In this document: positions 1 to 64,000 of the stretch, one piece after another
Position numbering within the stretch: the first letter of the stretch is position 1
How the letters are laid out: every line of letters begins with the position of its first letter
NCBI GenBank assembly: GCA_028279585.1
Contig: JANQNL010000039.1
Span: 4,132 to 68,131 of the forward strand
Direction of reading: 5' to 3'
Length of the DNA: 64,000 bases
Source of the DNA: Thermoplasmatota archaeon
GTDB lineage: Archaea; Thermoplasmatota; Penumbrarchaeia; JANQNL01
Program-made: the position numbers and the translations under genes
The notes under the pieces: generated by a model
Told to the model about the DNA's origin: nothing
The model's database searches: none
The model's input: the letters and a program-made list of their open reading frames with translations, nothing else

Positions 1-1
1 C

Positions 2-586
2 TCTAGCTTCGTCCAGCCCTTGTTCAACAGCTCCAGTGCGTCGTGGATGGACAGGAACTCGAACGGAGCCTGGGATGGCAGCGAGGTCCGTGGGCCGTTC
101 ACCATCTGTGCCTTCGAGCGCATCGGTGAGGGGGAGCTCATCGTCCTTGCAGACCCGTCGCTGCTCATCAACTCCATGACCGACAAGCTCGACAACCAGG
201 AGTTCAGGGACAACCTCCTGGAGTATCTAACCCGGGGTGGGAAGAACGTCTTCATTGACGAAAGCCACAGAGGAGGGAGCTCGCCATTGAGCTTGACCTC
301 GACCATATCGAACCTACCCACAATGGCCAAGTTCGTGATACTGGCCCTGTTCACACTTACGTTCTCGTTCGCTATCATGGACGTTCGAGCTCTGGCAAAG
401 ACCATGCGTCTGGATAAGTTGTATGCATGGGTCCAGGACCAGGTCGGTGGTCTTGTCAGAAGGCTTTCTCGGAAGCAGGTCTCGCCGGAAGCTCCGGACC
501 GGGATGAGGTCTTGAGCGCTGTGATCGGTAGGCACCCGGACTGGGACGAGCGGGTGCTCCGTCAGCTTCTGGATAATATCATTTGA
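2..586 (+). CDS. DUF4350-like protein, C-terminal part (5' end upstream of window)
   Basis: The frame is open from the window edge. The block 'LIVLADPSLLINSMTDKLDNQEFRDNLLEYL..NVFIDESH' plus a following hydrophobic helix parallels 'VVCVSDPGIFANALYDSYDNREFANDLFSIL..VVFDESKH' plus helix in the ORF at 58330-59916. It lies directly upstream of a MoxR ATPase. Family name recalled from memory. Confidence 0.6.
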   Translation, partial: SSFVQPLFNSSSASWMDRNSNGAWDGSEVRGPFTICAFERIGEGELIVLADPSLLINSMTDKLDNQEFRDNLLEYLTRGGKNVFIDESHRGGSSPLSLTSTISNLPTMAKFVILALFTLTFSFAIMDVRALAKTMRLDKLYAWVQDQVGGLVRRLSRKQVSPEAPDRDEVLSAVIGRHPDWDERVLRQLLDNII

Positions 587-587
587 T

Positions 588-717
588 CTCCGATGAGGCC
601 CGCGTTTCCTCCTGTTGTCTGCGAGCGAGCAGGCCGGAAGGGGAGTGGTGGAGGCCAGCGGAGCGAGCTTTGGGTGGGGTCTTGGATGGTGGGTGGGGCC
701 ACTGGGCCTCATCGGAG
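588..717. repeat. Intergenic element: perfect 14-bp inverted repeat (CTCCGATGAGGCCC 588-601 / GGGCCTCATCGGAG 704-717) around a 102-nt G-rich core
   Basis: Read directly from the sequence. The core contains the G-tracts GGGTGGGG(N11)GGGTGGGG (672-698). It starts 2 nt after the upstream stop codon (584-586) and ends 10 nt before a TATA-like box. Confidence 0.7.
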
Positions 718-727
718 TCCGGGGCTC

Positions 728-735
728 TTTAAATA
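728..735 (+). promoter_or_regulatory. TATA-like box (TTTAAATA) for the MoxR gene
   Basis: AT-rich octamer 27-34 nt upstream of the ATG at 762. This spacing fits an archaeal leaderless or short-leader promoter. Confidence 0.4.
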
Positions 736-761
736 GAATAAGTCCTTTTCAGACCGAGCCC

Positions 762-1727
762 ATGTGTCCTGACACTGCAAACATCGACTTCGCAGACGTG
801 AAGAAGTACAGTGACACCGTCCTAAAGGAGGTGTCCAAGGTCATCGTGGGTTACGAGGACATCATGAGGGACTTCCTCATCTGCCTCTCATCCGGTGGCC
901 ACATCCTTTTAGAAGGTGTCCCAGGAATAGCAAAGACCACCCTGGCCAAGACCTTCACCACAGTCTCTTCACTGGAGTACAACAGGGTCCAGTTCACACA
1001 GGACCTGCTCCCATCCGATGTCACAGGACACTACTACTTCAACCAGAAGGAAGGGCAGTTCGATCTCCGAAAGGGCCCTATCTTTTCCAACCTCATCCTG
1101 GCAGATGAGATAAACAGGGCGCCGCCAAAGACGCAGTCCGCGCTTCTGGAGTCCATGGAAGAGGTACAGGTGACCATTGAGGGTAACACCTTCAAACTGC
1201 CCAGGCATTTCATGGTCATAGCTACCATCAACCCCATCGAGGCCGAGGGAGTGTATCCACTTCCAGAGGCACAGCTGGACAGGTTCATGTTCAAGACCAA
1301 GATGGGATACCTTCCAGAGGACAAGGAGCTGAAGATGCTCAAGCGGAAGGTGCGTCAGGAGGCCGTTCCCCCAGAGCCGCACGCCATGGGCCTGACGATG
1401 ATAGATGCCATGAAGGACCTGTTCCCGAAGGTCAAGGTGGACGACAGGATAATCCAGTATGTCCGAGACATCATCATCACAACACGCGGACATGACGACA
1501 TCGTCCTTGGTGCCTCACCTCGAGCCGGGGAACAGATGATCTATGCGGCCCAGGGTTCCGCGCTCATCCAGGGTAGGAACTTCGTTCTGCCTGATGATGT
1601 GAAGAGGGTTGCATACAAGGTACTGAACCACAGGCTGATGCTCTCTGTGGAAGCTGAGATGGATGGAAAAGAGGTTGAGGGCATCATCACTGACGTGTTG
1701 GGATCTGTGAAGGTCCCAAAAAGCTGA
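762..1727 (+). CDS. MoxR-family AAA+ ATPase
   Basis: Walker A 'LLEGVPGIAKTTLAK', Walker B 'LILADEINRAPPKTQSALLESMEE' and 'ATINPIEAEGVYPLPEAQLDRF' are the classic MoxR/AAA_3 blocks. Start moved to the ATG at 762. The 615-761 extension of the ORF track covers the G-rich element and the TATA box. Confidence 0.9.
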   Translation: MCPDTANIDFADVKKYSDTVLKEVSKVIVGYEDIMRDFLICLSSGGHILLEGVPGIAKTTLAKTFTTVSSLEYNRVQFTQDLLPSDVTGHYYFNQKEGQFDLRKGPIFSNLILADEINRAPPKTQSALLESMEEVQVTIEGNTFKLPRHFMVIATINPIEAEGVYPLPEAQLDRFMFKTKMGYLPEDKELKMLKRKVRQEAVPPEPHAMGLTMIDAMKDLFPKVKVDDRIIQYVRDIIITTRGHDDIVLGASPRAGEQMIYAAQGSALIQGRNFVLPDDVKRVAYKVLNHRLMLSVEAEMDGKEVEGIITDVLGSVKVPKS

Positions 1728-1728
1728 A

Positions 1729-3111
1729 TCACCTTTTCGGGATGTATAGGCAGAAGGTAGCCCCCAGGCCTTCGCCGTCGGAACTAGCATCGACTGCACC
1801 GCCGAGCCTGCGCATGACGTGTCTGGCCATGGGGAGACCGAGGCCTATGTGGCCATCCTCCCGGATATTGGAGCAGTCCTCGATGTAGAAGGGTTGGAAG
1901 ACCTCTTCGAGGAGCTTCTTCTCAAGACCTTTACCATCATCTATTACCTCAAGGAGGATCCACTCTCCGTCGTGGGGAGCCATAGCATCCTGGTTCATTT
2001 CCATGGGCCTATTGCGAGCAAGCTCCCACATCCTGTGGATATGCTCCTGTTTGGATGTGTCGTTCAGTATTGAGGCTCTGATGATAACTCGACCACCTTG
2101 CTTCCCATATCGTAGAGCATTGTCCAGGATGGGGGTGATGGACTCTCCGAGCTTCAGCTGGTGGGAATGGGCCATCATGTCCTCGGGGATCTCGACCGAT
2201 ATCTCGATCTCCTTCATGGCTCTGAGTTGTTCTAGTCTGACGATAACCCGCTGGACGATCGGAAGAAGGTTGACATCGGTCCGTTCCACGGGACCGTCCT
2301 CGATGATCTCGATCATTCGGTTGACCACTGAGGCCATCCTGTCTGTTGCCTTGGAGAGCCTGGTCAGTGATTTAGTCTGCTTATCTGTGACGTCTCCGAA
2401 CTGTCCGGAGTTCAACATAGCCACATCACATTCGAGAATGGACAGAGGGGTCCGTAGTTCATGGGAGACCACGTTGATGAACTCGGATTTCATCTTGTCC
2501 AACTGCATCAGTTTCTCGTTGGTCTCACGGAGCTTCTCGATGGTGTCGTCGAGCCGTTTCGTGCGCTCCTTGACCATCTGTTCCAGCTGGAGGTTGATGT
2601 GCTCGAGGTCCTGCTTGTGCATCTCACTTTCGCGCTTCAGGTTCCAGGTATAGACCATGTTCAGGGCCCTCTGGCTTATCTCCATCCGGTTGAAGGGTTT
2701 GTTCATGTAGTTCCATTCATCCTTCTTGTCAGATGGGAACAGCGCAGAGATCTCCTCGAGGGTTCTATCCTGGTAGGCAGTTACGATAGTGCAGAGCATG
2801 TTCGGGTCCAGCTGCCTTATCTGCTTGATCGTCTCGATACCATCGATCCCTCCGGGCATTGTGATGTCGAAGAATCCTCCGCAGAAGGGCCTTGCTTCGA
2901 TGAGGGCGTCAGAGACCAGCTCCACCGCTTCCTCACCAGAATTTGCAAAGACTATCTCGAATAGTGGGATGGGTGAGTCCTCTTCCTCTTCCTCGTCGAT
3001 CCTGAACGTTGTGGCCCTGATACCTTTGCGGATACCGAGCATTGTCCGGTATGTGTCCAGAACGCCTACATCATCGTCAACGACGAGCAATCGAGAGTTC
3101 TCAGGTTCCAT
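1729..3111 (-). CDS. Hybrid response-regulator receiver / histidine kinase
   Basis: N-terminal REC domain ('LLVVDDDVGVLDTY..', 'DITMPGGIDGIETIKQIR'), a coiled coil, HisKA H-box 'FINVVSHELRTPL', and HATPase_c 'DDGKGL..GLGLPMARHVMRRLGG'. The ATG at 3111 is preceded by GAGG; the track start at 3123 is a GTG. Confidence 0.85.
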   Translation of the reverse strand: MEPENSRLLVVDDDVGVLDTYRTMLGIRKGIRATTFRIDEEEEEDSPIPLFEIVFANSGEEAVELVSDALIEARPFCGGFFDITMPGGIDGIETIKQIRQLDPNMLCTIVTAYQDRTLEEISALFPSDKKDEWNYMNKPFNRMEISQRALNMVYTWNLKRESEMHKQDLEHINLQLEQMVKERTKRLDDTIEKLRETNEKLMQLDKMKSEFINVVSHELRTPLSILECDVAMLNSGQFGDVTDKQTKSLTRLSKATDRMASVVNRMIEIIEDGPVERTDVNLLPIVQRVIVRLEQLRAMKEIEISVEIPEDMMAHSHQLKLGESITPILDNALRYGKQGGRVIIRASILNDTSKQEHIHRMWELARNRPMEMNQDAMAPHDGEWILLEVIDDGKGLEKKLLEEVFQPFYIEDCSNIREDGHIGLGLPMARHVMRRLGGAVDASSDGEGLGATFCLYIPKR

Positions 3112-3171
3112 ATCACGCCTCACTGGACTAGGTGATCGACCTCACCTCGGTCCTATCACTGGTCTAGAAGG

Positions 3172-4098
3172 ATGGTGGAATATATCAAATTACCCCTGGG
3201 GGTAGGTATATTGCACAAGAAGGTCATCTGGACCAACATGGACCCATTGCAGCTGGTGATCCTGGCAGTGGTGTTGTTCGCACTGTCGTTCGTGGTGTCC
3301 AATCTCGGCATTGGTGGCGGGACCATCTACGTTCCGCTTCTGATGATCATCACCGGCTATGAAATGAAACAGGTGGTCCCTTTCTCATTGCTTTTCGGTA
3401 TGTCCACCAACATCATGGCTGCTGTGAACCACTACCGTGAAGGGCTTGTGTTGCTGCCTGCTGTAGGTGCTGTCCTTCTTTCCGCTGTGTTCGGGTCTGT
3501 GATAGGTGCCAGGTTCACGCTTACTGCCGCCCAGGTCATTGTCCAGTTCATCTTCGTAGCCGTTATCGTGCTGGTCATCATCAAGATGGCTGACAAGACC
3601 TTGACAAAACAGTTCATTAAAAGGAAGAAGAAGGGTGGGGAGGAGAGGGATGGCATCACTCCGTTCGATATCAAAAAGTGCTGGCCGTTCCTGCTTATCG
3701 TTGTGATCGTTTCATTTGGCACAGGATTCCTCTCCGGTAGTCTTGGTATCGGTGGGGGAGTTGTTACAGTGCCGCTTCTTGTGATGGTGCTTGGGCTGGA
3801 CACGCGCAAGGCCATAGGGACCTCTGCCACAGTGATACCGTTCCTTGCTGCAATTGGCGCTTCCGTTTACTTCCTTGGTGATATCACGTCCCCGCTTGGT
3901 ATGGACCTACCGTTCGTGGCCGAGGTGGAGCTCGACTACTGGCTATTGCTGATGCTGCCTGTTGTGTTGATAGGTGGGTTCGTCGGGTCGAAGGTCGGAT
4001 TGAAGTTCATCAAGACGTTCTACATCGAGCTCACGTTCGTTGTGCTGATGTTCATTGTGATGTCGAGCATGCTTGTGAAGACGTTGCAGTTGTTGTGA
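3172..4098 (+). CDS. TauE/SafE (TSUP) family anion exporter membrane protein
   Basis: Two-fold repeated polytopic protein with the 'GIGGGTIYVPLLM' and 'GIGGGVVTVPLLV' motifs typical of TSUP/TauE. The start may instead be the ATG at 3238 (MDPLQL..). Confidence 0.75.
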   Translation: MVEYIKLPLGVGILHKKVIWTNMDPLQLVILAVVLFALSFVVSNLGIGGGTIYVPLLMIITGYEMKQVVPFSLLFGMSTNIMAAVNHYREGLVLLPAVGAVLLSAVFGSVIGARFTLTAAQVIVQFIFVAVIVLVIIKMADKTLTKQFIKRKKKGGEERDGITPFDIKKCWPFLLIVVIVSFGTGFLSGSLGIGGGVVTVPLLVMVLGLDTRKAIGTSATVIPFLAAIGASVYFLGDITSPLGMDLPFVAEVELDYWLLLMLPVVLIGGFVGSKVGLKFIKTFYIELTFVVLMFIVMSSMLVKTLQLL

Positions 4099-4315
4099 GA
4101 TCATATATCGATCCGTCTCTCAATCTCATTCCAATTATCATCTCAATCAAAATTTCATACAAATAGAATTAAATAATTCATACTGGTTTTCATATATAGG
4201 AAGATTGGATATCCGTACTAATTATCGATATTTAGAAAACAATACGTAGTAGCAGGTTATTGTGCAAGAATGCGAGGGCGTAGAATACATCCAAATGAAT
4301 TGGTTAAGGTGGATT

Positions 4316-5101
4316 ATGACATTTCCAGAGCATGAAAGAATCATTTATGCAAAAAATCCTTTAGATAGAGTTATTTGCCAGTTGAAGTTTCCTACGATTC
4401 TTAAAATTGAAACTGATACTCCTTCTGAATTCCAAGATCTCGTTCGGAAAGAATTTCCGGGATATGAACCCAAACATGATCACCAAATCAAAGTCCACGG
4501 AATCATCAATGAAATTAATTCTGAGACCTCTGAAGTTCTTGAAAAGTCAACAAGTAAACGGCATATGTTCACATCACTTGATAAAAATTGGCAAATAAGT
4601 TTGGCTAAGAATTTTGTAGCCTTGACTTGCTTCAATTATGAACGCTGGGAGGTTTTTAAGGAAAGACTAGACTTTGTCACAGAAAAGGTAATTCAAATCT
4701 ATGAGCCAGCAATCTACACTCGGGTGGGTCTGAGATATATCGATGTTTTTAATAGAAGCAATATTGGGCTGGAGAAATATGAATGGAATGATCTATTAGA
4801 ACCGTATGTTTTAGGATTGCTTTCTGAGCCCAAATTGGGATCAACAATCTCTGCATGCGGTTCTGCTTATGAAATGCCCCTCGATAATGGATATGGTAGC
4901 GTTCGAATAGCTACCTCGTTTGTAAATCATCTTGAAACTAGCGAAATATGTTACATGGTTGATAGTGATTTCTGGATGGAAAATCTCCAATTAGAAAGGA
5001 TAGATGAACAATTAGAATATTTCCACATAGAGGCCTCAAGATTGATACAATGGATGATCAAGGATAAATTACATCGAGCTATGGAGCCAGAATCACTATG
5101 A
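4316..5101 (+). CDS. TIGR04255-like protein of unknown function
   Basis: N-terminus 'ERIIYAKNPLDRVICQLKFPTILKIE' resembles the signature I recall for the sporadically distributed TIGR04255 family (memory, not a search). The ATG at 4316 is preceded by AAGGTGGA. AT-rich. Confidence 0.45.
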   Translation: MTFPEHERIIYAKNPLDRVICQLKFPTILKIETDTPSEFQDLVRKEFPGYEPKHDHQIKVHGIINEINSETSEVLEKSTSKRHMFTSLDKNWQISLAKNFVALTCFNYERWEVFKERLDFVTEKVIQIYEPAIYTRVGLRYIDVFNRSNIGLEKYEWNDLLEPYVLGLLSEPKLGSTISACGSAYEMPLDNGYGSVRIATSFVNHLETSEICYMVDSDFWMENLQLERIDEQLEYFHIEASRLIQWMIKDKLHRAMEPESL

Positions 5102-5640
5102 CATATCAATGCACGAACAGCAATGGATATGATGTCTTCTCTGGAAAGCCGAGGAGAAGAAAGTACAAACAATCTATCAATAATAGTGAGTATGATCTTT
5201 CGCCTCTATGTGATGCTGATGTCACAGATTCTGAGCGGAATCAAAAGTATCTATTCCACATTCCTTCAAGTATCAACATTTTATCAAATTCAATGGAGAT
5301 TATTAACAAGATTACTGATGAAACTCAGAAACAGAAAATCATTGCGATTGTATCTACATTTGAGGAAATCGTTGTTTCATTAAAGTCAAAACTTGAGGAA
5401 ATGAATTTAAGTTTACCTCCTTTATATTTCAGCCTGAATGAAGAGGATAACTCAATTCTAATCGAATGGATTTTTTACAATTTCCGAATCGGGATCTCGG
5501 TAGAAAAAGATACAACAAAATCGTTTTGGTATCTTGTATCAAGAGAGGTTGTTGATAAAAACTTGTCGGGTGATTTGAAAGAATATAATCTCTTTGATCT
5601 AATCCTAAGTCTCTTCCAATATGTTCTTAATAATATGTGA
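5098..5640 (+). CDS. Hypothetical protein (180 aa), coupled to the upstream gene
   Basis: The ATG overlaps the upstream TGA (ATGA at 5098-5101). No motif recognised. Confidence 0.5.
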   Translation: MTYQCTNSNGYDVFSGKPRRRKYKQSINNSEYDLSPLCDADVTDSERNQKYLFHIPSSINILSNSMEIINKITDETQKQKIIAIVSTFEEIVVSLKSKLEEMNLSLPPLYFSLNEEDNSILIEWIFYNFRIGISVEKDTTKSFWYLVSREVVDKNLSGDLKEYNLFDLILSLFQYVLNNM

Positions 5641-5644
5641 TAAA

Positions 5645-6076
5645 ATGAGTGAATATCCCAAGGAGTTCATACGCGGCATTACAAGTCCCAATCATGTTGT
5701 TGCTCCGACATTAATAACCGCAGATGTATTCACTTTTCAACAGAATCATAAAAGGGAAGATGGTATCATTGAAGAATCAATTAATTGGAATGATGATGGT
5801 GATGCTATAGATTTTACCTTACAACAAAAGCGAGAAGACGAAAATTATCAATTCAGAGGTGGGGTTGCTGTTGTTCCAAAGGAAGATGTTGATCGATTAA
5901 TGCGAAAACCTATCACAGAAGATTGCCTCAATTATGAGCGGTTACCATTAAAGACGAACAAGTACCATGGAAATCTTTTATTGGATGATAAGATAAGTAA
6001 AAAAAGTAAACAATTACTCGTGACATCGCTCGTTGTTGCCGTTGAAAGAATTATACCTAATAGATACTGTGAATGA
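5645..6076 (+). CDS. Hypothetical protein (143 aa)
   Basis: ATG 4 nt after the previous stop; an alternative overlapping ATG lies at 5621. No motif recognised. Confidence 0.45.
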   Translation: MSEYPKEFIRGITSPNHVVAPTLITADVFTFQQNHKREDGIIEESINWNDDGDAIDFTLQQKREDENYQFRGGVAVVPKEDVDRLMRKPITEDCLNYERLPLKTNKYHGNLLLDDKISKKSKQLLVTSLVVAVERIIPNRYCE

Positions 6077-6285
6077 AAATTTAGGAATTGATCCCCCGTT
6101 TTCCGGTTCCTTACAATATTACTTGACGGCAGACCACCCCTCTGCCTACAACTCTTTACATCCACCACCAATTCCCACCCCTGGGAAGTTACATTTGTAC
6201 ACCATCGTTCCCACTTCCCCTCACCTTTCTATTGCGCAATCAAAGGTTAGAATGCAACGGGGGGATCGATCATTGTATTCATCAA

Positions 6286-8193
6286 TTAATCTAATTTGAA
6301 TAATTCATTTACTTTATTGAAGATTTCTTGAAACCTCTCTAATGTATTATCTTGAAAATAATCCGCATTGACGGCATCTTTTGTAAGTTGGTATGCTGGC
6401 CTATAATGGTTATAGCGATCAATCGATAGAGCTTCATTAATCTGATCAACGATGCGTTTTTTGTTATCATTCAAATCAGATAAGGAAATTGGCTTATACT
6501 CAAACGATGTGTTGAAGAATTTTATATAATCCTGTTTATCAAATATATCTTCAATGTCAGCTTCATCAGATCCTTCAAGAAAATCATGGAAGAATAGCAC
6601 TCTATTCTCTTGAATAATCTTTTGAGTAATCAGGCCTTCGAATTGAGACTTGCCCTTCCTGTCCTTTGGTGTATCAAGAAGACAAACAATGTTCAATTTA
6701 CTTCCTCTTAATAAGGAAATAAAGGTGGAAACCTTATCCAACCCACCTACTGGAATTATGGTAATTTCATTACTCAATCCCGTGCCTTCATTTGAAGCAA
6801 GAAGATTAGACATTAGTGTAAGATATAAGAGATCTGCAGGGCCTTCGACGAGTAAGTTGTTTTTTGAGATGAAGAGGTTTTGTGCTATATCATAACCAAG
6901 AGCCGCTTGTAATGGAAATAATGTCTTTGGATCCTTCTCCTGGAGCGTTTCCGAAACCTTTGTTCCCTTTTTTGTTTCAACAAGTGTTCTTACACGATGC
7001 AAATTATTAGAATCTATCATGAAGGGGGAGTGAGTTGTAAATAGAATTTGGTGATCCTTTGATAGATCCTCAATGAATGCTAATAAATCTGCTTGAGCTG
7101 ATGCATGGAGATTAATTCCTGGTTCATCCAATAAAAGGATGTAATCATACTTCTTATCTTCCTGTATCTTGCTGAACCATACAATAAATGAAAAGAACCA
7201 ATTAAAGCCCTTGCTCCTATTTTTTAATGGCAAAGTGATCTCATGGGTTGTGTTCTCAACTCTGATATGAAGTATTGGAATGACTTCTTCAGATATTTTC
7301 CGATTCTCAATGATAAACCTGATTCGCTGGTTTGTATTTGTTTTCCAATATTTGAAGACGGTCTTTGAAATCTCAATGGATGTTGCTTCTAATTCTGCTA
7401 TATATTCTTCAAAATTATCAGATTTCATTAGCTCAGTGATATCAATTTTTGCTAACTCAATTAACGCTTTAACCGTCTTTTGAGATTCTTCGTTCAGTTT
7501 CTTTTCCTCAAGGCCATTTAAATCGATTTCCGATGGGAGAGAATAATACTCACTGTAATAGAGATATTTTGGGACGTTAGGAAAAATAAATTCCTCTATT
7601 AGATACTGATCAAATGTGTCTTCTTCACTAGAACCAAATTCATAAAATGGCCGAATGGTTTTCAACAATTCTTTATGTTCATCATCTTCCGAAGCTTCAA
7701 TAATATTATCAATATCACCAACTGTTATAGCATCAACCAATGAATCCTCATATTGTTGAAGGAACTTCTTACTTCTTGAAAACATTCGACGAATAATCTG
7801 GTTCTTATCAATATCAAAGCCTGTCACTTCATAATCGTTTTCATAGTCAGTGGTAATTTCAATATAATCACCGTTGAATGGATTTATGGTGAATGTCTCA
7901 CTAACACTCTTGATAAAATCCTTACTTAGTTGATACGTACATGTAATTACAGGTTCAACTTCTTCAGATCGATCATATGCTTTTTTAAACTTCCGTGGAT
8001 AATCAAAAGTGTCATTGAATTGGAATTTCTCATCATCTTCAAAATAATTTGATTTGGCAATTGCTTCCAATAGAGCTGTTTTGCCTGATTCATTCATACC
8101 AACAAATACGGTTACTAGATCGTCGATATCGAAGGCTTGTTCATTCTCAATCGATTTGTATCTATGAATAACTACCTTTGTCAATTTCATCAT
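6286..8193 (-). CDS. OLD-family / PARIS-like fused ABC-type ATPase + TOPRIM nuclease
   Basis: Walker A 'VFVGMNESGKTALLEAI', Walker B / D-loop 'ILLLDEPGINLHASAQADL', and 'LFTTHSPFMID'. The C-terminal TOPRIM/DUF4435-type motifs are 'NLLVEGPADLLYL', 'IIPVGGLDKV' and 'VCLLDTP'. ATG at 8193 with GGTGAT 4 nt upstream; the track start at 8235 is a TTG. Confidence 0.75.
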   Translation of the reverse strand: MMKLTKVVIHRYKSIENEQAFDIDDLVTVFVGMNESGKTALLEAIAKSNYFEDDEKFQFNDTFDYPRKFKKAYDRSEEVEPVITCTYQLSKDFIKSVSETFTINPFNGDYIEITTDYENDYEVTGFDIDKNQIIRRMFSRSKKFLQQYEDSLVDAITVGDIDNIIEASEDDEHKELLKTIRPFYEFGSSEEDTFDQYLIEEFIFPNVPKYLYYSEYYSLPSEIDLNGLEEKKLNEESQKTVKALIELAKIDITELMKSDNFEEYIAELEATSIEISKTVFKYWKTNTNQRIRFIIENRKISEEVIPILHIRVENTTHEITLPLKNRSKGFNWFFSFIVWFSKIQEDKKYDYILLLDEPGINLHASAQADLLAFIEDLSKDHQILFTTHSPFMIDSNNLHRVRTLVETKKGTKVSETLQEKDPKTLFPLQAALGYDIAQNLFISKNNLLVEGPADLLYLTLMSNLLASNEGTGLSNEITIIPVGGLDKVSTFISLLRGSKLNIVCLLDTPKDRKGKSQFEGLITQKIIQENRVLFFHDFLEGSDEADIEDIFDKQDYIKFFNTSFEYKPISLSDLNDNKKRIVDQINEALSIDRYNHYRPAYQLTKDAVNADYFQDNTLERFQEIFNKVNELFKLD

Positions 8194-8244
8194 AATATCA
8201 CCATCTTTTGTGAGTATATGGTTCTGATTATTCAACTTTCAACT

Positions 8245-8718
8245 TCATGAAACGCTAATTTCAATTTCATTCGAATGAACAGTTCCCTTCCAAGTATCAT
8301 ATCCATGGGATGGGGAGTATGTAAATGTGAATTTATAGATGCCAATGTCGAAATTATAGTATAGTTCAAAATCGATAATAACTTCCGTGTATTCATTTTG
8401 CTTCAATTCTATTAGGTCATCTTCAGTAACATAATAGTCGTGGAAATAATCATGAGGGATTTCCGTTCCATTATCATCAATAACAACGATCAATAGGTTT
8501 GAATAAGGCAAAATTGGTTCTACCGTAATCGATTCTCTACCGCGATTTGTTAGGCGTATTGTTATATTGAGATGATTATCTGTATGATCATAAATCGCAT
8601 TAGTATCAATACTTATCTCTAGCCCATCATCATTTTCAATACATCCTGAAAATAACGTTAATAATACTACAGTACACAGAGTGACAACGATTGCTTGTAT
8701 TTTTTGATTCACATACAT
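8245..8718 (-). CDS. Small secreted lipoprotein-like protein (157 aa)
   Basis: Signal peptide with lipobox-like 'LLTLFSGC', followed by a strand-rich sequence. The start overlaps the last 10 nt of the giant gene. Confidence 0.55.
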   Translation of the reverse strand: MYVNQKIQAIVVTLCTVVLLTLFSGCIENDDGLEISIDTNAIYDHTDNHLNITIRLTNRGRESITVEPILPYSNLLIVVIDDNGTEIPHDYFHDYYVTEDDLIELKQNEYTEVIIDFELYYNFDIGIYKFTFTYSPSHGYDTWKGTVHSNEIEISVS

Positions 8719-11700
8719 AGTTGAGCCCTCCCTGAAGCGCGTTTTAAATTACTATCATAGTTTAATGATAACCATAAGTGTGTCGATATCCATTCCCATT
8801 CATTAATGTTCTTATATTGAACTCCAGCGAGTGATGCGTTTCCAAATTGTGAATGGTTTGAATAAGTATTACAAGGATATAAACCTGTATACATACAAGA
8901 CCGTTGCTGGTATCCTATTTGTTTATTTCCATTATCAATCGGATGATCAAGATTGAAATTATGACCAAGTTCATGCATGAAGTCCATAGTGAATTCCTTA
9001 TCAGATGCTGATAATCCTTTCAAATATCCCATTGGTATCCAGAATTCAAATCCTCCATCTTCTCCATTAAAGGCGGGTTTTGCTCTACCTAATTCTTTGT
9101 CAGCTAATCGATGACAAAATACTGCATAATGGAACACATTGTCACGACCTTCAGTAAAGTGATGATACGAATAGAATGTCTCATCTGCATCACCGAAATT
9201 TCCAGGACTATCATCCCAATACACAGATCCACCACCTTCATTATTGACTCCTGTATAGGAAAATACATCCTTCCCCCAGTTCTCAGAACCGTCATCAATA
9301 TGCAATCCAATGTCATGCTCAAGAAATGCAATGTTTGAGTAATATTTAACGATTGAATTCATCTTATATGACGTTCTAAATGGATAATGATTCAAATATA
9401 AGTCATCATACCAGTCAATTTCTATTGCCACATCCTTCCGATTTGGATTCAGGCCATAATCTCTGAATTTATATTCATCGAGATTTGAGATTCCATCATT
9501 GTCGGGATCTCCAAATGACCCATGTTCTCCATCAGCCAATAGATTCGCATCATCAATTACAATATCTTTGCTTGTACCTGATTCCCAACCAGTCATGTAT
9601 AATCCATGTATACAATCGTAACCATCCGGGATTCCATCGCGGTCAGTATCGTTTGATCCAACTCCGATGATATCTGTTCCCCAGAAATCCCATTCCGCCT
9701 TTTGAGAGAGACCGTCCCAATCGCGATCGCCATAGTCATCAGGAGAATCAGGATCGCAAGGATATATTTCAAAATACAAGGTTGCCCACTGGTCATTATC
9801 TCCTCCATAGCCAGAGGTAACTCCTAATCCAGCATCATACCTGAAGTTGTCCTGAACAAACTTTTCATTGTAAACATAACATCCTTCATTTGGTAGTATA
9901 TATTGTTCATGCATTGCGGGATTGATATCACTCCACAATCCCGTTGCATGATCATAGTATATATTTAACTCAGATCCAGTTCCACCTGTAATATCTGCTT
10001 CATCATACACATCTGTCGAATCAGAATCCCATAATCTGATCTTGTATCCAGAATACTGTTCATTATGATCGAAACTAAAAGAAGCAACCAGAGAATTGTA
10101 CACACAATATTCATCAGATCTCCAACTAAGTTTTGATGTTTGTTCCTGTTCATCTATATCTATGACATATACATCCCAATCAGGAGCATCGACATCTCCT
10201 GCTTCAGTACCATAATTGTTTGAGCTCGCTTCAATAGCAAGAATTTTTACAGCTAGGTTGACCTCTTTCATCGCAGGATAATAATCCTCACTATCATCAA
10301 AGCCGTCACCATCAGTATCCCAATTATTCTTTTCTAGTCCCTGGTGATATTCTTCTGACTCGCTGACATTATCTTCATCTGAATCTGTTGAGGTTGGATC
10401 TGTTGCAAAATCACTCACATCGATATTATTCTGATTCCAGGTAGAGCTAGTAGTACTATCAAGGTTATCGACAACATATCTCGATTCCATTTCCCACATT
10501 GATGGTAGGCCATTGGTTGAGAAATAGCATCCCCAGCCTGAAATCGATTGAGTGTGACCTGTTTGAGTTTCATCATATCCCCAACCATCAATCCATCCAT
10601 CAGGGAGACCATCGTTATCAGAATCGACATCTAATGGATCTGTTTGGTCAAATACGATCTCGTTTCGGTCTTGCAGGTAATCTCCATCTGTATCGGAATC
10701 TGTTGGGTCAGTAAAATATGTGGTTGTTCCAGGCGCATCACCAATGACCTCGTCACCATCCTCAATCCCATCGGAGTCGGAATCATCATTCAATGCATCC
10801 GTTGGATCAAAACCATTGTGCTGAGATTTCTCTCCGTAGTATTTTATTGGACATGTGGAACTATTCTTATAGATTCCAAATTGATCGAAAAATTCAATTC
10901 TTGAATCACTTGGACTTGTGATATTTACATCATAGCCATCCAGTAAGCAATCTCTATCAGAGTCGGGCATAATTGGATTTGTACCAGATGTTAACAGTTC
11001 ATGGTAATCGGTGAGGCCGTCAAAGTCCGTATCGTCTGACTTGGGTGAAGTTCCATTTCCGAATTCTTGAGAATCATTCAACCCATCATCATCGGTGTCC
11101 ACATCGTTGAAATCTGAATAATCTACATCTGATTCGTATGAACCGTTTTGGTTTGAATCCTCAAGAATATTTAATAACCCATCTTGATCGGTATCCAAGC
11201 TTGATTGGACATTGTTCGGGTCTAATGCATTCACATAATCGAATAATTGCTCTGTTGATGAATTATCGAGTAATCCATCACCGTCAGAGTCCCGATCCAT
11301 ACCATTGCAGAGGCCATCGCCGTCGATATCACCCAGCCAGTACAATTTTCCTCCAGATAATATATCATTGCCATCATTTAATCCGTCTCCATCGGAATCA
11401 TAGACGTATGGCAATGTTTCCCACGCTTCGGTGTAGTATATATTGTCAGTTGTGTTGGTTCCACCGTACCATGCTCCTGCCCATCCATCCTTATCGGATG
11501 ACTCTTCACCATCATCCCTTCCATCATTATCCGAATCTGTATCTAGAGCATTTGGAATATCGTCATCGTCAGGATCAGCCCAAGTACCAGAGAGAGTAGA
11601 ATTTGCATAAGTCCTTGCGGCTCTATCGGGAGCAAGAATCGTTCTTGTGCCTTCATCGTTGAGATACCATTTTGGTGAGTCCATTCTGTAGAAATACTCC

Positions 11701-14700
11701 CCGCCGTCTTTAATCCCATCGTCATCAGTGTCAGAATTATTGAAATCTGTTTCTTCATCTTCGTCCCAAACACCATCTCCGTCCAAATCTTCGCCTTCCC
11801 ATGGATCTTTTACCCCATCAATCCTGTCTGAATCTACACGCCAATCATTAACATCGAATCTCCAATAACCATCAGTCCAAGCATCTGGGATGAAATCTCC
11901 ATCAGAATCGAAACTTCTAGGATTGATTCCACGAGAAAGTTCTTTCCAGTCATCCAAACCATCCTCATCTGTGTCGTTCGAGTTAGGGTTTGTGGAATTA
12001 TGATATTCGTCATAGTCTGTAATATTGTCTGAATCGGAGTCTGTGTTCATGGGATTTGAGTAGACAAAGTATCCTAGACTTTCGTTGATTCCACTTGTAG
12101 TAACCCTTGTGATATATCTCGTGAGATAGAAACCAAATGCTTCAATGTGGTCTGATAACGAGTCATCATCCGAATCCGTATCCGTAGCATTTGTAGACTC
12201 CAGATACCCACTCTGATTCGTTGTTGACGTTCTGTTTCTTGTACTATTCGAATTGTACAACTCTCCACAGAACCAAACATCGTTCGAGTCGACAATATCA
12301 AACCCATCCCACAGCCCATCCTCATCCGAGTCCTCATTCCACGGATTCGTCTCGTTCCACGTCTCATCCTCATCCATCACACCATCCAGGTCCGTGTCAC
12401 CCTCCAGTACGCCATCCCTATCCTCATCCTCACCCTCCCATGGATCAAATGAATCCGAGGTCTGACTAGCTGGCATGTCTGTACCCCTGGTGATCGACGA
12501 GTAGTCCACGAACCATTCTACCACGGGGTCCCATATCTTCCCATCAACCCAACCATCTGGCAAACCGTCGTTATCGCTATCAGCGTCACAGGTACCCTTC
12601 AACCCATCCCCGTCCCTGTCTGCGAGTCCAAAGACCTCCCATCCGTCCCAAACCCCGTCCCCATCCGCGTCCGCATCCACCATATTCTCATCCGTGTCCG
12701 GGTCTAAGCCCTGGCCGGTCTGGTCCTCATTCCAATCCGGCTCTGAACCATCATTGATACCATCATTGTCGGAGTCTGGATCATACACGTTACACGCAGG
12801 ATCATATCCCAGCTCGGACAACTCTCGACCAGACGTGTACGAGTCGTTATTCTTATCCCAGTACAGCTCATCATCGTCGTTGATTCCATCGTTGTCGGAG
12901 TCCCAGTGGCATGGATCGGAGAAGTAGAGTTGTTTGTTCCTCCAGTAGCCATTGTTATCCGATACGTTGTATGATGTCATATCGAGCGAGCCAGCGCTGG
13001 AATTGATGAACTCGTAGTACCAACCCGTCGAGTAGAGATCCGGTATGAGGATTGTATCATTTCCCGAGGTGTTGGACCAAAGATATATTGGTGAGCCATA
13101 GCCCAGGGTCAAAATCTGCTTTGAATCGTTTGGCAGACTATCCTTGTTTGCCACGTAAGAGTAATTCTTCGCGGAGAATGCTCCCGTCCAAGATGCGTCG
13201 TGGTCTCCGTCATAATGGATCCAATCGTTGGTGGTGACATCCTCATATGCGAGTGGGGATAAGGAGCCATTCACAACGTTCGTTCTGAAGATAATCTTTC
13301 GCGGCGTTGAAGTTGTGATCGTTCCCAGGACTCCGCAGACTTCTTCGCCATCATCGAGGTCATCGTATACATCACTGTTCTTGAGCTTAGGGTGGGTTCC
13401 AATGATGAATTCCTCGAGGTTGGTGAGACCGTCACCAGCGTTGGAGAAGTCGTTATAAACTATTGTGTATGACATGTTTGTGTAATGATAATCTGGACTC
13501 GGTGTGGTTGTCATGTATTGCCATCCTCCACCATAATCGTACATAGCAGTGTCTGATAAATTAAGAGGAGGTGGTGGTGGTGGTGCACCGGATCTATCAT
13601 TTTTATACCAAGTAAATGTTGCTTCATTATACCGTAATCCAATCCAAATCTCACCGTTCAATTCCTCTAGAACATCATATGTCAATATTTCATCTGGGAC
13701 TGCATAATAGAGCACGCTACCTTCATTTGTTGCATTGTCTGTTTTGTAGATCATATTGAATGGTCGATCTGAAGAATAAGCCTGATTGGTTCTTCCATCA
13801 CTCCATATCTCGAATACAGGGATTGAACCTCCATCTAGGTTCACAGGAAGTCTAAAGGCTGCAACCTGGAAGTATCCACCATCTGGGTGTGTTAGGTTTA
13901 CATATTGCATAATCACATTGTCAGGATTGGATACAACTTCAGGTTGCTGGCCATCGATTCCATTGGCCAAGTTGGTTTCCGTGGGTTCGTCAATGTCGTT
14001 GTTAGCATCTGAATTATCGTTAGGATTCAAGAGATAATTTCCAGTTTGGTCCTTGTATTCCTCCCTTGTAGCATACCAAACCTCCCAACCATCTGGCATC
14101 AGATCAGAGTCTGTATCATCTGCTTTGTTATCTGTCTCACCGTAACTTCCATCGAACTCCTTCGTAAGCGTATTGAAACCCCATCCTGATAGTGTAGCCG
14201 TATTACCATCACAGTTCAGGTCTTCTCCCTCATACACCTGCACGAGATTATCAGCTATGCCATAGTAACCCCATAGTCTCTCGTCATATCGGTATGAGAA
14301 CCGACCCATAGAGTCGATCTGTTTCGTTGCCATCGTTCTTACGACGAAACCATAATCATCAAGCGGTGAATCGAAATCATCGTTTGATTCCAGATAAGCA
14401 TTCGTTCTGTATGACCAACCATCCCTCCAACCGTCACAGAGACCATCATTGTCCGTGTCTGGGTTCAATGGGTCCGTTGTTGAGCTTGCGTTCGAATCGT
14501 AGTTGTTGATCGGTGTGTGATCGAACGGATCACCGTTATGGCAGATCCTCTCAGTCCACGAACCTGGTGATGTATCATCTCCTACAACTGAGGAATTATA
14601 TCCAAGCTCTACTCCATCCCTGATGCCATCGAAATCCGAATCGCGATAGCCTGGATCAGTTCCAAGCGTATCTATCTCTGTCTTGTCATCAATGCCATCA

Positions 14701-17700
14701 TCGTCAGGATCATCATTAAGCGGATACCATTCAAGGTAGGCCTCAATCGTATCGTTGATTTCATCGCCGTCAGTATCCCTGCACATCCCATCCAAACCAA
14801 CCCTAGTCATATGAGCTCTATCCAAGTCCATGATCTCGAGCGCGTAAACATGTTCGAAGTTCATGTCATCAGGAACTGATGAGTACTCGCCCATTGTTGT
14901 CTTCAGGTCTGGGTCCAGATGGTCCGGAAGCTTGTTCAGGTCCACACCGACCTTTATGTAGTACTCAATACCCTCAACCCATTCATATGTGCATGTGAAG
15001 GCGTATGAGACCTTTGCTGAAAGGTTCCTCGTGGCTTCCCAGTCATAAGGATCGTAGATCAATTCTGCTGCTTGCAGAGAGCAACTCTGGCTTGATGTTA
15101 GCGGTGTTCTAGTTGTTCCGGAGCTAGTACTGATCTCGACATAGGTGCAACTATCAGCAACAGCCTCAACATACCATTCCTCATCATCTGTAAGGTAGAT
15201 CGCCTGGTCCTCAAGCCGAACGGGTATTGGATTCCCTTCGTTGACGAGACGATATCCATAAATGTCGACCTCTGCTGTCTTGATCATGTCTGGACCATTT
15301 CTAGGTGAGATCTCAACGGAGTACGTCCCAGTGACAGGAGCTTCATACAGTAACGAAACATAAGAATCCTGGATGATCTCATTCCCAGAATCATACTCTT
15401 CATGAATAGAGGAGCGGATGTTCACACCAGTCTGATAGAAGTATGCACCAGCATCGAATCTGGTCTCGGTCTTTGCACTGTATTCATCAGATTCTTCAGT
15501 GTTCATGTAGTGACCCCACTCCTTGAACTCAACTGCATCTTCGAATTCGATGATATCACAGCCCCATGCTTCTAAGTACTCCTCACCATCATCCATGCCA
15601 TCGCCATCTGAGTCGATACAAAGTGGGTCTGTGCTATTATCCTTGTACATCCAGAACTCTTCGATGTCGAGTGTCTCTTCGCTAGTGGTGTAATGGAAAT
15701 CGGATTTGAAAAATAGCGGGACCTCTCTAGTGCCCAACGTATCATCTTCGTAGGCGTTCAGATATGCTGCGAAGTTGATTGATTTCTCAGCGCCTGTGAA
15801 GATTCCTGTGTGGTTCCATATCTCCAGATCGTCGATCTCAAGTGAGTACTGACGGAGAATTGATGATAGCTCATTGGTACCATCTTTGAACAAGCACTGG
15901 CCATTGTAGATCGTCAATGAGGTGGCTGAGGACGTAGATTGAGTTACGCTTACTTCGGTTCCATCAACAATATCTGTGACATTGATACTGGATCGACCAT
16001 TGTGACGATAGATGACCTTGCTACCCTCAATGTTTGGATGAGGGTCCATCGAAGATGATCCTATGGACGTGAGTGTCTGGTGCATGATATCATACACATA
16101 CGTACCATATGTGCTTCCATCGAGTCTACAGAACACTATCCTTCCATCATCGATCTCATGCCTGATGATCTTTTCATTATCGATGAAGGTCATCTCATGC
16201 ATATCAATACCTTCATCATCCTGCTCATCCTCTTCAATATCACCTGAGAAACTGTAGTATGAACCTTTCAGTTCAGATGTGGATTGGTTGGTGTCCTCGA
16301 CATATGTTACCAGATTGCACCATATTCGCGGATGGCCGAACTCACTTGCCGATGAAGCGACTGTGATATCCCAGCTCTCCTCGTCACCTTCTTTGTAGTT
16401 CGGAGTTCCATCACCATCGATATCACCGTTGAAATCATAGAATTTTATTGAGTACGATCCCTCTTGCCAGACAAGGTAATCACCATAGATATCTAAGTCA
16501 GATATCGATGTTGTAGATTCGAACAATAGTGTCGTTTCTCCTGTGGAGATCTGATAAAGGTTTAAACTGTATACAGTGCCAGATGTGACATACCCAATGT
16601 ATGCTATGAAATCTCCATGGATGGCTGCTTCCGTATTTGTCGTATCAGTATATCCTATAGTCAATGGATTACTAGTCATCTCATCAGTGATGTCATAAAG
16701 GTAGATGTCTGATGAATAGTCGTACACAACATAATTCTCATACGAATCGATCCGGTTGCCTATCGCGATATCAGTTGACACATTCTGAAGTGTGTGAACG
16801 GTCGGTGTCGCCTCGTCGAACTCGAAGTACGCGGACGAAACATAATCGTTCCAATCGAACTGGATCGAGATATCATCGTTCTCACCATCCGTATCGAACG
16901 TCAGGTCCTCATCCTCATCAACAACTCCATTGTTATAGAAGTCATCAGAGAACATGTCGTCCTGCTTTACGATCATGATCCTGTCCACATAAACCGTCCC
17001 CGCAGTCCTCTTGATCTGCAAGGTATACTCAGATTGGCTTGCCTGGAAGATCAAACGATCCCACTCTGGCTCGTAGTGTTCTGTGGGCTCGATATCGCTT
17101 GAGGTAAGCTCAGAGATGTTTGTCCAGATCTCATAAGCTGGGCTCCCTGTTCCCATGGCTCTTATCCATACCTCATAAGAATCTCCACTATCGAATGGAA
17201 TGCTCTCTATCTCTACGAACACAGTATCTGGGCTTTCCGCATAGATCATCTTTCCATTCTCGCAAGAGATGTTGGTAGTGATATCTGTGTGGCCGGTGTA
17301 TGGATAGTACTCTGCTTCGTACCAGAGCTGGGTGCTTGTGCTCTCAATGCCATCCATAACACCGTCAGAATCCGTGTCATAGAGATACGGTATCGAGTAT
17401 TGACCCATTTGAACGCTCGTTGGAGATGTTGGGTTTGCTCCATCCTCGTGAGATCTGATGAGCAGGATATCATCAACAGCAATAGCTTGGTTATCTGTGG
17501 AATCATAAGCAATTAGCTGGAGATAACCTGATAGCTCCTCGACTCTGAAGGGTTGTGTCTGGAACCACTTCCAATAGTCGTCCACAGGGAATGTCGTGTT
17601 CGCGCTTATCTCGGATGAATCAAGCAAAGCTCGGAGCTTTAGATCAGCTGTCGTGGATGTATTAATGAGCTTGGCTCGAACCATGAACTTGTAGTAACCG

Positions 17701-20700
17701 GTCTGGTTGATCGGGAACAGGTCGTCGAATATCGAATCGTCTGTGGATAACTGGACTGCTCCTCCACCATAGTACTTGCTTGAGTTAACAAAGTCAACAG
17801 CCTGGAACAGGTGGATCTCCTCGGTTGATTCGTTCGCGTCATCGAACCAGTCCCCATCGGAATCCCCGCCGAGCTTGACATTGAAGTTAGAGCTATCAAA
17901 GATCTGAGCGTAGAACTGATTATCATTACCGACAGTGAAGTTGTATGGTGTGCGGTATTCCCAAGAAACTGTAGCACCCTTAAACTCCTTTTCAGTCAGG
18001 TATGTCGTGAGAGAATCCGTACCATCACCTTCCGTGTGCATGATATCTGTTCTGTTTCCAGACTCATCAAATACCTGGAGATAATGATCTGTATCTCGGT
18101 TCGTTGCAAGGTAAGCTATCTGACCACTGTTCAAAGCCTCATCATATATGCGAACATCGTCAATAGCTCCCGAAAAATCCCCTGCCTTCTGATTATCTGG
18201 TCTGGAAATTCCAAAACTCAATGCTGATGTTCCGCTAGAGTCAACCGATCCGCCCCAATCGCCCCATGTATGTACTTTCTCACCATTCAGATAGACCTTG
18301 GTCTCTGCACTTGTATCGTCTTCATTATATGTCAAAGCCAGATGATACCATGTGTCGTCTTGTATCCCGATGTCTTGTGATAGTGTACCGTCCTTATCCG
18401 AGGTGTCAAAATACAGTTCGATGTTGGAACCTTCGGTGCCGAGCTCGAAGTTGTCATTGTCAGTTGAGGAACCCTGTGATATTAGCACATTATTGATGCT
18501 ATGGCCAGTGTCTCGACTCACTCCATCTCTATCAATATCTCTCCGGAACCACATTGCCATCGTGAAATGCTCTGGAGCGTCTAAGAAATCAATATCTCCT
18601 ACGTCCACCCAATCATCAACACCATCAAAGACAAAGCAATCACCTACCATGCCATTCTCAAGATCGTTCACTGGATGAAGTCCTTCGATCTCACCTGAGT
18701 TATCAGTGACGGAAGAATCATAGGTCATATATTTGGATTCGACCCAATGCATCTCATCGAACGTCCAATGATTCCTTGGGGTCGTATTATCCTGCCATTC
18801 TGGTTTGTCGTACGGTGAGACAGTCACATCCCAAACCTCTCCGATATGGGATGTTGCATCTATCTGGAATGCATCCTCCGAATAATCACAATCTAACAAA
18901 GAGACGAACGATCCGGAGACCGAATACACGTCGTTCCTATTTGCACCAGTGATGTCAGAGTTCTCGATCCTTGGTTCAGAGTTGTCTGAGTAGATCGAAT
19001 GGTTGTTTGTTGTGAAGGTACCAGAGATTACAGACACACTTCCGTTTTCCAATAATGTTCCATTATCGTTATCACCGAATGTTGTCGAGGAGATTGAAGA
19101 AGCATCACAGAAACCATGGAAGCCGATCGGATTGTCTGAAAGATTACAGCTTGCAACGTCTATGTAAGAGTACAATGATTTTACACCAGCGATATCGCAG
19201 GTAGAAGCTGTCACACCAGATATTGAACCAGTTGTGTTCAGGGTGACTACACCGTAATCACAATCGGTGACACTCATGGATGTAACATCAGCATCTGTCT
19301 CTCCCATGGAGATGCCGATATCGTTGTCCCTGATCGTACAGGATGATACTCCATCCGTATAGGTAACGTACAAACCGCTTACAGAGGCCATAACATCTCC
19401 AATTAGCTCAATAGAGACATTGATATAGATCGAAATCTCGGTTGTCGATAGAGATACCTCTGAACCCGTTGTCTCTTCGATCACTCCGCCAGATGCATTC
19501 TCAACCGCGAATGAGATGCTCGCAGTATCGGATTCTTCAGACAATAGGTATACTCCCTCATAATCCTCCCAGCTCGACCTGTTGATAGCTATTGTTCTGG
19601 CGTTCTCTTCATACATCTGTAATGATCCAGTACGATTTATAGAGGAGAACCTCACCTCGTCCAGGAATCCTTGATAATCATTATTGCCAGATGAACCGAG
19701 TTGGCCAATGTACCAATCCATACTTGATGGTTCATCTTGGGATGAATACATCGAAATTAAACTACCATTCACATAGAGGAAGTACGTGTAACCATCCCAC
19801 ACAATAGATACATGATACCAAACCTCTTTCTTCCAAAAGGTCTGGTATGTTGAGAGAATGAACTCATCATATTCACCAGAGAAGTTGAAGCTCAAAGCTC
19901 CATCATCGAACTCGTTGAGCTCGATGCTATAGCTCTCATCAGTAGAATACCCACCAACAAGAGTCATTATGCCGTCAGAATCATCTGTCCAGCTATCATC
20001 CAGTTTGAACCAGGTCTCGATGGTCCCTTTGTTACCGAGGTCCATCGTCCCAGCATTTACATAATCTCCATCACCATCGAAATATAACCCAGGTCCATAT
20101 CGTCCAGTCTCCCACAGAGCATTAGTTATGGATCCATTGCTTCCTGTTCCATGATTCTGAGCGGTCGTCCCTCCATCTCTGTCGAAATGGAATAGACCTA
20201 CCGTGTTTGTCGTATCGATGTATGGGCCCGAACAGTCATTGAAACGTCTTTCAACATTATAGATCTGGACATCATCCAATAAACCAGAATAGCAATTACC
20301 ATAGGTTCCTGGCCCAGGACGCCCGATGAAGTAATGATTGTTCTTAGCTACACCAGTTGTAGCGTCAAGCCGTTTGGTGTCCTTTAGATGTCCATCCACG
20401 TAGAGGTCCATTCTAAAGGCTTCACTTCCTGCAATACCATCATCTATGCACCAATGATAAGCTACGTGGAACCACCCTTCTTTGTTGGATATATCCGCAG
20501 TGAGAGATTCATATCCTGTTGAATGATGATAGAGTTCTGCCACGATGTTGCTGTTGTTGAGATACAATCTTCGATTCCTATTATTGGAACCATGGAAAAG
20601 GTACTGGGTCGAAGCTGAGTTATCATCTGGCAGAAGCCACATCTCGATGGTACCTTCTGCATCCGAATCCCGCATCGAAGATGAGTTCATATCGATCCAA

Positions 20701-23700
20701 ATGTAATCTCCAGTACCGTCTAGGTCCAGAGCTCCATTGAACAACCCTCCTGTTGTATCCCAAGAAGCTCCTGCAACGGTAGCTGTCGTGTATCCCGTTT
20801 CATCGGTTGCTGTTGTTCCAGAGCTCTGATCGAGATGTAGGTTCATTATCTGATTCTGTTCAACACTCCTGTTCTCGTGCAGGTATCTGGGGATGGTCAT
20901 ATCTTCTGTGCGATAGGACATCTTGACCTCGTCGATCGTGCCAATGAATGTCCATTGTGATAGTCCTCTCAAGGAACCAATGTATAGGTCATCATCAGTA
21001 TATTCTGAATCTATCAAAGATGAAACAGATGTCGAACTTTCAGCAACCATCCTTCCATCGACGAACAACCGCATATAGGAACCGTTGTAAGTTGCTGCGA
21101 CATGATACCATTGATCTGTAGATAGGATTCCAGCATCTGATATCAACATCTCTCTGGTCGTTCCATCGGATATTGAGAGCTTCAAATAACCTCCATTGTA
21201 GGTTGTAAGTAAGAATTGACCATCAGGGCTAGAATACCACTTTGAGATAATGGTATTCCCTCCGCTACTACCATCTCCAGAAAAGGTTGTTGGATAGATC
21301 CAAGCTTCAACCGTTAATTGTGTCAACGGATCAAGATCATCGTGGTCTGACACCGAGATGTAATCCCCACTGGAGAATTCTTGAGCTGAACCATACACGC
21401 CAGTGACCCAAGATGTGCCAGATGCTGTTCCATCATGGCCATCCCAAGCTTCACTGATGGATGTTCCAGTGTTCTCATCCATATGATAGACACAAACTGG
21501 GTTGTCACTTGTGGCGTGTGAGTACGTCCTCTTGGTACTCATCACGTCGTTGACGACACTGATCCCCGTTGTATTGGTAGCGATATCTCCTGATGATGAA
21601 AAAGCAACTGCTTCGTAGTTACATGGAGCGTAGGTGATGAAAAAGTCCTCAAGGTAGACGCCTTCGCTATTGTTCTCAAGGTCGAATCGAAGAATAATCG
21701 AAGAATGAGTAAAATGATCCAATGAACTGAGATCGATCTTTGAGCTCGAAAGGTCTTGATAACCAGAGATAGGATTTGAATTATCATCGAGCAAGGAAAC
21801 CTTCACCAAGGAGAGATTGTTCTCAGTCTTGGATAGAATTAGTTCCCCCCACTTACTATTGTCAGGTAAGGAAATCGGATCAGTAATGGCGTAACCACTT
21901 GTTGCTCGATCATCAAGGAACTCATCCTTATCTAATAATATCCAATCCCAGTAGGACTTTGTACTGCCTGTGCATGAATTTGCTTTTGGCCCGAACTGCA
22001 TAGCTCCGTCTCCTCCGCCCCAACCGTAGAAGCTCCCAGAGAAGGTCGTAACTAACTCTCCATCAATGAATAACTTAGTAATTTCAGTCGTTGTGTTGGT
22101 ACATAAGCGAATCAGGTGGAATTCACTGTCAGCGGTAGAGAGTTCCGTGTCACAGGTCTCGAATGTAGAACCTGTCTTTAAGTGGCTCACGCGGCCTTCT
22201 TTGAAGAATACATTAACCATCTTTTGTCCATTCTTCATAGACCAGGAGGCGCCCATATTATTTCCACCATCGGTCTTGTCTGGAAGTTCGTCAGATTTCA
22301 GCAAGAACTCTGCTGTCATCTGTTTATCGATCACTTCAGGATCGTATGTATTGACAAGGTGATTTCCTGAAGCAGCATACCCAACAAACTGCCCATATGG
22401 AGCTCCCTGGGCGAAATCGTAGATATACTTGTTCGCAGCATTTGAAGCACTTGGACTCCATTCTTCGTGATCATCACAGTCCTCATTGAGATAAGAACCA
22501 TCAACTGGAACAAGTCCTAATTGTAGCTTGCCATCGCTGATAACTAAGCCAGACATCATATCGAACAGGTCATAACTCATGTTCTGGTGCCATGAGTTGT
22601 TCTCAAATCTGATCCCAATGACATTGTTCTCGATGATACACGATTCGATGGTTGGGGCTGTTGCCCTACCGATCACGATACCTTCGTCGGTGTTATTATG
22701 TATCCAGCATGTTTCGATACCAGGACAGCTTTCATAGACCAATATACCCGATGAGGAGGAGTTCTGGATAGTCGAGTAATACACATAGACATCATCGGAA
22801 GATACATTGAGGCCATGGCCATCTTGACCGTGGTCTCTGATCAATGATGTGTTGATACACCCCTGTGAACCATGTTCATAAACGAATGAATAGGGAAGAC
22901 TTTCATTGAAAGCCATGACCGTTGTTGAATTGTAGATACCAAATTCTCCACCACTCTGTACTTTGATCTTATATGTATCCGTGGTAGTAGAGTTCATCAA
23001 GAGGGTGCATTTGTCGAGGATTAGTAATCCCCCATCAGCGATAGTGAGGTTTGAATTCTGGACGATAGTTTCATTCCTGTAATAGAGGGAGGTCGTGACT
23101 GGGGAGGAGATCGGGTCGATGTGGAGCGGAAGATACTTCCTATCTATGCGGTCGTTTGGAACTTCAATGGTCATTGTTTCCTCTGAGAATCCCAACATCG
23201 CAAAGCCTGATCTTGGTGAAAAATCATGTATAAGAGATTCCTGAGAATTGAAATTATCAGAACCATCGTACATCACAGGTTCCTTCAGCAAAATAGTGTC
23301 AGAACCACGATTCAATCCATTACCGCTGAATGTCGAATCGGAAGGATACCTGATATTGGCTGAGATAACATAGTCCTTATCGCCAGCAGAGAAGTCTCTG
23401 ATAATATAATCGTCTTTGAAGCCGAATAATCCCACTTCACCAATGAGGTCTATTCCAGGGTAAATGTCTGTTATTATGAATTTATTTCCTGCAACCTCAA
23501 TAGAACCGTTTGGCTCATGAACGTTGCAGGTTAGATAGTAAGTTGTATTGATTTCGGTTCTTACCTTTTTCGTACCGTTCAAATCACCAGTGTCATTCTC
23601 ATCACACTGGACGGTGGTGAACAATTCCTCATAATTGACAACGACAGAGGTCGTTTCTAATGTTGAGAGGTACAGGTCATAGTGTAAAGTACCATTGGTA

Positions 23701-23981
23701 AATCTGTACAATGGCCCTATAATATCTGTGTTCAACTTAACAGAGAAACCATTTCCTTTTGCTTCATATTCAAAGGTCTCATCTTCGATCTCATGAAAGT
23801 TCGTATCGAGAAATATCGTTCCTGGTGGGAATGAATAGATTTCCTTGAATACAGGTCCTTCAGTTCCAATCTCTTTCTCTTCAGCCTTAACGAACATCGA
23901 GAGATGGTTCACTCCGACGGTCATTAAAACTACGATAAACAAGCAGCAAGCAACGTGGCTCAACTTCAGCGTTCTAAACAT
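8709..23981 (-). CDS. Giant secreted multi-domain surface protein (about 5,090 aa) with C-terminal metzincin-type metalloprotease motif
   Basis: Uninterrupted frame. The ATG at 23981 gives 'MFRTLKLSHVACCLFIVVLMTVGVNHLSMFVKA' (signal/anchor); the 71 codons upstream look non-coding. The domain order read from the translation is given in the sub-features below. A propeller-like repeat block lies at about 15850-16780, and CBM-like modules at about 15000-15600 and 17000-18000. Confidence 0.85.
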   Translation of the reverse strand: MFRTLKLSHVACCLFIVVLMTVGVNHLSMFVKAEEKEIGTEGPVFKEIYSFPPGTIFLDTNFHEIEDETFEYEAKGNGFSVKLNTDIIGPLYRFTNGTLHYDLYLSTLETTSVVVNYEELFTTVQCDENDTGDLNGTKKVRTEINTTYYLTCNVHEPNGSIEVAGNKFIITDIYPGIDLIGEVGLFGFKDDYIIRDFSAGDKDYVISANIRYPSDSTFSGNGLNRGSDTILLKEPVMYDGSDNFNSQESLIHDFSPRSGFAMLGFSEETMTIEVPNDRIDRKYLPLHIDPISSPVTTSLYYRNETIVQNSNLTIADGGLLILDKCTLLMNSTTTDTYKIKVQSGGEFGIYNSTTVMAFNESLPYSFVYEHGSQGCINTSLIRDHGQDGHGLNVSSDDVYVYYSTIQNSSSSGILVYESCPGIETCWIHNNTDEGIVIGRATAPTIESCIIENNVIGIRFENNSWHQNMSYDLFDMMSGLVISDGKLQLGLVPVDGSYLNEDCDDHEEWSPSASNAANKYIYDFAQGAPYGQFVGYAASGNHLVNTYDPEVIDKQMTAEFLLKSDELPDKTDGGNNMGASWSMKNGQKMVNVFFKEGRVSHLKTGSTFETCDTELSTADSEFHLIRLCTNTTTEITKLFIDGELVTTFSGSFYGWGGGDGAMQFGPKANSCTGSTKSYWDWILLDKDEFLDDRATSGYAITDPISLPDNSKWGELILSKTENNLSLVKVSLLDDNSNPISGYQDLSSSKIDLSSLDHFTHSSIILRFDLENNSEGVYLEDFFITYAPCNYEAVAFSSSGDIATNTTGISVVNDVMSTKRTYSHATSDNPVCVYHMDENTGTSISEAWDGHDGTASGTSWVTGVYGSAQEFSSGDYISVSDHDDLDPLTQLTVEAWIYPTTFSGDGSSGGNTIISKWYSSPDGQFLLTTYNGGYLKLSISDGTTREMLISDAGILSTDQWYHVAATYNGSYMRLFVDGRMVAESSTSVSSLIDSEYTDDDLYIGSLRGLSQWTFIGTIDEVKMSYRTEDMTIPRYLHENRSVEQNQIMNLHLDQSSGTTATDETGYTTATVAGASWDTTGGLFNGALDLDGTGDYIWIDMNSSSMRDSDAEGTIEMWLLPDDNSASTQYLFHGSNNRNRRLYLNNSNIVAELYHHSTGYESLTADISNKEGWFHVAYHWCIDDGIAGSEAFRMDLYVDGHLKDTKRLDATTGVAKNNHYFIGRPGPGTYGNCYSGLLDDVQIYNVERRFNDCSGPYIDTTNTVGLFHFDRDGGTTAQNHGTGSNGSITNALWETGRYGPGLYFDGDGDYVNAGTMDLGNKGTIETWFKLDDSWTDDSDGIMTLVGGYSTDESYSIELNEFDDGALSFNFSGEYDEFILSTYQTFWKKEVWYHVSIVWDGYTYFLYVNGSLISMYSSQDEPSSMDWYIGQLGSSGNNDYQGFLDEVRFSSINRTGSLQMYEENARTIAINRSSWEDYEGVYLLSEESDTASISFAVENASGGVIEETTGSEVSLSTTEISIYINVSIELIGDVMASVSGLYVTYTDGVSSCTIRDNDIGISMGETDADVTSMSVTDCDYGVVTLNTTGSISGVTASTCDIAGVKSLYSYIDVASCNLSDNPIGFHGFCDASSISSTTFGDNDNGTLLENGSVSVISGTFTTNNHSIYSDNSEPRIENSDITGANRNDVYSVSGSFVSLLDCDYSEDAFQIDATSHIGEVWDVTVSPYDKPEWQDNTTPRNHWTFDEMHWVESKYMTYDSSVTDNSGEIEGLHPVNDLENGMVGDCFVFDGVDDWVDVGDIDFLDAPEHFTMAMWFRRDIDRDGVSRDTGHSINNVLISQGSSTDNDNFELGTEGSNIELYFDTSDKDGTLSQDIGIQDDTWYHLALTYNEDDTSAETKVYLNGEKVHTWGDWGGSVDSSGTSALSFGISRPDNQKAGDFSGAIDDVRIYDEALNSGQIAYLATNRDTDHYLQVFDESGNRTDIMHTEGDGTDSLTTYLTEKEFKGATVSWEYRTPYNFTVGNDNQFYAQIFDSSNFNVKLGGDSDGDWFDDANESTEEIHLFQAVDFVNSSKYYGGGAVQLSTDDSIFDDLFPINQTGYYKFMVRAKLINTSTTADLKLRALLDSSEISANTTFPVDDYWKWFQTQPFRVEELSGYLQLIAYDSTDNQAIAVDDILLIRSHEDGANPTSPTSVQMGQYSIPYLYDTDSDGVMDGIESTSTQLWYEAEYYPYTGHTDITTNISCENGKMIYAESPDTVFVEIESIPFDSGDSYEVWIRAMGTGSPAYEIWTNISELTSSDIEPTEHYEPEWDRLIFQASQSEYTLQIKRTAGTVYVDRIMIVKQDDMFSDDFYNNGVVDEDEDLTFDTDGENDDISIQFDWNDYVSSAYFEFDEATPTVHTLQNVSTDIAIGNRIDSYENYVVYDYSSDIYLYDITDEMTSNPLTIGYTDTTNTEAAIHGDFIAYIGYVTSGTVYSLNLYQISTGETTLLFESTTSISDLDIYGDYLVWQEGSYSIKFYDFNGDIDGDGTPNYKEGDEESWDITVASSASEFGHPRIWCNLVTYVEDTNQSTSELKGSYYSFSGDIEEDEQDDEGIDMHEMTFIDNEKIIRHEIDDGRIVFCRLDGSTYGTYVYDIMHQTLTSIGSSSMDPHPNIEGSKVIYRHNGRSSINVTDIVDGTEVSVTQSTSSATSLTIYNGQCLFKDGTNELSSILRQYSLEIDDLEIWNHTGIFTGAEKSINFAAYLNAYEDDTLGTREVPLFFKSDFHYTTSEETLDIEEFWMYKDNSTDPLCIDSDGDGMDDGEEYLEAWGCDIIEFEDAVEFKEWGHYMNTEESDEYSAKTETRFDAGAYFYQTGVNIRSSIHEEYDSGNEIIQDSYVSLLYEAPVTGTYSVEISPRNGPDMIKTAEVDIYGYRLVNEGNPIPVRLEDQAIYLTDDEEWYVEAVADSCTYVEISTSSGTTRTPLTSSQSCSLQAAELIYDPYDWEATRNLSAKVSYAFTCTYEWVEGIEYYIKVGVDLNKLPDHLDPDLKTTMGEYSSVPDDMNFEHVYALEIMDLDRAHMTRVGLDGMCRDTDGDEINDTIEAYLEWYPLNDDPDDDGIDDKTEIDTLGTDPGYRDSDFDGIRDGVELGYNSSVVGDDTSPGSWTERICHNGDPFDHTPINNYDSNASSTTDPLNPDTDNDGLCDGWRDGWSYRTNAYLESNDDFDSPLDDYGFVVRTMATKQIDSMGRFSYRYDERLWGYYGIADNLVQVYEGEDLNCDGNTATLSGWGFNTLTKEFDGSYGETDNKADDTDSDLMPDGWEVWYATREEYKDQTGNYLLNPNDNSDANNDIDEPTETNLANGIDGQQPEVVSNPDNVIMQYVNLTHPDGGYFQVAAFRLPVNLDGGSIPVFEIWSDGRTNQAYSSDRPFNMIYKTDNATNEGSVLYYAVPDEILTYDVLEELNGEIWIGLRYNEATFTWYKNDRSGAPPPPPPLNLSDTAMYDYGGGWQYMTTTPSPDYHYTNMSYTIVYNDFSNAGDGLTNLEEFIIGTHPKLKNSDVYDDLDDGEEVCGVLGTITTSTPRKIIFRTNVVNGSLSPLAYEDVTTNDWIHYDGDHDASWTGAFSAKNYSYVANKDSLPNDSKQILTLGYGSPIYLWSNTSGNDTILIPDLYSTGWYYEFINSSAGSLDMTSYNVSDNNGYWRNKQLYFSDPCHWDSDNDGINDDDELYWDKNNDSYTSGRELSELGYDPACNVYDPDSDNDGINDGSEPDWNEDQTGQGLDPDTDENMVDADADGDGVWDGWEVFGLADRDGDGLKGTCDADSDNDGLPDGWVDGKIWDPVVEWFVDYSSITRGTDMPASQTSDSFDPWEGEDEDRDGVLEGDTDLDGVMDEDETWNETNPWNEDSDEDGLWDGFDIVDSNDVWFCGELYNSNSTRNRTSTTNQSGYLESTNATDTDSDDDSLSDHIEAFGFYLTRYITRVTTSGINESLGYFVYSNPMNTDSDSDNITDYDEYHNSTNPNSNDTDEDGLDDWKELSRGINPRSFDSDGDFIPDAWTDGYWRFDVNDWRVDSDRIDGVKDPWEGEDLDGDGVWDEDEETDFNNSDTDDDGIKDGGEYFYRMDSPKWYLNDEGTRTILAPDRAARTYANSTLSGTWADPDDDDIPNALDTDSDNDGRDDGEESSDKDGWAGAWYGGTNTTDNIYYTEAWETLPYVYDSDGDGLNDGNDILSGGKLYWLGDIDGDGLCNGMDRDSDGDGLLDNSSTEQLFDYVNALDPNNVQSSLDTDQDGLLNILEDSNQNGSYESDVDYSDFNDVDTDDDGLNDSQEFGNGTSPKSDDTDFDGLTDYHELLTSGTNPIMPDSDRDCLLDGYDVNITSPSDSRIEFFDQFGIYKNSSTCPIKYYGEKSQHNGFDPTDALNDDSDSDGIEDGDEVIGDAPGTTTYFTDPTDSDTDGDYLQDRNEIVFDQTDPLDVDSDNDGLPDGWIDGWGYDETQTGHTQSISGWGCYFSTNGLPSMWEMESRYVVDNLDSTTSSTWNQNNIDVSDFATDPTSTDSDEDNVSESEEYHQGLEKNNWDTDGDGFDDSEDYYPAMKEVNLAVKILAIEASSNNYGTEAGDVDAPDWDVYVIDIDEQEQTSKLSWRSDEYCVYNSLVASFSFDHNEQYSGYKIRLWDSDSTDVYDEADITGGTGSELNIYYDHATGLWSDINPAMHEQYILPNEGCYVYNEKFVQDNFRYDAGLGVTSGYGGDNDQWATLYFEIYPCDPDSPDDYGDRDWDGLSQKAEWDFWGTDIIGVGSNDTDRDGIPDGYDCIHGLYMTGWESGTSKDIVIDDANLLADGEHGSFGDPDNDGISNLDEYKFRDYGLNPNRKDVAIEIDWYDDLYLNHYPFRTSYKMNSIVKYYSNIAFLEHDIGLHIDDGSENWGKDVFSYTGVNNEGGGSVYWDDSPGNFGDADETFYSYHHFTEGRDNVFHYAVFCHRLADKELGRAKPAFNGEDGGFEFWIPMGYLKGLSASDKEFTMDFMHELGHNFNLDHPIDNGNKQIGYQQRSCMYTGLYPCNTYSNHSQFGNASLAGVQYKNINEWEWISTHLWLSLNYDSNLKRASGRAQLCM
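8943..8975 (-). other. Metzincin zinc-binding motif HELGHNFNLDH, followed by Met-turn-like 'SCMYT'
   Basis: Reverse complement of 8943-8975 reads CAT GAA CTT GGT CAT AAT TTC AAT CTT GAT CAT. 'RSCMYTG' lies 17 residues later. This is an HExxHxxGxxH pattern with N in place of G. Confidence 0.65.
9480..14800 (-). repeat. Array of thrombospondin-type-3-like calcium-binding repeats (DxDxDGxxDxxE) within the giant gene
   Basis: Dozens of units such as 'DSDNDGINDGSE', 'DTDNDGLCDGW', 'DSDFDGIRDGVE', 'DTDRDGIPDGYD' and 'DPDNDGISNLDE'. Confidence 0.8.
18100..21500 (-). other. LamG / concanavalin-A-like lectin modules (at least 4), interrupted by a second beta-helix-like segment (about 18850-19350)
   Basis: Repeated pattern of '..G.A..FDG.DDY(V/I)..', then 'WYH(V/L)A..', then '..LYVDG..' or '..(Y/L)(V/L)NG..', ending in '(I/L)D(E/D)V(K/R/Q)(M/I/F)(S/Y)'. 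Examples are 'TIDEVKMSY', 'LLDDVQIYN', 'FLDEVRFSS' and 'AIDDVRIYD'. Confidence 0.6.
22570..23090 (-). other. Right-handed parallel beta-helix-like repeats
   Basis: 'SGILVYESCPGIETCWIHNNTDEGIVIGRATAPTIESCIIENNVIGIRFENN' shows the PbH1-type repeat (I..N...GI.). Confidence 0.55.
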
Positions 23982-24301
23982 CAATGTAGTCCCCCCTACA
24001 CGAATTGAAGGAGGGTTCTCACGAGTTAAGTATTGATTTGAACATAATTTTGATAGATACTTCAAAATTCTTACGTTGGTGTCCAATAATAGGGGCCCAC
24101 CGTATGAGAATTGATATCGTGAAGCCGATTTCGCGTTATCTATCTCGTGGAGAGGGGATACGAAGGACCACCTTAACAATTGACATCGTAACATATAAGG
24201 TGATTTGAACGACTCTTTTATTGTGATGGTTTTCGAAAAAATGAGACATACAATAGGAGAGAAAAGAAAGCATTAATTAGTCTATCCGCAACTCCCACCT
24301 C

Positions 24302-25954
24302 ATGGACCAGATGGCAGAGTTCGCCCTCGCGTTCTTTTCCGAACTAGTGCGAACCAGACCATCAGACAAGCAAGGCGTCCACGCTATCAAGATGGAACTT
24401 CTCCGCGAGATCTGCCTGGACAAGGTCCCCTCTGACGCAGACCTCATGAAGTTTGCCCCTTCGGACCTTGACCCAGAGCTTCGCGAAGTCATGAAGAAGA
24501 AGGCGTCCAGGACCATGTCCGGTGTGGCCGTTGTCGCTGTGATGACCTCGCCCGAGGAGTGTCCGCACGGCAAGTGCATCTTCTGCCCAGGAGGTATGGA
24601 CAACGGCACTCCCCAGAGCTATACTGGTAGAGAGCCTGCGGCCATGCGTGCTGCAGACAACTTCTACGATCCGTTCGACCAGGTAACGTCCAGGCTCCGG
24701 CAGTACAAGGAGACAGGCCACAGCACCGACAAGGTGGACATGATCATCATGGGAGGAACGTTCCCTGCACGAGAACTCGAGTATCAGCGGGAGTTCATCA
24801 AGCGATGCTACGATGCTCTGAACGAGCAGGATAGCTCTAGTCTCGAGGAGGCGATGGAGCTCAATTCGAAGGACGCTCCGCATAAATGCATCGGGTTGAC
24901 CGTGGAGACCAGACCGGACCATTGCCTCGAGGAGCATGTCCAGATAATGCTCGACTATGGGACGACGCGGGTGGAGCTTGGTGTGCAGACCTTGGACGAT
25001 AACGTCCTCGAGGCTGTGGATCGGGGCCACACGCTTGATGATACGGTCCGTGCGACCAAGGCGCTCAAGGATGCTGGGATCAAGGTATGTTACCACATGA
25101 TGCCTGGGCTACCGAGCGTTGTGCTCGATCAGTTCAGGGTAGAGATGGAGACGCTGTTCTCTGACGAACGCTTCAAGCCAGACATGCTCAAGATCTATCC
25201 GACCCTTGTGATCAAGGGGACCAAGCTCTACGAGATGTATGAGGCTGGAGAGTATGTCCCATCATCCCAGTTCGAGCTGGTCGAGGTCCTCGCTGACATC
25301 AAGGCGGAGCTTCCCTCGTGGGTCAGGATCCAGAGGATCCAGCGCGACATCCCATCCCAGCTGATCGAAGCCGGGAACAGGGCTTCGAACCTTCGACAGC
25401 TGGTCCAGAAGGAGCTGGAGGAGCGGGGGGAAAGGTGTGGCTGCATCCGCTGTCGTGAGGTGGGATTGAGCACGAAACGTCCTGAGGACCTGCGGGAGCT
25501 GGAGGTCAGGTATCCTGCTTCAGGAGGGCAGGAGGTTTTCCTTTCGCTTGAGTCTTTGGAACCTCCGGTGATCGTTGGGTATTGCAGGCTCCGTTTCAAT
25601 AATCTGCCATCTCCAGATAGTGAGGCGGCCGAGCAGGTGAGGGGGGGAGGGGCCCGAGCCAGCGGAGGCCGCTGGGGGGAGGATGGTGGGTCTGGTGGGG
25701 ACTCTTCAGATATGGTCGCCACCATCCGTGAGCTCAAGGTCTTCGGTGAGTCCGTCCCAATAGCGACCACCAAGGACGAGGCCTGGCAGCACAAGGGCGT
25801 TGGAAAGAGGCTCATGGAGCGCGCCGAAGAACTTGCAGACAAGGAAGGTTACTCGAACTTGCGGGTCCTAAGTGGGGTTGGAGTGCGGGCCTATTACGGT
25901 GCACTGGGTTACCATCTGGACGGCCATTACATGGTAAAGGACCTTTCAGGCTGA
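24302..25954 (+). CDS. elp3: Elp3-type radical SAM / GNAT tRNA modification enzyme
   Basis: Radical-SAM cluster region 'CPHGKCIFCPGG', 'IIMGGTF', 'VELGVQTLDD', and a C-terminal GNAT 'RELKVFGE..WQHKGVGKRLM..AE'. It contains a Gly-rich insertion (see findings). Confidence 0.9.
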   Translation: MDQMAEFALAFFSELVRTRPSDKQGVHAIKMELLREICLDKVPSDADLMKFAPSDLDPELREVMKKKASRTMSGVAVVAVMTSPEECPHGKCIFCPGGMDNGTPQSYTGREPAAMRAADNFYDPFDQVTSRLRQYKETGHSTDKVDMIIMGGTFPARELEYQREFIKRCYDALNEQDSSSLEEAMELNSKDAPHKCIGLTVETRPDHCLEEHVQIMLDYGTTRVELGVQTLDDNVLEAVDRGHTLDDTVRATKALKDAGIKVCYHMMPGLPSVVLDQFRVEMETLFSDERFKPDMLKIYPTLVIKGTKLYEMYEAGEYVPSSQFELVEVLADIKAELPSWVRIQRIQRDIPSQLIEAGNRASNLRQLVQKELEERGERCGCIRCREVGLSTKRPEDLRELEVRYPASGGQEVFLSLESLEPPVIVGYCRLRFNNLPSPDSEAAEQVRGGGARASGGRWGEDGGSGGDSSDMVATIRELKVFGESVPIATTKDEAWQHKGVGKRLMERAEELADKEGYSNLRVLSGVGVRAYYGALGYHLDGHYMVKDLSG

Positions 25955-26116
25955 ATTTGCACTTTTTTTCTAAAAAACAAGATTCCAGTGTCTTTATTCA
26001 ATACTGAATTTGGGTAACACTTATATGGAGGAGGTCCGATTGAAGCCGTCCCTTCATTGATCTCAACTTTGACGGTGGATAACAAAGTTGAAGCCAGTCA
26101 ATTTTGAGAGACGCCA

Positions 26117-26149
26117 GATTTTGATCCGCAATACGACCATATCAAAATC
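26117..26149. promoter_or_regulatory. Inverted repeat GATTTTGAT-N15-ATCAAAATC upstream of glnA
   Basis: Perfect 9-bp arms, 33-65 nt before the glnA ATG. The same ATTTTGAT/ATCAAAAT half-site recurs in the hairpin at the glnA stop codon. Confidence 0.35.
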
Positions 26150-26181
26150 AGGCTGGATGGGAAGGTAGGGACGTGGTATTT

Positions 26182-27609
26182 ATGGCCGGCATCGATGATG
26201 CAAAAGCAAACATGAAAAGATCTGGTGTAAGGTGGATCGAGACGCATTTCGTCGATCTTGACGGAAGGCTCCGATCAATGACCAAGGGGATCGGTGAATA
26301 TCTCGACGGTGACGCCCTCGAGATCGGGACGAACTTTGATGGCTCTTCTGTGGGACTAGCTCCTGTCAACGCTTCAGACATGCTGCTGAAGCCAGATCCG
26401 GATACCTTCCTCCCCCTGCCATGGAAAAGCGCTGCTGGTCCTATGGCCAGGATCATGTGCGACATCTATGACCCTGTCAACAACAAGCCCTTCGAGGGAT
26501 GCCCACGTTCTGTTGCAAAAAAGATAGATGCCCGAGCAAAGAGGATGGGATTCAACAGACCCACGATGTCCCCTGAGCTCGAGTTCACTGTGTTCGAGTC
26601 CATGACAGACGCCATGATCCAGAACGACTTCTGGAGCAAAGATGCAAAGCTCGGACTTGGAGCTGCTTACCTGCTCCCGAACATCCTGGGTGACTGGTCC
26701 GGCGGGGACTACTTCACACCTGCAAAGGGTGGATACCTCAGGGCCGACCCAGATGACGATACTGCGGATTTCAGGAACCACTTCTCTTCAACGCTATCAG
26801 ATCTCGGTGTCCCACTGCGTTACCACCATCACGAGATGGGTGGTAAGCAGATAGAGATCGAGTTCAAGATGATGGACAACACGCTTGTGACTGGTGACAT
26901 CGCTGTCCTTTACAAGTACGTCTCCAGGATAGTTGCCAAGAGCCATGACCTGATGGTCACGTACATGCCAAAGCCTATCATGGGTGACGCTGGAAGCGGC
27001 ATGCACCTGCACATGGAGCTGATGAAGGGCAAGGAGTCCGCGTTCTTTGACGAGAAGGACAAGCACAACCTTTCACAGGATGCATACTACTTCATCGGCG
27101 GCCTATTGGAGCATGCACGTGGCATATGCGCCTTCACGAACCCGACGATCAACTCCTACAGGAGAATGGTCCCTCACTTCGAGGCTCCGATGGATATTGC
27201 GTGGTCACCTGCCAACAGGTCCACCATGGTCAGGATCCCGGCCCGCAGGGGCGACACCAGATCCATCCATGTGGAGGCCAGGCAGGCTGATACTTCAGCA
27301 AATCCTTACTACTGTTACTCACTGCTTCTCGCTGCCGGACTTGATGGTATCAAGAAGAAGATCAGTCCAGGCAAGGCTTTCACTGGTGACGTCTTCGAGC
27401 TCACCGATGCCGAGAAGAAGAAGGAGGGCATGGACTCGCTGCCGACGAACCTCAAGGAATCATTGGAAGCACTCGATTCTGATGACCTCGCTGTGAAGCT
27501 CATCGGCAAGGATACTGTGGAGAGGTTCAAGGAGAAGAAGATGCGGGAGTGGGAATACTTCTCTGCGTATGTGAGTCCGTGGGATTTCTATCAGTATTTT
27601 GATATTTGA
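26182..27609 (+). CDS. glnA: Glutamine synthetase, type I
   Basis: 'FVDLDGRLRS', 'PELEFTVF', 'HHHEMGGKQIEIEF', 'KPIMGDAGSGMHLHMEL', 'NSYRRMVPHFEAP' and 'NRSTMVRIP' are canonical GS blocks. ATG at 26182; the track start at 26173 is a GTG. Confidence 0.92.
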   Translation: MAGIDDAKANMKRSGVRWIETHFVDLDGRLRSMTKGIGEYLDGDALEIGTNFDGSSVGLAPVNASDMLLKPDPDTFLPLPWKSAAGPMARIMCDIYDPVNNKPFEGCPRSVAKKIDARAKRMGFNRPTMSPELEFTVFESMTDAMIQNDFWSKDAKLGLGAAYLLPNILGDWSGGDYFTPAKGGYLRADPDDDTADFRNHFSSTLSDLGVPLRYHHHEMGGKQIEIEFKMMDNTLVTGDIAVLYKYVSRIVAKSHDLMVTYMPKPIMGDAGSGMHLHMELMKGKESAFFDEKDKHNLSQDAYYFIGGLLEHARGICAFTNPTINSYRRMVPHFEAPMDIAWSPANRSTMVRIPARRGDTRSIHVEARQADTSANPYYCYSLLLAAGLDGIKKKISPGKAFTGDVFELTDAEKKKEGMDSLPTNLKESLEALDSDDLAVKLIGKDTVERFKEKKMREWEYFSAYVSPWDFYQYFDI

Positions 27610-27638
27610 TGGCAATTGCCGGATCAAAATACTGATAG
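27588..27638. terminator. 16-bp perfect hairpin spanning the glnA stop codon
   Basis: CTATCAGTATTTTGAT (27588-27603) pairs with ATCAAAATACTGATAG (27623-27638). The 19-nt spacer contains its own palindrome GGCAATTGCC. The stop codon TGA is at 27607-27609. Confidence 0.5.
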
Positions 27639-27841
27639 GCCAGCCGTATCGCGTTAGTAGGCTATACCGAAGATACGGTAGGGTCTCGCAGTTTCCGAAA
27701 CATTACTAGCAATACGAGGAAACTGTCGAGGTCATTCCAATTATCCACTCACCAACCGCATCTTCTCTATATATTTGGTATGAGTCATGCACAGTACCTT
27801 AATTACCCCAAACCACATTTCCCCCAACGGGGGGAGTACCA

Positions 27842-29944
27842 TTGTCACTTCCAGTTAGACGCATGGTTCTGTACAAACACGGAGTAGGCTTCATCGAGAG
27901 AGGCAAGAAGTTCAAGGGAAACGAGCCCATCAAGCTCAAGTTCAAGAAGAAAGAGATGGACGACATTCTCAAGTCACTGTCCATCTTCGACACCGGCAAC
28001 GGCCGGGTCACAGGTGTCTCGTACGAGACCGCCGAGGACATCACGGCAAAGCTTGCTGAAAAAGCGATAACGGTTCCTGACCGTGAAGCGATGCTGGGAT
28101 TGTTCAGACAGCTCCGTGGTTACGAGGTCAAGCTCAACACGACCCAGGAAGAGGTCCAGGGTATCGTTGTCGGAACCCAGGAGGACCCGAAGCTTACCGG
28201 TGAGGGAGAGCTCGTCGAGAGAGAGGCCAGCGTCATCATCAAGGACGCGGACAACAACATCAAGCCGATCAAAGCGGATGACATCGTCCACTTCAACGTC
28301 CTCTCGTCCGAGGCGTTCGACGACCTGGATTATTTCCTTGACGCGATCACCACCGAGCGTAAGAAGAACATCAAGGGCGTCACCGTCTTCCTCGATGGAA
28401 AGGACCACGACGTCTCTGTCAACTACATCGTGTCCATGCCCTCATGGAGGGTGAGCTACCGTATTGCGTTCAATGAGAAAAAGACCATCCTCCAGGGCTG
28501 GGGGATAATCGACAACCAGCTCGACGAGGACCTCAAGGACATCAACCTGTCCCTCGTGGCAGGCAAGCCCATCTCCTTTATCTACGACATCTACACACCC
28601 AGGATCGTCCCCCGACCTGTGGTGAGGGAAGAGGTCAGAACGGTCTCCGCTCCAGTGGACCTGGAGGGAGGCATGGACCAGTACGAGGAAGATGAGATGG
28701 AGATGATGAAGGAGGAGAAGTGCTACGATTTCGAGGAGGAGTGCATGGATGGCCTCATGGCAGACGAAGCACCGATGGCCATGAAGAAGGCCATGTCTCG
28801 CTCTGCTGGTATGGGACCACCTGCGGGAATGTCCGCATTGATGAGCGCTCCAGCTCCAGAGCCGACCCCGGACATGCTTCAGGAATCTGCAAGGGTACAG
28901 ACCCGTTCTGTAGAGATGGGCGAGTTCTTCAAGTACGATATCGAGACCCCTGTGACGGTCAAGAGGGGCCAGTCCGCCATGGTCCCGATCCTCCAGTGTG
29001 GCATCACCTGCGAGAAGGAGCATGTCTACAACGCCTCCAAGATGCCACTCAACCCGGTGGTGACGATGAAGGTCACCAACGACACAGGAGCCGTCCTGGA
29101 AAGAGGACCGATCCTGGTCCTGGACGACGGTACCTATGTCGGTGAGGCAATCCTGCCATACACGACCAATGGCTCGGTCAATCACATCGCATACTCTGTG
29201 GACCTTGGCGTTGAGGTCAAGGAAGAATACAATTCCGGTTCCGAGCTCGAGCAGATAGAGATCTCGAACAGATACTTCAGAAAGATCTACATGGAGTGGA
29301 AGGAGACCACCTACAAGGTCACCAACAAGAAGAAGGACAAGGTGGACCTGGTCATCGAGCATCCAAAGAGCAGCTACGAGATCGATGAGGAAGAGACCGT
29401 CAAGCCGACGGATGAGACTGATAACTACTACAGGTGGAAGTTCAAGGTCAAGGGGAAAAAGACCTCGGACTTCACAGTGAGGGAGACCACGATCACTCAT
29501 TACACCGAGTACATCCGTGACTCGTCCACATCCACTGTTGAGCATTACTACAAGTCGAAGTACATCTCCAAGGCCAACTACGACAAGATCCAGGAGATAA
29601 TGGAGCTTCAGGCAAAGATCCACAAGCTCGAGGAAGAGGCGGACAAGCTCGATGAGGAGCGGGAAGACATCTACGAGGAGCAGGAGAGGCTTCGCGAGAA
29701 CCTCGAGTCTTTGGGCGACACGAAGAAGGAAGATACCCTTCGGGCAAAGTACGTCGACAAGATGGACAGCCAGGAAGGTCGACTCGAAGCTATAAAGAAG
29801 CGCGAGAAGGCAATAGAGAAACAGGTCGAGAAGATCGACGATGAGATCGATAAGAAAGTTGACAAGCTAAGGGACGACGGCGGGCCTCTGACCAAGAAGC
29901 CGAAGAACCTCGTCAACAAGCTGAAGAGAGCTATCAAGAGGTGA
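27842..29944 (+). CDS. DUF4139-like protein with C-terminal coiled coil (paralogue A)
   Basis: 'VSVNYIVSMPSWRVSYRI', 'LQGWGIIDNQLDEDLKDINLSLVAGKPISF' matches the pattern I recall for DUF4139/TIGR02231 (..W.P.Y.. then ..GEDW..V.L.LV.G.P). The last roughly 120 aa are heptad-rich and charged. The TTG start aligns with the ATG of paralogue B. Confidence 0.6.
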   Translation: MSLPVRRMVLYKHGVGFIERGKKFKGNEPIKLKFKKKEMDDILKSLSIFDTGNGRVTGVSYETAEDITAKLAEKAITVPDREAMLGLFRQLRGYEVKLNTTQEEVQGIVVGTQEDPKLTGEGELVEREASVIIKDADNNIKPIKADDIVHFNVLSSEAFDDLDYFLDAITTERKKNIKGVTVFLDGKDHDVSVNYIVSMPSWRVSYRIAFNEKKTILQGWGIIDNQLDEDLKDINLSLVAGKPISFIYDIYTPRIVPRPVVREEVRTVSAPVDLEGGMDQYEEDEMEMMKEEKCYDFEEECMDGLMADEAPMAMKKAMSRSAGMGPPAGMSALMSAPAPEPTPDMLQESARVQTRSVEMGEFFKYDIETPVTVKRGQSAMVPILQCGITCEKEHVYNASKMPLNPVVTMKVTNDTGAVLERGPILVLDDGTYVGEAILPYTTNGSVNHIAYSVDLGVEVKEEYNSGSELEQIEISNRYFRKIYMEWKETTYKVTNKKKDKVDLVIEHPKSSYEIDEEETVKPTDETDNYYRWKFKVKGKKTSDFTVRETTITHYTEYIRDSSTSTVEHYYKSKYISKANYDKIQEIMELQAKIHKLEEEADKLDEEREDIYEEQERLRENLESLGDTKKEDTLRAKYVDKMDSQEGRLEAIKKREKAIEKQVEKIDDEIDKKVDKLRDDGGPLTKKPKNLVNKLKRAIKR

Positions 29945-29948
29945 TAAG

Positions 29949-31949
29949 ATGGTTTTACCAGTAAGAAGAATGGTACTTTACAAGCACGGTGTCGGGTTCA
30001 TCGAGCGCGGTGAGAAGTTCTCCGGAGACGAACCCATCAAGCTCAAGTTCAAAAAGAAGGAGATGGACGATATCCTGAAGTCACTGTCCATCTTCGACTC
30101 GGGTGGCGGTAGGGTGACCGGTGTCTCGTACGAGACAGCCGAGGACATCTCCAAGCAGCTTGCCGAGAAAGCGATCACGGTCCCCGACAGAGAGGCTCTT
30201 GTCGGACTCTTCCGACAGCTCCGTGGTTACGACGTCAGGGTCAAGACCACACAGGAGGAGCTCGAGGGAACCGTCATGGGAACCCAGGAGGACAAGAAGG
30301 CCGGCAAGGTCATGACCGAGGACCAGAACACCATCATAATCCAGGATGCGGACGGTAAGGTCAGGCCGGTAAAGGTCGAGGACATCGTCCACTTCGAGGT
30401 CACTACCTCTGAGGCAAAGGAGGATCTTGCGTTCTTCCTGGACGCGATCACGTCCGAGAGGAAGAAGAACACCAAGGGTGTGACAGTGTTCCTTGATGGA
30501 AAGGAGCACGACGTATCTGTCAACTACATCGTTTCCATGCCCTCATGGAGGGTCAGTTACAGAATAGCCTACGATAAGAAGGGCAAGACCATCCTCCAGG
30601 GATGGGGTATCATCGACAATCAGCTCGACGAGGACCTCAAGGACATCAGTCTGTCGCTTGTGGCTGGAAAGCCCATCTCCTTCATCTACGACATCTACAA
30701 GCCAAGGATCGTTCCAAGGCCAGTGGTAAGGGAAGAGGTCAGAACTGTATCTGCCCCCGTGGACCTGGAAAGCGGAATGGAAGAGTACGAGCGGGAAGAG
30801 ATGGAGATGGAGTATGATGGGGACATGGATGACATGATGATGGAAGCTTCCATGGGAGCAGGTGGAGCAATGAAGTCGAGAAAGAGGGCTGCAAGACCAG
30901 CGATGGCCCCGCCACCGGCCCCTGCAGCCACAGCTGCCGCATTGGAGGAGTCGGCAGCGGTTCAGACCCGGACCGTCGAGATGGGTGAGTTCTTCAAGTA
31001 CGACATCGAGACACCGGTGACCGTGAAACGTGGGCAGTCCGCCATGGTCCCGATCCTCCAGTGCCCGATCACTTGTGAGAAGGAGCATGTCTACAACGCA
31101 TCCAAGATGCCACTCAATCCCGTAGTGACCATGAAGATCACAAACGACACAGGTGCTGTCCTTGAGCGTGGACCGATCCTGGTCCTTGACGAGGGTACCT
31201 ATGTCGGTGAGGCCATCCTGCCATACACGACCGGTGGAAGCGTCAACCACGTCGCCTACTCCGTGGACCTCGGTGTCGAGCTCAAGGAAGAACATCGCTC
31301 GGGTTCGAACCTCACGCAGGTCTATATTTCGAACAGGTACTTCCAGAAGGTCCATCTAGCTTGGAAGGAGACCACATACAAGGTCACAAACAAAAAGAAG
31401 GATGGAGTGGACCTGGTCATCGAGCATCCAAAGAGCAACTACAATATTGACGAGGATGTGACCGAGAAGCCCACCGATGAGACGGACAACTTCTATCGGT
31501 GGAAGTTCAAGGTCAAGGGCAAGACCACCTCTGACTTCAAGGTCAGGGAAGTTACCACCACCTACCATTCCGAGTATGTCAAGAACATTTCCTTCGAGAC
31601 CCTGAAGGAATATTATCGCAAGGAATGGGTCAAGAAGCCTAACTTCGACAAGATCTCCGAGATCATTGAGCTCACAAAGGATATTGCCAAGCTCAACAAA
31701 GAGAAGAACGAGCTGGTCAACGAACAGAACACCATCTCCAATGAGCAGGGTCGTCTCCGCCAGAACCTGGAGTCCCTTGGAACTTCCCAAAAGGAGGACA
31801 CGCTCCGTGCCAAGTATGTCGACAAGCTCGATGCCCAGGAGAACAGGTTCGAAGAGATCAAGGCCCGACTTGCAGCGATAGTCGTTGAGATCGAGAGGAT
31901 AGAAAAGACCATCGACTCAAAGCTCGATGAGGTCAGGAACAACGAGTAG
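29949..31949 (+). CDS. DUF4139-like protein with C-terminal coiled coil (paralogue B)
   Basis: Long blocks identical to paralogue A, for example 'PVRRMVLYKHGVGFIERG', 'PRIVPRPVVREEVRTVSAPVDLE' and 'VEMGEFFKYDIETPVTVKRGQSAMVPILQC'. Starts 4 nt after the stop of A. Confidence 0.6.
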   Translation: MVLPVRRMVLYKHGVGFIERGEKFSGDEPIKLKFKKKEMDDILKSLSIFDSGGGRVTGVSYETAEDISKQLAEKAITVPDREALVGLFRQLRGYDVRVKTTQEELEGTVMGTQEDKKAGKVMTEDQNTIIIQDADGKVRPVKVEDIVHFEVTTSEAKEDLAFFLDAITSERKKNTKGVTVFLDGKEHDVSVNYIVSMPSWRVSYRIAYDKKGKTILQGWGIIDNQLDEDLKDISLSLVAGKPISFIYDIYKPRIVPRPVVREEVRTVSAPVDLESGMEEYEREEMEMEYDGDMDDMMMEASMGAGGAMKSRKRAARPAMAPPPAPAATAAALEESAAVQTRTVEMGEFFKYDIETPVTVKRGQSAMVPILQCPITCEKEHVYNASKMPLNPVVTMKITNDTGAVLERGPILVLDEGTYVGEAILPYTTGGSVNHVAYSVDLGVELKEEHRSGSNLTQVYISNRYFQKVHLAWKETTYKVTNKKKDGVDLVIEHPKSNYNIDEDVTEKPTDETDNFYRWKFKVKGKTTSDFKVREVTTTYHSEYVKNISFETLKEYYRKEWVKKPNFDKISEIIELTKDIAKLNKEKNELVNEQNTISNEQGRLRQNLESLGTSQKEDTLRAKYVDKLDAQENRFEEIKARLAAIVVEIERIEKTIDSKLDEVRNNE

Positions 31950-32529
31950 GAGTGATACCTTGGTGCTCGAGACTGGAGGCAATGTCAGGGCCACGCATAT
32001 CTTGAACGTCATGGCGTTCATCAAGCGCAAGATGGGGCAGAAGGGAGTGGACGAGCTTCTGAAGCAGTCCAACTGGAAACTTGCTACCCAGTACACTCCC
32101 CAGACCATCAACGAAGTAGCGTTCGTTCCTTACGACCACTACCTGATGTTCCTGCGCGAAGCAGACATCCTCTACGACTCTGGGGACCTCTCGGTCATTC
32201 CGGAGATCGGCGCGTTCACGGTCTCGCACCTTGGGACCTTCGACCACTTGCTCGACACTTCCGGCTTGTTACCACTTATCGAGAAGGTCGTAGAGAAGTT
32301 CGATTACATCTACGACTTCGGAAAGCTCGAGATCGCCGAGGAGTCCGCAGGAAGGATCGTGCTTCGGTACAAGGAGTTCCCAAAGATCAAGGAGAAGTGT
32401 CTCTACCTCCAGGGAAGCATCGAGGAGGCCATCGCTATGTGTGGCATCGAAGCTCAAGTGGAGGAGACATTGTGCAACGTCGACGAGGGTGTCGACCACT
32501 GTGAGTTCGTTATCACTTGGAAAGAATGA
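31927..32529 (+). CDS. V4R/H-NOX-like small ligand-binding-domain protein (paralogue 1)
   Basis: Ends in 'ETLCNVDEGVDHCEFVITW', the E..C-x8-C.F.I pattern I associate with V4R domains. Paralogous to 42484-43095. The start may be the TTG/GTG at 31960/31963, preceded by GGAGTGA, rather than the overlapping ATG at 31927. Confidence 0.45.
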   Translation: MRSGTTSRSDTLVLETGGNVRATHILNVMAFIKRKMGQKGVDELLKQSNWKLATQYTPQTINEVAFVPYDHYLMFLREADILYDSGDLSVIPEIGAFTVSHLGTFDHLLDTSGLLPLIEKVVEKFDYIYDFGKLEIAEESAGRIVLRYKEFPKIKEKCLYLQGSIEEAIAMCGIEAQVEETLCNVDEGVDHCEFVITWKE

Positions 32530-32548
32530 TAACCATTCACGGATGCCA

Positions 32549-33817
32549 CTAATGAGAAGGCCTAGGAGGCATTCCACCATTGTGGAGAACCCTACTCTTG
32601 AGCTGGTTCGAAACCTCCTCTGCTCTTTTGTTTAGGAAGGCTTGATAATCATCGGTCCAAATACCAAACTGAGATAGATCTGTAATTAGATGCGACTTCA
32701 TTGTGGTGTCAATATCAGGATTCTTTGTACTGAAATTTCCCATATATTTAGAAGGGGGTTGTGCACCGATTACTCTCTTGTTAAGGTAATCATCTACAAT
32801 TGTAATATTAAGAATATTATTAACTTCCCAATCCAAGAAACCGCCTTTCTTTTGCATATATGATTTGGGGAAGAAGTGGTGATAATTTTTACTATTTGCC
32901 TTCTTCAGCCAATTCGTTTGGATGTTTACTTGAGAATTATCCTCAAATGACTTTGGTTCTTGATATGCGTAGAGACAGAGAATCGCCTTGATGTAACTTC
33001 GGCCGGCGCTAAACCACCCATTGTTTTTAATTGAAATGGGTTCAATATCAATCGCCCAATCATAGGTTGGGTAAGATCCATCCAGTATCTCATCAATCCT
33101 AAGGATATCTTGATGGAGTTTTGTCTCAACTCCGGATGAGAACCTTTCTGAAAGACAGGCTCTCCAGAAGTAGTCTTCTAGATATCTTTTCATATCTCCG
33201 CTAGGTTTCTGTGGATGCCTGTAAAAGAAGTATGAGAATGGAACAATCAATGCATTATAAGGAAGCAGATGAGATACTGGAATCCGATTACTTAATCTGA
33301 AGAATTCAACAGCTGCTTCTATCGCATCTACAGCATCAGGCCATATATTAATGAAATCCTGTTTATCAAGCTTTAAAATAGTTTTCCTCTTACATTCCTT
33401 TTCAAGGAAAATAGATACAACTTGGAGAACCGTTGCATCAGATATAGTTTCATAATCAACAGTAGCGAATGTAGATATCAACTCATCATATTTTTCAGTT
33501 AGATCAAAACCTGAATCAATATCAAAGGTTTTAGCAACCATGATTTCAAACAGCGAGAGAGGTTTTCCGCCAATATTGATTCGTGTAAAGATTTCAGTTG
33601 CGACATCTATTGGAGCATCAGGAATCTGGATTGTTGGGAATTGGTAGGCTTCGATTATTCTCTTATATTCTGCAATGGTGTCATGATATTTTTCATCAAA
33701 ATGTGTGGTAAAGAAGGTGAACTTCTGATTTAGTAGACCCGTGATTCTGATCACCGAATCCTCTTTCCTTCCATTCAATTCATGAATAACAATTTCTTCA
33801 TCATCGGTAGCATCCAA
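32549..33817 (-). CDS. DUF262/GmrSD-like protein, apparently lacking the N-terminal DGQQR-motif region (possible pseudogene)
   Basis: 'EIFTRINIGGKPLSLFEIMVAKTF' and the C-terminal 'NYHHFFPKSYM..NNILNITIVDDYLNKRVIGAQPPSKY' match the middle and C-terminal His-Me-like blocks of DUF262 proteins. The frame is closed by a stop at 33833-33835 and the only start is a TTG. AT-rich. Confidence 0.5.
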   Translation of the reverse strand: MDATDDEEIVIHELNGRKEDSVIRITGLLNQKFTFFTTHFDEKYHDTIAEYKRIIEAYQFPTIQIPDAPIDVATEIFTRINIGGKPLSLFEIMVAKTFDIDSGFDLTEKYDELISTFATVDYETISDATVLQVVSIFLEKECKRKTILKLDKQDFINIWPDAVDAIEAAVEFFRLSNRIPVSHLLPYNALIVPFSYFFYRHPQKPSGDMKRYLEDYFWRACLSERFSSGVETKLHQDILRIDEILDGSYPTYDWAIDIEPISIKNNGWFSAGRSYIKAILCLYAYQEPKSFEDNSQVNIQTNWLKKANSKNYHHFFPKSYMQKKGGFLDWEVNNILNITIVDDYLNKRVIGAQPPSKYMGNFSTKNPDIDTTMKSHLITDLSQFGIWTDDYQAFLNKRAEEVSNQLKSRVLHNGGMPPRPSH

Positions 33818-33977
33818 ATCAATCTGCGAGGTTCACTGTATTAATATAGACAATTGTTACAAAAGGTTTATATTGGGTAAATATACATAGGAATTATTAC
33901 AAGGAGCGGATTTTCTCCCATTTCACTGGGAGAGACTCTAAATACCAGTTAATGGTTAACTCGGGAAGGGGACTCAC

Positions 33978-34133
33978 ATGGCATACCCAGAGCCAACACC
34001 CGCAATCAAGGCAAAGAAGTCTGGAGAGTTTCTCCAGAGGCTTGAATCTTTCGAACTATCAGCGGCTCAGAAGGAAATTTATAAAAAAGCCATGAAGCGG
34101 AAGAAAGGAGATGCTGATAAAACCTTTCCGTGA
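33978..34133 (+). CDS. Putative antitoxin (51 aa, Lys-rich), not in the ORF track
   Basis: ATG at 33978 preceded by GGAAGGGG. It translates to MAYPEPTPAIKAKKSGEFLQRLESFELSAAQKEIYKKAMKRKKGDADKTFP*. Its TGA overlaps the GTG of the GNAT gene (GTGA at 34130-34133). Confidence 0.45.
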   Translation: MAYPEPTPAIKAKKSGEFLQRLESFELSAAQKEIYKKAMKRKKGDADKTFP

Positions 34134-34705
34134 TTGCTATGAGCTTATTTGCTCACCCTGAAACAATCGATCCAAAACAATTAGATTACGTTCCGTATCG
34201 ATTGACTCATAAGGTCAAATCGTTCTCATGTGGAGATTCTGACCTTGATTTCTTCTTGACTTCTGATGAAGTGAATGAGTATCAAAAACGTGGATTAGGT
34301 CGAACGAAGCTCATTTATTATCAGGGAGATCTTGTAGCATATGTTACGACAAGTATGGATTCACTGAGAATCGAATATCTGAAGACATACAAGAAACTAT
34401 CCAAACTATCCGAAATGCAGATTACAGCAATTCCAGCAATTAAGATTGGTCGATTGGCCGTCTCCAAGGATCATCAAAACTTAGGTATTGGTAGGACAGT
34501 TGTATCGGATGTTACTGCAGATGCAATAGGTGTTCAAAACCTTGCGGCAATTCGTTTGATCATTGTTGAAGCTAAACCTGATGCGAGAGCGTTTTATGAG
34601 AAACTTGGATTTGTACTTACATATCCAGTAAAAAGGGAACGGAATAAAAGACATCGTACGATGTTTCTTGACTTAGCGCCATTAACCGATCTTATCGAAG
34701 AATAA
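34130..34705 (+). CDS. GNAT-family acetyltransferase, TacT/AtaT-like type II toxin
   Basis: 'FSCGDSDLDFFL' (the F.CG..LD.fL signature of GNAT toxins), 'IPAIKIGRLAVSKDHQNLGIGRTVV' and 'ARAFYEKLGF'. Confidence 0.7.
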   Translation: MIAMSLFAHPETIDPKQLDYVPYRLTHKVKSFSCGDSDLDFFLTSDEVNEYQKRGLGRTKLIYYQGDLVAYVTTSMDSLRIEYLKTYKKLSKLSEMQITAIPAIKIGRLAVSKDHQNLGIGRTVVSDVTADAIGVQNLAAIRLIIVEAKPDARAFYEKLGFVLTYPVKRERNKRHRTMFLDLAPLTDLIEE

Positions 34706-34712
34706 AGAAATA

Positions 34713-34734
34713 GAAGGGCGGTCACCCGCCCTTC
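34713..34734. terminator. Bidirectional hairpin terminator (GAAGGGCGG-TCAC-CCGCCCTTC) flanked by T/A runs
   Basis: Perfect 9-bp GC-rich stem with a 4-nt loop. It lies between convergent genes ending at 34705 (+) and 34750 (-). Confidence 0.6.
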
Positions 34735-34749
34735 ATATTATTTTAGGTA

Positions 34750-37533
34750 TCAGACAGGCTTGACGCCTTCAGCAAATCCCCAGAGACCACCAGGGGTCTC
34801 GTCCACGACACCGTCATCGTCGGTATCCCTCTGCTCGGACCAGATAACCAACGCAGCCTCGTAATCGAAGGTTCCGTTGGAGTTGGAGTCGTAGGCCTCA
34901 TAGCCTGCCATCCAGCTCCGGACCAGCTCCACGTTACCGTCCGTGTCGTTGTCGTAACTCTCGGTGTAGGCCAGTAGCGCCCACTGGTAGTCCTTGTTAC
35001 CATCGTTGTCAGGGTCCTGGTAGGAGTATCCTACCACACCGACGTTGGTGAACTCGGGGCTACCGTCACCGTCCGCGTCCTTCTGGGCCGCAAAGATCAG
35101 GAGCAGTGACTCCTCGTCCTTGACACCGTCGGAATTGTAATCCAAACCTTCGTATCCAGCTACTGCAGAATACATGTCATCAGGTGTACCATCGGTGTTG
35201 TTGTCATATGCAACCACGAAGGTCATCATCGCTCGGGACTGGTCAGCATAACCGTCGGTGTTATTATCTACGGTCTCGAACCCGATCAGTGCGAATGCGG
35301 TCTTTTCCGGGTTGCCGTCATCGTCGTCATCCTGGACATCAGATGCCATGATGAGTATGGCCTCGTGTTCCTTGTTCCCGTCCGAGTCCTCGTCGACGCT
35401 GGAGTATCCACCGATGATGGCCTTTTCGACGTTCTTGACACCGTCTGTGTTATTATCCCAACTTTCGTATATCACCGTGGTGAAGTGCTGCTTCTCCGGG
35501 TTTTTATCTGAGTTGTTGTCGAACTTCTCGAATCCCATGATCACGATGCTCTCATGCTCTGGGTTGCCATCATAGTTACTATCCTCGGAGACAAAGCCCA
35601 TGACGATCACCGCAACATAGTCATCGGTGCCATCGGTGTTGTTGTCCCAGGTCTCTGCACCGGCGATGAAGCCCTTGTAGGTTTCCTGGGTACCATCCGT
35701 GTTGTTGTCCCAAGCTTCCATTCCGACGATGAGCGCTCGCTCGACCTCGTACTTGAAAGGCTTATCAGGATGCTTCTGATACTCGTATCCGAACACCCAC
35801 AGGGACTCGTGATCAGGGACGCCGTCCTCTGAAGGATCGTCGGCCTGGTAACCCCAGACAACGATACCCTCATACTCCCAGATACCGAAGATATCATCGT
35901 TCTCGTTGATACCCTCATATCCTGCAGCGACGCCGGTCCACTGTTCTGGTGCACCATCTGAATCTGCATCGATCTCCTGCCAGTAGGCAACAACGGACCA
36001 TGCATGGTCCTTGATGTTGTTCTCGTTTGGGTCCTCGTATGCGTGGGCAAAGACCCAGGCGTGCTCGAGCTCGTAGATGCCGTCTGTGGTGTTATCGTAG
36101 TATTCGTATCCTACAGCCAGCCAAGCTTCGTACTCTGACTTGTTGTTGGAATTGTTATCGAACATCTCATAGCCGATGACGTAGCCGACACCGTGCTCGG
36201 GGTTACCGTCGGAGTTGTTATCGAGTATGTAGAACTCAAGAAGGTATGCTCGGACGTGTTCCGGGAAGGTGTCGTTGTTCTCGTCAACTTCGTAGTAACC
36301 GAACTGAATAGTGTGCTGGAACTCTGGTATGGTGTCGTTATCAGCATCTGTGAAATTGGTCCAGGTGATCACGTCGTAGTCGAAGTCTGGCTCGCCTTCC
36401 TCGTCGAAGTCCTCGCCCTCGACCCATTCATCCATATCTTCGTAGTCGTCGAACCAGGTCTCTTCCTCATCGACATCTGAGTCGAACTCGACCGGGGCAT
36501 TGGAGATGCTGTCTGGTCCTTCGAGCCAACTGTCCTCGTATGGCATGGTCCCAGTGGTATCGTCGGTGGTGGTATTGATATCATCGTTGAGGTCGATGAA
36601 GTCGTCCTCATACTCGATATCATCCTCCTTTCCTTCCTCGACATCCAGTGCACCATCAAGGCCCTGACCGAAACCGCCAGTGGTTTCTGATAGAGTGTCG
36701 GAGACCACTATGAGGTCCTCCGTATTATTGTCCATCATCTTTTTCTCATCCAACTGATAGTTGGACTTTGTGAAGGACTGGTCTGTTGGGAGTGTGGCGT
36801 TGGACCTTGAGGTCGTCTCGTTGGCGATCTCATGGGTGTCCTTGAGACCCTCAAAGTCCATTGGCTCGTAGTCGCCTATGAGGCCATCGTCGTTCGACTT
36901 CTGGCCCTCGAGGTCGACTCCAAGACCCTTGAGGAGGATGAGCTGGTTGTCGTGGGTGCCATCGTCGTTATCGTCGAGGTCTGGCATCTCATCTTCCATG
37001 CCCTCCTTCTTCTCACTGATCTCCTTATAGTCCTCGTTCTCGGTCAGTGGTGGTTCGGGAGTGTCTCCACCATCCCCGCCGTCGCCACCATCTCCTCCGT
37101 CGCCTCCGTCCCCTCCATCTCCACCATCACCGCCATCTCCGCCGTCTCCACCGTCACCACCATCTCCTCCATCACCGCCATCTCCACCGTCACCGCCATC
37201 TCCACCGTCACCGCCATCTCCACCGTCACCGCCGTCCCCGCCATCGGAACCGTCCCCACCATCTGTTCCATCGACTGGATCTTCTCCACCATTGGACGCT
37301 ATAAGCGCCAACCCAATGACACCGCCAAGTGAGACCATTATGATCAGACCAAGCACGATCACTATAGCAGCGACTATAGGAGCAGATGACTTGGTCGGGG
37401 TCCTTTTGGTCTCCTTTGGAGTGTCCTCTTTGGTATCTGTAGAAGAGTTCTTCTCCTCAGTGGAGCCTTCCTCTACGGTTGGTTCCTCCTCTGGGGTCTC
37501 GATCTCTTCATTGTTTTCTTCTTCTATGCCCAT
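34750..37533 (-). CDS. Membrane-anchored surface protein with (GGD)n linker, acidic region and about 24 x 21-residue DxNxDG repeats
   Basis: Acidic N-terminus, then the TM helix 'APIVAAIVIVLGLIIMVSLGGVIGLALIA', then the GGD repeat, then the repeat array. ATG at 37533 is preceded by GGAGGTGA at 5-nt spacing; the track start at 37542 is the GTG inside that Shine-Dalgarno sequence. TATA-like TTTATATAA lies on the minus strand at 37593-37601. Confidence 0.8.
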   Translation of the reverse strand: MGIEEENNEEIETPEEEPTVEEGSTEEKNSSTDTKEDTPKETKRTPTKSSAPIVAAIVIVLGLIIMVSLGGVIGLALIASNGGEDPVDGTDGGDGSDGGDGGDGGDGGDGGDGGDGGDGGDGGDGGDGGDGGDGGDGGDGGDGGDGGDGGDGGDGGDTPEPPLTENEDYKEISEKKEGMEDEMPDLDDNDDGTHDNQLILLKGLGVDLEGQKSNDDGLIGDYEPMDFEGLKDTHEIANETTSRSNATLPTDQSFTKSNYQLDEKKMMDNNTEDLIVVSDTLSETTGGFGQGLDGALDVEEGKEDDIEYEDDFIDLNDDINTTTDDTTGTMPYEDSWLEGPDSISNAPVEFDSDVDEEETWFDDYEDMDEWVEGEDFDEEGEPDFDYDVITWTNFTDADNDTIPEFQHTIQFGYYEVDENNDTFPEHVRAYLLEFYILDNNSDGNPEHGVGYVIGYEMFDNNSNNKSEYEAWLAVGYEYYDNTTDGIYELEHAWVFAHAYEDPNENNIKDHAWSVVAYWQEIDADSDGAPEQWTGVAAGYEGINENDDIFGIWEYEGIVVWGYQADDPSEDGVPDHESLWVFGYEYQKHPDKPFKYEVERALIVGMEAWDNNTDGTQETYKGFIAGAETWDNNTDGTDDYVAVIVMGFVSEDSNYDGNPEHESIVIMGFEKFDNNSDKNPEKQHFTTVIYESWDNNTDGVKNVEKAIIGGYSSVDEDSDGNKEHEAILIMASDVQDDDDDGNPEKTAFALIGFETVDNNTDGYADQSRAMMTFVVAYDNNTDGTPDDMYSAVAGYEGLDYNSDGVKDEESLLLIFAAQKDADGDGSPEFTNVGVVGYSYQDPDNDGNKDYQWALLAYTESYDNDTDGNVELVRSWMAGYEAYDSNSNGTFDYEAALVIWSEQRDTDDDGVVDETPGGLWGFAEGVKPV
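34753..36320 (-). repeat. About 24 tandem 19-23-residue protein repeats, consensus h-h-h-G-(Y/F)-E-x-h-D-x-N-x-D-G-x-x-E-x-x-x
   Basis: Example units: 'IVGMEAWDNNTDGTQETYKG', 'FIAGAETWDNNTDGTDDYVAV', 'IVMGFVSEDSNYDGNPEHESI', 'VIMGFEKFDNNSDKNPEKQHFT', 'AVAGYEGLDYNSDGVKDEESL' and 'LLAYTESYDNDTDGNVELVRS'. Confidence 0.8.
37064..37263 (-). repeat. Coding tandem repeat, 9-bp unit x about 22 (encodes GGDGGDGGD...)
   Basis: The plus strand reads ..CACCGCCATCTCCACCGTCACCGCCATCTCCACCGTC.. with 9/18-bp periodicity. Confidence 0.9.
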
Positions 37534-37623
37534 GTTTTTCACCTCCAGGGTGTATCTATTCTATGTCTGTCGGAATAAAAACATGGAACCTCTTATATAA
37601 AGGTTGATGGAACTTTGTTATGC

Positions 37624-37728
37624 AACGCGGCAGTTGACGGCTTGGTGGGTAAAAATCATATCAACCGATTATGAATGCATATCACTAAGGTTGATATGAC
37701 CTCTCTTCTTGCGGTCAACTGCTGCGTT
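37624..37728. other. Nested inverted repeats (outer 15 bp with one G-T pair, inner 10 bp perfect)
   Basis: Outer arms AACGCGGCAGTTGAC (37624-37638) / GTCAACTGCTGCGTT (37714-37728). Inner arms CATATCAACC (37657-37666) / GGTTGATATG (37689-37698). It lies between the end of the upstream minus-strand gene (37744) and the TATA box of the repeat-protein gene. Confidence 0.55.
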
Positions 37729-37743
37729 CTTCGAGCGACTGGG

Positions 37744-38493
37744 TTAGTTATCTTTCGCCTTCTCTCGTTCACGCTCGATGCGTTTCCTACGCTTCTTCAA
37801 GTAATCCACCACCTCCCAGGGTAGGTAGATGAGATGGACGAACATGACCGCTACAGGCGATAGGACGAGAAGATACCACGGCCAATCAACTACGAAGAAA
37901 GGCGAGTTACCCCCCGGTGGTTCACACAGGAACATATAGTTGGCGTCGAGGACGTAATTAATGCCACCGAGCACGACCATGTACACGACCGAGAATCCTA
38001 GAACAAGTGGGAGAGAGATCAGCCTGGGCCGCATTTTCATCCCCCAGGTCATCAAGCACACGCCAGCAATGAAACCGGAATGGGCGATGAAGTATTCGAT
38101 GAGCCAATAGGATGGGAAAGTTATCGGGACGTCGGGTGTGATGACCGCCTGGAGGGTTCCTGCGAATCCCCAGAAGTATGCGATCTCGTACATGAACTGC
38201 TGCCTTGTGATGAGCGCTACGCCACAGATTATTGAGCCCATCCAGCAGATGTGGAGGGGGAGGAAGTACTTTGCAGCGACGTCAGGGTACCTGATGTAAC
38301 CAAAGGCCAAGAACGATAGCTGATTGAGGATCAGCACAGCTCCAAGGACCCAGGCTATCGCTGTGGTGATCTTAGGATTCTTCACCTTCAAAGCGATAAG
38401 TGGTAGACCAACGAACAGAGCCAGAGATATCGCAAGCATGACGATATGGACAGGCCCGAGCAGGTCGAAATCCCTGTCATCCGTGAAGATCAT
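37744..38493 (-). CDS. YwaF/TIGR02206-family integral membrane protein
   Basis: 'LPLHICWM', 'YFWGFAGTLQAVITPDV' match the LPLHLC and YFWG..GALQA.LTPD blocks I recall for this family. About 7 TM helices. Confidence 0.6.
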   Translation of the reverse strand: MIFTDDRDFDLLGPVHIVMLAISLALFVGLPLIALKVKNPKITTAIAWVLGAVLILNQLSFLAFGYIRYPDVAAKYFLPLHICWMGSIICGVALITRQQFMYEIAYFWGFAGTLQAVITPDVPITFPSYWLIEYFIAHSGFIAGVCLMTWGMKMRPRLISLPLVLGFSVVYMVVLGGINYVLDANYMFLCEPPGGNSPFFVVDWPWYLLVLSPVAVMFVHLIYLPWEVVDYLKKRRKRIEREREKAKDN

Positions 38494-38543
38494 GGCAGAT
38501 TATCATTGAACAACTCGCTATTGAACATTGTCCTAGGTAAATA

Positions 38544-38585
38544 GTTGCAGACGCAACCTTTTAATAGAATAGTTGCGTGTGCAAC
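38544..38585. promoter_or_regulatory. Two GTTGC-N4-GCAAC palindromes flanking a TATA-like box: candidate MarR operators
   Basis: GTTGCAGACGCAAC (38544-38557) and GTTGCGTGTGCAAC (38572-38585), each preceded by ATA. TTTTAATAGAA (38559-38569) lies between them, about 25 nt before the ATG at 38589. The region is shared with the divergent membrane-protein gene. Confidence 0.5.
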
Positions 38586-38588
38586 CAT

Positions 38589-39053
38589 ATGCACTGCGAT
38601 ATGAAGGACCATCTAGCCAGGGCCGAGTCCATTGGGAAGTATATTTCGGTACTCCACAGGTACTCCATGATGGAGATCGGTAAAGAGCTTGAGCCTTTAG
38701 GCATCGGTGTCGGTCAGTTCCACTTCCTCATGTGCCTCTCTCATCATGACGGAGTGAGCCAAGAGAGCATCTCATCCCACCTCAGGTATGACAAGGCCAC
38801 GGTAACCCGTGGGATCAAGAAGCTTGAGGAGAATGGCTACGTCAGGCGGGAGAAGGACGAGGAGGATGGAAGGGTCCAGCGTGTCTACATGACCGACGAG
38901 GGAAGAGAGATCGTCGGTGAGGTGAAGAAGGCCCTTACGAAGAACTCGGACATCCTTCTCGAGGGATTCTCCCCAGAAGAGAGGAAGACATTGTTCGAGC
39001 TTATGGCCAAGATGTTCGACAATGCGGTGAAGCACCACGAGGGATGTGAGTAG
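38589..39053 (+). CDS. MarR-family transcriptional regulator
   Basis: Winged-helix block 'GVSQESISSHLRYDKATVTRGIKKLEENGYVRREKDEEDGRVQRVYMTDEGREI'. Start moved to the ATG at 38589, because the GTG at 38577 lies inside operator 2. Confidence 0.85.
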   Translation: MHCDMKDHLARAESIGKYISVLHRYSMMEIGKELEPLGIGVGQFHFLMCLSHHDGVSQESISSHLRYDKATVTRGIKKLEENGYVRREKDEEDGRVQRVYMTDEGREIVGEVKKALTKNSDILLEGFSPEERKTLFELMAKMFDNAVKHHEGCE

Positions 39054-40502
39054 GTGGACAAGGGTAAAGGTGGGGGTCCCTCGGGCAAGGGGAAGAACAC
39101 AAAGGGTGTGGAGATCCTTCTGGGCGATCCGAAGAAGGCGGTCATCAAGCTGGCAATACCCATGGTCATCGCGATGTCCGTCCATACAGCATACAGCCTA
39201 GCTGATGCCATCTGGGTGTCTGGGATAGAAAGAGGTCTGGCAGCTGTTGCTTTGTTCTTCCCGTTCTTCATGCTGTCAATGGCGTTCTCTGCTGGTGTTG
39301 GCGTCGGTGGTGGAGCTGTCATCTCTCAACGAATAGGTGCCAACAACAAGCGGGGGGCAGACCTTGCAGCATCAACGACCATGCTCATTACCTTAGGTTC
39401 GGCCTTTGTTCTCACAGTACCCATGATCATTCTTTGCCCATACATATTCGAGATGATGGGCGTTGAAGATAAGGTTACCCTGGATGCAGCCGTGCTTTAC
39501 AGCAGGATTATGTTCGGTGGCTCCATCTTCATGTTCTTCTCCATGGTCTCCAATGCCATCCTACGTGGAGAGGGGGATGCGAAAAGGGCCATGATCATCA
39601 TGGTCGGAAGCGCCATCCTGAACATCATCCTTGATCCCATCTTCATCTATCCTTTAGGAATGGGGATCGCCGGAGCAGCTGCAGCTTCCGTCATATCAAT
39701 GATAATCGCTTGCGCTGTCCTGTTCTACTGGCTGTTCATCCAAAAGACCACCTACGTGTCATTTCCGATAAGGACGTTCAAGTTCGACCCGAAGATAATC
39801 CGCGACATGGCCATTATCGGAATACCCGCTTCCCTTTCCCAGATGTCCATGGCCATCATGGCGTTCGCGCTCAATGTGATAGTCCTGTACATCGCTGGGA
39901 CAAAGGGTGTTGAGATCTACGGCACTGGTTGGCGGATCGTGATGATAGCGGTCCTACCTCTTCTTGGGATAGCCACTGCCATCACCTCGGTCGGGGGAGC
40001 ATCCTACGGTGCACGGAAGTACAGAAAGCTCGAGATAGCCTATGCCTACTCTCTTCAGATAGGGATAATGATCGAGGTGGTCATGGCCATCATCACGTTC
40101 GTTGCGGCCCCCATCCTCATCATGCCGTTCACATGGGCTGATAACTCCCAATACCTAGCTCCAGACCTGGTTATCTTCCTGAGGATAATCTTTCTGATGT
40201 TCCCAGCTACAGCCTTCGGTATGATAACAGGGACCATGTTCCAGGGTATCGGGAAAGGTATCAATGCCCTTGTGGTCATGTTACTTAGGACGCTTGGGAT
40301 AATCCTACCTTCTGCCATCCTGTTCGGCATCATCCTGGACTGGGGACTCCCTGGCATATGGTTCGGAATAGCCATTGGAGGGTGGATAGCTGGGATATTT
40401 GCCTTCTGCTGGGGCTTCTATCACATAGACGGGTTGAAGAAAGGCAGGATAAAAGGACCGGACTTCGACAGTCCTAAAGATACTGCTTCGCGATCTCGGT
40501 GA
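39054..40502 (+). CDS. MATE-family efflux transporter
   Basis: 12-TM protein with 'AVIKLAIPMVIAMSVHTAYSLADAIWVSG' and a repeated half ('IIGIPASLSQMSMAIMAF'). GTG start directly after the MarR stop. Confidence 0.85.
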   Translation: MDKGKGGGPSGKGKNTKGVEILLGDPKKAVIKLAIPMVIAMSVHTAYSLADAIWVSGIERGLAAVALFFPFFMLSMAFSAGVGVGGGAVISQRIGANNKRGADLAASTTMLITLGSAFVLTVPMIILCPYIFEMMGVEDKVTLDAAVLYSRIMFGGSIFMFFSMVSNAILRGEGDAKRAMIIMVGSAILNIILDPIFIYPLGMGIAGAAAASVISMIIACAVLFYWLFIQKTTYVSFPIRTFKFDPKIIRDMAIIGIPASLSQMSMAIMAFALNVIVLYIAGTKGVEIYGTGWRIVMIAVLPLLGIATAITSVGGASYGARKYRKLEIAYAYSLQIGIMIEVVMAIITFVAAPILIMPFTWADNSQYLAPDLVIFLRIIFLMFPATAFGMITGTMFQGIGKGINALVVMLLRTLGIILPSAILFGIILDWGLPGIWFGIAIGGWIAGIFAFCWGFYHIDGLKKGRIKGPDFDSPKDTASRSR

Positions 40503-40890
40503 ACGGCGAGTCCACCTTCTCGAACTGTGCACCGAACCGTTCCGCGAGGTATGGCATGTCCCAGGGTCTGATGTCCGCTGCAAGCAGTCCATCCTTGACC
40601 TGGTCAGAGAGCTCACCGGGGAAGATGAGAACATAGACCTTGGCGGTCTCCTTCTCACGGTTCTCGTTCATCTTCCCTGCGAGATCGTCGAGTCCATCGG
40701 GGTCAAGCTCCTTGAACGAACTGTAGTCCACAGTGGTCCTGCTCAACCTGCAGTTGACTATCTTGTCCATCCTGATGAACGAACCGTCCTCAGAAAGTTT
40801 AGCATCCATTCCAGAGACAACGAGAAGGTTTCCTACGAACTTGCGTAGGTCCATTGGGTCCACGTCGTGGGGGACGTTGACGTCAGGCAT
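40474..40890 (-). CDS. Hypothetical protein (138 aa)
   Basis: ATG 1 nt after the stop of the upstream oxidoreductase gene. The 3' end overlaps the convergent MATE gene by 29 nt. No motif recognised with confidence. Confidence 0.45.
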   Translation of the reverse strand: MPDVNVPHDVDPMDLRKFVGNLLVVSGMDAKLSEDGSFIRMDKIVNCRLSRTTVDYSSFKELDPDGLDDLAGKMNENREKETAKVYVLIFPGELSDQVKDGLLAADIRPWDMPYLAERFGAQFEKVDSPFTEIAKQYL

Positions 40891-40891
40891 A

Positions 40892-42391
40892 CTACCCCTC
40901 TGGGATGGTGGCCTTGAAGTCTTTGCCGTCCGCCTTGCAGATAAGCTGCATGGCGTGTCTGCCGGTCATGGCTGCGAACGGGACACCGCCCATAGGTTCT
41001 GTCCACTGGCCAGCCATGTAGAAGTTGGAAAGACCGGGAAGGGTCTTTGTGATCTTCATCTTCGATTTGTATGCTACATCGAGCCAGCCCTGCCATGAGC
41101 CCTGCCATGAGTTGGTGTAGTTCTTCAGGGTGACCGGGGTTGCGACGTCCGTGACCTCGATGGCCGGAGCGATACCGTCGACCATTCGGTCCAAGGCGGT
41201 GATGGCCTTTTTGGAGATCTCCTCGCGTGCCTGGTCGTACCGGAGCTTTTCACGGGACAGCTCTTCCCAGTGCCTATAGCTTGCCTTGAATGCGACGGAA
41301 ACTGCTGTGTGACCGTCGGCTGCCATGCTCTTGTCGAAGGAGTAGTTGCGGAAGAACATGTATTCGTACTTCTCGCCTGAAACATCGATCGGCTTTGAAA
41401 GCTTGAAGAAAACGGACTCTGGAAGATGTGACAGGTCTGCTGCCACTCCCATTGATATCTGGATCCTGGAGTTGAACACAGGCTGCTCGTCGTAGTACTG
41501 TGAGAGGTTCTGGTCCATGTGCTTGCCGTCTAAAAGGTCATAGAGCGTCTGGTGACCATCGGCAGCAGAGATAACATGCTCTGCAACTACCTTGGTCCCA
41601 TCCTCAAGCTCTACGCCGATGGCCCTATTGTTCTCGACGTTGACACGGAAGACCTTCTTGCCATACTGGATGTCTCCACCGAGAGCCTTGTAGCGCTTCT
41701 CCATGGACCTGGACATCTCCAGAGAGCCGCCTAGTGGAAATCCAGCAGCCTGATTGTTAACAGCTGCAAGAACATGCATCAGTGAGATCATGCTCATCTG
41801 TGGGATGTTGTAGAACATGTGCTTGAAGGCTTCCTTCATCCAAGGGTCCTTGAAGTTGTTTGCAAAGTCCGCGATGGAGATATTGTGATACTTCTCCAAG
41901 ATGGATGCGTATGGTACATCGTCCCTGAACTTTCTGATCCTGTCAATGATGTTGGATGTCTCTGGTGCCTTGTCGATGAACAGGTCGTACTTCGAAAGGG
42001 TGTTAAGGTCTCCGCAGAACTCCTCGATGAGGTCTCCATCCTCCGGAGCCATCTTGTGAAGCTCCTTTCTAAAAGCTCCGAGGTCTGCAGGGACGATGAG
42101 CTCCTTTCCCTCGATGTTGAGTCGCATGAACTCGTCTGGGTTGTGGAAGTTCTGTCCCTGGATGACACCGAGCTCCTTCCACATTGGATAGAAGGAATGC
42201 ACAGGATCCGTCCCCATCATCCAATGGATACATCCATCGAAGGTGTAACCATCCCTTCTCCAGGTGGAACATAGGCCACCAGGTTGTGAATGTGCCTCGA
42301 AAATTATGGACTTGTAGCCGTTCATTTGCGCGTAGCAGCCTGCTGATAGACCTGCAACGCCAGCCCCTATGATGATGATGGACCTTGCCAT
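40892..42391 (-). CDS. Phytoene-desaturase-family (CrtI-like) FAD/NAD(P)-dependent oxidoreductase
   Basis: Dinucleotide fold 'IIIIGAGVAGLSAGCYAQMNGYKSIIFEAHSQPGGLCSTW' and C-terminal 'FYMAGQWTEPMGGVP'. ATG at 42391 is preceded by AGGTGAG. Confidence 0.75.
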   Translation of the reverse strand: MARSIIIIGAGVAGLSAGCYAQMNGYKSIIFEAHSQPGGLCSTWRRDGYTFDGCIHWMMGTDPVHSFYPMWKELGVIQGQNFHNPDEFMRLNIEGKELIVPADLGAFRKELHKMAPEDGDLIEEFCGDLNTLSKYDLFIDKAPETSNIIDRIRKFRDDVPYASILEKYHNISIADFANNFKDPWMKEAFKHMFYNIPQMSMISLMHVLAAVNNQAAGFPLGGSLEMSRSMEKRYKALGGDIQYGKKVFRVNVENNRAIGVELEDGTKVVAEHVISAADGHQTLYDLLDGKHMDQNLSQYYDEQPVFNSRIQISMGVAADLSHLPESVFFKLSKPIDVSGEKYEYMFFRNYSFDKSMAADGHTAVSVAFKASYRHWEELSREKLRYDQAREEISKKAITALDRMVDGIAPAIEVTDVATPVTLKNYTNSWQGSWQGWLDVAYKSKMKITKTLPGLSNFYMAGQWTEPMGGVPFAAMTGRHAMQLICKADGKDFKATIPEG

Positions 42392-42483
42392 GGAACTCAC
42401 CTGACACGGTGAACTGTTTGGTCATTAATAAATGGAACCCCTACTAGTACAGATACCATTATGATACGCATCTGAAACCATGA

Positions 42484-43095
42484 ATGGAAAATGCTTTAAT
42501 ATCACATTGGAAATTCTCACATATGAACGATTGGGATAGGACCATCACCGGTCAGTCGTTCCTCAATCTCATTACTTTTATCAAGAAGCAGTGGGGACAG
42601 GATGGAGTGGACAAGATATTCGGTATCTTGAAAAAAGAGCATCCCCGCTACTATATCAACCCAAAGGAGATCAATGCGAAGGAGGCGTATCCAGAGCTAA
42701 TCCAGTTCAAGATCCTCGAGGTCATGGACCATGAGTTCGGCAATGGTGATACGAAGCTCTGCACAAGGTTCGGCCGCTACAATGCGAACAATCTTGGTTT
42801 CAAAGGCTTCTTCATCTCTTTCCTTGGTAGTCCCACGAAGGTCCTGACCTCGGCACCCAGTTCTTGGGCTAGATGGCACAATAATGGTGAGCTTGTCGTC
42901 ACAAAGGCGGAGCCTGGTATTGGGGTCTTCGAGATCCGTGACTATCTTGCCAACGAGTACATGTGCGCAGAGCTTTTGGGATTTTTCAACACTGCAGCTA
43001 ACCTTACCCGGGCCAAGAACGTCGTTGTTAAGGAAACAAAATGTAAATGCCAAGGTGCCGATGTCTGCGAGTTCACTGTTACCTGGGACGCGTGA
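42484..43095 (+). CDS. V4R/H-NOX-like small ligand-binding-domain protein (paralogue 2)
   Basis: 'SFLNLITFIKKQWGQDGVDKIF' vs 'HILNVMAFIKRKMGQKGVDELL', and the terminal 'ETKCKCQGADVCEFTVTW' vs 'ETLCNVDEGVDHCEFVITW' of 31927-32529. Confidence 0.45.
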   Translation: MENALISHWKFSHMNDWDRTITGQSFLNLITFIKKQWGQDGVDKIFGILKKEHPRYYINPKEINAKEAYPELIQFKILEVMDHEFGNGDTKLCTRFGRYNANNLGFKGFFISFLGSPTKVLTSAPSSWARWHNNGELVVTKAEPGIGVFEIRDYLANEYMCAELLGFFNTAANLTRAKNVVVKETKCKCQGADVCEFTVTWDA

Positions 43096-43099
43096 TATC

Positions 43100-44695
43100 A
43101 TGGCTGTTGAGGAGAGCCGCTGGGAGAAGGCTGTACGTTTTTGGTCTATGAAGGGGACCACTGTCAGAGATGCAAAGGTTGTTGAGGAGTTGTTCTCGCA
43201 TCTGGATGATATCAAAGATGTCAAGGTACCAGACAGTGAGCTCGAGGGGCCGGACGCAGAACTTGCCAAGATGTTCGAGGACCCTGATGGACCAGATGAC
43301 ATCCATATCATGATGGAAACCGAGGCGGCAGGTCCGGAGATGCATTGTCTTCGGGATGTTGTTGAGAACGTCATCGAGGATATTGAGGTTGAGGATTCAC
43401 CTGAGGTCCGAGAGTTTCTTATGACCACCATCAAAGATGGGGACTACAACCCTCGCCGGTGGATATTGTCCCACATCCAGATATTCAATTTCGAGGACCA
43501 GGACGAGGTGTTTCAGGAGGTTCTAGAGACCGTCCTCGACGTCCATCCGAGTTTCATCAATTACATCATCGACAACAGACCGATGAAGAAGATCATGCCT
43601 ACCATTGAGAAGGCTATCACAAAGAATGATCCAGACCTCGGTTTGATCAAGAACGTATCCTACCATGGTGGGGATAAGGCAACAAAGAGGATCCTCGAAC
43701 TGCTGGTGGACAACGATATCATGCTGGGTGAAGAGTTCTTACCATGGCTTCGGGGGACCATCAAGGACGATGGACAGAGGCCACTCTCCTTGAAGCTCAT
43801 CGAGAGGATCGAGAAACGTGGTGTGGGTGTCGCGTCCGGTTATCTAGCATTCCATGATAAGAAGGCCATCAAAAGGTTCGATGAGTGGCTCGACAATGAC
43901 GAAGATTCAGATCAAAAGAGCATAGACGACCTGGTCGCTGCTTTGAAGTATACCGAGATCCCAAAGGGATTTCCTCTGGTGAAATTGCTCAAAAGGTTGC
44001 CACCTGGTCAGATAGTAAAGACCGTTAGTTATTGGGACGGCCTTGATGCAGAGGATCGAAAAGGATTGCTGCGCACCGTCGTTGATACTGCTGAAGAAGC
44101 AAAAGATAGGTTCGAAGCGTTGGAAGAGCTTGCTGTGAAGGGGTGGCTTGTTGATGATGAGGCGCGGGCGAAGAAGTATCTTGATGCGATCGAGGCAAAG
44201 CTCAAAGGTGCGGTGAAAGACCCTGCGCTCAAGGGGAAGGTAAGGTATGCCTACAGAAGCTGGACCGAACCCATCCATAGACTTGAGGTGAAGGCTGACA
44301 TGATACCGGGCCTCCAAGGTAGGGTCGAAGCATGGGTCAAGGACTACCTTCTCATGCCTTCTGTCGCTGCTCGGATCATACCGGAATGGGAGCCTCCAGA
44401 GGACCTCATCCCTGACCTGCGGAAGCGGATCCAGCGTGAGGTCAAGCTCAAGGAGAAGGACTGGGCTGAGGACCAGGAGAAGAGAAGGGAGAACCCAGAG
44501 AGATACTGGTACGATGATCGCAAGGCGTGTACTTGCAGCCTCTTTCATCTGAAGCAGGACTGGGAGCAGATGAACAAGCTTGCCAAGAGGATCGGTGGGT
44601 TGGGGAAGACGCGGAAGAGGATGAAGGAGCTTATGGGGCTCAAGTACTATGAGGTGCTGAGGGAGATCACTGATGGGCATGAGCCTAAGTTATGA
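43100..44695 (+). CDS. Hypothetical protein (531 aa), helical-repeat-like, acidic N-terminus
   Basis: ATG 4 nt after the stop of the V4R-like gene; the track's longer 42884 start overlaps that gene. No motif recognised. Confidence 0.5.
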   Translation: MAVEESRWEKAVRFWSMKGTTVRDAKVVEELFSHLDDIKDVKVPDSELEGPDAELAKMFEDPDGPDDIHIMMETEAAGPEMHCLRDVVENVIEDIEVEDSPEVREFLMTTIKDGDYNPRRWILSHIQIFNFEDQDEVFQEVLETVLDVHPSFINYIIDNRPMKKIMPTIEKAITKNDPDLGLIKNVSYHGGDKATKRILELLVDNDIMLGEEFLPWLRGTIKDDGQRPLSLKLIERIEKRGVGVASGYLAFHDKKAIKRFDEWLDNDEDSDQKSIDDLVAALKYTEIPKGFPLVKLLKRLPPGQIVKTVSYWDGLDAEDRKGLLRTVVDTAEEAKDRFEALEELAVKGWLVDDEARAKKYLDAIEAKLKGAVKDPALKGKVRYAYRSWTEPIHRLEVKADMIPGLQGRVEAWVKDYLLMPSVAARIIPEWEPPEDLIPDLRKRIQREVKLKEKDWAEDQEKRRENPERYWYDDRKACTCSLFHLKQDWEQMNKLAKRIGGLGKTRKRMKELMGLKYYEVLREITDGHEPKL

Positions 44696-44699
44696 GTGA

Positions 44700-45010
44700 A
44701 GAATTGAGACGATCAGTTTTCTCCGTCGTCCAGTGACGCATCGAAAACTGCCGGTCACAACCTCGCACGATCGTCAATGAGAAACGAGTGCGGGTAGTGA
44801 CTCTTCGTTTCCCCCCATCAACAGATGGAAGAATAAGAATGGGGGGAAACGAAGAGTTCGGGGCCTTCCGCTTCCACCCCCGTTGTTTGCGGGTCGGACC
44901 GCTTTTGACTTTGGGAAAAGTCGGTAATACCGGTTGGACCACAGGAAATGATCCAAGCACATAGTTCTACAGATGGTTCTTATATTTTCTTAGCAAAGTA
45001 TTAAGAACAC
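44700..45010. ncRNA. Candidate structured RNA or element, unassigned. Includes a perfect 18-bp hairpin (44800-44817 / 44840-44857, 22-nt loop)
   Basis: A 318-bp gap between convergent genes in an otherwise gap-free genome. ACTCTTCGTTTCCCCCCA pairs with TGGGGGGAAACGAAGAGT. Further short stems: GACTTT-GGGA-AAAGTC at about 44907-44922 and CGGT-AAT-ACCG at about 44922-44932. Confidence 0.3.
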
Positions 45011-45013
45011 TGG

Positions 45014-45307
45014 TCACTCGGCCAGGGTGAAGAGCCGGTCATCACCGCCGACATCAAAAAGACCGAATCGAGCTCCAGCGTCCAACCAACCATGGGCATA
45101 ATTGACGCATCCGAAGGCGTTGACATGGTCGCCCTCCTCGTAGAAATGCTTCCCATCCTCGTAGTAGGTCCTGGCCATGAGCATGAAGTCCTCGGCGACC
45201 TTCCTCATATGAGACTTCTCGGGGGCGATTATCTGTGCTTTGTCGAGCGCTTCCTTTGTAATTGATAGATAGCGTTCGATATGCTCCTTTGTCAGTTCTG
45301 TTCTCAT
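45014..45307 (-). CDS. DUF357-family protein
   Basis: 'YYEDGKHFYEEGDHVNAFGCVNYAHGWLDAGARFGLF' matches the DUF357 pattern (..A..Y..GWLDAG...G). ATGA overlap with the herA-like gene. Confidence 0.6.
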   Translation of the reverse strand: MRTELTKEHIERYLSITKEALDKAQIIAPEKSHMRKVAEDFMLMARTYYEDGKHFYEEGDHVNAFGCVNYAHGWLDAGARFGLFDVGGDDRLFTLAE

Positions 45308-46845
45308 TCTTCTTCCTCCTTGTCAGAGAATAGGTCTATCTCGGGACATTCCTCCGGTTCGTCAGGTAGGACGTCCACAGAACGTCCTCCATGCCTTGAC
45401 TCGCGGACTCGGATGTCCACGAAGATGGGTCTTGCTACGGAACCCCCTACGACTATGGCAACCCCAACTGGTAGTCGCTGTACTTCCTTGGCCATAACGG
45501 GGGTGAGGCCTTCGACGGAAGCGACAACTGCTTTGAGGTCGTTGGGGTTGGTAACTTTGAGGATGACCTGGGTCCCACACTGGGATAGGACGTTCTTGTC
45601 CACTTTAGCAGGTCTTTGGGAAACTATACAGAGGCCGAGACCGAACTTACGACCTTCTGAAGCGAGGGTCCTGAAGATCCTGTTGGTCAGGGAGGCTTCA
45701 GTCTGGGGGCAGTAGTTGTGGGCCTCTTCGACCACGAGCATGAATGGAGGGATGCGCCCTGCTTTTCGAGCTTCGAACAGGTCCTTGCCAAGCTGTGTGA
45801 CGGCCACCTGCTGCATCTGCGCTGGGGCGCCACGCATGTTCAGGACCGAGACCTGGCCTTTCTTGATCAGGTCCTTGACCCGGGTTGGGTCTTCGGAGAA
45901 AATTCCCATGGAGTCTATGTGCTCCAGGGAGTTGATGATGGACCACTTGAGGTTGTTCTTCTCAAGCTCCACGGTGTACATGACATCGCGGAGGGTGTAG
46001 TAGGGGCGAGCTGATCGGAGCCTGTCCACGGATCTCCAGATGATACCAGCATGCGGGCCTGTGGATTTGAAGCCTGCAAGCTCCGCAAGCTCCTCGGGGG
46101 AAAGGCCGATGGCGTCGAGCGTGAATGGCAAGGCATCGGGATTATCGGCCTGGGAGAGGGCGTATTCCTTGATCACGTTGCTGTATCCTTTCGGTTTGAT
46201 GTCGTACTCGGACATCTGTCTGCAGTCGGTCTGGTCAAGGTTGGGATGCATGAGGCTCGTATACTCACCGTGCGGGTCGATGACGAGTGCAGAGACGCCG
46301 CGCTTGGCGAACTCCTCGAGGAGAACTCCAACGACGTATGACTTACCGGACCCGGTCATCGCAATGACCGAAAGGTGACGCTGGACCAGCTTGTTCAGGT
46401 CAAGGCTGACCTTGATGTCGTGGCCCTCGATCTTTCCAATGTAAGCCGACCGTTCCTCCGGTACTTCCAGGCCAAGGATCTGCTTGACCAGGTCATCCGG
46501 GGCTTTGAGTACCGGTGAGCCTGGATGGAACGGTGTGGAAGGGGCTCGGAGAACACCTCGCTCGTCATGAAAACCAAGGACATTGACAACAGCTGCAGAC
46601 TTCTCACCGATGTTCACGTCCATGCCCATGGAGATGGAATGAGCCTTATCGAAAGTTAGGTCTGATGAGGTCTCGATCTCTATGACCTGGCCGAGGACAG
46701 GGCCGTGGAGCTCGTGCTCGACGACGACATACTCTCCTCTGACAGGACTGTCCTGGGATAGGGCTACCTTGAACTCCTGTGTGGAGACGGTGCCGTAGAT
46801 GACGCCGATAGGGCTTTGTTCATCCTCCAGAACGTTCACTGTCAT
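45304..46845 (-). CDS. HerA/DUF87-type ATPase
   Basis: Walker A 'IAMTGSGKSYVV', Walker B 'LVVEEAHNY', 'SEGRKFGLGLCIVSQRP', and an N-terminal barrel-like region. Confidence 0.8.
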   Translation of the reverse strand: MTVNVLEDEQSPIGVIYGTVSTQEFKVALSQDSPVRGEYVVVEHELHGPVLGQVIEIETSSDLTFDKAHSISMGMDVNIGEKSAAVVNVLGFHDERGVLRAPSTPFHPGSPVLKAPDDLVKQILGLEVPEERSAYIGKIEGHDIKVSLDLNKLVQRHLSVIAMTGSGKSYVVGVLLEEFAKRGVSALVIDPHGEYTSLMHPNLDQTDCRQMSEYDIKPKGYSNVIKEYALSQADNPDALPFTLDAIGLSPEELAELAGFKSTGPHAGIIWRSVDRLRSARPYYTLRDVMYTVELEKNNLKWSIINSLEHIDSMGIFSEDPTRVKDLIKKGQVSVLNMRGAPAQMQQVAVTQLGKDLFEARKAGRIPPFMLVVEEAHNYCPQTEASLTNRIFRTLASEGRKFGLGLCIVSQRPAKVDKNVLSQCGTQVILKVTNPNDLKAVVASVEGLTPVMAKEVQRLPVGVAIVVGGSVARPIFVDIRVRESRHGGRSVDVLPDEPEECPEIDLFSDKEEEE

Positions 46846-46850
46846 GGGAC

Positions 46851-47471
46851 CTATTCAATCGGGTTGTCGGAGTGAATACTTTTCCCTACCTCGATGATGA
46901 ACATGTCCTCGAAGAAGACCCTGTGAGACTTGACAATACTGCTGCCGAGGCCATGGTCGAACATCCATTTGTTGAACTCATCGTTCCTTGCAAGAGAGGA
47001 TGTGACTATCAGGACCTTCCCTTTCATCCCAACCCGGGACACTGCTTCTTCGAGGAATCGCTCATAGATCTCCGTCCCGCTTACTCCACCTACTAGTGCT
47101 TGATCCATGGGGTCGGATGAATCTCCATCCGCGGGCAGGTAGGGGCCATTGAACAGGATGATGTTGAAAGGTCCAGGAACGTTCTCGAACAGGTCTGACT
47201 GGATGATCTTGGTCACTACACCATTCCTCGCGGCATTGGCCTGCGTACATGCTATGGCCTGCTCATTGATGTCGGCCTGTGTCACCTTAGCACCCTGCAG
47301 TGAACAGAAGATCCCGAGGGCTCCGGTCCCACAACCCATGTCCAGGACGCGTTTTCCTTCCAGCTCGAACGTATCCAGTACCTCGAGCATCAGGAACGTG
47401 TCCTCAGCGGGCTTGTATACCCATTCGCATTCCTGAATGTCCAGACCGAACGCTTCACAGGAGTGTCTCAC
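46851..47471 (-). CDS. HemK-related (Mtq2-like) N5-glutamine methyltransferase
   Basis: 'VYKPAEDTFLMLE', the SAM motif 'VLDMGCGTGALG', and 'FNIILFNGPYLP' (NGPY where NPPY is expected). GTGA overlap with xseB. Confidence 0.7.
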   Translation of the reverse strand: MRHSCEAFGLDIQECEWVYKPAEDTFLMLEVLDTFELEGKRVLDMGCGTGALGIFCSLQGAKVTQADINEQAIACTQANAARNGVVTKIIQSDLFENVPGPFNIILFNGPYLPADGDSSDPMDQALVGGVSGTEIYERFLEEAVSRVGMKGKVLIVTSSLARNDEFNKWMFDHGLGSSIVKSHRVFFEDMFIIEVGKSIHSDNPIE

Positions 47472-47722
47472 TCCTCTTCGCCTCCGACATCGCTTTCGGG
47501 ATGGCTTTCAATGGACAGGTCCGTTCCCTTGCCTGAGAGCACGGAGATCTTGGTCCTTGCATCGTCGAGCATGCCTTGGCAGGTCTTGGCGTGGGCTCTT
47601 CCTTCAGCGTAGGTTTCCAACGCCTGCTGCAGGGTGAGCTCTCCGCTCTCGAGCCTGTCTACAGCATCCTTCAGTGCGTCCAGCTCCTTTTCGAAGCTCT
47701 TTTCTTCACTCATCTTTGTCAC
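47468..47722 (-). CDS. xseB: Exodeoxyribonuclease VII small subunit
   Basis: 'FEKELDALKDAVDRLESGELTLQQALETYAEG' is the XseB signature. Confidence 0.85.
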   Translation of the reverse strand: MTKMSEEKSFEKELDALKDAVDRLESGELTLQQALETYAEGRAHAKTCQGMLDDARTKISVLSGKGTDLSIESHPESDVGGEEE

Positions 47723-48974
47723 CTTCTTTTTTGAGCTTGATACGAGAGACCTTTGCCTCGGCCTCGCCGTCTGTGAACATTATTTCGATATCATCATTAG
47801 TAGCAAGCTCCCCAGCCTTGCCGACGACCGCATCCTGCTTGGTAACTATCGCATAGCCTCTGTCCAGGACCTGTAGCGGAGCAAGGTCGTCGAGCCTCTG
47901 GGAAAGTCTTGCCAGGTCTGTCTCGGCACAGTCCAGGACAGTAACCATGGCCGTGTCCATCTGCTTCTTCGTCCGTTCGAGTTCCGCTGTCTGGTCATGG
48001 ATCCTTTGGGAGGGGGAGAAGCTCTCGAGCAAGCGAAGGTCATTGGCTACCTCGTCCTCCAACGCCTCGAGCCTTCGGACCATTATCTCATCCATTGTCC
48101 AGAGGATATCGTCGAGCTGTTGGAGCTCATCCTCAAGAACAGGGACAACTACCTCTGCAGCTGCACTTGGTGTAGGGGCACGGTAATCAGCTGCGTGGTC
48201 GCAGATGGTAACATCGGTCTCGTGACCAACACCGGAGACCACAGGGAACGAGGTCGCTCTGATCGTCCTGGCCAGGCACTCCTCGTTGAACGCCCAAAGG
48301 TCCTCGAGGCTTCCTCCACCACGAGAAACAATGGCTACGTCGATCTTCTTTCCTCCGGTCAAGGTCGGCAGGTGCTCGAGCCGTTCCAACGCTTCGCAGA
48401 TCGTTCCAGCAGCTCCATTGCCTTGGACGTAGGCTGGGGAGATGATGACCTCGGCCACGGGCCATCTACGCTTCAGGACGTTCAGGATGTCTCGTAAAGC
48501 CGCAGCTTGAAGCGAGGTCACCACCCCGATCGTCATGGGCATCTGGGGGATCTCTCGCTTAACGGCTGTATCGAAGAGGCCTTCCTTCCGGAGCTTATCC
48601 TGCAGCTTTAGGAACTCTGCATAAAGAGTGCCAAGCCCATCGGGTTCCATCTCTGTGACAAGGAGCTGGTACTTCCCTTTGTCCTTGTAGACGGTCACAT
48701 TCCCGTAGGCGATGACTCCCATCCCGGTCTGGACATCGAACTTCACCTTGGATGCACTGGATGCGAACATGACACATGGAAGTTCTGCGTCCTCGTCCTT
48801 CATGGTGAAATAGAAATGACCAGCAGATGAGGCGGTGAAGTTCGATACCTCACCTCTGACCTTGATGCCTTTGAGCTTCGGGTCGGTCTCCAGCTTCTGT
48901 TTGATGAGGTCTGTTATTGACCCGACAGAAAGCACCGGCGACTCCGGCATCTCGACCAGTTGGAGCTGCTTCAT
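47706..48974 (-). CDS. xseA: Exodeoxyribonuclease VII large subunit
   Basis: N-terminal OB fold 'VRGEVSNFTASSAGHFYFTMKDE', 'IGVVTSLQAAALRDI', 'VSRGGGSLEDLWAFN', and a long C-terminal coiled coil. Confidence 0.88.
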   Translation of the reverse strand: MKQLQLVEMPESPVLSVGSITDLIKQKLETDPKLKGIKVRGEVSNFTASSAGHFYFTMKDEDAELPCVMFASSASKVKFDVQTGMGVIAYGNVTVYKDKGKYQLLVTEMEPDGLGTLYAEFLKLQDKLRKEGLFDTAVKREIPQMPMTIGVVTSLQAAALRDILNVLKRRWPVAEVIISPAYVQGNGAAGTICEALERLEHLPTLTGGKKIDVAIVSRGGGSLEDLWAFNEECLARTIRATSFPVVSGVGHETDVTICDHAADYRAPTPSAAAEVVVPVLEDELQQLDDILWTMDEIMVRRLEALEDEVANDLRLLESFSPSQRIHDQTAELERTKKQMDTAMVTVLDCAETDLARLSQRLDDLAPLQVLDRGYAIVTKQDAVVGKAGELATNDDIEIMFTDGEAEAKVSRIKLKKEGDKDE

Positions 48975-49048
48975 CTTTGGTTCTCCGTGGGTTGGGAGAG
49001 TGTGTCAATGTGTATAATATCCATCGATAGCTGAAGCTCGACCTATCA

Positions 49049-49161
49049 TGGTCCCGACTCCCGGACTCGAACCGGGGATAAACGGATATCAGCGACGGTA
49101 ACCGGGTCAAGCCCGGGTACCACACTACAGTCCGCCGCCGTAGCCGCTAGGCAAAGTCGGG
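49049..49161 (-). tRNA. tRNA-Tyr: tRNA-Tyr (anticodon GUA) with a 37-nt intron after position 37 and an encoded CCA
   Basis: Folded by hand. Acceptor CCCGACU/AGUCGGG (C1:G72, A73), D arm GCCU-AGCGGCUA-CGGC, anticodon stem GCGGA/UCCGU, loop CU-GUA-G | intron | A, variable loop UUAUC, T arm CCCGG-UUCGAGU-CCGGG. Exons total 73 nt plus CCA. The intron occupies 49086-49122. Confidence 0.85.
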
Positions 49162-49223
49162 TACAAGTAGACCCACTGGGTCCGAGTGACCACAATAGGG
49201 AGGCATTATTTAACGATTTTTAT

Positions 49224-50168
49224 TCAGTCGCGAATGCCATCCTCCATAACGGTAATGACCGCTTCGCCGTCTGGAAGGTTCGGAGAATCGATAAGGCGAC
49301 AGATCCTCTTGCCTGCCTTGCTCTTCCTCAGATAGATCCTGAAAGTGGCTGTGTGGGCGAGCACGTGGCCGCCTGTTGGCCTGTTGGGATCTCCGAAGAA
49401 CGCATCCGGTTTTGCATGGACCTGGTTGGTCACTACAATGGCTGCATTGTGGATGTCTGCAAAGCGCAGGAGGTCGTGCAGATGCTTGTTGAGCTTCTGC
49501 TGCCTGTCGGCAAGCATACCTCGTCCGAGGTACTCTGCCCTGAAGTGGGCCATGAGAGAATCCACGATGAGAAGCTTGATGGGGAACTGCTTGGCCACTT
49601 CGTTGACCTTGTCCATCAGAAGCATCTGATGGTTGGAGTTGTATGCCCTGGCCACATGGATGGTCTTGAGCACGTCGGTGGGTTCCATATCGATGCCCCT
49701 GGCCATCTGTGCTATCCTTTCTGGCCTGAACGTGTTCTCTGTGTCCAAGATGATGGTGTGAGCATTGAGCCCTCCATCCTCGACCGGGAGCTGGCAGTTC
49801 ACAGCAAGCTGAAGACCGATCTGTGTCTTTCCGGAGCCGAACTCCCCGAACAGCTCGGTTATGGCCTGGGTCTCTACCCCGCCGCCGAGCAGTTCGTCCA
49901 GGTTCTTTGAACCTGTGGTCAGCTTGTTTATCTCTTTCCTCTTTTCGAGCAGGACGTCGCCTGTCTCGAAGGCTCCGACATCGGCTTCCTTCCTTGCCGC
50001 GTTGATGATCTTAATGGCTGATGCTTCCCCGATGTCTGCTGATTCGGATAACTGGGACGGGGAGGCCACAGCTATTGCCATCAGATTGTCGAAACCGGCG
50101 TCCTTGAGCTTTTCTGCGGTTGAGGGACCTACGCCGGGGAGGTCCTCAAGGGATATTTCGTCGGACAT
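49224..50168 (-). CDS. radA: DNA repair and recombination protein RadA
   Basis: HhH '[20 protein letters not shown]', Walker A 'GEFGSGKTQ' and '[15 protein letters not shown]'. Confidence 0.93.
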
Positions 50169-50348
50169 TCCGAGTCACCACTGGGGGATTCATTGAATGT
50201 GATATATATATGACCCTAGGGGGTGAGTGAAAGTGCGGATGTGGACCGCACCCGTTTTGCAGGTACATCAACCGGTCGCAAAAGCAAGCGAGCTGATCCT
50301 TCCTATGTTCATCGACCGGTGGCAGTTGCAAGAAAGCTAACTTAGAAT

Positions 50349-51170
50349 TTATTTATTAGCTCGCTTAGTAAGCAACTCCACTGACTCCTCTTCCACAACG
50401 GACATGCTGGCTGGAACTATGATACAGTGCATGGGGGCTCCGAAATCGTAGGATAGAAGCTCGCCGACCGTGCCGGTCACCACTGTCTGGCCATCGTCCC
50501 CGATCCTTGCAAGCCCTATGGCGAACGTATCCGTGGAGAATGCATCCGTACCGATCTTGTCGGCCATAGCGAGCATCTGTTCCAGACCCTGGTTCACGGT
50601 CATGAACCTGTGCTGCTCCGCCTTGATGTCAAGGAGCACAAGGGTGTGAAGGTCTGCATCCTTGTTCTTGATGAGGCCTTCGATCGGCGAGGTGGGCTCG
50701 AAGTTAGGTTCGGGGAAGGGAATCGTGACCGTTCTGCCGAACTTGTAATGAGATAGACCAGAAGCTGAAACTGCGGCCGAAAGGATGGAAACCCCAAAGA
50801 CCATCTTCGTCTGGTATCCCTTCTCCTTCGCAGCTACCAATAGATGGATGTGTGTGGTCGCAGAGAGGGCATCGCCTGAGGTCAGGAAAGCAACCGTTGC
50901 ACCCATCTGGGCCTCGGCCGCCTCGTCAAGGACCTTCAAGGGGAGTTCCACGTCCTCAACGGAGTGTCGTGAGAGGAACTGGGGCTTCCTACCGACCTGT
51001 CTTTCTATCTGCTTGATGGTGTTAGGATGAAGTGAAGCTGTATACTCCTCAGCGTAGATCACATCGCTCTCCTTCATGGCCTTTATTGCCTCTAGAGTAA
51101 GGTACCTACCAGTGCCCAATCCTGCGCCGATAAGTATAAGTCTGCATATTTTCTTATCAATATCTGACAT
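50349..51170 (-). CDS. dphB: Diphthine synthase
   Basis: 'LILIGAGLGTGRYLTLEAIKAMKESDVIYAEEYTS', 'VAFLTSGDALSATTH'. Start moved to the ATG at 51170; the upstream extension is antisense to trm5. Confidence 0.85.
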   Translation of the reverse strand: MSDIDKKICRLILIGAGLGTGRYLTLEAIKAMKESDVIYAEEYTASLHPNTIKQIERQVGRKPQFLSRHSVEDVELPLKVLDEAAEAQMGATVAFLTSGDALSATTHIHLLVAAKEKGYQTKMVFGVSILSAAVSASGLSHYKFGRTVTIPFPEPNFEPTSPIEGLIKNKDADLHTLVLLDIKAEQHRFMTVNQGLEQMLAMADKIGTDAFSTDTFAIGLARIGDDGQTVVTGTVGELLSYDFGAPMHCIIVPASMSVVEEESVELLTKRANK

Positions 51171-52203
51171 GTTGACCAACTGCGCCAAGGTGCCCCGCCA
51201 GCATGGCGAGGATTGTAGGGTTGCCCTACTGGAAAAGGGCCAGCTTAACCCGGACCTGAAGATAGATAGGGACAACGATTATATCTACATTCCCATAACT
51301 GTGGACGAGGTCGACAGGTCGCTCAAAAGGCAGTTCAAATTGGAACTGACCAAGTTCGATTTTCTGGAGCTTGAGAAGGAGCCGAAATCCTACAAGGAGA
51401 TCGTAGAGATCCCCGACAACCTCCGCGAGCTTCTCCCATCCAGCTTTGATGTCATCGGCAACATCGCCATCATCAAGATACCGGATGAGCTCCATGATCA
51501 CAAGGAGGCCATCGGTAAGGCCGTCATGGCGGCAAACAAGTCTTGCGCTTCAGTGGCCATGGACAAGGGTGTCGAAGGGGACCTGCGCATTAGAAACCTT
51601 GAGACCATCGCAGGCCGGACGATCTCCGAGACCACTCACAGAGAGTACGGGATGGACTTCCTCCTGGACCCCTCCAAGGTCTACTTCTCCCCAAGACTTG
51701 CCACAGAAAGGCACAGGCTCACAGAGCTTGTCCAGGATGGGGAGATAGTCACAGACATGTTCACTGGCGTTGGACCATTCGCCATCTCTTTGGCCATGAC
51801 CGGATTGGTGGAGCACGTCTTCGCCATCGACCTCAACGAGGACGCCATCGATTATCTGAAGCAGAACATCGACCTCAATGGCGTTGACAGGATAGTCGAG
51901 CCGGTGTATGGAGATGCCAAGTTCGTGGTCACAAGCCTGGAGCCCGCTGACAGGATAGTCATGAACCTGCCTCACTCTGCTTTCGACTTCATCGAGGAGG
52001 CCATCCACGGGGTAAAACCTGGCGGTGTCATCCACTACTACGAGATAATGGAGGATGACAAGCTCGAGGACAGGCTCGACGAGATAATGGACATCGCCGA
52101 ACAGAGGGCATATGCCAATCTCGAGGTGGAGGACGTGGTGGAGGTCAGGACGTATTCTCCGACCCAGAAGCATTTTGCTGTGGACCTCCGCGTCATCAAG
52201 TGA
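51169..52203 (+). CDS. trm5: tRNA (guanine37-N1)-methyltransferase Trm5
   Basis: 'VYFSPRLATERHRL', 'VTDMFTGVGPFAISLA', 'MNLPHSA'. Start moved to the ATG at 51169. Confidence 0.85.
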   Translation: MLTNCAKVPRQHGEDCRVALLEKGQLNPDLKIDRDNDYIYIPITVDEVDRSLKRQFKLELTKFDFLELEKEPKSYKEIVEIPDNLRELLPSSFDVIGNIAIIKIPDELHDHKEAIGKAVMAANKSCASVAMDKGVEGDLRIRNLETIAGRTISETTHREYGMDFLLDPSKVYFSPRLATERHRLTELVQDGEIVTDMFTGVGPFAISLAMTGLVEHVFAIDLNEDAIDYLKQNIDLNGVDRIVEPVYGDAKFVVTSLEPADRIVMNLPHSAFDFIEEAIHGVKPGGVIHYYEIMEDDKLEDRLDEIMDIAEQRAYANLEVEDVVEVRTYSPTQKHFAVDLRVIK

Positions 52204-52212
52204 GGTGGAGCT

Positions 52213-53274
52213 ATGGAGGCCGAGGGGGTTGTAACAAGCCAGGGTGTACTAGTCAACGATGTAGCTGAAGCCAACAGGCTCCATAATCGGGGACGGTATG
52301 GCAAACCCCAATCCGGGGGCACATTACTTCTTTCAAATCTAGAAGCCTTGTACCTGCTCGAGGTCGAGAGGCTTGCTGTATTTGATGATAAGAACAACGA
52401 ACTGACCTACAAGGACATCATGACCCTGGGATTGGCCACGGATGAGCGGTTCGATGTGATCTATCTGGTCTACAGGGCACTTCGGTCCTCCGGGCTTGTT
52501 ACATTAGAAGCCTCCCCGCTGGACCTCAAGGTCCACGATCGGGGCTCGTTCGATCCCAAAGCTCCTGCTAAGTATTTCGTCGAAGCTGTTGCAGAGCGGG
52601 ATGACTTCGAGCTGGTCAAGGTCATGGACAACGTCGACCGTATCGAGGGAATAAAGCGCGAGTACGTCATGGGCCTGGTTGACGAGGAGGGCGACCTTAC
52701 CTACTACCAGGTCGCATCCATGGCTCCTGAGGCCAAACAGACATTCGAAGAGATCGAGGGGCATATGGCCGTCGGTTTCATTGGTCAGGACCGGGTCATG
52801 GTACCCCTCGAGCATGGCGGACTGGCACTTAACAAGGCAGGTTACTTCGGCAAGCTCATGGGCAATAATCTCCTCCTATCACTTGTGGAAGCATACTACC
52901 TCATGGAGGAGGGGTTCCTCAAGATAGAGAATGACGGGGAGGCCGTCAGCGGTGGACAGCTCTTCAAGCTCGCAAGGCAGATCCAGCCCGACTTCGACCT
53001 CCGCTACGCGGTCTACTGGGACCTCAAGGATAAGGGACTGGTCGTCAAGACCGGCTTCAAGTACGGTGCCCACTTCCGAGTATACCTTGCAGACCCTGTT
53101 AACACTCATTCGGATTACCTTATCCACGCTGTGGATTGGGATCACAGCTCCGGCTGGGCAGAGATGTCTAGAGGTGTGCGGCTTGCTCACGGTGTGAGAA
53201 AGGACCTGGTGCTGGCCGCGGTCAGAGGCGGTAGGGTCCTGGGGTATGTTGCCATCAAGCGGAAGAAGATCTAG
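52213..53274 (+). CDS. endA: tRNA-splicing endonuclease, duplicated-unit type (353 aa)
   Basis: Two tandem EndA units. The C-terminal unit carries 'GFKYGAHFRVY..HSDYLIH' and 'RLAHGVRKDLVLA'. GAGGTGGAG lies upstream of the ATG. Confidence 0.88.
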   Translation: MEAEGVVTSQGVLVNDVAEANRLHNRGRYGKPQSGGTLLLSNLEALYLLEVERLAVFDDKNNELTYKDIMTLGLATDERFDVIYLVYRALRSSGLVTLEASPLDLKVHDRGSFDPKAPAKYFVEAVAERDDFELVKVMDNVDRIEGIKREYVMGLVDEEGDLTYYQVASMAPEAKQTFEEIEGHMAVGFIGQDRVMVPLEHGGLALNKAGYFGKLMGNNLLLSLVEAYYLMEEGFLKIENDGEAVSGGQLFKLARQIQPDFDLRYAVYWDLKDKGLVVKTGFKYGAHFRVYLADPVNTHSDYLIHAVDWDHSSGWAEMSRGVRLAHGVRKDLVLAAVRGGRVLGYVAIKRKKI

Positions 53275-55517
53275 TATTCGTCGAGGTCCTCATCTTCGTC
53301 GTCATCTACAACCTCGACTGCCTGGACGACCTCCTCTTTTTCTTCCTTCCTACCAGAGATATTGATGAGGATGACAATGCCGATGCCAATTGCAAGGAGC
53401 ACTCCTACAAAGACCCCACCGAAAACAAGCATCTGTCTGTTGAAAGGTCCCTCGTCCTCTGGTGGGTCCGTGGTCCCATCGGTTCCTCCCCCACCGTCTG
53501 TTCCCCCTCCACCATCGGTACCGTCCGTACCTCCTCCCCCATCACCACCATCTGTGGTCGGGGTCTCAATGACCGTGATGGATGTTTCCGCGATCTCTGC
53601 ATCATCCTCACCATCGGTGCTCTCGAACCTGTACTGACGGGTTCCGGCCTCGAGCGTTGTGGAGTACTCGAACCGTTCACCGTTGGTGAAGTCACCATCG
53701 CTCTCTGTCCCTGTGCCAGATGTGACCTGGGACATGGAGTTCTGGCCGCCGTCGATATAGAGATAGACATAGAACGGAGCGTCGTTGTCTGCGTCCGTGT
53801 ATATCACACTGAAAGTGTAGGTAGTGCTGTCATTTCCAGAGGATGGGTCCACCATTCCCTGTGAAAGGACCGGGGCTGTGTTCTCTACAACGACCGTTTC
53901 GTCCTTGATCGTGAACGAGAAGGTATGATCGTCTGTGGGACTGCCCTCGGACACACCGTCTTCATCACCGTCAAGGCCCTTGCCTGTACCTGATAGAGCT
54001 GACGCCGCGATGGTCACGGTGTAGGTCGTGGAGAAGGCCATGTCCTCTGTTGGAGTGAAGGTCACAGACCTTGCTGCAGAGGTGATGTCGCCTGCTACGA
54101 CCGGGTCGATGGAGAACGATGCGTCGAGGCTTGCTGTGTTCATGTCTGCGTTGAAGTTTACGGTCACTGTTGCATCTGGTTCGATGTCGGTCGCACCGCC
54201 TGATGGGGTGTTGCCAGAGACCTTCGGGGGCAGTTCTCGCTGCTGTCCGAGACAGTAGAGCAGACCCTTGTTGGATGTGACGTAGAGCTTCCCGTCACAG
54301 AATCCAACTGTCGTGTAGATGTCATCATCATCCATGTCATAGGTCCACAGGACCTCTGCGGCTGTTGTGGATGCTGCAAGGTCAAGACAGTAAAGGTCAC
54401 CATCGAAGTTCCCTATCACCATCCTGTCACCGATGATCGTTGGAGTCCCCCATACTTCTGCTCCAGTATCGTAGGTCCAATCTGCAGTGGTCCCTTTGTC
54501 GATACCGGCCTGACCGTTGATGCAGTGGACGACACCAGACTGGTCCACGACAAAGAACTTCGAGTTGTACGGTACCGGTGTTCCCAGGATAGGATCGGTT
54601 CCAGTGTAATGCCATTCTTCAGAAAGTGGGGCAAGGTCCCCGGTGGAGTCCATGCTTATGGCGTAGGTTGAGAAGATCCCTCTTCCCATGTCCCGGTAAT
54701 CGCCATTGCCCAGGTAGGCCACGCCGTCATAGACCGAGGCTGTGGAAAAGCAAGGTGCGGTCATGGAAAAGAGCCAATACTGGGTCGTGCCTCCAGCACC
54801 GTCACCCTGGGCATCCAGACATACCACCTCGCCGGTGGTCCTTCCGGAGTATGTCCCGAGTACGATCTTGTCATTCGAAATGGTCGCAGAGGTGTAGAGC
54901 GCTGCACTACCAGGGGAGACATAGCTCCAGATCTCTGTGGTCGTTCCGTTCGTGTAACCCTCAGCATCAAGACAGTGCAGGTTCCTTCCCGAGGAGTCCG
55001 TAGTGAAGTAGACCTTTCCATCGTAGACCAGAGGTGAGCCGCATGCTCCATAGCCATTTGTTGTGGCTCCGTCGTGTGGAAGGTAGTGCTCCCAGACCTT
55101 GGTCCCGGTCGCTGCCTCGAAGCAGTAGGCGTAATAATCGGATGAACCGAAGTAGACCTTGTCGCCCTCAACGCAAGGTGAAGAACAGAGACCATAGAGG
55201 GCTGGCTGGGAGTTGATATCGGAGTTGAACTCCCATAACTTGTCTCCAGTGTCTGCGTCGAAGCAGTAGAAGTAATCGTTGCCAGAGCCTACGAACACGC
55301 GGCCGTCGGCAATGACCGGTGAGCTGTAACCCTCACCACCTATAGAGGCGTTCCAGTAGACCTCGACAGCATCAGGGATGGTCCCTGAACCTGCGTTTAT
55401 CCTGGCGTCGTTCTTCAGGAACTGCGTCCAATCATCAGCAGTGGTCACTGGGATGATCGACAGCAGTGAGACGGTCACAAAGAGAGTGGCCAAGGCCAGA
55501 GAGAAGGCTCTGTTCAT
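53271..55517 (-). CDS. PQQ-like beta-propeller surface protein with Ig-like domains, a (GGGTDG)n linker and a C-terminal TM anchor
   Basis: Signal peptide 'MNRAFSLALATLFVTVSLLSIIPVTTA'. Repeated 'G.VY.G(S/T)..G.(L/F)YC(L/F)DA.TG...W' blades. SbsA-Ig-like 'TVTVNFNADMNTASL..YTVTIAASA'. 'DGGDGGGGTDGTDGGGGTDGGGGTDG' followed by a TM helix and a KEEKEE tail. Confidence 0.75.
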   Translation of the reverse strand: MNRAFSLALATLFVTVSLLSIIPVTTADDWTQFLKNDARINAGSGTIPDAVEVYWNASIGGEGYSSPVIADGRVFVGSGNDYFYCFDADTGDKLWEFNSDINSQPALYGLCSSPCVEGDKVYFGSSDYYAYCFEAATGTKVWEHYLPHDGATTNGYGACGSPLVYDGKVYFTTDSSGRNLHCLDAEGYTNGTTTEIWSYVSPGSAALYTSATISNDKIVLGTYSGRTTGEVVCLDAQGDGAGGTTQYWLFSMTAPCFSTASVYDGVAYLGNGDYRDMGRGIFSTYAISMDSTGDLAPLSEEWHYTGTDPILGTPVPYNSKFFVVDQSGVVHCINGQAGIDKGTTADWTYDTGAEVWGTPTIIGDRMVIGNFDGDLYCLDLAASTTAAEVLWTYDMDDDDIYTTVGFCDGKLYVTSNKGLLYCLGQQRELPPKVSGNTPSGGATDIEPDATVTVNFNADMNTASLDASFSIDPVVAGDITSAARSVTFTPTEDMAFSTTYTVTIAASALSGTGKGLDGDEDGVSEGSPTDDHTFSFTIKDETVVVENTAPVLSQGMVDPSSGNDSTTYTFSVIYTDADNDAPFYVYLYIDGGQNSMSQVTSGTGTESDGDFTNGERFEYSTTLEAGTRQYRFESTDGEDDAEIAETSITVIETPTTDGGDGGGGTDGTDGGGGTDGGGGTDGTTDPPEDEGPFNRQMLVFGGVFVGVLLAIGIGIVILINISGRKEEKEEVVQAVEVVDDDEDEDLDEY

Positions 55518-55570
55518 GTTCTTAGGACAGGGGGGCACGGTAAAAAGGATTTTGGTATCTTTTAGCTAGC

Positions 55571-56965
55571 TCATTTGGTCTTTTTCTTCTTCCCAGTCCT
55601 TTTCCTACCCTTCTTTCCAGCTCTCTTCCTCGCCTTATAATCCTCCGCGTAGAGCTTCTTTGCGACCTTTGAAAGCTTCTTCGGGTCCACGGTCTCCTCG
55701 AATTCCTCAGCCGCCCTTTCATCTTTGTCGCTTTTGACCAGGTACTTGCCCCATACCGAGTCAGATTCTGCGTCCTCGTCCTCCTGCTTCCCGCGTTCGA
55801 TTATCCGAAGCTCCAATCCTTTGCGTATAAAGAACACACAGATGAGCCCGCCCCAGATCGGTAGGGACAACAAAGCGGTCAGGTAGATGGTCCGCGACTC
55901 GAAGCTGGAAGTGATGAAGTATGGGCCGTACTGGCTTAGGAACAATCCAGCAACGTATGGGAGCAACGTGAGACCAAGGGCCACGATCACCAAGATGATG
56001 AGCGTTCTCCAGTAAAGAGGCATCAGCGTCTCGGCCTGGTTCTTTGCTGGTTTCAGGCTTCTGTCCTTTTCCCTGTGGATTATCGGAAGCTCCAGGACCT
56101 CATACCATCTTCCCCAGTGGTCTGCAAGGTTGAGCATGGTGAGAAGGAACATGGACAGGACCAGCGCGAACATCACAGGGAACAGAAGGTCGCTTGGTGA
56201 AGGGTACTCCAGCTGGAACTGGGTCGAGAACACCTCGATGGAGGAGGATATTGCAACGTTAAGACACATGATGAACGCTGCCACAACGCCCATGAGCTTG
56301 TTCTTGGCTATGACCGCTATGGTCCCGCAGAAGGCCACCGGTCCGACTATGATGATAGAACCGACCACGTAGACTATGAGGATCATCTCGTTGCTTGTGT
56401 AAAGGCCCCCTATGACGTTGTACATCAGGGCAGCGATGAACACCCAGACGCCAAGGATCGCGAACACGGAGAGGATGATCTTCAGATGCCCGACCCTGCG
56501 GTCCTCCTCTGCATCCAAACGTTTCAGCGTATGGCCGATATACCTTGCAAGGAAGGTCGAAGCAGCTGTCGCTGCCACTGTGATGATCGTTACTGCGAAG
56601 TAGATGATCCGTAGGTTCTGTATCTGCAGGAACTCCTTCTTGAACACCTCTGGGTCCACAGAAGAGATATCGAAGATACTGAAGATGGCCTCTACGAGAA
56701 GGTCCTCGAGGACCTTTGCATAGATGAGCACCGATAGGAGCATGAACGTCATGACCACGACCTGCAAGGCAAGCACATGGCCACTGTCCAGAGCGATGCC
56801 GAGCGTGGGTATCTCGAAAGGCCTGGTCCTTTCCTCGGCCTCCCGCTGGATGTATCTGGGCTTATAGTCCGTGGTCCCCGGTCCAATGTAGGTGAGGGGT
56901 TCCCACTTGGTCCTTCTGGGCCTGATGTGAGGCTCGAACCTCTTGGAGCGGAACTCGGGCGTCAT
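55571..56965 (-). CDS. Polytopic membrane protein (about 8 TM) with Lys-rich C-terminal tail, unknown family
   Basis: The ATG at 56965 overlaps the DUF58 stop (ATGA at 56962-56965); the track's longer start would overlap by 82 nt. Confidence 0.55.
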   Translation of the reverse strand: MTPEFRSKRFEPHIRPRRTKWEPLTYIGPGTTDYKPRYIQREAEERTRPFEIPTLGIALDSGHVLALQVVVMTFMLLSVLIYAKVLEDLLVEAIFSIFDISSVDPEVFKKEFLQIQNLRIIYFAVTIITVAATAASTFLARYIGHTLKRLDAEEDRRVGHLKIILSVFAILGVWVFIAALMYNVIGGLYTSNEMILIVYVVGSIIIVGPVAFCGTIAVIAKNKLMGVVAAFIMCLNVAISSSIEVFSTQFQLEYPSPSDLLFPVMFALVLSMFLLTMLNLADHWGRWYEVLELPIIHREKDRSLKPAKNQAETLMPLYWRTLIILVIVALGLTLLPYVAGLFLSQYGPYFITSSFESRTIYLTALLSLPIWGGLICVFFIRKGLELRIIERGKQEDEDAESDSVWGKYLVKSDKDERAAEEFEETVDPKKLSKVAKKLYAEDYKARKRAGKKGRKRTGKKKKTK

Positions 56966-58329
56966 CTTGTTCCCCTCCTGAGCTCTTTCTCGATGAGCTT
57001 CATCTTCGTAAGTGATGTGTCTATCTGGTCCTTGGGACTCCACAGCTGTGTTAGGACGCCTGCACGCTTTAGGGACCGCTCGATGTTCATGGTCTGCAGC
57101 TGTGCAAGGCGTGCTTTAGGTGTAAGACAGCCCAGTGGCTGGCACTCGAACGGAATGGATGGGATGAGGATGGCCCTGACATCGACCTCCCTCTTCATGA
57201 GCTCCTTGATGACTATCTGGATGGATGGGTCGAACTCCATTGAGGAGATGATGTAGACAGTGGTCTTCGGGTACACGTACCTGGATGCGATGTAGACCGC
57301 GGAGTAGAGGTTCGTATCACCCTGAGGTACGGTCTTGATCAAAGCCTCCTCGATGTACTGGTGATGGGTGGTCCCGTAACCTGGGGGAATGACCCTTACC
57401 CCGTCTCCGTAGATCACTGCCGAGACCCTGTTCCGCTCCTTTAGTAAGGTCTTGCAGATGGAGTTGGCAGCCTTGGAGGCATACTTCATCGGGTTGTTCT
57501 CGATGGTCCCTGCCCCCATGTACGCCCTGGCATCCAGGAACACAATTGCATCACAGATGTTCTCGCGTTCGTAGATGTTGACCATGAGCTTCTTGGTCTT
57601 TGCATAGGCCTTCCAGTTTATGGAGTTGAACGGATCCTCCAGGGTGTACTCTCTGATGGAGAAGAACTCCGTGGACTTGCCCGGCTGGTTCGAGATGGTT
57701 GGTCCCGCATACTGCCTGAAGGACCTTGACTGCATCGGGACGTCCTTGAGGTCGCTGATGGTCGGATGGACCGTTACATCCTGGGCCGTGGACTTGTGGA
57801 CCTCGTGCCTGGAGAAGAGTAAGAGAGGATCGGACAGCAACGTCTCGATGGGGCCTATCTCGTAGTGGCCTCGCATAGGGAAGTAGACAGTGTACCTGAC
57901 CCCACCCTTCGGGACCGAGGTCGCAGACCATATCCCAAGGTTCGTTCCCTTGTCCAGGGATGAATAGGTTGGGTTCTTATCGTATGCCTCTACGATGTTC
58001 TGGCCCCTTGCACCCTTGACGGTTGCGAGGACATCGACCTGGTCATCCTCCTGGATGGTCCCCTCGTGCATCTTCCGGCTCACCACAAGGTTCGTTTTTG
58101 AGCCTCTCACAGGCCACGGGGCGAACACGATCCGGGTCAGGAGGAGTATGATGAGCAGGAAGCTTCCTGCGATGTAGAGCGCCCATGCATGAAGCCACAG
58201 ACCGGTGACGAGCATCATCAGTCCGAGAATGAAAATGATGACCGCGCTCCTTGACCAGATGCCCGTGCGCATCTTTGGTGCCCCGAGAGGGCTGACTGGA
58301 GGTGTGGTGTCCTGGACGGGTTCTTCCAT
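56962..58329 (-). CDS. DUF58-family protein (vWA-like, MoxR-associated)
   Basis: Two N-terminal TM helices, then 'GKSTEFFSIREYTLEDPFNSINWKAYAKTKKLMVNIYERE' and 'IVFLDARAYMG', the DUF58 signature. Confidence 0.8.
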   Translation of the reverse strand: MEEPVQDTTPPVSPLGAPKMRTGIWSRSAVIIFILGLMMLVTGLWLHAWALYIAGSFLLIILLLTRIVFAPWPVRGSKTNLVVSRKMHEGTIQEDDQVDVLATVKGARGQNIVEAYDKNPTYSSLDKGTNLGIWSATSVPKGGVRYTVYFPMRGHYEIGPIETLLSDPLLLFSRHEVHKSTAQDVTVHPTISDLKDVPMQSRSFRQYAGPTISNQPGKSTEFFSIREYTLEDPFNSINWKAYAKTKKLMVNIYERENICDAIVFLDARAYMGAGTIENNPMKYASKAANSICKTLLKERNRVSAVIYGDGVRVIPPGYGTTHHQYIEEALIKTVPQGDTNLYSAVYIASRYVYPKTTVYIISSMEFDPSIQIVIKELMKREVDVRAILIPSIPFECQPLGCLTPKARLAQLQTMNIERSLKRAGVLTQLWSPKDQIDTSLTKMKLIEKELRRGTR

Positions 58330-59916
58330 TTAGTCATCCCTCCAGAACATGAGCTTGTCCACGATGGACAGCTCCTTTTCCTTCTTGATCTCTAACGCCA
58401 ATGCATTACCCAGTTCAGGGATGTTGTAGACCTCCATGTCCGCAGGTCCCTTCCATTTCAACATCTTGTTGAGGATACGGACCAGCTGCTCTGGGGTGTA
58501 CTTCTCTGGTCCTTGAGGTGTTTCGTCCCCGTCCCCCCATCCTACTAAAACGAACTTCGACAGCGCCTTATTCCCGATGTAACGTTTCATCCTTGACCTG
58601 GAGACACGCTTGAACTGCTTCTCGTCCAGGCCCGAGGCTATCCGGACCGTCTCCAAAAAGGTGCTACGCATCATCGGGATGTCGGCCTCTGTGAGGTCCT
58701 TCCTGTTCATGGTCAGAAGCCACGGCCTTGTGCTGTAGCTCATGTTCTTGAACCGTACCGGGAAGGTGGGTACAAGGGCCACAAGGCCCACAAGGAGAAC
58801 TATGGAAAGGAAGACGATAGTGAGGAAGGTCCTTGCTGGAAGGGTGACGAACAGAAGGCCAGAGGAGTATGCTGTGCGAGCAGGGTCCGTCTGGATATGC
58901 TTCGACTCGTCAAAGACCACTGTGATGTCGTCTGTTTGCCGTGAAAGCATGAGTATTGAGAACAGGTCGTTGGCGAACTCCCTGTTGTCGTAACTATCAT
59001 ACAGTGCGTTCGCAAAGATGCCAGGGTCTGAAACGCAGACAACAGCTCCTGCACCAAGCTGGGCGATGGCGATTATCGGGAATGACTCTCTTGGCTCTCC
59101 TTCATCGAACTCATGATTGCGGACCTCGGTCTCCAGCCATGCCTGGTCGGAGGTCCGTGCAAGGACATTGACGTCTGCAGAACTTGTGACCGTGGCATCG
59201 GAGTCCCAGTAGAGGCCGCTGGAGGTCGAAACACCGTCCTCGGCCTTTACCTCCAATGCTGCAGGGACGTCCGTGACTATCTTGTAGGTCTTGTCACTGA
59301 CGAAGGGGAGAAGTGCATTGACAATGACGAAGTTCGGGTTCGTGGCATAGTCCACATCACAGACGTGATCGTTCCTGAAGCTTATCTCGGGGTACATACT
59401 GTCTGTAAAGATGTCCCCTCCGTTCATAGAGTCAAGGATATACTGACCATGACCGAAGTCGTCTGCAAGGACCAGGATGCCTCCGCCCTTGACGAAGTTC
59501 TGGACAGCTGTAGGTTCTGTAAGCGTCGGGCGCTTCTCGACGCCAAGCATGACAAGGATGGTCTCGTTGGCCTGGCCCACAGTGTATAGTAGGTCCGAGC
59601 TGGAACGTAGAGTGATGACCTCCGCGTCCATATCCTCCAGGTCCTCTTTGAGGATGGAGACGTCGTCCCAATCGGCATCTTCTGAGGAAAGTTGATCGTC
59701 GTTGAAGTATAGGACTAGGCCTGCAACGCAGGAAAGGAGGAACAGTGCCAGGAGGACTATCGCTGTTCCCTTGACCCAAAGGAGCACCGTCTGGCCAGTG
59801 AGCTTTTTGATATCCCGCTTCTCCTTTTTACCTGTCCGCTTGTCCTCCCACTCGCGGATCGCGTCCCGGTCTAGGACCTTGCGGGCAAGCTTCTCGTCCA
59901 CCTTGTCCTTGCTCAC
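58330..59916 (-). CDS. DUF4350-like membrane protein
   Basis: N-terminal TM helix, 'ILVLADDFGHG', 'VVCVSDPGIFANALYDSYDNREFANDLFSIL', 'VVFDESKH', and a C-terminal TM helix. GTG start overlaps the upstream TGA and is preceded by GGTGAGGAGGA. Confidence 0.65.
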   Translation of the reverse strand: MSKDKVDEKLARKVLDRDAIREWEDKRTGKKEKRDIKKLTGQTVLLWVKGTAIVLLALFLLSCVAGLVLYFNDDQLSSEDADWDDVSILKEDLEDMDAEVITLRSSSDLLYTVGQANETILVMLGVEKRPTLTEPTAVQNFVKGGGILVLADDFGHGQYILDSMNGGDIFTDSMYPEISFRNDHVCDVDYATNPNFVIVNALLPFVSDKTYKIVTDVPAALEVKAEDGVSTSSGLYWDSDATVTSSADVNVLARTSDQAWLETEVRNHEFDEGEPRESFPIIAIAQLGAGAVVCVSDPGIFANALYDSYDNREFANDLFSILMLSRQTDDITVVFDESKHIQTDPARTAYSSGLLFVTLPARTFLTIVFLSIVLLVGLVALVPTFPVRFKNMSYSTRPWLLTMNRKDLTEADIPMMRSTFLETVRIASGLDEKQFKRVSRSRMKRYIGNKALSKFVLVGWGDGDETPQGPEKYTPEQLVRILNKMLKWKGPADMEVYNIPELGNALALEIKKEKELSIVDKLMFWRDD

Positions 59917-62900
59917 TCCTCCTCACCCCCAAGTTCTGGTGGCCGCCAGATCTTTGGCATCCCCTCTTCGGTGGCTACGACAGGGTCCTCGTTCAGTATC
60001 CGCAGTGTATCCTCACCCATAGGTTCGGGCCCTTCTATGTTGACCACCTTGGTGTAAGAATAATCAACACTGTCCTCCTCGTCAACCACTGCGCCGACCA
60101 TCTTCTGGTAGCGCTTCATATCGTCGTGGAAGTCCGAGATTATCTTGTCCTGGGCATACTCTGCAGAAGCTTCCAGGAAGTACCTGTCAGATACCTCTTT
60201 GAGCCTTCTCTCCACCTCGTCCTCGGATATTTCGTGCTTCTTGGTGAAGGCACGCTCCACCTTCTTCTGGACCTGTAGGTCCTCGTCAGAGAGCTTCTCG
60301 ATGTCCTTTCGGAGACGCTCCAGGGCCTTTATGGCCTTGTCACGCATCTTGGGGTCGAGCTCGTGGTCGCTGTACCTGGCCTCTTCAAAGAGATCTGTGA
60401 GCTTTGTGATGGAGTTGGTCTTTATCGGGAGGTATGCCTGCAGCGCATCCTCGAACTCTCGGACGGTCTCGGCGTCCTCTCGTTTGTAGCCTTTCGTCTC
60501 CAGCAGGAGGCCCATGCGGCGGTACGCTTCGATGATGGCCGCCCTCACCCCCTCGGGAGACTCGGTGTCATAGAGCTTCTTGGTTGTGGTGTCGATGATG
60601 TCCAGAAGCTCTTTGAAATCGTCCCGGCGCTTGTTCCTGATGAGCGTGAATACGATAGCCGCTAGTAGGAGGACACCTGCAATTGCCAGTATACCAATGA
60701 CCGTCCTGCGGACAGATGGTACTTTTATCTTGGACAGGTTGCCGAGGAACGAGGTGTTGGTGTCCTCGGTCCTGTTCTCCTGGTCCTCGTACGTGACCTT
60801 GGGCAGCGGCACAGGGATGTGGGCGTTGTAGGTCTTGTTCTTGCTGAAGAAGAACTCGTCCGAGTCCGGGACCATGTTCCTGTTCGTGTCCACCTCGTAG
60901 GCTGAGGTTATCGGTTTGGTCTCGATGTGTCTCAGGATCTCCTCAGTGTCTGAAAGACCATCGCCGTCCGTATCCGGTGTGTTCGGCATTGAACCGAACA
61001 CTACTTCCGTACCGTCCTTGAGCCCGTCGCCGTCCGAGTCGGTCTGCAGAGGGTATGACCGCCCCCATGAAAGCTCTGCTCCGTCTTTTAGACCATCGCT
61101 GTCCGAGTCCGCATCATAGTAGTCCAGACCTAGAAGCCTTTCATGACCGTCGGGTAGACCGTCAGCGTCAACATCTGGTTCGAAGGCAGGGGACCGTATT
61201 GATGGGAACAGCGTTGCTTCGAGGCTGTTAGGGATCCCGTCACCGTCCCTGTCCGAATTATCTGGAAGCATGGTGAGGTAGTTCTGAGGAGGTGCTGTTG
61301 GTTGCTGTCCGTCCAAAACTCCGTCCCCATCGGAATCACCATTGGTCAGGACAAGGAGCCTCTCGACCTCTTCTTTATCATCAAGACCATCGCCATCGGT
61401 GTCGGGACTGAACTGGTTGCTCCCCCTGTCCCTTTCCTCGATGTCTATGAGACCGTCGTTGTCATCGTCAGCATCCTCAGAGTTCATTATCCCGTCAAGG
61501 TCATGGTCGTGTATGTCGGAGTCTGCCAGGTGGTCGTATATCGAGCCGTACTCTATCCGCCTTGCAAGTGCTGCTGCTTCACCCATGAGGTGGGCGTCTG
61601 TGGCAGGGTCGTACCTGACCATGTATGGGTCGAAACCATCGTAGGTGGGGGCTGGGAACTCCATACCCATCGGATGGATCTCTGTTGGTGAGAACTCGAA
61701 CGGGATGTATCCGAGCTGGTAGACGCCTACCTCCACCCATGCTCTAGCTTGCGAGGCTCGGACCACACGGACACCGTTCTCGATGGTACCCGGACCAAAG
61801 CCAGTGGTCAGCTTGCAATCGATGCCTGCTTCACGCAGGACCAGGATCGCAGCGATGGAATAGTCCAGGGTGCTCATGTTCGTCGATGACATGGGGTAGG
61901 GGAAATCCCTAAAGTTGGTCTTGATAAGGTGCCGCTGGATGGCCATGAGGTTGTCGAAATTGGATGCTGCTGGAGAGTAGTTCGGGATGGTGTCAAGGTA
62001 ATCTGTTATCGGCCCTTCCGTCATGCTGTAGCCTCTGGAAGAGAGACCAAAGGACTCTATGGTGGCCAGGTCCAGGTGTGCGTTGACCATGTTCAGTTCG
62101 TATTGCCTCACAGGCGTTGTCGGTCGAAGGTCATACTGCCAGTGGTGGACCATGAGGTCGTCGTCGAACGGGTATGCATATGAGTTGCTGTCCACAACAT
62201 GACCGCGTGGTTGTGTTAACCTGTGGTCAGGTGTCAGTGCTGCTGTTGGGATCAGACCTTCTGTGGGAGATGCCATGGTGATCCTGCAGGTCGTGTTGGA
62301 TTCCAGGACACCGAGGTACTCGTAGGTATCGATGTTCGGGTTGGAATCAGACCCGAACACAGGATAGTATATGGATTCCTGGAAGAAGGTCTCCTCGTGG
62401 ATGAAGACATTGTCGTTACGGTCAACGTAGGAGAGGTCGTAGAGCGCCTCTTCCCATATCTCCCCATCTTCGAAGGAGTTGGTCTTTCCTCGTATGAGAG
62501 GTTCATCGATGCGTTCGTATGAACGCATCCTCCAGTACCTGGCCTGCTCTGGTGGATATACGTAGAAGACAGGGTCATCGTTGCGAACAGCGTCAACAGC
62601 TCTAACAGTTGACTGGTACTCATCCATGAGCTGTAGGGCCCTGGTGATGAATGCCGAGGATGTCTGGTTCAAGGTCCTATATGTCGCTGCGAGCTCCGCA
62701 AGGTCTGTGATGTCTGTGAACAGGTCAAGGTATGCCTCGTTGGTTGAACGTCCCCTCTGGTCCACCCTGTCCTCGTCCAGGTACTTGTAGAGATAGTTGA
62801 GCATGTACCTTCTGACCTTGTAGTCGGAAAGGAGGACCGCGTAGTTCGGGTCGTAGCAGATCCCGGTGACAGCTCCGTTGACGTCCTCGGCCATTAGGAA

Positions 62901-63572
62901 CTCCAAAAGGTTGGATAGACCGTCGCCATCCGGGTCGTCGTTGGCGTCTGTGGGGTCCGAGCTATTGAGGAATGCCAGTTCCTCCCACTGATCGTCCATG
63001 CCGTCGCCATCTTGGTCAATGAACTCGGTCTCGCCTCCCCAGTGGTATGATCGCAAGGTGTCCCTTCCTTCTTTGGTGGTTGTGTCCACTGGCTCGTATG
63101 GTAGCTGGCCGTTGATCACTTCCCATCCGTCGTCGATGGTATCGCCATCGGAATCTGGATCTCTGATGTTGATGAGCCCGTCACCATCGAGGTCCGCCGT
63201 TGGAAGGAGAGCTGCTCTTGGGTTCGTTAATTGGCCTGTGCGTGTCTGGGCTAGAAGGTCCAGGGTTCCTTGGGGTAGGGTATCCTGTCTATCGTGGACC
63301 CTGTTCCAGTACTCGTTCTCGATGAAGTCCGAAAGACCATCCATGTCCGAGTCCACCTGGACTGGGTCTGTGAGCGTCGTGGAGGCTTCCACGATGTCTT
63401 CCAGTAGGTCTCCGTCCGGGTCGTACTTGGGGACTGGGTCGAACTCCAGGGCATCCCTGGGGTCCTTCTGTTCTGATGGTTGGAAGATGTTGAACAATGA
63501 GTAAGGTGCCATTAGTATGCAAACTAGGGCGAGAATCGCGATTACCATCCTCATCGTCGGCTTTCCCATCAT
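59913..63572 (-). CDS. Large membrane protein: TSP3 repeats + transglutaminase-like core lacking the Cys-His-Asp triad + TSP3 repeats + TM + DUF4129-like cytoplasmic tail
   Basis: N-terminal TM helix. TSP3 units 'DSDMDGLSDFIE', 'DLDGDGLINIRDPDSDGDTIDDGWE'. Core 'LDYSIAAILVLREAGIDCKLTTGF...ARAWVEVGVYQLGYIPFEFSPT'. More TSP3 units ('DTDGDGLDDKEE', 'DSDGDGLKDGTE'). TM helix 'VIGILAIAGVLLLAAIVFTLI'. The tail is DUF4129-like ('TVREFEDALQAYL', 'LTDLFEEARYSDHEL'). Confidence 0.75.
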   Translation of the reverse strand: MMGKPTMRMVIAILALVCILMAPYSLFNIFQPSEQKDPRDALEFDPVPKYDPDGDLLEDIVEASTTLTDPVQVDSDMDGLSDFIENEYWNRVHDRQDTLPQGTLDLLAQTRTGQLTNPRAALLPTADLDGDGLINIRDPDSDGDTIDDGWEVINGQLPYEPVDTTTKEGRDTLRSYHWGGETEFIDQDGDGMDDQWEELAFLNSSDPTDANDDPDGDGLSNLLEFLMAEDVNGAVTGICYDPNYAVLLSDYKVRRYMLNYLYKYLDEDRVDQRGRSTNEAYLDLFTDITDLAELAATYRTLNQTSSAFITRALQLMDEYQSTVRAVDAVRNDDPVFYVYPPEQARYWRMRSYERIDEPLIRGKTNSFEDGEIWEEALYDLSYVDRNDNVFIHEETFFQESIYYPVFGSDSNPNIDTYEYLGVLESNTTCRITMASPTEGLIPTAALTPDHRLTQPRGHVVDSNSYAYPFDDDLMVHHWQYDLRPTTPVRQYELNMVNAHLDLATIESFGLSSRGYSMTEGPITDYLDTIPNYSPAASNFDNLMAIQRHLIKTNFRDFPYPMSSTNMSTLDYSIAAILVLREAGIDCKLTTGFGPGTIENGVRVVRASQARAWVEVGVYQLGYIPFEFSPTEIHPMGMEFPAPTYDGFDPYMVRYDPATDAHLMGEAAALARRIEYGSIYDHLADSDIHDHDLDGIMNSEDADDDNDGLIDIEERDRGSNQFSPDTDGDGLDDKEEVERLLVLTNGDSDGDGVLDGQQPTAPPQNYLTMLPDNSDRDGDGIPNSLEATLFPSIRSPAFEPDVDADGLPDGHERLLGLDYYDADSDSDGLKDGAELSWGRSYPLQTDSDGDGLKDGTEVVFGSMPNTPDTDGDGLSDTEEILRHIETKPITSAYEVDTNRNMVPDSDEFFFSKNKTYNAHIPVPLPKVTYEDQENRTEDTNTSFLGNLSKIKVPSVRRTVIGILAIAGVLLLAAIVFTLIRNKRRDDFKELLDIIDTTTKKLYDTESPEGVRAAIIEAYRRMGLLLETKGYKREDAETVREFEDALQAYLPIKTNSITKLTDLFEEARYSDHELDPKMRDKAIKALERLRKDIEKLSDEDLQVQKKVERAFTKKHEISEDEVERRLKEVSDRYFLEASAEYAQDKIISDFHDDMKRYQKMVGAVVDEEDSVDYSYTKVVNIEGPEPMGEDTLRILNEDPVVATEEGMPKIWRPPELGGEEE

Positions 63573-63628
63573 CTTATAATTACTCCACCAATGTTTTAAA
63601 GATTTTGTTAAGGTCCAACGTCACCTGC

Positions 63629-64000
63629 CTAGTATTTCTTCATCACTGAACTTCCGCAGTGGGGACATTTTCCCTTTTTTAGACGGTTGTCCCTAACATG
63701 CATTGGACCTCGCTCAACCACTACCTTTTTACACTTCTGGCAGTAGGAATGGAGGAACTTCTCATCGTACATATTGCCGATGTAGACGTGGTCAAGCCCT
63801 ACCTTCTTTGCCATCTTGGCTGCTTTATGCAAGGTCTTCGGAGGTGTTGGCGGCTTTGTGAACTTGTAGTCTGGATGGTAACGTGAGAAATGCATCACGG
63901 TGGATGGACCCAAGGAGTCCCTGACCCACTCGCACAGCTTCTTGATCTCCTCCATGTTGTCGTTGGTATCGGTGATGACCAGGGTGGTTATTTCCAGGTG
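63629..64000 (-). CDS. AmmeMemoRadiSam-system radical SAM enzyme, C-terminal part (5' end beyond window)
   Basis: 'MHFSRYHPDYKFTKPPTPPKTL', 'GLDHVYIGNM', and the terminal 'CQKC..GKCPHCG' zinc-ribbon-like pair. The frame stays open to the window edge. Confidence 0.7.
   Translation of the reverse strand, partial: HLEITTLVITDTNDNMEEIKKLCEWVRDSLGPSTVMHFSRYHPDYKFTKPPTPPKTLHKAAKMAKKVGLDHVYIGNMYDEKFLHSYCQKCKKVVVERGPMHVRDNRLKKGKCPHCGSSVMKKY

Follow-up and report, generated by a model that had tools for sequence, protein, structure and literature searches.

What could an uncultivated archaeon do with a protein of 5,090 amino acids that ends in a protease-like domain, and is the open reading frame encoding this protein a real gene? 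Few gene products of uncultivated archaea are understood as poorly as their giant surface proteins, which are likely to set what a cell sticks to, eats, or attacks. In the window (that is, the whole stretch of 64,000 nucleotides analyzed here), an earlier reading of the sequence alone, below referred to as the sequence-only reading, had suggested that the product binds glycans or particles and also acts as a protease, a role that we, too, infer to be plausible. We assign a probability of about one half to the reading that the giant protein acts as binder plus protease, either tethered to the surface or released, and that the lipoprotein encoded immediately downstream is its cognate inhibitor.

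Gene Integrity

The giant coding sequence (positions 8709..23981 of the window, minus strand; 15.3 kb, 5,090 amino acids plus stop) lies in a frame that is open without interruption from 24194 to 8709. The first ATG of this frame gives 5,161 codons, while the end coordinate adopted by the sequence-only reading, 23981, corresponds to the M72 start codon ATG, from which 5,090 amino acids are obtained. Since the G-rich, Shine–Dalgarno-like AGGGGGG is found 10–17 nt upstream of M72, the signal-like sequence MFRTLKLSHVACCLFIVVLMTVGVNHLSMFVKA follows it directly, and an independent public gene call (P0010) comprises exactly 5,090 amino acids, M72 is the supported start. A stop-free run of 5,090 codons is expected by chance with probability ~1e-139, as calculated from the base composition of the strand, and the two other frames of the same strand contain 198 and 511 stops. 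The open reading frame is thus a single, real, intact gene of an uncultivated archaeon, as had been claimed. Its product is very acidic (pI ~4).

No close relatives of the giant protein were found in GTDB species representatives or JGI metagenomes, an alignment-based metagenome scan returned just unrelated LamG matches with 24–29% identity, and the protein forms a singleton cluster among ~15 billion proteins. A word-indexed search with amino acids 2085–2345 yielded no match and also missed the known match P0004, hence negatives from this type of search are weak. Two homologues are collinear with parts of the giant protein. P0004 from another archaeal MAG (GCA_054799425.1, JBTNEV010000058.1) is 48% identical over amino acids 1537–2592, its reading frame being open across the whole 3.2-kb contig; P0172 from another sample (JGI 3300014911, Ga0180301_10015166) is 36% identical over amino acids 3745–4585 and 29% identical over amino acids 4733–5009, including the catalytic domain. 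An 859-amino-acid reading frame upstream in the contig of a further relative, P0003, was considered as a part of a split giant gene and rejected, as it has no similarity to the giant protein or to P0172.

Over positions 638–10198, the window agrees with 100% identity with a separate assembly (Logan) of run SRR20820740, so that the left junction between the island described below and the host is independently assembled; the Logan contig then ends inside the gene, and the contiguity of positions 10199–23981 is given by one assembly and the collinear homologues. This contig end at 10198 and a sharp GC3 shift at codons ~3900–4012, within the repeat-rich region, might point to an assembly artefact, either the collapse of a repeat or a chimeric join between two or more genes of different genomes (e.g., at this very change point in the TSP3 region). 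We consider this very improbable: P0172 is contiguous across the change point, from amino acid 3745 to the catalytic domain; P0004 covers a further region collinearly; the frame stays open for all 5,090 codons; the left junction was reproduced; and the DNA lacks repeats of a length or similarity that would permit a mis-join or collapse. Indeed, no DNA repeat in the gene exceeds 37 nt or 86% identity, which makes repeat collapse unlikely, while the internal protein repeats are 22–55% identical.

Genomic Context

The giant gene belongs to a low-GC island (4100..24200, delimited by GC, GC3, and gene content), which also contains the lipoprotein gene, an OLD-family nuclease gene (6286–8235), two genes of hypothetical proteins, and a TIGR04255-family gene. 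The GC content of the island is 0.35–0.47 vs. 0.51–0.56 in most of the flanks, and its GC3 is 0.27–0.44 vs. 0.62–0.76 in host genes. A GC3 likelihood-ratio analysis places a compositional change point inside the giant gene (11945..12281, minus strand, approximately codons 3900–4012), with GC3 of 0.475 upstream (0.57–0.68 just before the point) and 0.31 downstream; the log-likelihood ratio is 48.7 vs. the permutation maximum of 8.9. The last 1,100–1,200 codons share their composition with the downstream genes. The giant gene is therefore a mosaic within a compositionally foreign, defence-type island, and presents a clear case of how such genes may be both assembled and exchanged. Scans of the window for tRNAs and Rfam families revealed nothing marking the island borders.

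The host is archaeal, judging by its ELP3, whose matches in archaeal MAGs reach at best 52% identity. No close relative of it is among the sampled genomes: each host protein that was looked up forms a 90% cluster of its own. Synteny analysis via ELP3 retrieved distant archaeal loci (41–52% identity) and one bacterial locus (30%), with no giant gene upstream in the two loci inspected.

The sequence-only reading had not mentioned the strand of the giant gene, the low-GC island with its defence context, the internal GC3 mosaic, or the coupled lipoprotein gene with its conserved position.

N-Terminus and Binding Modules

All features of the giant protein are given below with their window coordinates on the minus strand. 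The signal peptide or signal-anchor MFRTLKLSHVACCLFIVVLMTVGVNHLSMFVKA (amino acids 1–33, 23883..23981) was identified by hydrophobicity and by reading the sequence. The signal/anchor proposed earlier is thereby confirmed. It is the sole hydrophobic segment of the protein: all hydrophobic 19-residue windows (mean KD > 1.5) start at amino acids 1–15, and none occur elsewhere. The giant protein is thus predicted to be exported via an N-terminal Sec-type signal or signal-anchor. It contains 89 N-x-S/T sequons vs. 55.9 ± 6.1 in shuffled sequences. The subsequent region (amino acids 34–294, 23100..23882) has no detectable relatives, i.e., no Pfam match at E ≤ 5 and no PDB sequence match at E ≤ 10.

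The next segment (amino acids 325–469, 22575..23009) was expected to be a beta-helix, and it matches both Beta_helix PF13229 (32.7 bits, cut-off 25.9) and NosD PF05048 (23.9 bits, cut-off 23.6) above the gathering scores, with weak matches to TIGR03804/03805, indicating a right-handed parallel, NosD-like beta-helix. The assignment of at least four LamG modules held as well. Laminin_G_3 (PF13385) matches four stretches, with E-values of 3.2e-23 and 3.3e-46 (83 and 157.6 bits, respectively, cut-off 27.6). Three LamG_3 (ConA-like jelly-roll) modules stand in tandem at amino acids 829–1450 (19632..21497), with limits 829–1040, 1045–1250, and 1261–1450. The fourth (amino acids 1735–1956, 18114..18779) is the best stretch, covering the full profile 1–151, and is retained in P0004. 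The similarity of the LamG_3 modules among themselves is 22–33%. Binding of glycans by the LamG_3 or beta-helix modules is putative.

Other proposed modules fared less uniformly. The ConA-like region may correspond to a fifth, divergent ConA/LamG-like module (amino acids 543–648, 22038..22355): an hhalign comparison of amino acids 475–825 with the profile of the four LamG modules gave a weak match (P = 0.004 across 103 columns), and Pfam Sial-lect-inser matched weakly, too (E = 0.098). The putative second beta-helix is an Asp/Asn/Ser-rich segment resembling beta-helix coils and retained in P0004 (amino acids 1548–1720, 18822..19340); it has no statistical support, with no Pfam match at E ≤ 5 and P = 0.052 in the hhalign comparison with the first beta-helix. 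The modules described earlier as CBM6/35-like are, by sequence reading, two units of ~122 amino acids, IHLFQAVDF...VDDILLIRS and LWYEAEYY...VYVDRIMIVKQ, with one TSP3 motif between them (amino acids 2056–2340, 16962..17816). The CBM6/35 label was not upheld, since amino acids 2090–2350 have neither a Pfam match at E ≤ 5, to CBM_6 or CBM_35 in particular, nor a PDB sequence match at E ≤ 10, and the two units, while aligning collinearly over 80 columns, are not significantly alike (P = 0.096). The region is 48% conserved in P0004, and no other homologues of it were found.

For the propeller-like block (amino acids 2405–2712, 15846..16769), the periodicity was confirmed: leave-one-out HMMs recognized five out of seven blade-like repeats of ~40 amino acids at p-values from 1e-7 to 1e-4, the other two being marginal. 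The fold itself has a weak profile match, to TIGR04275 beta_prop_Msarc (E = 0.064, under the cut-off), and no Pfam match at E ≤ 5. One more region without Pfam or PDB matches (DIIEFEDAVEF...) follows at amino acids 2809–3060 (14802..15557). When ten unassigned segments were compared with Pfam at E ≤ 5, just a LamG tail and two matches with E ~0.1 were obtained, and single-sequence PDB searches with amino acids 34–810 and 1905–3070 returned nothing meaningful. Along with further beta-rich modules, the beta-helix, the four or five LamG/ConA-like jelly-rolls, and the propeller-like block make up a putative binding half that precedes the calcium repeats. In total, ~40% of the giant protein (amino acids 34–294, 475–825, 1960–2400, 2809–3060, 3200–3690, and 4574–4745) has no detectable relative; hence, further activities may dominate.

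Calcium-Repeat Region

The Asp-rich region with TSP3-type DxDxDGxxDxxE motifs (amino acids 3067–4840, 9462..14783; motif count and partial NCBIfam matches) spans ~1,800 residues, and calcium binding is predicted from the motif. The giant protein has 22 such motifs within amino acids 3061–4845, vs. 0.26 expected (maximum 3 in 1,000 shuffles). The matches to NCBIfam CglD (E = 2.5e-17 and 3.5e-12) and MtsD are partial, and Pfam TSP3_bac and TSP_3 gave no match at E ≤ 0.01; in the family of the C-terminal domain, TSP3_bac was found in two out of 19 relatives, and faintly in P0172. The repeats proposed earlier are therefore present, but they are scattered and do not form a continuous 5-kb array or a clean stalk: non-repeat inserts break the region at approximately amino acids 3200–3690, where a PPPPPP run occurs, and at amino acids 4574–4745. 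Should the N-terminal helix serve as an anchor, the TSP3 region would lie at the distal side and not next to the cell. The second insert had been likened by eye to the N-domain of the relative P0002, and neither BLASTP nor hhalign supported this.

The C-Terminal Domain and Its Family

The protein ends in a candidate metzincin-like zincin domain of an uncatalogued family (amino acids 4847–5090, 8712..9443), recognized by homologues and remote fold similarity. The zinc-binding motif HELGHNFNLDH (amino acids 5003–5013, 8943..8975; sequence and family alignment) is followed within 20 residues by PIDN and by SCMY, a candidate Met-turn, the whole span being amino acids 5003–5032. Compared with HExxHxxGxxH/D, Asn replaces Gly, and the third His is present. 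In the alignment of 19 family members, only the H, E, G (+3), and H of HExxH are invariant, position +6 being occupied by K, W, E, H, or other residues, and the aspartate of a conserved G-x-D-N may stand in for the third ligand. The family consensus of the Met-turn is Y-x-S-C-M-N-Y, corresponding to R-S-C-M-Y-T in the giant protein, at a plausible position. Thus, from the metzincin motif announced by the sequence-only reading, HELGHNFNLDH and SCMY stand, whereas the extended motif is not conserved in the protein's own family. Because position +6 varies, the term "metzincin" relies not on the motif but on a remote likeness of the fold and on weak profile matches.

For this domain, every Pfam and NCBIfam model stays under its threshold, NCBIfam yielding nothing for the giant's own sequence, and the sub-threshold Pfam matches are to metzincin families only: Reprolysin_5 (22.6 bits, cut-off 27), Peptidase_M66 (19.8 bits, cut-off 20.6), and Reprolysin_4 (17.3 bits, cut-off 22). 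The relative P0072 matches NCBIfam archmetzin with E = 0.18. A single-sequence PDB search with the giant's domain gave nothing meaningful, while 27 out of 29 PDB rows matched by the family profile are metzincins, the best being myroilysin (E = 1.3e-4), along with snake-venom metalloproteinases and ADAM/ADAMTS; the remaining two are antibody chains matched outside the catalytic region. Similarly, for the AlphaFold model of the family member P0002 (29% identical to the giant's domain; pLDDT 81.3, pTM 0.84), 14 out of 17 top Foldseek matches are metzincin-type metallopeptidases (PAPP-A, archaemetzincins, profragilysin, and snake-venom metalloproteinases), all matches being remote (probability at most 0.94, E ≥ 4.8e-3, TM 0.26–0.43). 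The model of the giant's own C-terminal 290 amino acids has pLDDT 51.6, and its Foldseek result is noise. Taken as a family, these sequences and models suggest a mostly archaeal, zinc-peptidase-like domain with a remote likeness to metzincins.

In this family, a TSP3 repeat always precedes the catalytic domain. Small relatives keep the order of elements: P0002 consists of a transmembrane segment, TSP3, and the catalytic domain, and P0055, of a beta-helix, TSP3, and the catalytic domain. The catalytic module is carried by N-terminal parts of different length, 275, 334, at least 1,268, and 5,090 amino acids. Relatives from the subgroup (P0001, P0003, and P0148) have an archaemetzincin-like HCxxxxCxM...CxxC pattern. 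The existence of an uncatalogued, mostly archaeal, putative zinc-peptidase family always placed behind TSP3 is a concrete and testable addition.

Does the domain cleave proteins at a target? According to one alternative, the giant is a structural adhesin or envelope protein in which HExxH processes the polypeptide itself, for maturation or release, or is catalytically dead, and the lipoprotein serves for anchoring or assembly. Indeed, the binding and spacer modules (LamG, beta-helix, TSP3) make up most of the mass; for other giant proteins, cleavage of the polypeptide by its own peptidase domain has been proposed (bioRxiv 10.1101/2023.11.21.568195); the giant's catalytic domain is divergent, with the last 80 residues not aligned with P0172 and a poor model; and the distal C-terminus could be held at the cell by a membrane lipoprotein. 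On the other hand, the H, E, and H of HExxH are intact, the domain has candidates for the third ligand and the Met-turn, and short membrane-anchored proteins, with nothing large to process, carry this domain on its own. We find this alternative rather unlikely.

The Downstream Lipoprotein Gene

A gene encoding a 157-amino-acid lipoprotein (8245..8718, minus strand), with a signal and the LFSGC lipobox followed by a beta-rich domain, starts so that it overlaps the stop of the giant gene by 10 nt, and the two genes are translationally coupled. A small lipoprotein gene overlaps the protease gene or starts within 12 nt of it in all four loci of the protease subgroup (the giant, P0172, P0003, and P0001). 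In their mature portions, the four lipoproteins have little or no sequence similarity; the lipoprotein of the giant locus weakly matches the Ig-like Big_14 (E = 0.053), and a single-sequence PDB search with it returned nothing meaningful. Relatives from the main group, P0002 and P0157, do not have a lipoprotein neighbor. By analogy, the lipoprotein is most likely a cognate partner of the protease domain, namely, a self-protecting inhibitor; the dissimilarity of the mature lipoproteins and the two main-group loci without such a neighbor leave this role to analogy only.

The same gene pair could also be seen as a contact-dependent weapon resembling polymorphic toxins, where lectin-type modules find the surface of a competitor or prey cell, the metallopeptidase is the toxic payload, and the lipoprotein, as the immunity protein, keeps the envelope of the producer safe. 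Such an arrangement would agree with the enzymatic domain at the extreme C-terminus and the small exported-protein gene coupled behind it with the 10-nt overlap, with the lipoprotein position being kept in four out of four loci of the subgroup despite a divergence of the mature sequences like that of immunity proteins, and with the same catalytic module on N-terminal parts of such different lengths (275 to 5,090 amino acids). The context fits as well: the variable low-GC island places the gene beside OLD-family and other conflict genes, and the GC3 change point suggests that the C-terminal part came together with the genes downstream. Polymorphic toxins with zincin metallopeptidase domains have been described, and such systems exist in a few archaea (PMC3482391). 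However, Pfam detects no RHS or filamentous-haemagglutinin repeats, pre-toxin domain, or releasing-peptidase domain in the giant; there are no orphan toxin–immunity cassettes downstream, where the next gene encodes the OLD nuclease, accompanied by hypothetical genes; main-group family members reside among ribosomal and housekeeping genes without a partner, as ordinary extracellular enzymes do; and the Tox-MPTase families known so far consist of small Wss1-like zincins (PMC3482391), unlike the giant's domain. This explanation is unlikely. Its furthest extension, that the locus founds a class of archaeal systems for contact-dependent attack, with a calcium-stiffened lectin-studded filament, a new metzincin-like toxin or lytic protease at the tip, a lipoprotein acting as immunity factor or inhibitor, and a cassette moving with defence islands on carriers of 275 to >5,000 residues, seems to us distinctly unlikely. 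The conserved protease–lipoprotein gene pair may be an archaeal protease–inhibitor module or a toxin–immunity one.

Proposed Function

As a binder-plus-protease with an inhibitor partner, the giant protein would be exported, then N-glycosylated, and either tethered by its N-terminal helix or freed after signal cleavage. The LamG and beta-helix modules would grip targets rich in glycans, e.g., particles, polymers, or other cells, and calcium would stiffen the TSP3 region into an extended spacer. The terminal HExxH domain would then cleave proteins at the bound target, the simplest purpose being nutrition or surface remodelling, whereas the coupled lipoprotein would remain on the producer membrane as a partner of the protease domain, most likely as a self-protecting inhibitor similar to those of serralysins. 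If this amounts merely to ordinary extracellular protein degradation, it is an incremental addition to the repertoire of archaeal extracellular peptidases.

Comparison With Known Systems

The combination of modules belongs to no described family, as the sequence-only reading had stated: the C-terminal domain has no Pfam or NCBIfam model, and the protein has no close relative and is a singleton. At the same time, the giant fits known giant microbial surface proteins and is not a new kind of system.

The SPEARE proteins of Nanohaloarchaeota (3,300–8,500 amino acids, mostly extracellular) contain at least one LamG, adhesion modules, and a protease, and have been proposed to attach to and attack another cell; their protease is a serine one, and they have a near-C-terminal transmembrane helix and a conserved cytoplasmic type III restriction-enzyme region (PMC6642349). 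Like them, the giant is a huge archaeal protein with LamG modules and a protease-like domain; unlike them, it has a C-terminal HExxH zincin, and its only hydrophobic segment is N-terminal (amino acids 1–33). Pfam and NCBIfam reveal in it no restriction or toxin-BC domain of SPEARE and no serine protease, and no sequence homology to SPEARE was found.

Long runs of DxDxDG-type TSP3 repeats are shared with Myxococcus CglD/MtsD and with Omnitrophota "Dockerin-type" giants, which are extracellular adhesion proteins (bioRxiv 10.1101/2023.11.21.568195). In contrast to CglD/MtsD, the giant's matches cover the repeats only (62 bits vs. the family cut-off of 400), and, in contrast to the Omnitrophota giants, Dockerin and EF-hand modules were not detected. 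TSP3 proteins of 2,000–6,500 amino acids number in the thousands in bacteria and archaea, some of them also having LamG; among the best 150 matches, no protein of at least 2,000 amino acids carries the giant's type of catalytic domain.

An HExxH helix followed by a candidate Met-turn (SCMNY in the family, SCMY in the giant) gives the family a likeness to metzincins, i.e., archaemetzincins (M54), pappalysins (M43: PAPP-A, mirolysin), and adamalysins (M12B). The family differs from them in having no conserved G and third H/D of HExxHxxGxxH/D, and the obligatory preceding TSP3 is unusual. Serralysin (AprA) is co-encoded with a small inhibitor (AprI/Inh) thought to protect the producer (PMC4070987), and the giant locus resembles this system by combining a candidate metzincin-type protease, repeats predicted to bind calcium (Asp/Gly-rich in serralysins), and an adjacent gene of a small exported protein. 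However, in serralysins the repeats are RTX nonapeptides C-terminal to the catalytic domain and secretion is of type I, whereas in the giant TSP3 is N-terminal to it and the signal is at the N-terminus; its partner is a lipoprotein with a putative inhibitor function, and there is no sequence similarity to the serralysin system. [quoted passage not shown]

Gene Structure and Integrity

The giant protein is encoded on the minus strand by a frame that is open throughout from 24194 to 8709. The sequence-only reading had placed a single-frame gene at 8709–23981, leaving its strand unstated; the single frame stands, the strand is minus, and 23981, given as the end, corresponds to the Met72 ATG in the longer frame, a start that yields 5,090 residues (numbered here from Met72). 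This start is supported by the typical signal sequence directly after Met72 (MFRTLKLSHVACCLFIVVLMTVGVNHLSMFVKA), a G-rich Shine–Dalgarno-like AGGGGGG 10–17 nt upstream, and the public gene call (P0010), whose length is exactly 5,090 residues. Given the base composition of the strand, the chance of a stop-free run of 5,090 codons is about 1e-139, and the other two minus-strand frames over the gene contain 198 and 511 stops.

It is very improbable that the frame is an assembly artefact. Tandem Repeats Finder reported nothing of note, the longest dispersed DNA repeats are 22–37 nt at 63–86% identity, and the internal protein repeats are only 22–55% identical, and therefore repeat collapse or an intragenic mis-join has no substrate. 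Partial homologs from other samples are collinear with the giant: P0004 (“LamG-like..., partial [Methanosarcinaceae archaeon]”), whose 3,161-nt contig is a single open frame end to end, covers aa 1537–2592 at 48% identity with 2% gaps, and P0172 (“partial [Thermoprotei archaeon],” cut at the contig end) covers aa 3745–4585 at 36% identity (E 5e-93) and aa 4733–5009 at 29%. In Logan, run SRR20820740 was assembled separately; a 9,561-nt contig of that assembly is 100% identical to window 638–10198 and spans the last 495 codons of the giant, the downstream genes and the junction to host genes; a second contig matches window 25699–28412.

Domain Architecture

The sole hydrophobic segment (aa 1–33) is followed by a region without detectable relatives (aa 34–294), a right-handed beta-helix (aa 325–469, Pfam Beta_helix and NosD each above the cut-off), a weakly LamG-like stretch (aa 543–648, hhalign P = 0.004), and four Laminin_G_3 modules (aa 829–1450 and 1735–1956, by Pfam and internal similarity); the stretch at aa 1548–1720 resembles beta-helix coils, without statistical support. 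Two modules of about 122 residues at aa 2056–2340 had been described as CBM6/35-like, which was not borne out: they have no Pfam match at E ≤ 5 and no PDB match, their mutual similarity is not significant (P = 0.096), and P0004 was the sole homolog found. A word-indexed protein search with aa 2085–2345 returned nothing, though P0004 is about 48% identical there, and thus negatives from such a search are not proof of absence. Seven repeats of about 40 residues at aa 2405–2712, five of them recognized by leave-one-out HMMs, would fit putative propeller blades, and aa 2809–3060 have no assignment.

The Asp-rich region with TSP3-type motifs (aa 3067–4840) matches, in the repeats only, the Myxococcus TSP3 proteins CglD and MtsD. 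The proposed 5 kb or so of DxDxDGxxDxxE repeats holds as to the motif (22 DxDxD[GN]xxD motifs vs. 0.26 expected) but not as a uniform array, since non-repeat inserts break the region at aa ~3200–3690 and 4574–4745. The HExxH domain (aa 4847–5090) ends the protein. The giant is very acidic (D+E 18.8%, K+R 5.1%, pI about 4) and contains 89 N-x-S/T sequons, compared with 55.9 ± 6.1 in shuffles, an excess that would agree with a glycosylated archaeal surface protein.

The same module order is seen in small relatives, namely P0002 (558 aa: a membrane helix, then a domain, TSP3 repeats and the catalytic domain) and P0055 (815 aa: a NosD-type beta-helix, then TSP3 and the catalytic domain; a 90%-cluster member is labelled Thermoplasmata). 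In the giant, this plan is expanded to an extreme. Both bacteria and archaea commonly encode TSP3 proteins of 2,000–6,500 residues, some with LamG; among the matches listed, none of the others carries the giant’s catalytic domain.

The C-Terminal HExxH Domain

A word-indexed search with the C-terminal domain gave three relatives only, all weak, and the family was recovered by an exhaustive profile search. Among the best 150 profile matches, the catalytic part is confined to proteins of 250–1,186 residues and the giant. In the family alignment, a TSP3 repeat with invariant aspartates directly precedes the catalytic domain. The motifs I-E-V-D, H-I-D-D-G, F-x-Y and F-M-H-E-L-G-H are family-wide, and the main group additionally has G-x-D-N, S-C-M-N-Y and D-Y-S-D-G. 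The +6 “third ligand” position of the HExxH motif varies across the family.

No Pfam or NCBIfam model matches the domain at threshold, and the sub-threshold matches are Reprolysin_5, Peptidase_M66 and Reprolysin_4 only. Compared with PDB sequences, the family profile finds mostly metzincins (myroilysin, E 1.3e-4; snake-venom metalloproteinases; ADAM8; ADAMTS-5), the exceptions being two antibody chains aligned outside the catalytic region. AlphaFold gave a low-confidence model for the giant’s own domain (pLDDT 51.6) and a good one for that of P0002 (pLDDT 81.3, pTM 0.84), for which 14 of the 17 top Foldseek matches in the PDB are metzincin-type metallopeptidases, including PAPP-A, archaemetzincins, profragilysin-3 and adamalysins (probability up to 0.94, E never below 4.8e-3, TM 0.26–0.43). 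Judged by profiles and models, the domain is a putative remote, uncatalogued, metzincin-like zincin family. The giant carries HELGHNFNLDH, PIDN and SCMY. Catalytic activity is plausible; that the giant is a structural adhesin whose zincin domain is self-processing or inactive seems unlikely.

After HELGH, the relatives P0001, P0003 and P0148/P0172 share the pattern H-C-x4-C-x-M ... Y-C-x2-C-W (family alignment columns ~320–390), which resembles the Cys4 zinc-ribbon known from archaemetzincins. In the giant, most cysteines of this pattern have been lost, leaving SCMY...YPC.

The Low-GC Island and Its Host

The giant gene lies in a low-GC island (window 4,100–24,200, GC 0.35–0.47 vs. 0.51–0.56 in most flanks). 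GC3 is 0.62–0.76 in host genes, 0.44 in the giant, and 0.27–0.34 in the five genes downstream. Within the giant, GC3 changes sharply at codons ~3900–4012 (window 11945–12281), from 0.475 before this point (0.57–0.68 just before) to 0.31 after it (log-likelihood ratio 48.7, permutation maximum 8.9), and therefore the last 1,100–1,200 codons match the five downstream genes in composition. This suggests that the TSP3–protease C-terminus and these genes have another origin than the first 3,900 codons. As P0172 is contiguous across the change point, we read the shift as a natural mosaic rather than a mis-join.

Beside the giant, genes with GC3 0.28–0.34 encode a 649-aa OLD-family ATPase–TOPRIM nuclease (6286–8235; best PADLOC models Old, AriA and GajA), two hypothetical proteins (5098–5640 and 5621–6076) and a TIGR04255-family protein (4262–5101, E 1.4e-41). 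The segment 4262–8235 resembles the neighbourhood of a defence island. Neither a partner helicase nor AriB was identified, and no tRNA, integrase or Rfam element was found at the island borders.

The host is archaeal, the best match of its ELP3 being 52% identical among archaeal MAGs (GTDB species representatives), and it belongs to a very poorly sampled lineage: of ten host proteins looked up, seven, glutamine synthetase and ELP3 among them, occur in a collection of about 15 billion public proteins, each as a singleton at 90% identity (host genes, e.g., 24302–25954, 26182–27609 and 59913–63572).

The Lipoprotein Partner and Possible Function

A 157-residue gene starts inside the end of the giant gene (10-nt overlap with the stop), and its product consists of a signal peptide with the lipobox LFSGC, then a beta-rich domain that weakly matches Big_14 (E = 0.053). 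Small lipoprotein genes also directly follow P0172 (12-nt gap, CCGC|IKNDN) and the short protease-domain relatives P0003 (334 aa; 12-nt gap, LTSGC|IMQNEED) and P0001 (275 aa; 7-nt overlap, LFSGC|LDSNNDN); with the giant, these loci form the divergent subgroup of the family. Such protease–lipoprotein loci lie on contigs L028 (ENA ERZ27241917 k141_191816, 2586–3895), L029/L030 and L027 (3819–4343). Thus, the protease–lipoprotein pair also exists without the giant carrier, as a compact cassette of two genes. The mature parts of the lipoproteins show weak or no mutual similarity.

A C-terminal enzyme, a coupled partner gene of divergent sequence, carriers of variable length and the island context recall polymorphic toxins (PMC3482391), with the lipoprotein as immunity protein; this weapon-like role is improbable, as RHS and pre-toxin domains and orphan cassettes are absent, and the main-group relatives P0002 and P0157 sit among housekeeping genes without a lipoprotein-gene neighbour.

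The elements observed directly (the gene, export signal, binding-type and calcium-motif modules, HExxH family, coupled lipoprotein gene, island and mosaic) can be read together, with a probability of about 0.5, as a tethered or released binder with a terminal protease and a lipoprotein inhibitor or partner. The giant would be exported and glycosylated, and either tethered by its N-terminal helix or released; the LamG and beta-helix modules would attach to glycan-rich targets, calcium would stiffen the TSP3 region, and the terminal zincin would cut proteins at the bound target. The lipoprotein may remain with the producer and serve there as the cognate inhibitor or partner, a role proposed by analogy to the small inhibitors that accompany serralysins (PMC4070987).

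The closest functional analogs are the SPEARE proteins of Nanohaloarchaeota (PMC6642349) and TSP3/Dockerin-type giant proteins (bioRxiv 10.1101/2023.11.21.568195). The giant has no detectable homology to SPEARE proteins and lacks their C-terminal membrane helix, restriction-enzyme region and serine protease. It is best described as belonging with known giant multidomain archaeal or bacterial surface proteins, and its architecture alone would hardly surprise a specialist. What sets it apart is the uncatalogued, putatively metzincin-like terminal domain, the conserved lipoprotein partner and the mosaic origin in a defence-type island; both the protease–lipoprotein cassette and the new family of zincins offer something concrete and testable.

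Other Genes in the Window

An isolated low-GC3 gene (32549–33817, minus strand; 0.35, neighbours 0.65–0.75) encodes a protein with a GmrSD_N-like N-terminus and matches to the PADLOC candidates PDC-M55C (E 4e-24) and HEC-05, and thus is probably a defence nuclease acquired separately. A 930-aa product of host-like GC3 (0.65; 34750–37542, minus strand; Asp+Glu 26%, Lys+Arg 4.3%, pI 4.05), without Pfam or PADLOC match, may be another extracellular acidic protein. A very acidic 755-aa protein of host-like composition (53271–55538, minus strand, pI 4.05) combines a PQQ/BamB-type beta-propeller with a Big_5 Ig-like domain and is probably another surface protein. The tandem paralogous pair at 27842–31949 (700 and 666 aa) shows weak, sub-threshold DUF4139 matches in each member, and the second gene is preceded by a perfect GAGGTGAT Shine–Dalgarno sequence.

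Follow-up and report, generated by a model that had tools for sequence, protein, structure and literature searches.

The gene and its N-terminal half

Within the window, a 64,000-nucleotide stretch of Thermoplasmatota DNA, the gene described here is listed on the minus strand at 34750..37542 with a GTG start, coordinates that take in the stop codon, and a product of 930 amino acids. The listed GTG sits within a Shine-Dalgarno-like GGAGGTG (37546-37540), and an ATG at 37533 follows 6 nt further on. This ATG, which would give a protein of 927 aa, is the likelier translation start. About 60 nt 5' of the ATG the sequence reads TTTATATAA (37593..37601, minus strand), a TATA-like box that we regard as a putative promoter element. 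The encoded protein contains no cysteine and is extremely acidic, with 242 D+E vs 40 K+R. No conserved neighbour hinting at function was found beside the gene.

The protein begins with an acidic tail (aa 1-53; 37384..37542, minus strand) that carries K/R residues at its end, before the transmembrane helix, and would by the positive-inside rule be cytoplasmic. A single transmembrane helix, a signal anchor, occupies aa 54-82 (37297..37383, minus strand); AlphaFold2 places a helix at H54-82 and the hydrophobic stretch reads APIVAAIVIVLGLIIMVSLGGVIGLALIA. The translation then gives a (GGD)n spacer (aa ~84-160; 37063..37293, minus strand) that is encoded by a 9-bp tandem DNA repeat, found by TRF at 37064-37264 with a period of 9 and 22.3 copies. 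The spacer is followed by an acidic linker (aa 161-386; 36385..37062, minus strand) with 76 D+E vs 11 K+R, which contains a lone DDNDDGTHD loop at aa 190 and, by alignment consensus, is alignable in part to the linker of homologues. Tail, spacer and acidic linker are predicted to be disordered in the full-length AlphaFold2 run, with pLDDT below 50 in the tail and the spacer. The earlier note had proposed an N-terminal transmembrane helix and a (GGD)n spacer as a tether. Both are real, and the long disordered acidic linker extends them.

The 21-residue repeat array

The C-terminal half of the protein is an array of 25 units of 21 residues each (aa 387-926; 34765..36384, minus strand). Only a tail of 4 residues and the stop codon follow it (34750..34764, minus strand), with no C-terminal anchor. 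About 24 copies of a strand plus DxNxDG-loop repeat had been noted at 34753-36320. We found that the tandem 21-residue repeat is real, with a BLOSUM autocorrelation at lag 21 of 0.82-0.86 (z = 18.8 against 200 shuffles). The unit consensus, x-h-h-h-h-G-[YF]-E-x-h-D-x-N-x-D-G-x-x-[ED]-x-x, is as noted earlier and the quoted examples are present. The kind of repeat was therefore described correctly, but its number is 25 units and 26 strands, and the array has its upstream end at 36384, 64 nt beyond 36320.

Each unit consists of a 12-residue strand and a 9-residue loop, D-x-N-x-D-G-x-x-[ED]. The pattern Dx[DNST]x[DN][GADN]xx[DE] is matched by 19 of the 25 loops, while shuffled sequences had 0.41 matches on average and never more than 4 in 2000 shuffles. 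Across the array there are 123 D+E vs 21 K+R. Strand positions 3-5 are hydrophobic in 84-92% and position 7 in 76%; the family-wide values are 58-68%. These hydrophobic residues are contiguous, not alternating. The sole local slip in an otherwise strict 21-residue register, of 1-2 residues, occurs around units 8-10 (aa ~539-601; 35740..35928, minus strand), where the degenerate loops NENDDIFGI and HPDKPFKYE are found and the AlphaFold2 strands are longer (E578-591, E594-611). Since no tandem repeat was detected at the DNA level within the array, the units are old and diverged.

Predicted fold and strand register

AlphaFold2 modelling of aa 385-930 gave 26 strands of 12 aa separated by 9-aa loops with a pLDDT of 92 and a pTM of 0.81, from an alignment of 36 sequences only. 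The full-length run reproduces the 26-strand array, in which there are no helices. With a pLDDT of 92 the array is predicted with confidence to be ordered. When the model was compared with the PDB using Foldseek, only antiparallel meander sheets were returned, and no solenoid, β-helix or β-roll protein was among the matches. The top global match was the apoB100 β-belt chain 9coo_A (TM 0.44/0.54, probability 1.0, 6% identity).

Covariation between neighbouring units was analysed independently of AlphaFold, using 771 pairs of adjacent units drawn from 96 proteins. We found a single antidiagonal, p+q=9 (APC-MI 0.084, z = 23.9), with all other registers near 0. This register lies above shuffles at all four junction phases and is weak at two of them (z = 3.1 and 4.1). 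The covarying opposite pairs are G6 with position 3, aromatic 7 with position 2, and E8 with R/K/H at position 1. The covariation thus gives one register, which corresponds to antiparallel hairpins, each closing on a loop. The model predicts a single open 26-stranded sheet, ~4 nm wide and ~12 nm long, its global shape being taken from Foldseek scores only.

The earlier note had predicted a calcium-studded β-solenoid or a stacked-hairpin rod. The hairpins were essentially right, but the object they build is predicted to be a flat open sheet of ~4 x ~12 nm, not a rod. The solenoid was not borne out. It would be a parallel β-solenoid or β-roll in which each turn takes up 42 residues and Ca2+ sits in the turns, on the pattern of RTX proteins. 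The strand-loop alternation is regular and the loops are of calcium type, and DSSP alone cannot separate parallel from antiparallel strands. However, the covariation of unit n with unit n+1 falls on the antidiagonal, which is the signature of antiparallel pairing. Together with the antiparallel meanders returned by Foldseek and the contiguous hydrophobic residues, this makes a solenoid extremely unlikely.

An uncatalogued repeat family

A Pfam hmmscan and an NCBIfam scan of the 930-aa protein returned no family even at E<=10, and the homologues P0002, P0019 and P0037 likewise matched no Pfam family. Searching PDB sequences with the array or a two-unit profile gave only insignificant matches to EF-hand and lanmodulin loops (EF-hand E 0.01-0.9), as well as a designed propeller without any individually significant stretch. 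We found no description of a 21-residue calcium-loop β-sheet repeat in the literature, and a search of genome contigs for related loci with the single protein as query found no relative. No contig record coding for this very protein turned up either. The view that the repeat is unrecognised, and is not RTX, TSP3, dockerin or FG-GAP, therefore stands, as the protein matches no model of any of these, no Pfam or NCBIfam family and no PDB sequence relative.

Family members match with E-values down to 6e-64, and identity to homologues is 24-40%. The repeat family is rare, being carried by 123 clusters of 1.84 billion, and it is present in 25 of 300 sampled Thermoplasmatota genomes. Spacing between loops is 21 residues in 783 cases, and the next commonest spacing, 42, occurs in 101. 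The array is always C-terminal. An N-terminal hydrophobic segment is present in 47 of 53 full-length members and a C-terminal one in 0 of 53. The N-terminal partner domains are Ig-like, PKD or CarboxypepD_reg, all typical of surface proteins. The protein studied here belongs to this family: its exact 21-residue units (12-aa strand and 9-aa DxNxDGxxE loop) form an array at the C-terminus, and its anchor is N-terminal. These proteins appear to form an uncatalogued 21-residue calcium-loop β-meander family of Thermoplasmatota without a public name, in which the loop motif points to Ca2+ at the loops.

Among the relatives are the MGII-like homologues P0020-P0028. Compared with these, our protein comes from a larger genome (3.8 Mb) of another class, and it has a transmembrane helix and (GGD)n spacer instead of a lipobox or an Ig/PKD stalk. 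Canonical family members adjoin a conserved wHTH gene and a divergent 260-aa membrane protein gene. A link of the present gene to this pair was rejected, as both are absent beside it. In this genome the homologue sits on a different contig, where its neighbour is a truncated surface-protein gene without detectable similarity to family N-termini.

The array span has a sharp mode at 25.0-25.7 units in several subfamilies whose mutual identity is only 25-30%. Such a fixed size would be explained if the sheet were closed in vivo, into a ring or a barrel built from one chain or from several, or packed as a face-to-face oligomer or two-dimensional lattice. Two hydrophobic faces, and a pTM that is high for so long an object, are consistent with this. 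We nevertheless hold such closure or packing to be unlikely. AlphaFold2 leaves the monomer open and gives its two ends a lower pLDDT, and 22-30-stranded barrels reached TM <=0.21 in the Foldseek comparison. Other subfamilies have 7, 15, 17 or 21 units, and stasis of copy number may only reflect the missing repeat identity at the DNA level.

Comparison with known calcium loops and β-sheets

The loop had earlier been likened to half of a TSP3 or EF-hand-like site. It is indeed a calcium-type motif, but its form is that of the "calcium blade", a 9-residue loop between two strands whose last acidic ligand lies two residues after the Gly (Rigden et al. 2011, PMC3123361). The calcium-blade motif is found in 19 of the 25 loops, and every loop has an AlphaFold2 strand on each side, which gives the strand-loop-strand context. 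The calcium blades of integrin-alpha/FG-GAP (PF01839) and FG-GAP_3/VCBS (PF13517) have in common with the array a Dx[DN]xDGxx[DE] loop between strands, and they are extracellular, as our protein would be. They differ in carrying one loop per 4-stranded blade at a period of ~55-60, whereas the array has a loop in every hairpin at a period of 21, and in forming closed propellers, whereas the array is predicted to be an open meander. When aligned by hhalign with six FG-GAP_3 blades of P0047, the repeat gave a probability of 0.8% over 7 aligned columns and nothing beyond the 7-residue motif.

We asked how far the array could be read as a divergent calcium-blade propeller of the FG-GAP/VCBS type, with six 4-stranded blades of 84 residues and two extra strands. 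The loop motif is identical to that of calcium blades. In addition, the array has an 84-residue (4-unit) super-period, with an autocorrelation of 0.96 at lag 84 vs 0.86 at lag 21; the family consensus has a DNNS[DN]G loop at every 4th unit; and two junction phases show weaker hairpin covariation. We judge this reading very unlikely, however. There is no Pfam FG-GAP, FG-GAP_3 or VCBS match at E<=10, the hhalign result is negligible, and PDB propellers scored TM <=0.08 in Foldseek. The strands are a uniform 12 residues and the motif stands in every loop, not once per blade. The hairpin register exceeds shuffles at each of the four phases, and the 84-aa super-period leaves a small doubt. In the open sheet that we prefer, a 4-strand super-unit is conceivable, given this super-period and the two junction phases, out of four, at which covariation is weak.

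Other calcium-binding repeats were compared in the same manner. An EF-hand is a helix-loop-helix with a 12-residue loop and a Glu at loop position 12. EF-hands were rejected, as strands are predicted on either side of the loop, its acidic ligand is residue 9 and there is no Pfam match. TSP3 has DxDxDGxxDxxD and conserved Cys, and dockerin has paired loop-helix segments of 22-24 aa. With zero Cys, no Pfam match and no helices in the array, TSP3/TSP3_bac (PF18884) and dockerin were rejected as well. Bacterial TSP3-like repeats (e.g. P0047, DSDSDGVPDGCDICAAGDDSV) also have a period of 21 and a DxDxDGxxD loop, and they cross-match the repeat profile. However, they are Cys-rich, disulfide-braced and without a hydrophobic strand, whereas our protein is Cys-free.

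RTX repeats (PF00353) have a 9-residue GGxGxDxUx motif and form a parallel two-sheet β-roll. The RTX β-roll and the Ca2+-bound β-helix of the MpIBP type resemble the array in that they are short tandem repeats, belong to acidic proteins that are exported, and would be expected to fold outside the cell on binding one Ca2+ each. In contrast to RTX, the array has 12-residue strands paired antiparallel in a single layer and no GGxGxD motif. RTX membership was rejected given the lack of a Pfam match, the period of 21 and the antiparallel register.

The apoB100 β-belt is a long, open, single-layer antiparallel sheet with strands of ~11-12 residues and a width of ~4 nm (PMC11839476). Unlike the array, it is amphipathic with one lipid-facing side and has no calcium loops; the array is predicted to have equivalent faces and calcium-type loops on its edges, and the two share no sequence relation. 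MORN repeats and the central sheet of OspA also build an extended single-layer antiparallel sheet from short tandem units. In MORN proteins the 23-residue unit comprises two short strands, which make up a complete hairpin, and has no metal site (PMC7725318). The unit described here is one strand, with strands twice as long and loops on both edges.

Proposed structure and role

Our data suggest that this is probably a membrane-anchored surface protein displaying a calcium-stapled β-ribbon; function, Ca2+ occupancy, Ca2+-dependent folding, surface display and association are what we infer. It would be a type-II (N-in, C-out) membrane protein whose distal half forms the ribbon. Successive units would be paired antiparallel, position p opposite 9-p, with residues 10 and 20 closing the loop. 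Given this register, successive loops would emerge on opposite edges of a continuous open sheet of 26 strands. One Ca2+ would be expected in every intact loop (19-22 of 25), with ligands from the side chains of loop residues 1, 3, 5 and 9 and from the carbonyl of residue 7. The ligand scheme of integrin-type calcium blades is the same. Ca2+ would neutralise the acidic loops, so that the module would fold and stiffen outside the cell only, and a disordered polyanionic tether of ~300 residues would keep the ribbon off the membrane.

With an odd period, the same strand position would face opposite sides in successive strands, and both faces would therefore be equivalent. Each face would carry a hydrophobic midline stripe (positions 2-7) edged by a row of Glu8-Arg/Lys/His1 pairs, and both may serve for self-association or for contact with a partner. 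A lone chain forming one layer that is hydrophobic on both faces would be a physically unusual object, so that the protein may in reality be oligomeric or packed in some other way not visible in a monomer prediction.

With the fold as described, the role could instead be ionic: a polyanionic cation sponge, or a coat binding minerals or particles, for the buffering or capture of Ca2+, Mg2+ or metals. The charge of the whole protein is consistent with this, as are the (GGD)n spacer and acidic linker that add to ~20 loop sites and the two site rows that the model would space regularly along the sheet edges. However, the conserved hydrophobic strand core and exact register argue that a folded scaffold is under selection and not charge alone, and no transport- or mineral-related genes are linked to the gene. 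We consider an ionic role improbable.

A bolder version of the ribbon, which we think unlikely to hold, is a fixed-size, 26-strand, two-faced hydrophobic β-belt that, by means of its calcium-bearing edges and its faces, self-assembles into a stack, ring or two-dimensional lattice or wraps a hydrophobic or lipid surface. It would be a prokaryotic counterpart of the apoB-type β-belt and a candidate envelope scaffold of Thermoplasmatota; archaea of this phylum without a classical wall are possible users of one. If such self-assembly is true, the 84-residue super-period would correspond to a genuine structural super-unit of four strands.

Neither Dx[DN]xDG calcium-binding loops nor surface proteins made of tandem repeats are new. 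For a 26-stranded open sheet with such a loop closing every hairpin, as predicted here, we found no catalogued family, solved structure or paper. If the prediction holds, this would be a new repeat-protein architecture, with one strand per repeat, an odd period, equivalent faces and two metal-site rows, and a natural calcium-switchable flat β-scaffold of defined size. The Marine Group II archaea, which are abundant, fall within the Thermoplasmatota. The array family would give a tangible way into the hardly characterised cell surfaces of uncultivated members of this phylum, and the covariation-derived register supplies specific residue pairs for experimental testing.

A 21-residue repeat with antiparallel strand pairing

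The repeat protein is encoded by a 930-codon ORF on the minus strand (34750-37542). An earlier note had described about 24 tandem copies of a 21-residue unit, reading h-h-h-G-(Y/F)-E and then DxNxDG, at 34753-36320. We found that the repeat is real: BLOSUM autocorrelation peaks at lag 21 (z = 18.8 against shuffles), and 19 of 25 loops match Dx[DNST]x[DN][GADN]xx[DE], compared with a mean of 0.41 in shuffled sequence of the same composition. Only the count and the array start needed minor correction: residues 387-926 form 25 units in the 21-residue register (26 predicted strands), and the array occupies nt 34765-36384 of the minus strand, beginning at nt 36384. The unit pattern is x-h-h-h-h-G-[YF]-E-x-h / D-x-N-x-D-G-x-x-[ED] / x-x, and the register slips once locally, by 1-2 residues, near units 8-10. 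Tandem Repeats Finder detected no DNA-level tandem repeat within the array, the sole repeat in the gene being the 9-bp repeat of the (GGD)n spacer; therefore the 21-residue units are old and diverged.

Strand register was assessed independently of AlphaFold. Neighbouring units in 96 family proteins supplied 771 distinct pairs, all the adjacent pairs in the family, and over these we calculated APC-corrected mutual information for position p of the first unit (n) against position q of the second (n+1). The strongest covarying pairs were (5,4), (2,7), (7,2), (3,6), (6,3), (4,5) and (1,8), for all of which p+q = 9. Averaged over this antidiagonal the signal was 0.084, with z = 23.9 when partners were shuffled within proteins, and covariation in all other registers was near zero. 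This pattern is the signature of antiparallel strand pairing. Each 9-residue loop is closed by residues 10 and 20. Across the strands G6 pairs with a large aliphatic residue at 3, aromatic 7 with a small residue at 2, position 4 with position 5, and E8 with R/K/H at position 1. The parallel form of the beta-solenoid, one of the folds offered in the earlier note, is thus excluded.

The array is predicted to be an open ribbon

AlphaFold2 was run on residues 385-930 with a 36-sequence alignment. The model (mean pLDDT 92.0, pTM 0.81) contains 26 strands of 12 residues, and the 9-residue loops between them are exactly the DxNxDGxxE segments. Disorder of the array, which had been named beforehand as an outcome that would count against a regular solenoid, was not predicted, and a full-length run gave the array model again. 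Foldseek searches of the PDB with the model returned large antiparallel meander sheets and nothing else, with no beta-helix among the matches. TonB-dependent receptors, LptD, SlpA and porins matched at TM <= 0.21 and propellers (DDB1) at TM <= 0.08, while the one good global match was the apoB100 beta-belt chain 9coo_A (TM 0.44/0.54, probability 1.0). These scores, together with lower pLDDT at both ends, suggest that the array is an open, gently curved ribbon. In looks it is closest to the apoB belt, a continuous single-layer amphipathic sheet about 4 nm wide with strands averaging 11 residues (PMC11839476).

Since both the period and the pairing sum (in strand index) are odd, regular beta geometry would turn a given position to opposite sides in successive strands. 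The two faces would then be equivalent, and the ribbon would have a pseudo-two-fold screw axis. Positions 3, 4, 5 and 7 of the window protein's strands are 92, 92, 84 and 76% hydrophobic, and family-wide positions 2-7 are 47-68% hydrophobic without alternation. With equivalent faces, this would place a hydrophobic midline stripe on both faces. Such a stripe is unusual for a monomeric single-layer sheet. Mainly because both faces of the modelled ribbon are hydrophobic at the midline, we suspect that it self-associates or binds a partner.

The loops resemble calcium blades

Rigden et al. defined the 'calcium blade' as Dx[DN]xDG in a strand-turn-strand setting with a later ligand two residues past the motif, exemplified by integrin alpha and strongly biased to secreted or surface proteins (PMC3123361). 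The loops of the window protein fit this definition exactly, and on these good grounds we infer from sequence that they bind Ca2+. The module would work as if a calcium-blade hairpin were repeated to build up an open sheet, with loops at every hairpin and on both sheet edges rather than once per blade. With 123 D+E versus 21 K+R in the array, binding of about 20 Ca2+ would relieve much of the charge repulsion. This makes Ca2+-dependent folding outside the cell plausible by analogy with RTX proteins, whose Ca2+-dependent extracellular repeats are alike in overall principle. The array has 15 N-x-S/T sequons, ten of which fall at one loop position (DNN[ST]DG, Asn at loop position 2); if used, these ten would decorate the calcium loops of this archaeal surface protein with N-glycans.

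The repeat defines an uncatalogued family

Searches of Pfam-A and NCBIfam with the window protein gave zero families even at E <= 10, and likewise with three homologues. PDB sequence searches with the array and a two-unit profile returned only EF-hand or lanmodulin loop matches (E 0.01-0.9) plus a designed propeller without any individually significant stretch. Profile-profile comparison with six FG-GAP_3 blades aligned only the seven motif residues (probability 0.8%). Membership tests failed for RTX, TSP3, dockerin and FG-GAP, as the sequence-only reading had expected; EF-hand membership was also tried and failed. By these searches the window protein belongs to an uncatalogued family, in agreement with the earlier note, and we found no published description in the literature of such a 21-residue Ca-loop repeat. 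New here are the AlphaFold-independent strand register, the proposed equivalent, hydrophobic faces, the family size and phyletic counts, an 84-residue super-period with quantised array length, and a member with a (GGD)n stalk that comes from a different class than the Marine Group II (MGII) archaea.

From 5.8 billion proteins, word-seeded searching recovered 35 relatives (E down to 6e-64, 24-40% identity), which also carry 21-residue DNNS[DN]G units. When 1.84 billion cluster representatives were searched exhaustively with a two-unit profile HMM, only 123 proteins matched at E <= 1e-3; tightening the cut-off to 1e-10 left 48, and to 1e-30 left 8. About one third of the weak matches are something else (SdrD_B, FG-GAP_3, a TSP3-like 21-residue repeat rich in Cys, and a relative whose period is 41-42 residues). 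Loop-to-loop spacing across the collected proteins was exactly 21 in 783 cases and next most often 42 (101 cases); 20 and 22 lie outside the 15 commonest spacings, each of which has at least 13 occurrences. In the family logo a variable hydrophobic strand is followed by D-x-[ND]-S-[DN]-G-N-P-[ED]. Every one of the 53 full-length members has its array at the C-terminal end, and 47 carry a hydrophobic segment at the N-terminus; C-terminal anchors are absent from all 53. CarboxypepD_reg/Ig-like or PKD domains form the stalk before the array.

The TSP3-like repeat, about 22 Cys-containing 21-residue units (DSDSDGVPDGCDICAAGDDSV), was seen at aa 590-1060 of P0047, a bacterial FG-GAP_3/ASPIC/PKD/Por_Secre_tail protein; its period equals that of the window array, but the family is different and disulfide-braced. 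Three other hits (P0040, P0046, P0053) carry 41-42-residue units, 'Y-x-DADSDGNPE', with only a sub-threshold FG-GAP_3 match; this longer unit may be related to the 21-residue one at twice its length.

The window gene is the only gene with the repeat in its own genome (3.8 Mb, 85% complete). The repeat was found in 25 of 300 other genomes of a same-phylum sample and, with the window's genome counted in, in 21 of 137 genera. The phylum sampled appears to be Thermoplasmatota, because two hits have NCBI Thermoplasmatota/Thermoplasmata MAG names, one being 64.5% identical to a 'same class' genome, and because the homologue loci hold archaeal genes.

A four-unit super-period and preferred array length

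The array has a second period, with autocorrelation higher at lag 84 (four units; 0.96) than at lag 21 (0.86). Several subfamilies likewise peak at lag 84, those resembling MGII have lag 42 as their dominant period, and the family consensus has DNNS[DN]G loops at every fourth unit. Array length has a sharp mode at 25.0-25.7 units (22 arrays) across subfamilies sharing only 25-30% identity; other classes among the family proteins (P0002-P0152) have 7+7, 15, 17 or ~21 units. In a 720-aa subfamily (P0029-P0036) two ~7-unit arrays lie either side of a ~190-aa non-repeat insert.

The simplest account of period and length is ancestral amplification of a four-unit block (6 x 4 + 1-2), since frozen because no DNA-level identity is left. 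The 84-residue period could also reflect a structural four-strand super-unit or a size-defined assembly. Four-stranded blades seem unlikely: the p+q = 9 signal exceeds shuffles in each of the four junction phases (z = 8.5, 4.1, 3.1 and 10.9), though weakly at the middle two, so no junction class lacks hairpin pairing.

Start site, spacer and gene neighbourhood

Within 37531-37546 of the minus strand, the listed GTG start codon (37542) belongs to an SD-like GGAGGTG, and translation more likely starts at the ATG six nt downstream (37533; 927 aa). About 60 nt upstream of this ATG, at 37593-37601 on the minus strand, is a TTTATATAA box. Where other members have stalk domains, the window protein has a (GGD)n spacer. 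Its DNA is a near-perfect 9-bp tandem repeat (37064-37264, 22.3 copies by Tandem Repeats Finder), and therefore the spacer is probably length-variable. In the full-length AlphaFold2 model residues 1-378 have pLDDT <50, except for helix 54-82, and no packing of the acidic half onto the array is predicted.

Three canonical members (L024 6716-10814; L032 6667-10794; L022 7081-12212) share conserved micro-synteny, in which a divergent gene for a 259-265-aa membrane protein with no Pfam match precedes the ribbon protein. A small HTH_45 winged-helix gene is present in two of the three loci, and the membrane protein is 27% identical between two loci. Neither gene lies beside the window gene, which has a gene for a TMEM164-family membrane protein on one side and, on the other, a small AT-rich islet with a GNAT gene and a GmrSD-like gene; no functionally suggestive genes were seen nearby. 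The window genome's homologue of the membrane protein (293 aa, E 6e-25) is on another contig (L031, G000:C123). Thus the window protein looks like a divergent, stand-alone paralogue.

Divergent from the 293-aa gene on that contig is a surface-protein gene (1-1704) with a lipobox (LGAC), beta-domain and poly-E/D, cut by the contig end. Although its product has no detectable similarity to family N-termini, this gene is a candidate for a second family member left unassembled. The public labels of two ribbon proteins look wrong: P0008 (WP_455392298.1) is filed as '[Eubacterium] cellulosolvens', yet its contig has archaeal-type synteny, the same as L024, and P0018, a ribbon-protein fragment, bears the JGI name 'predicted Mrr-cat superfamily restriction endonuclease'.
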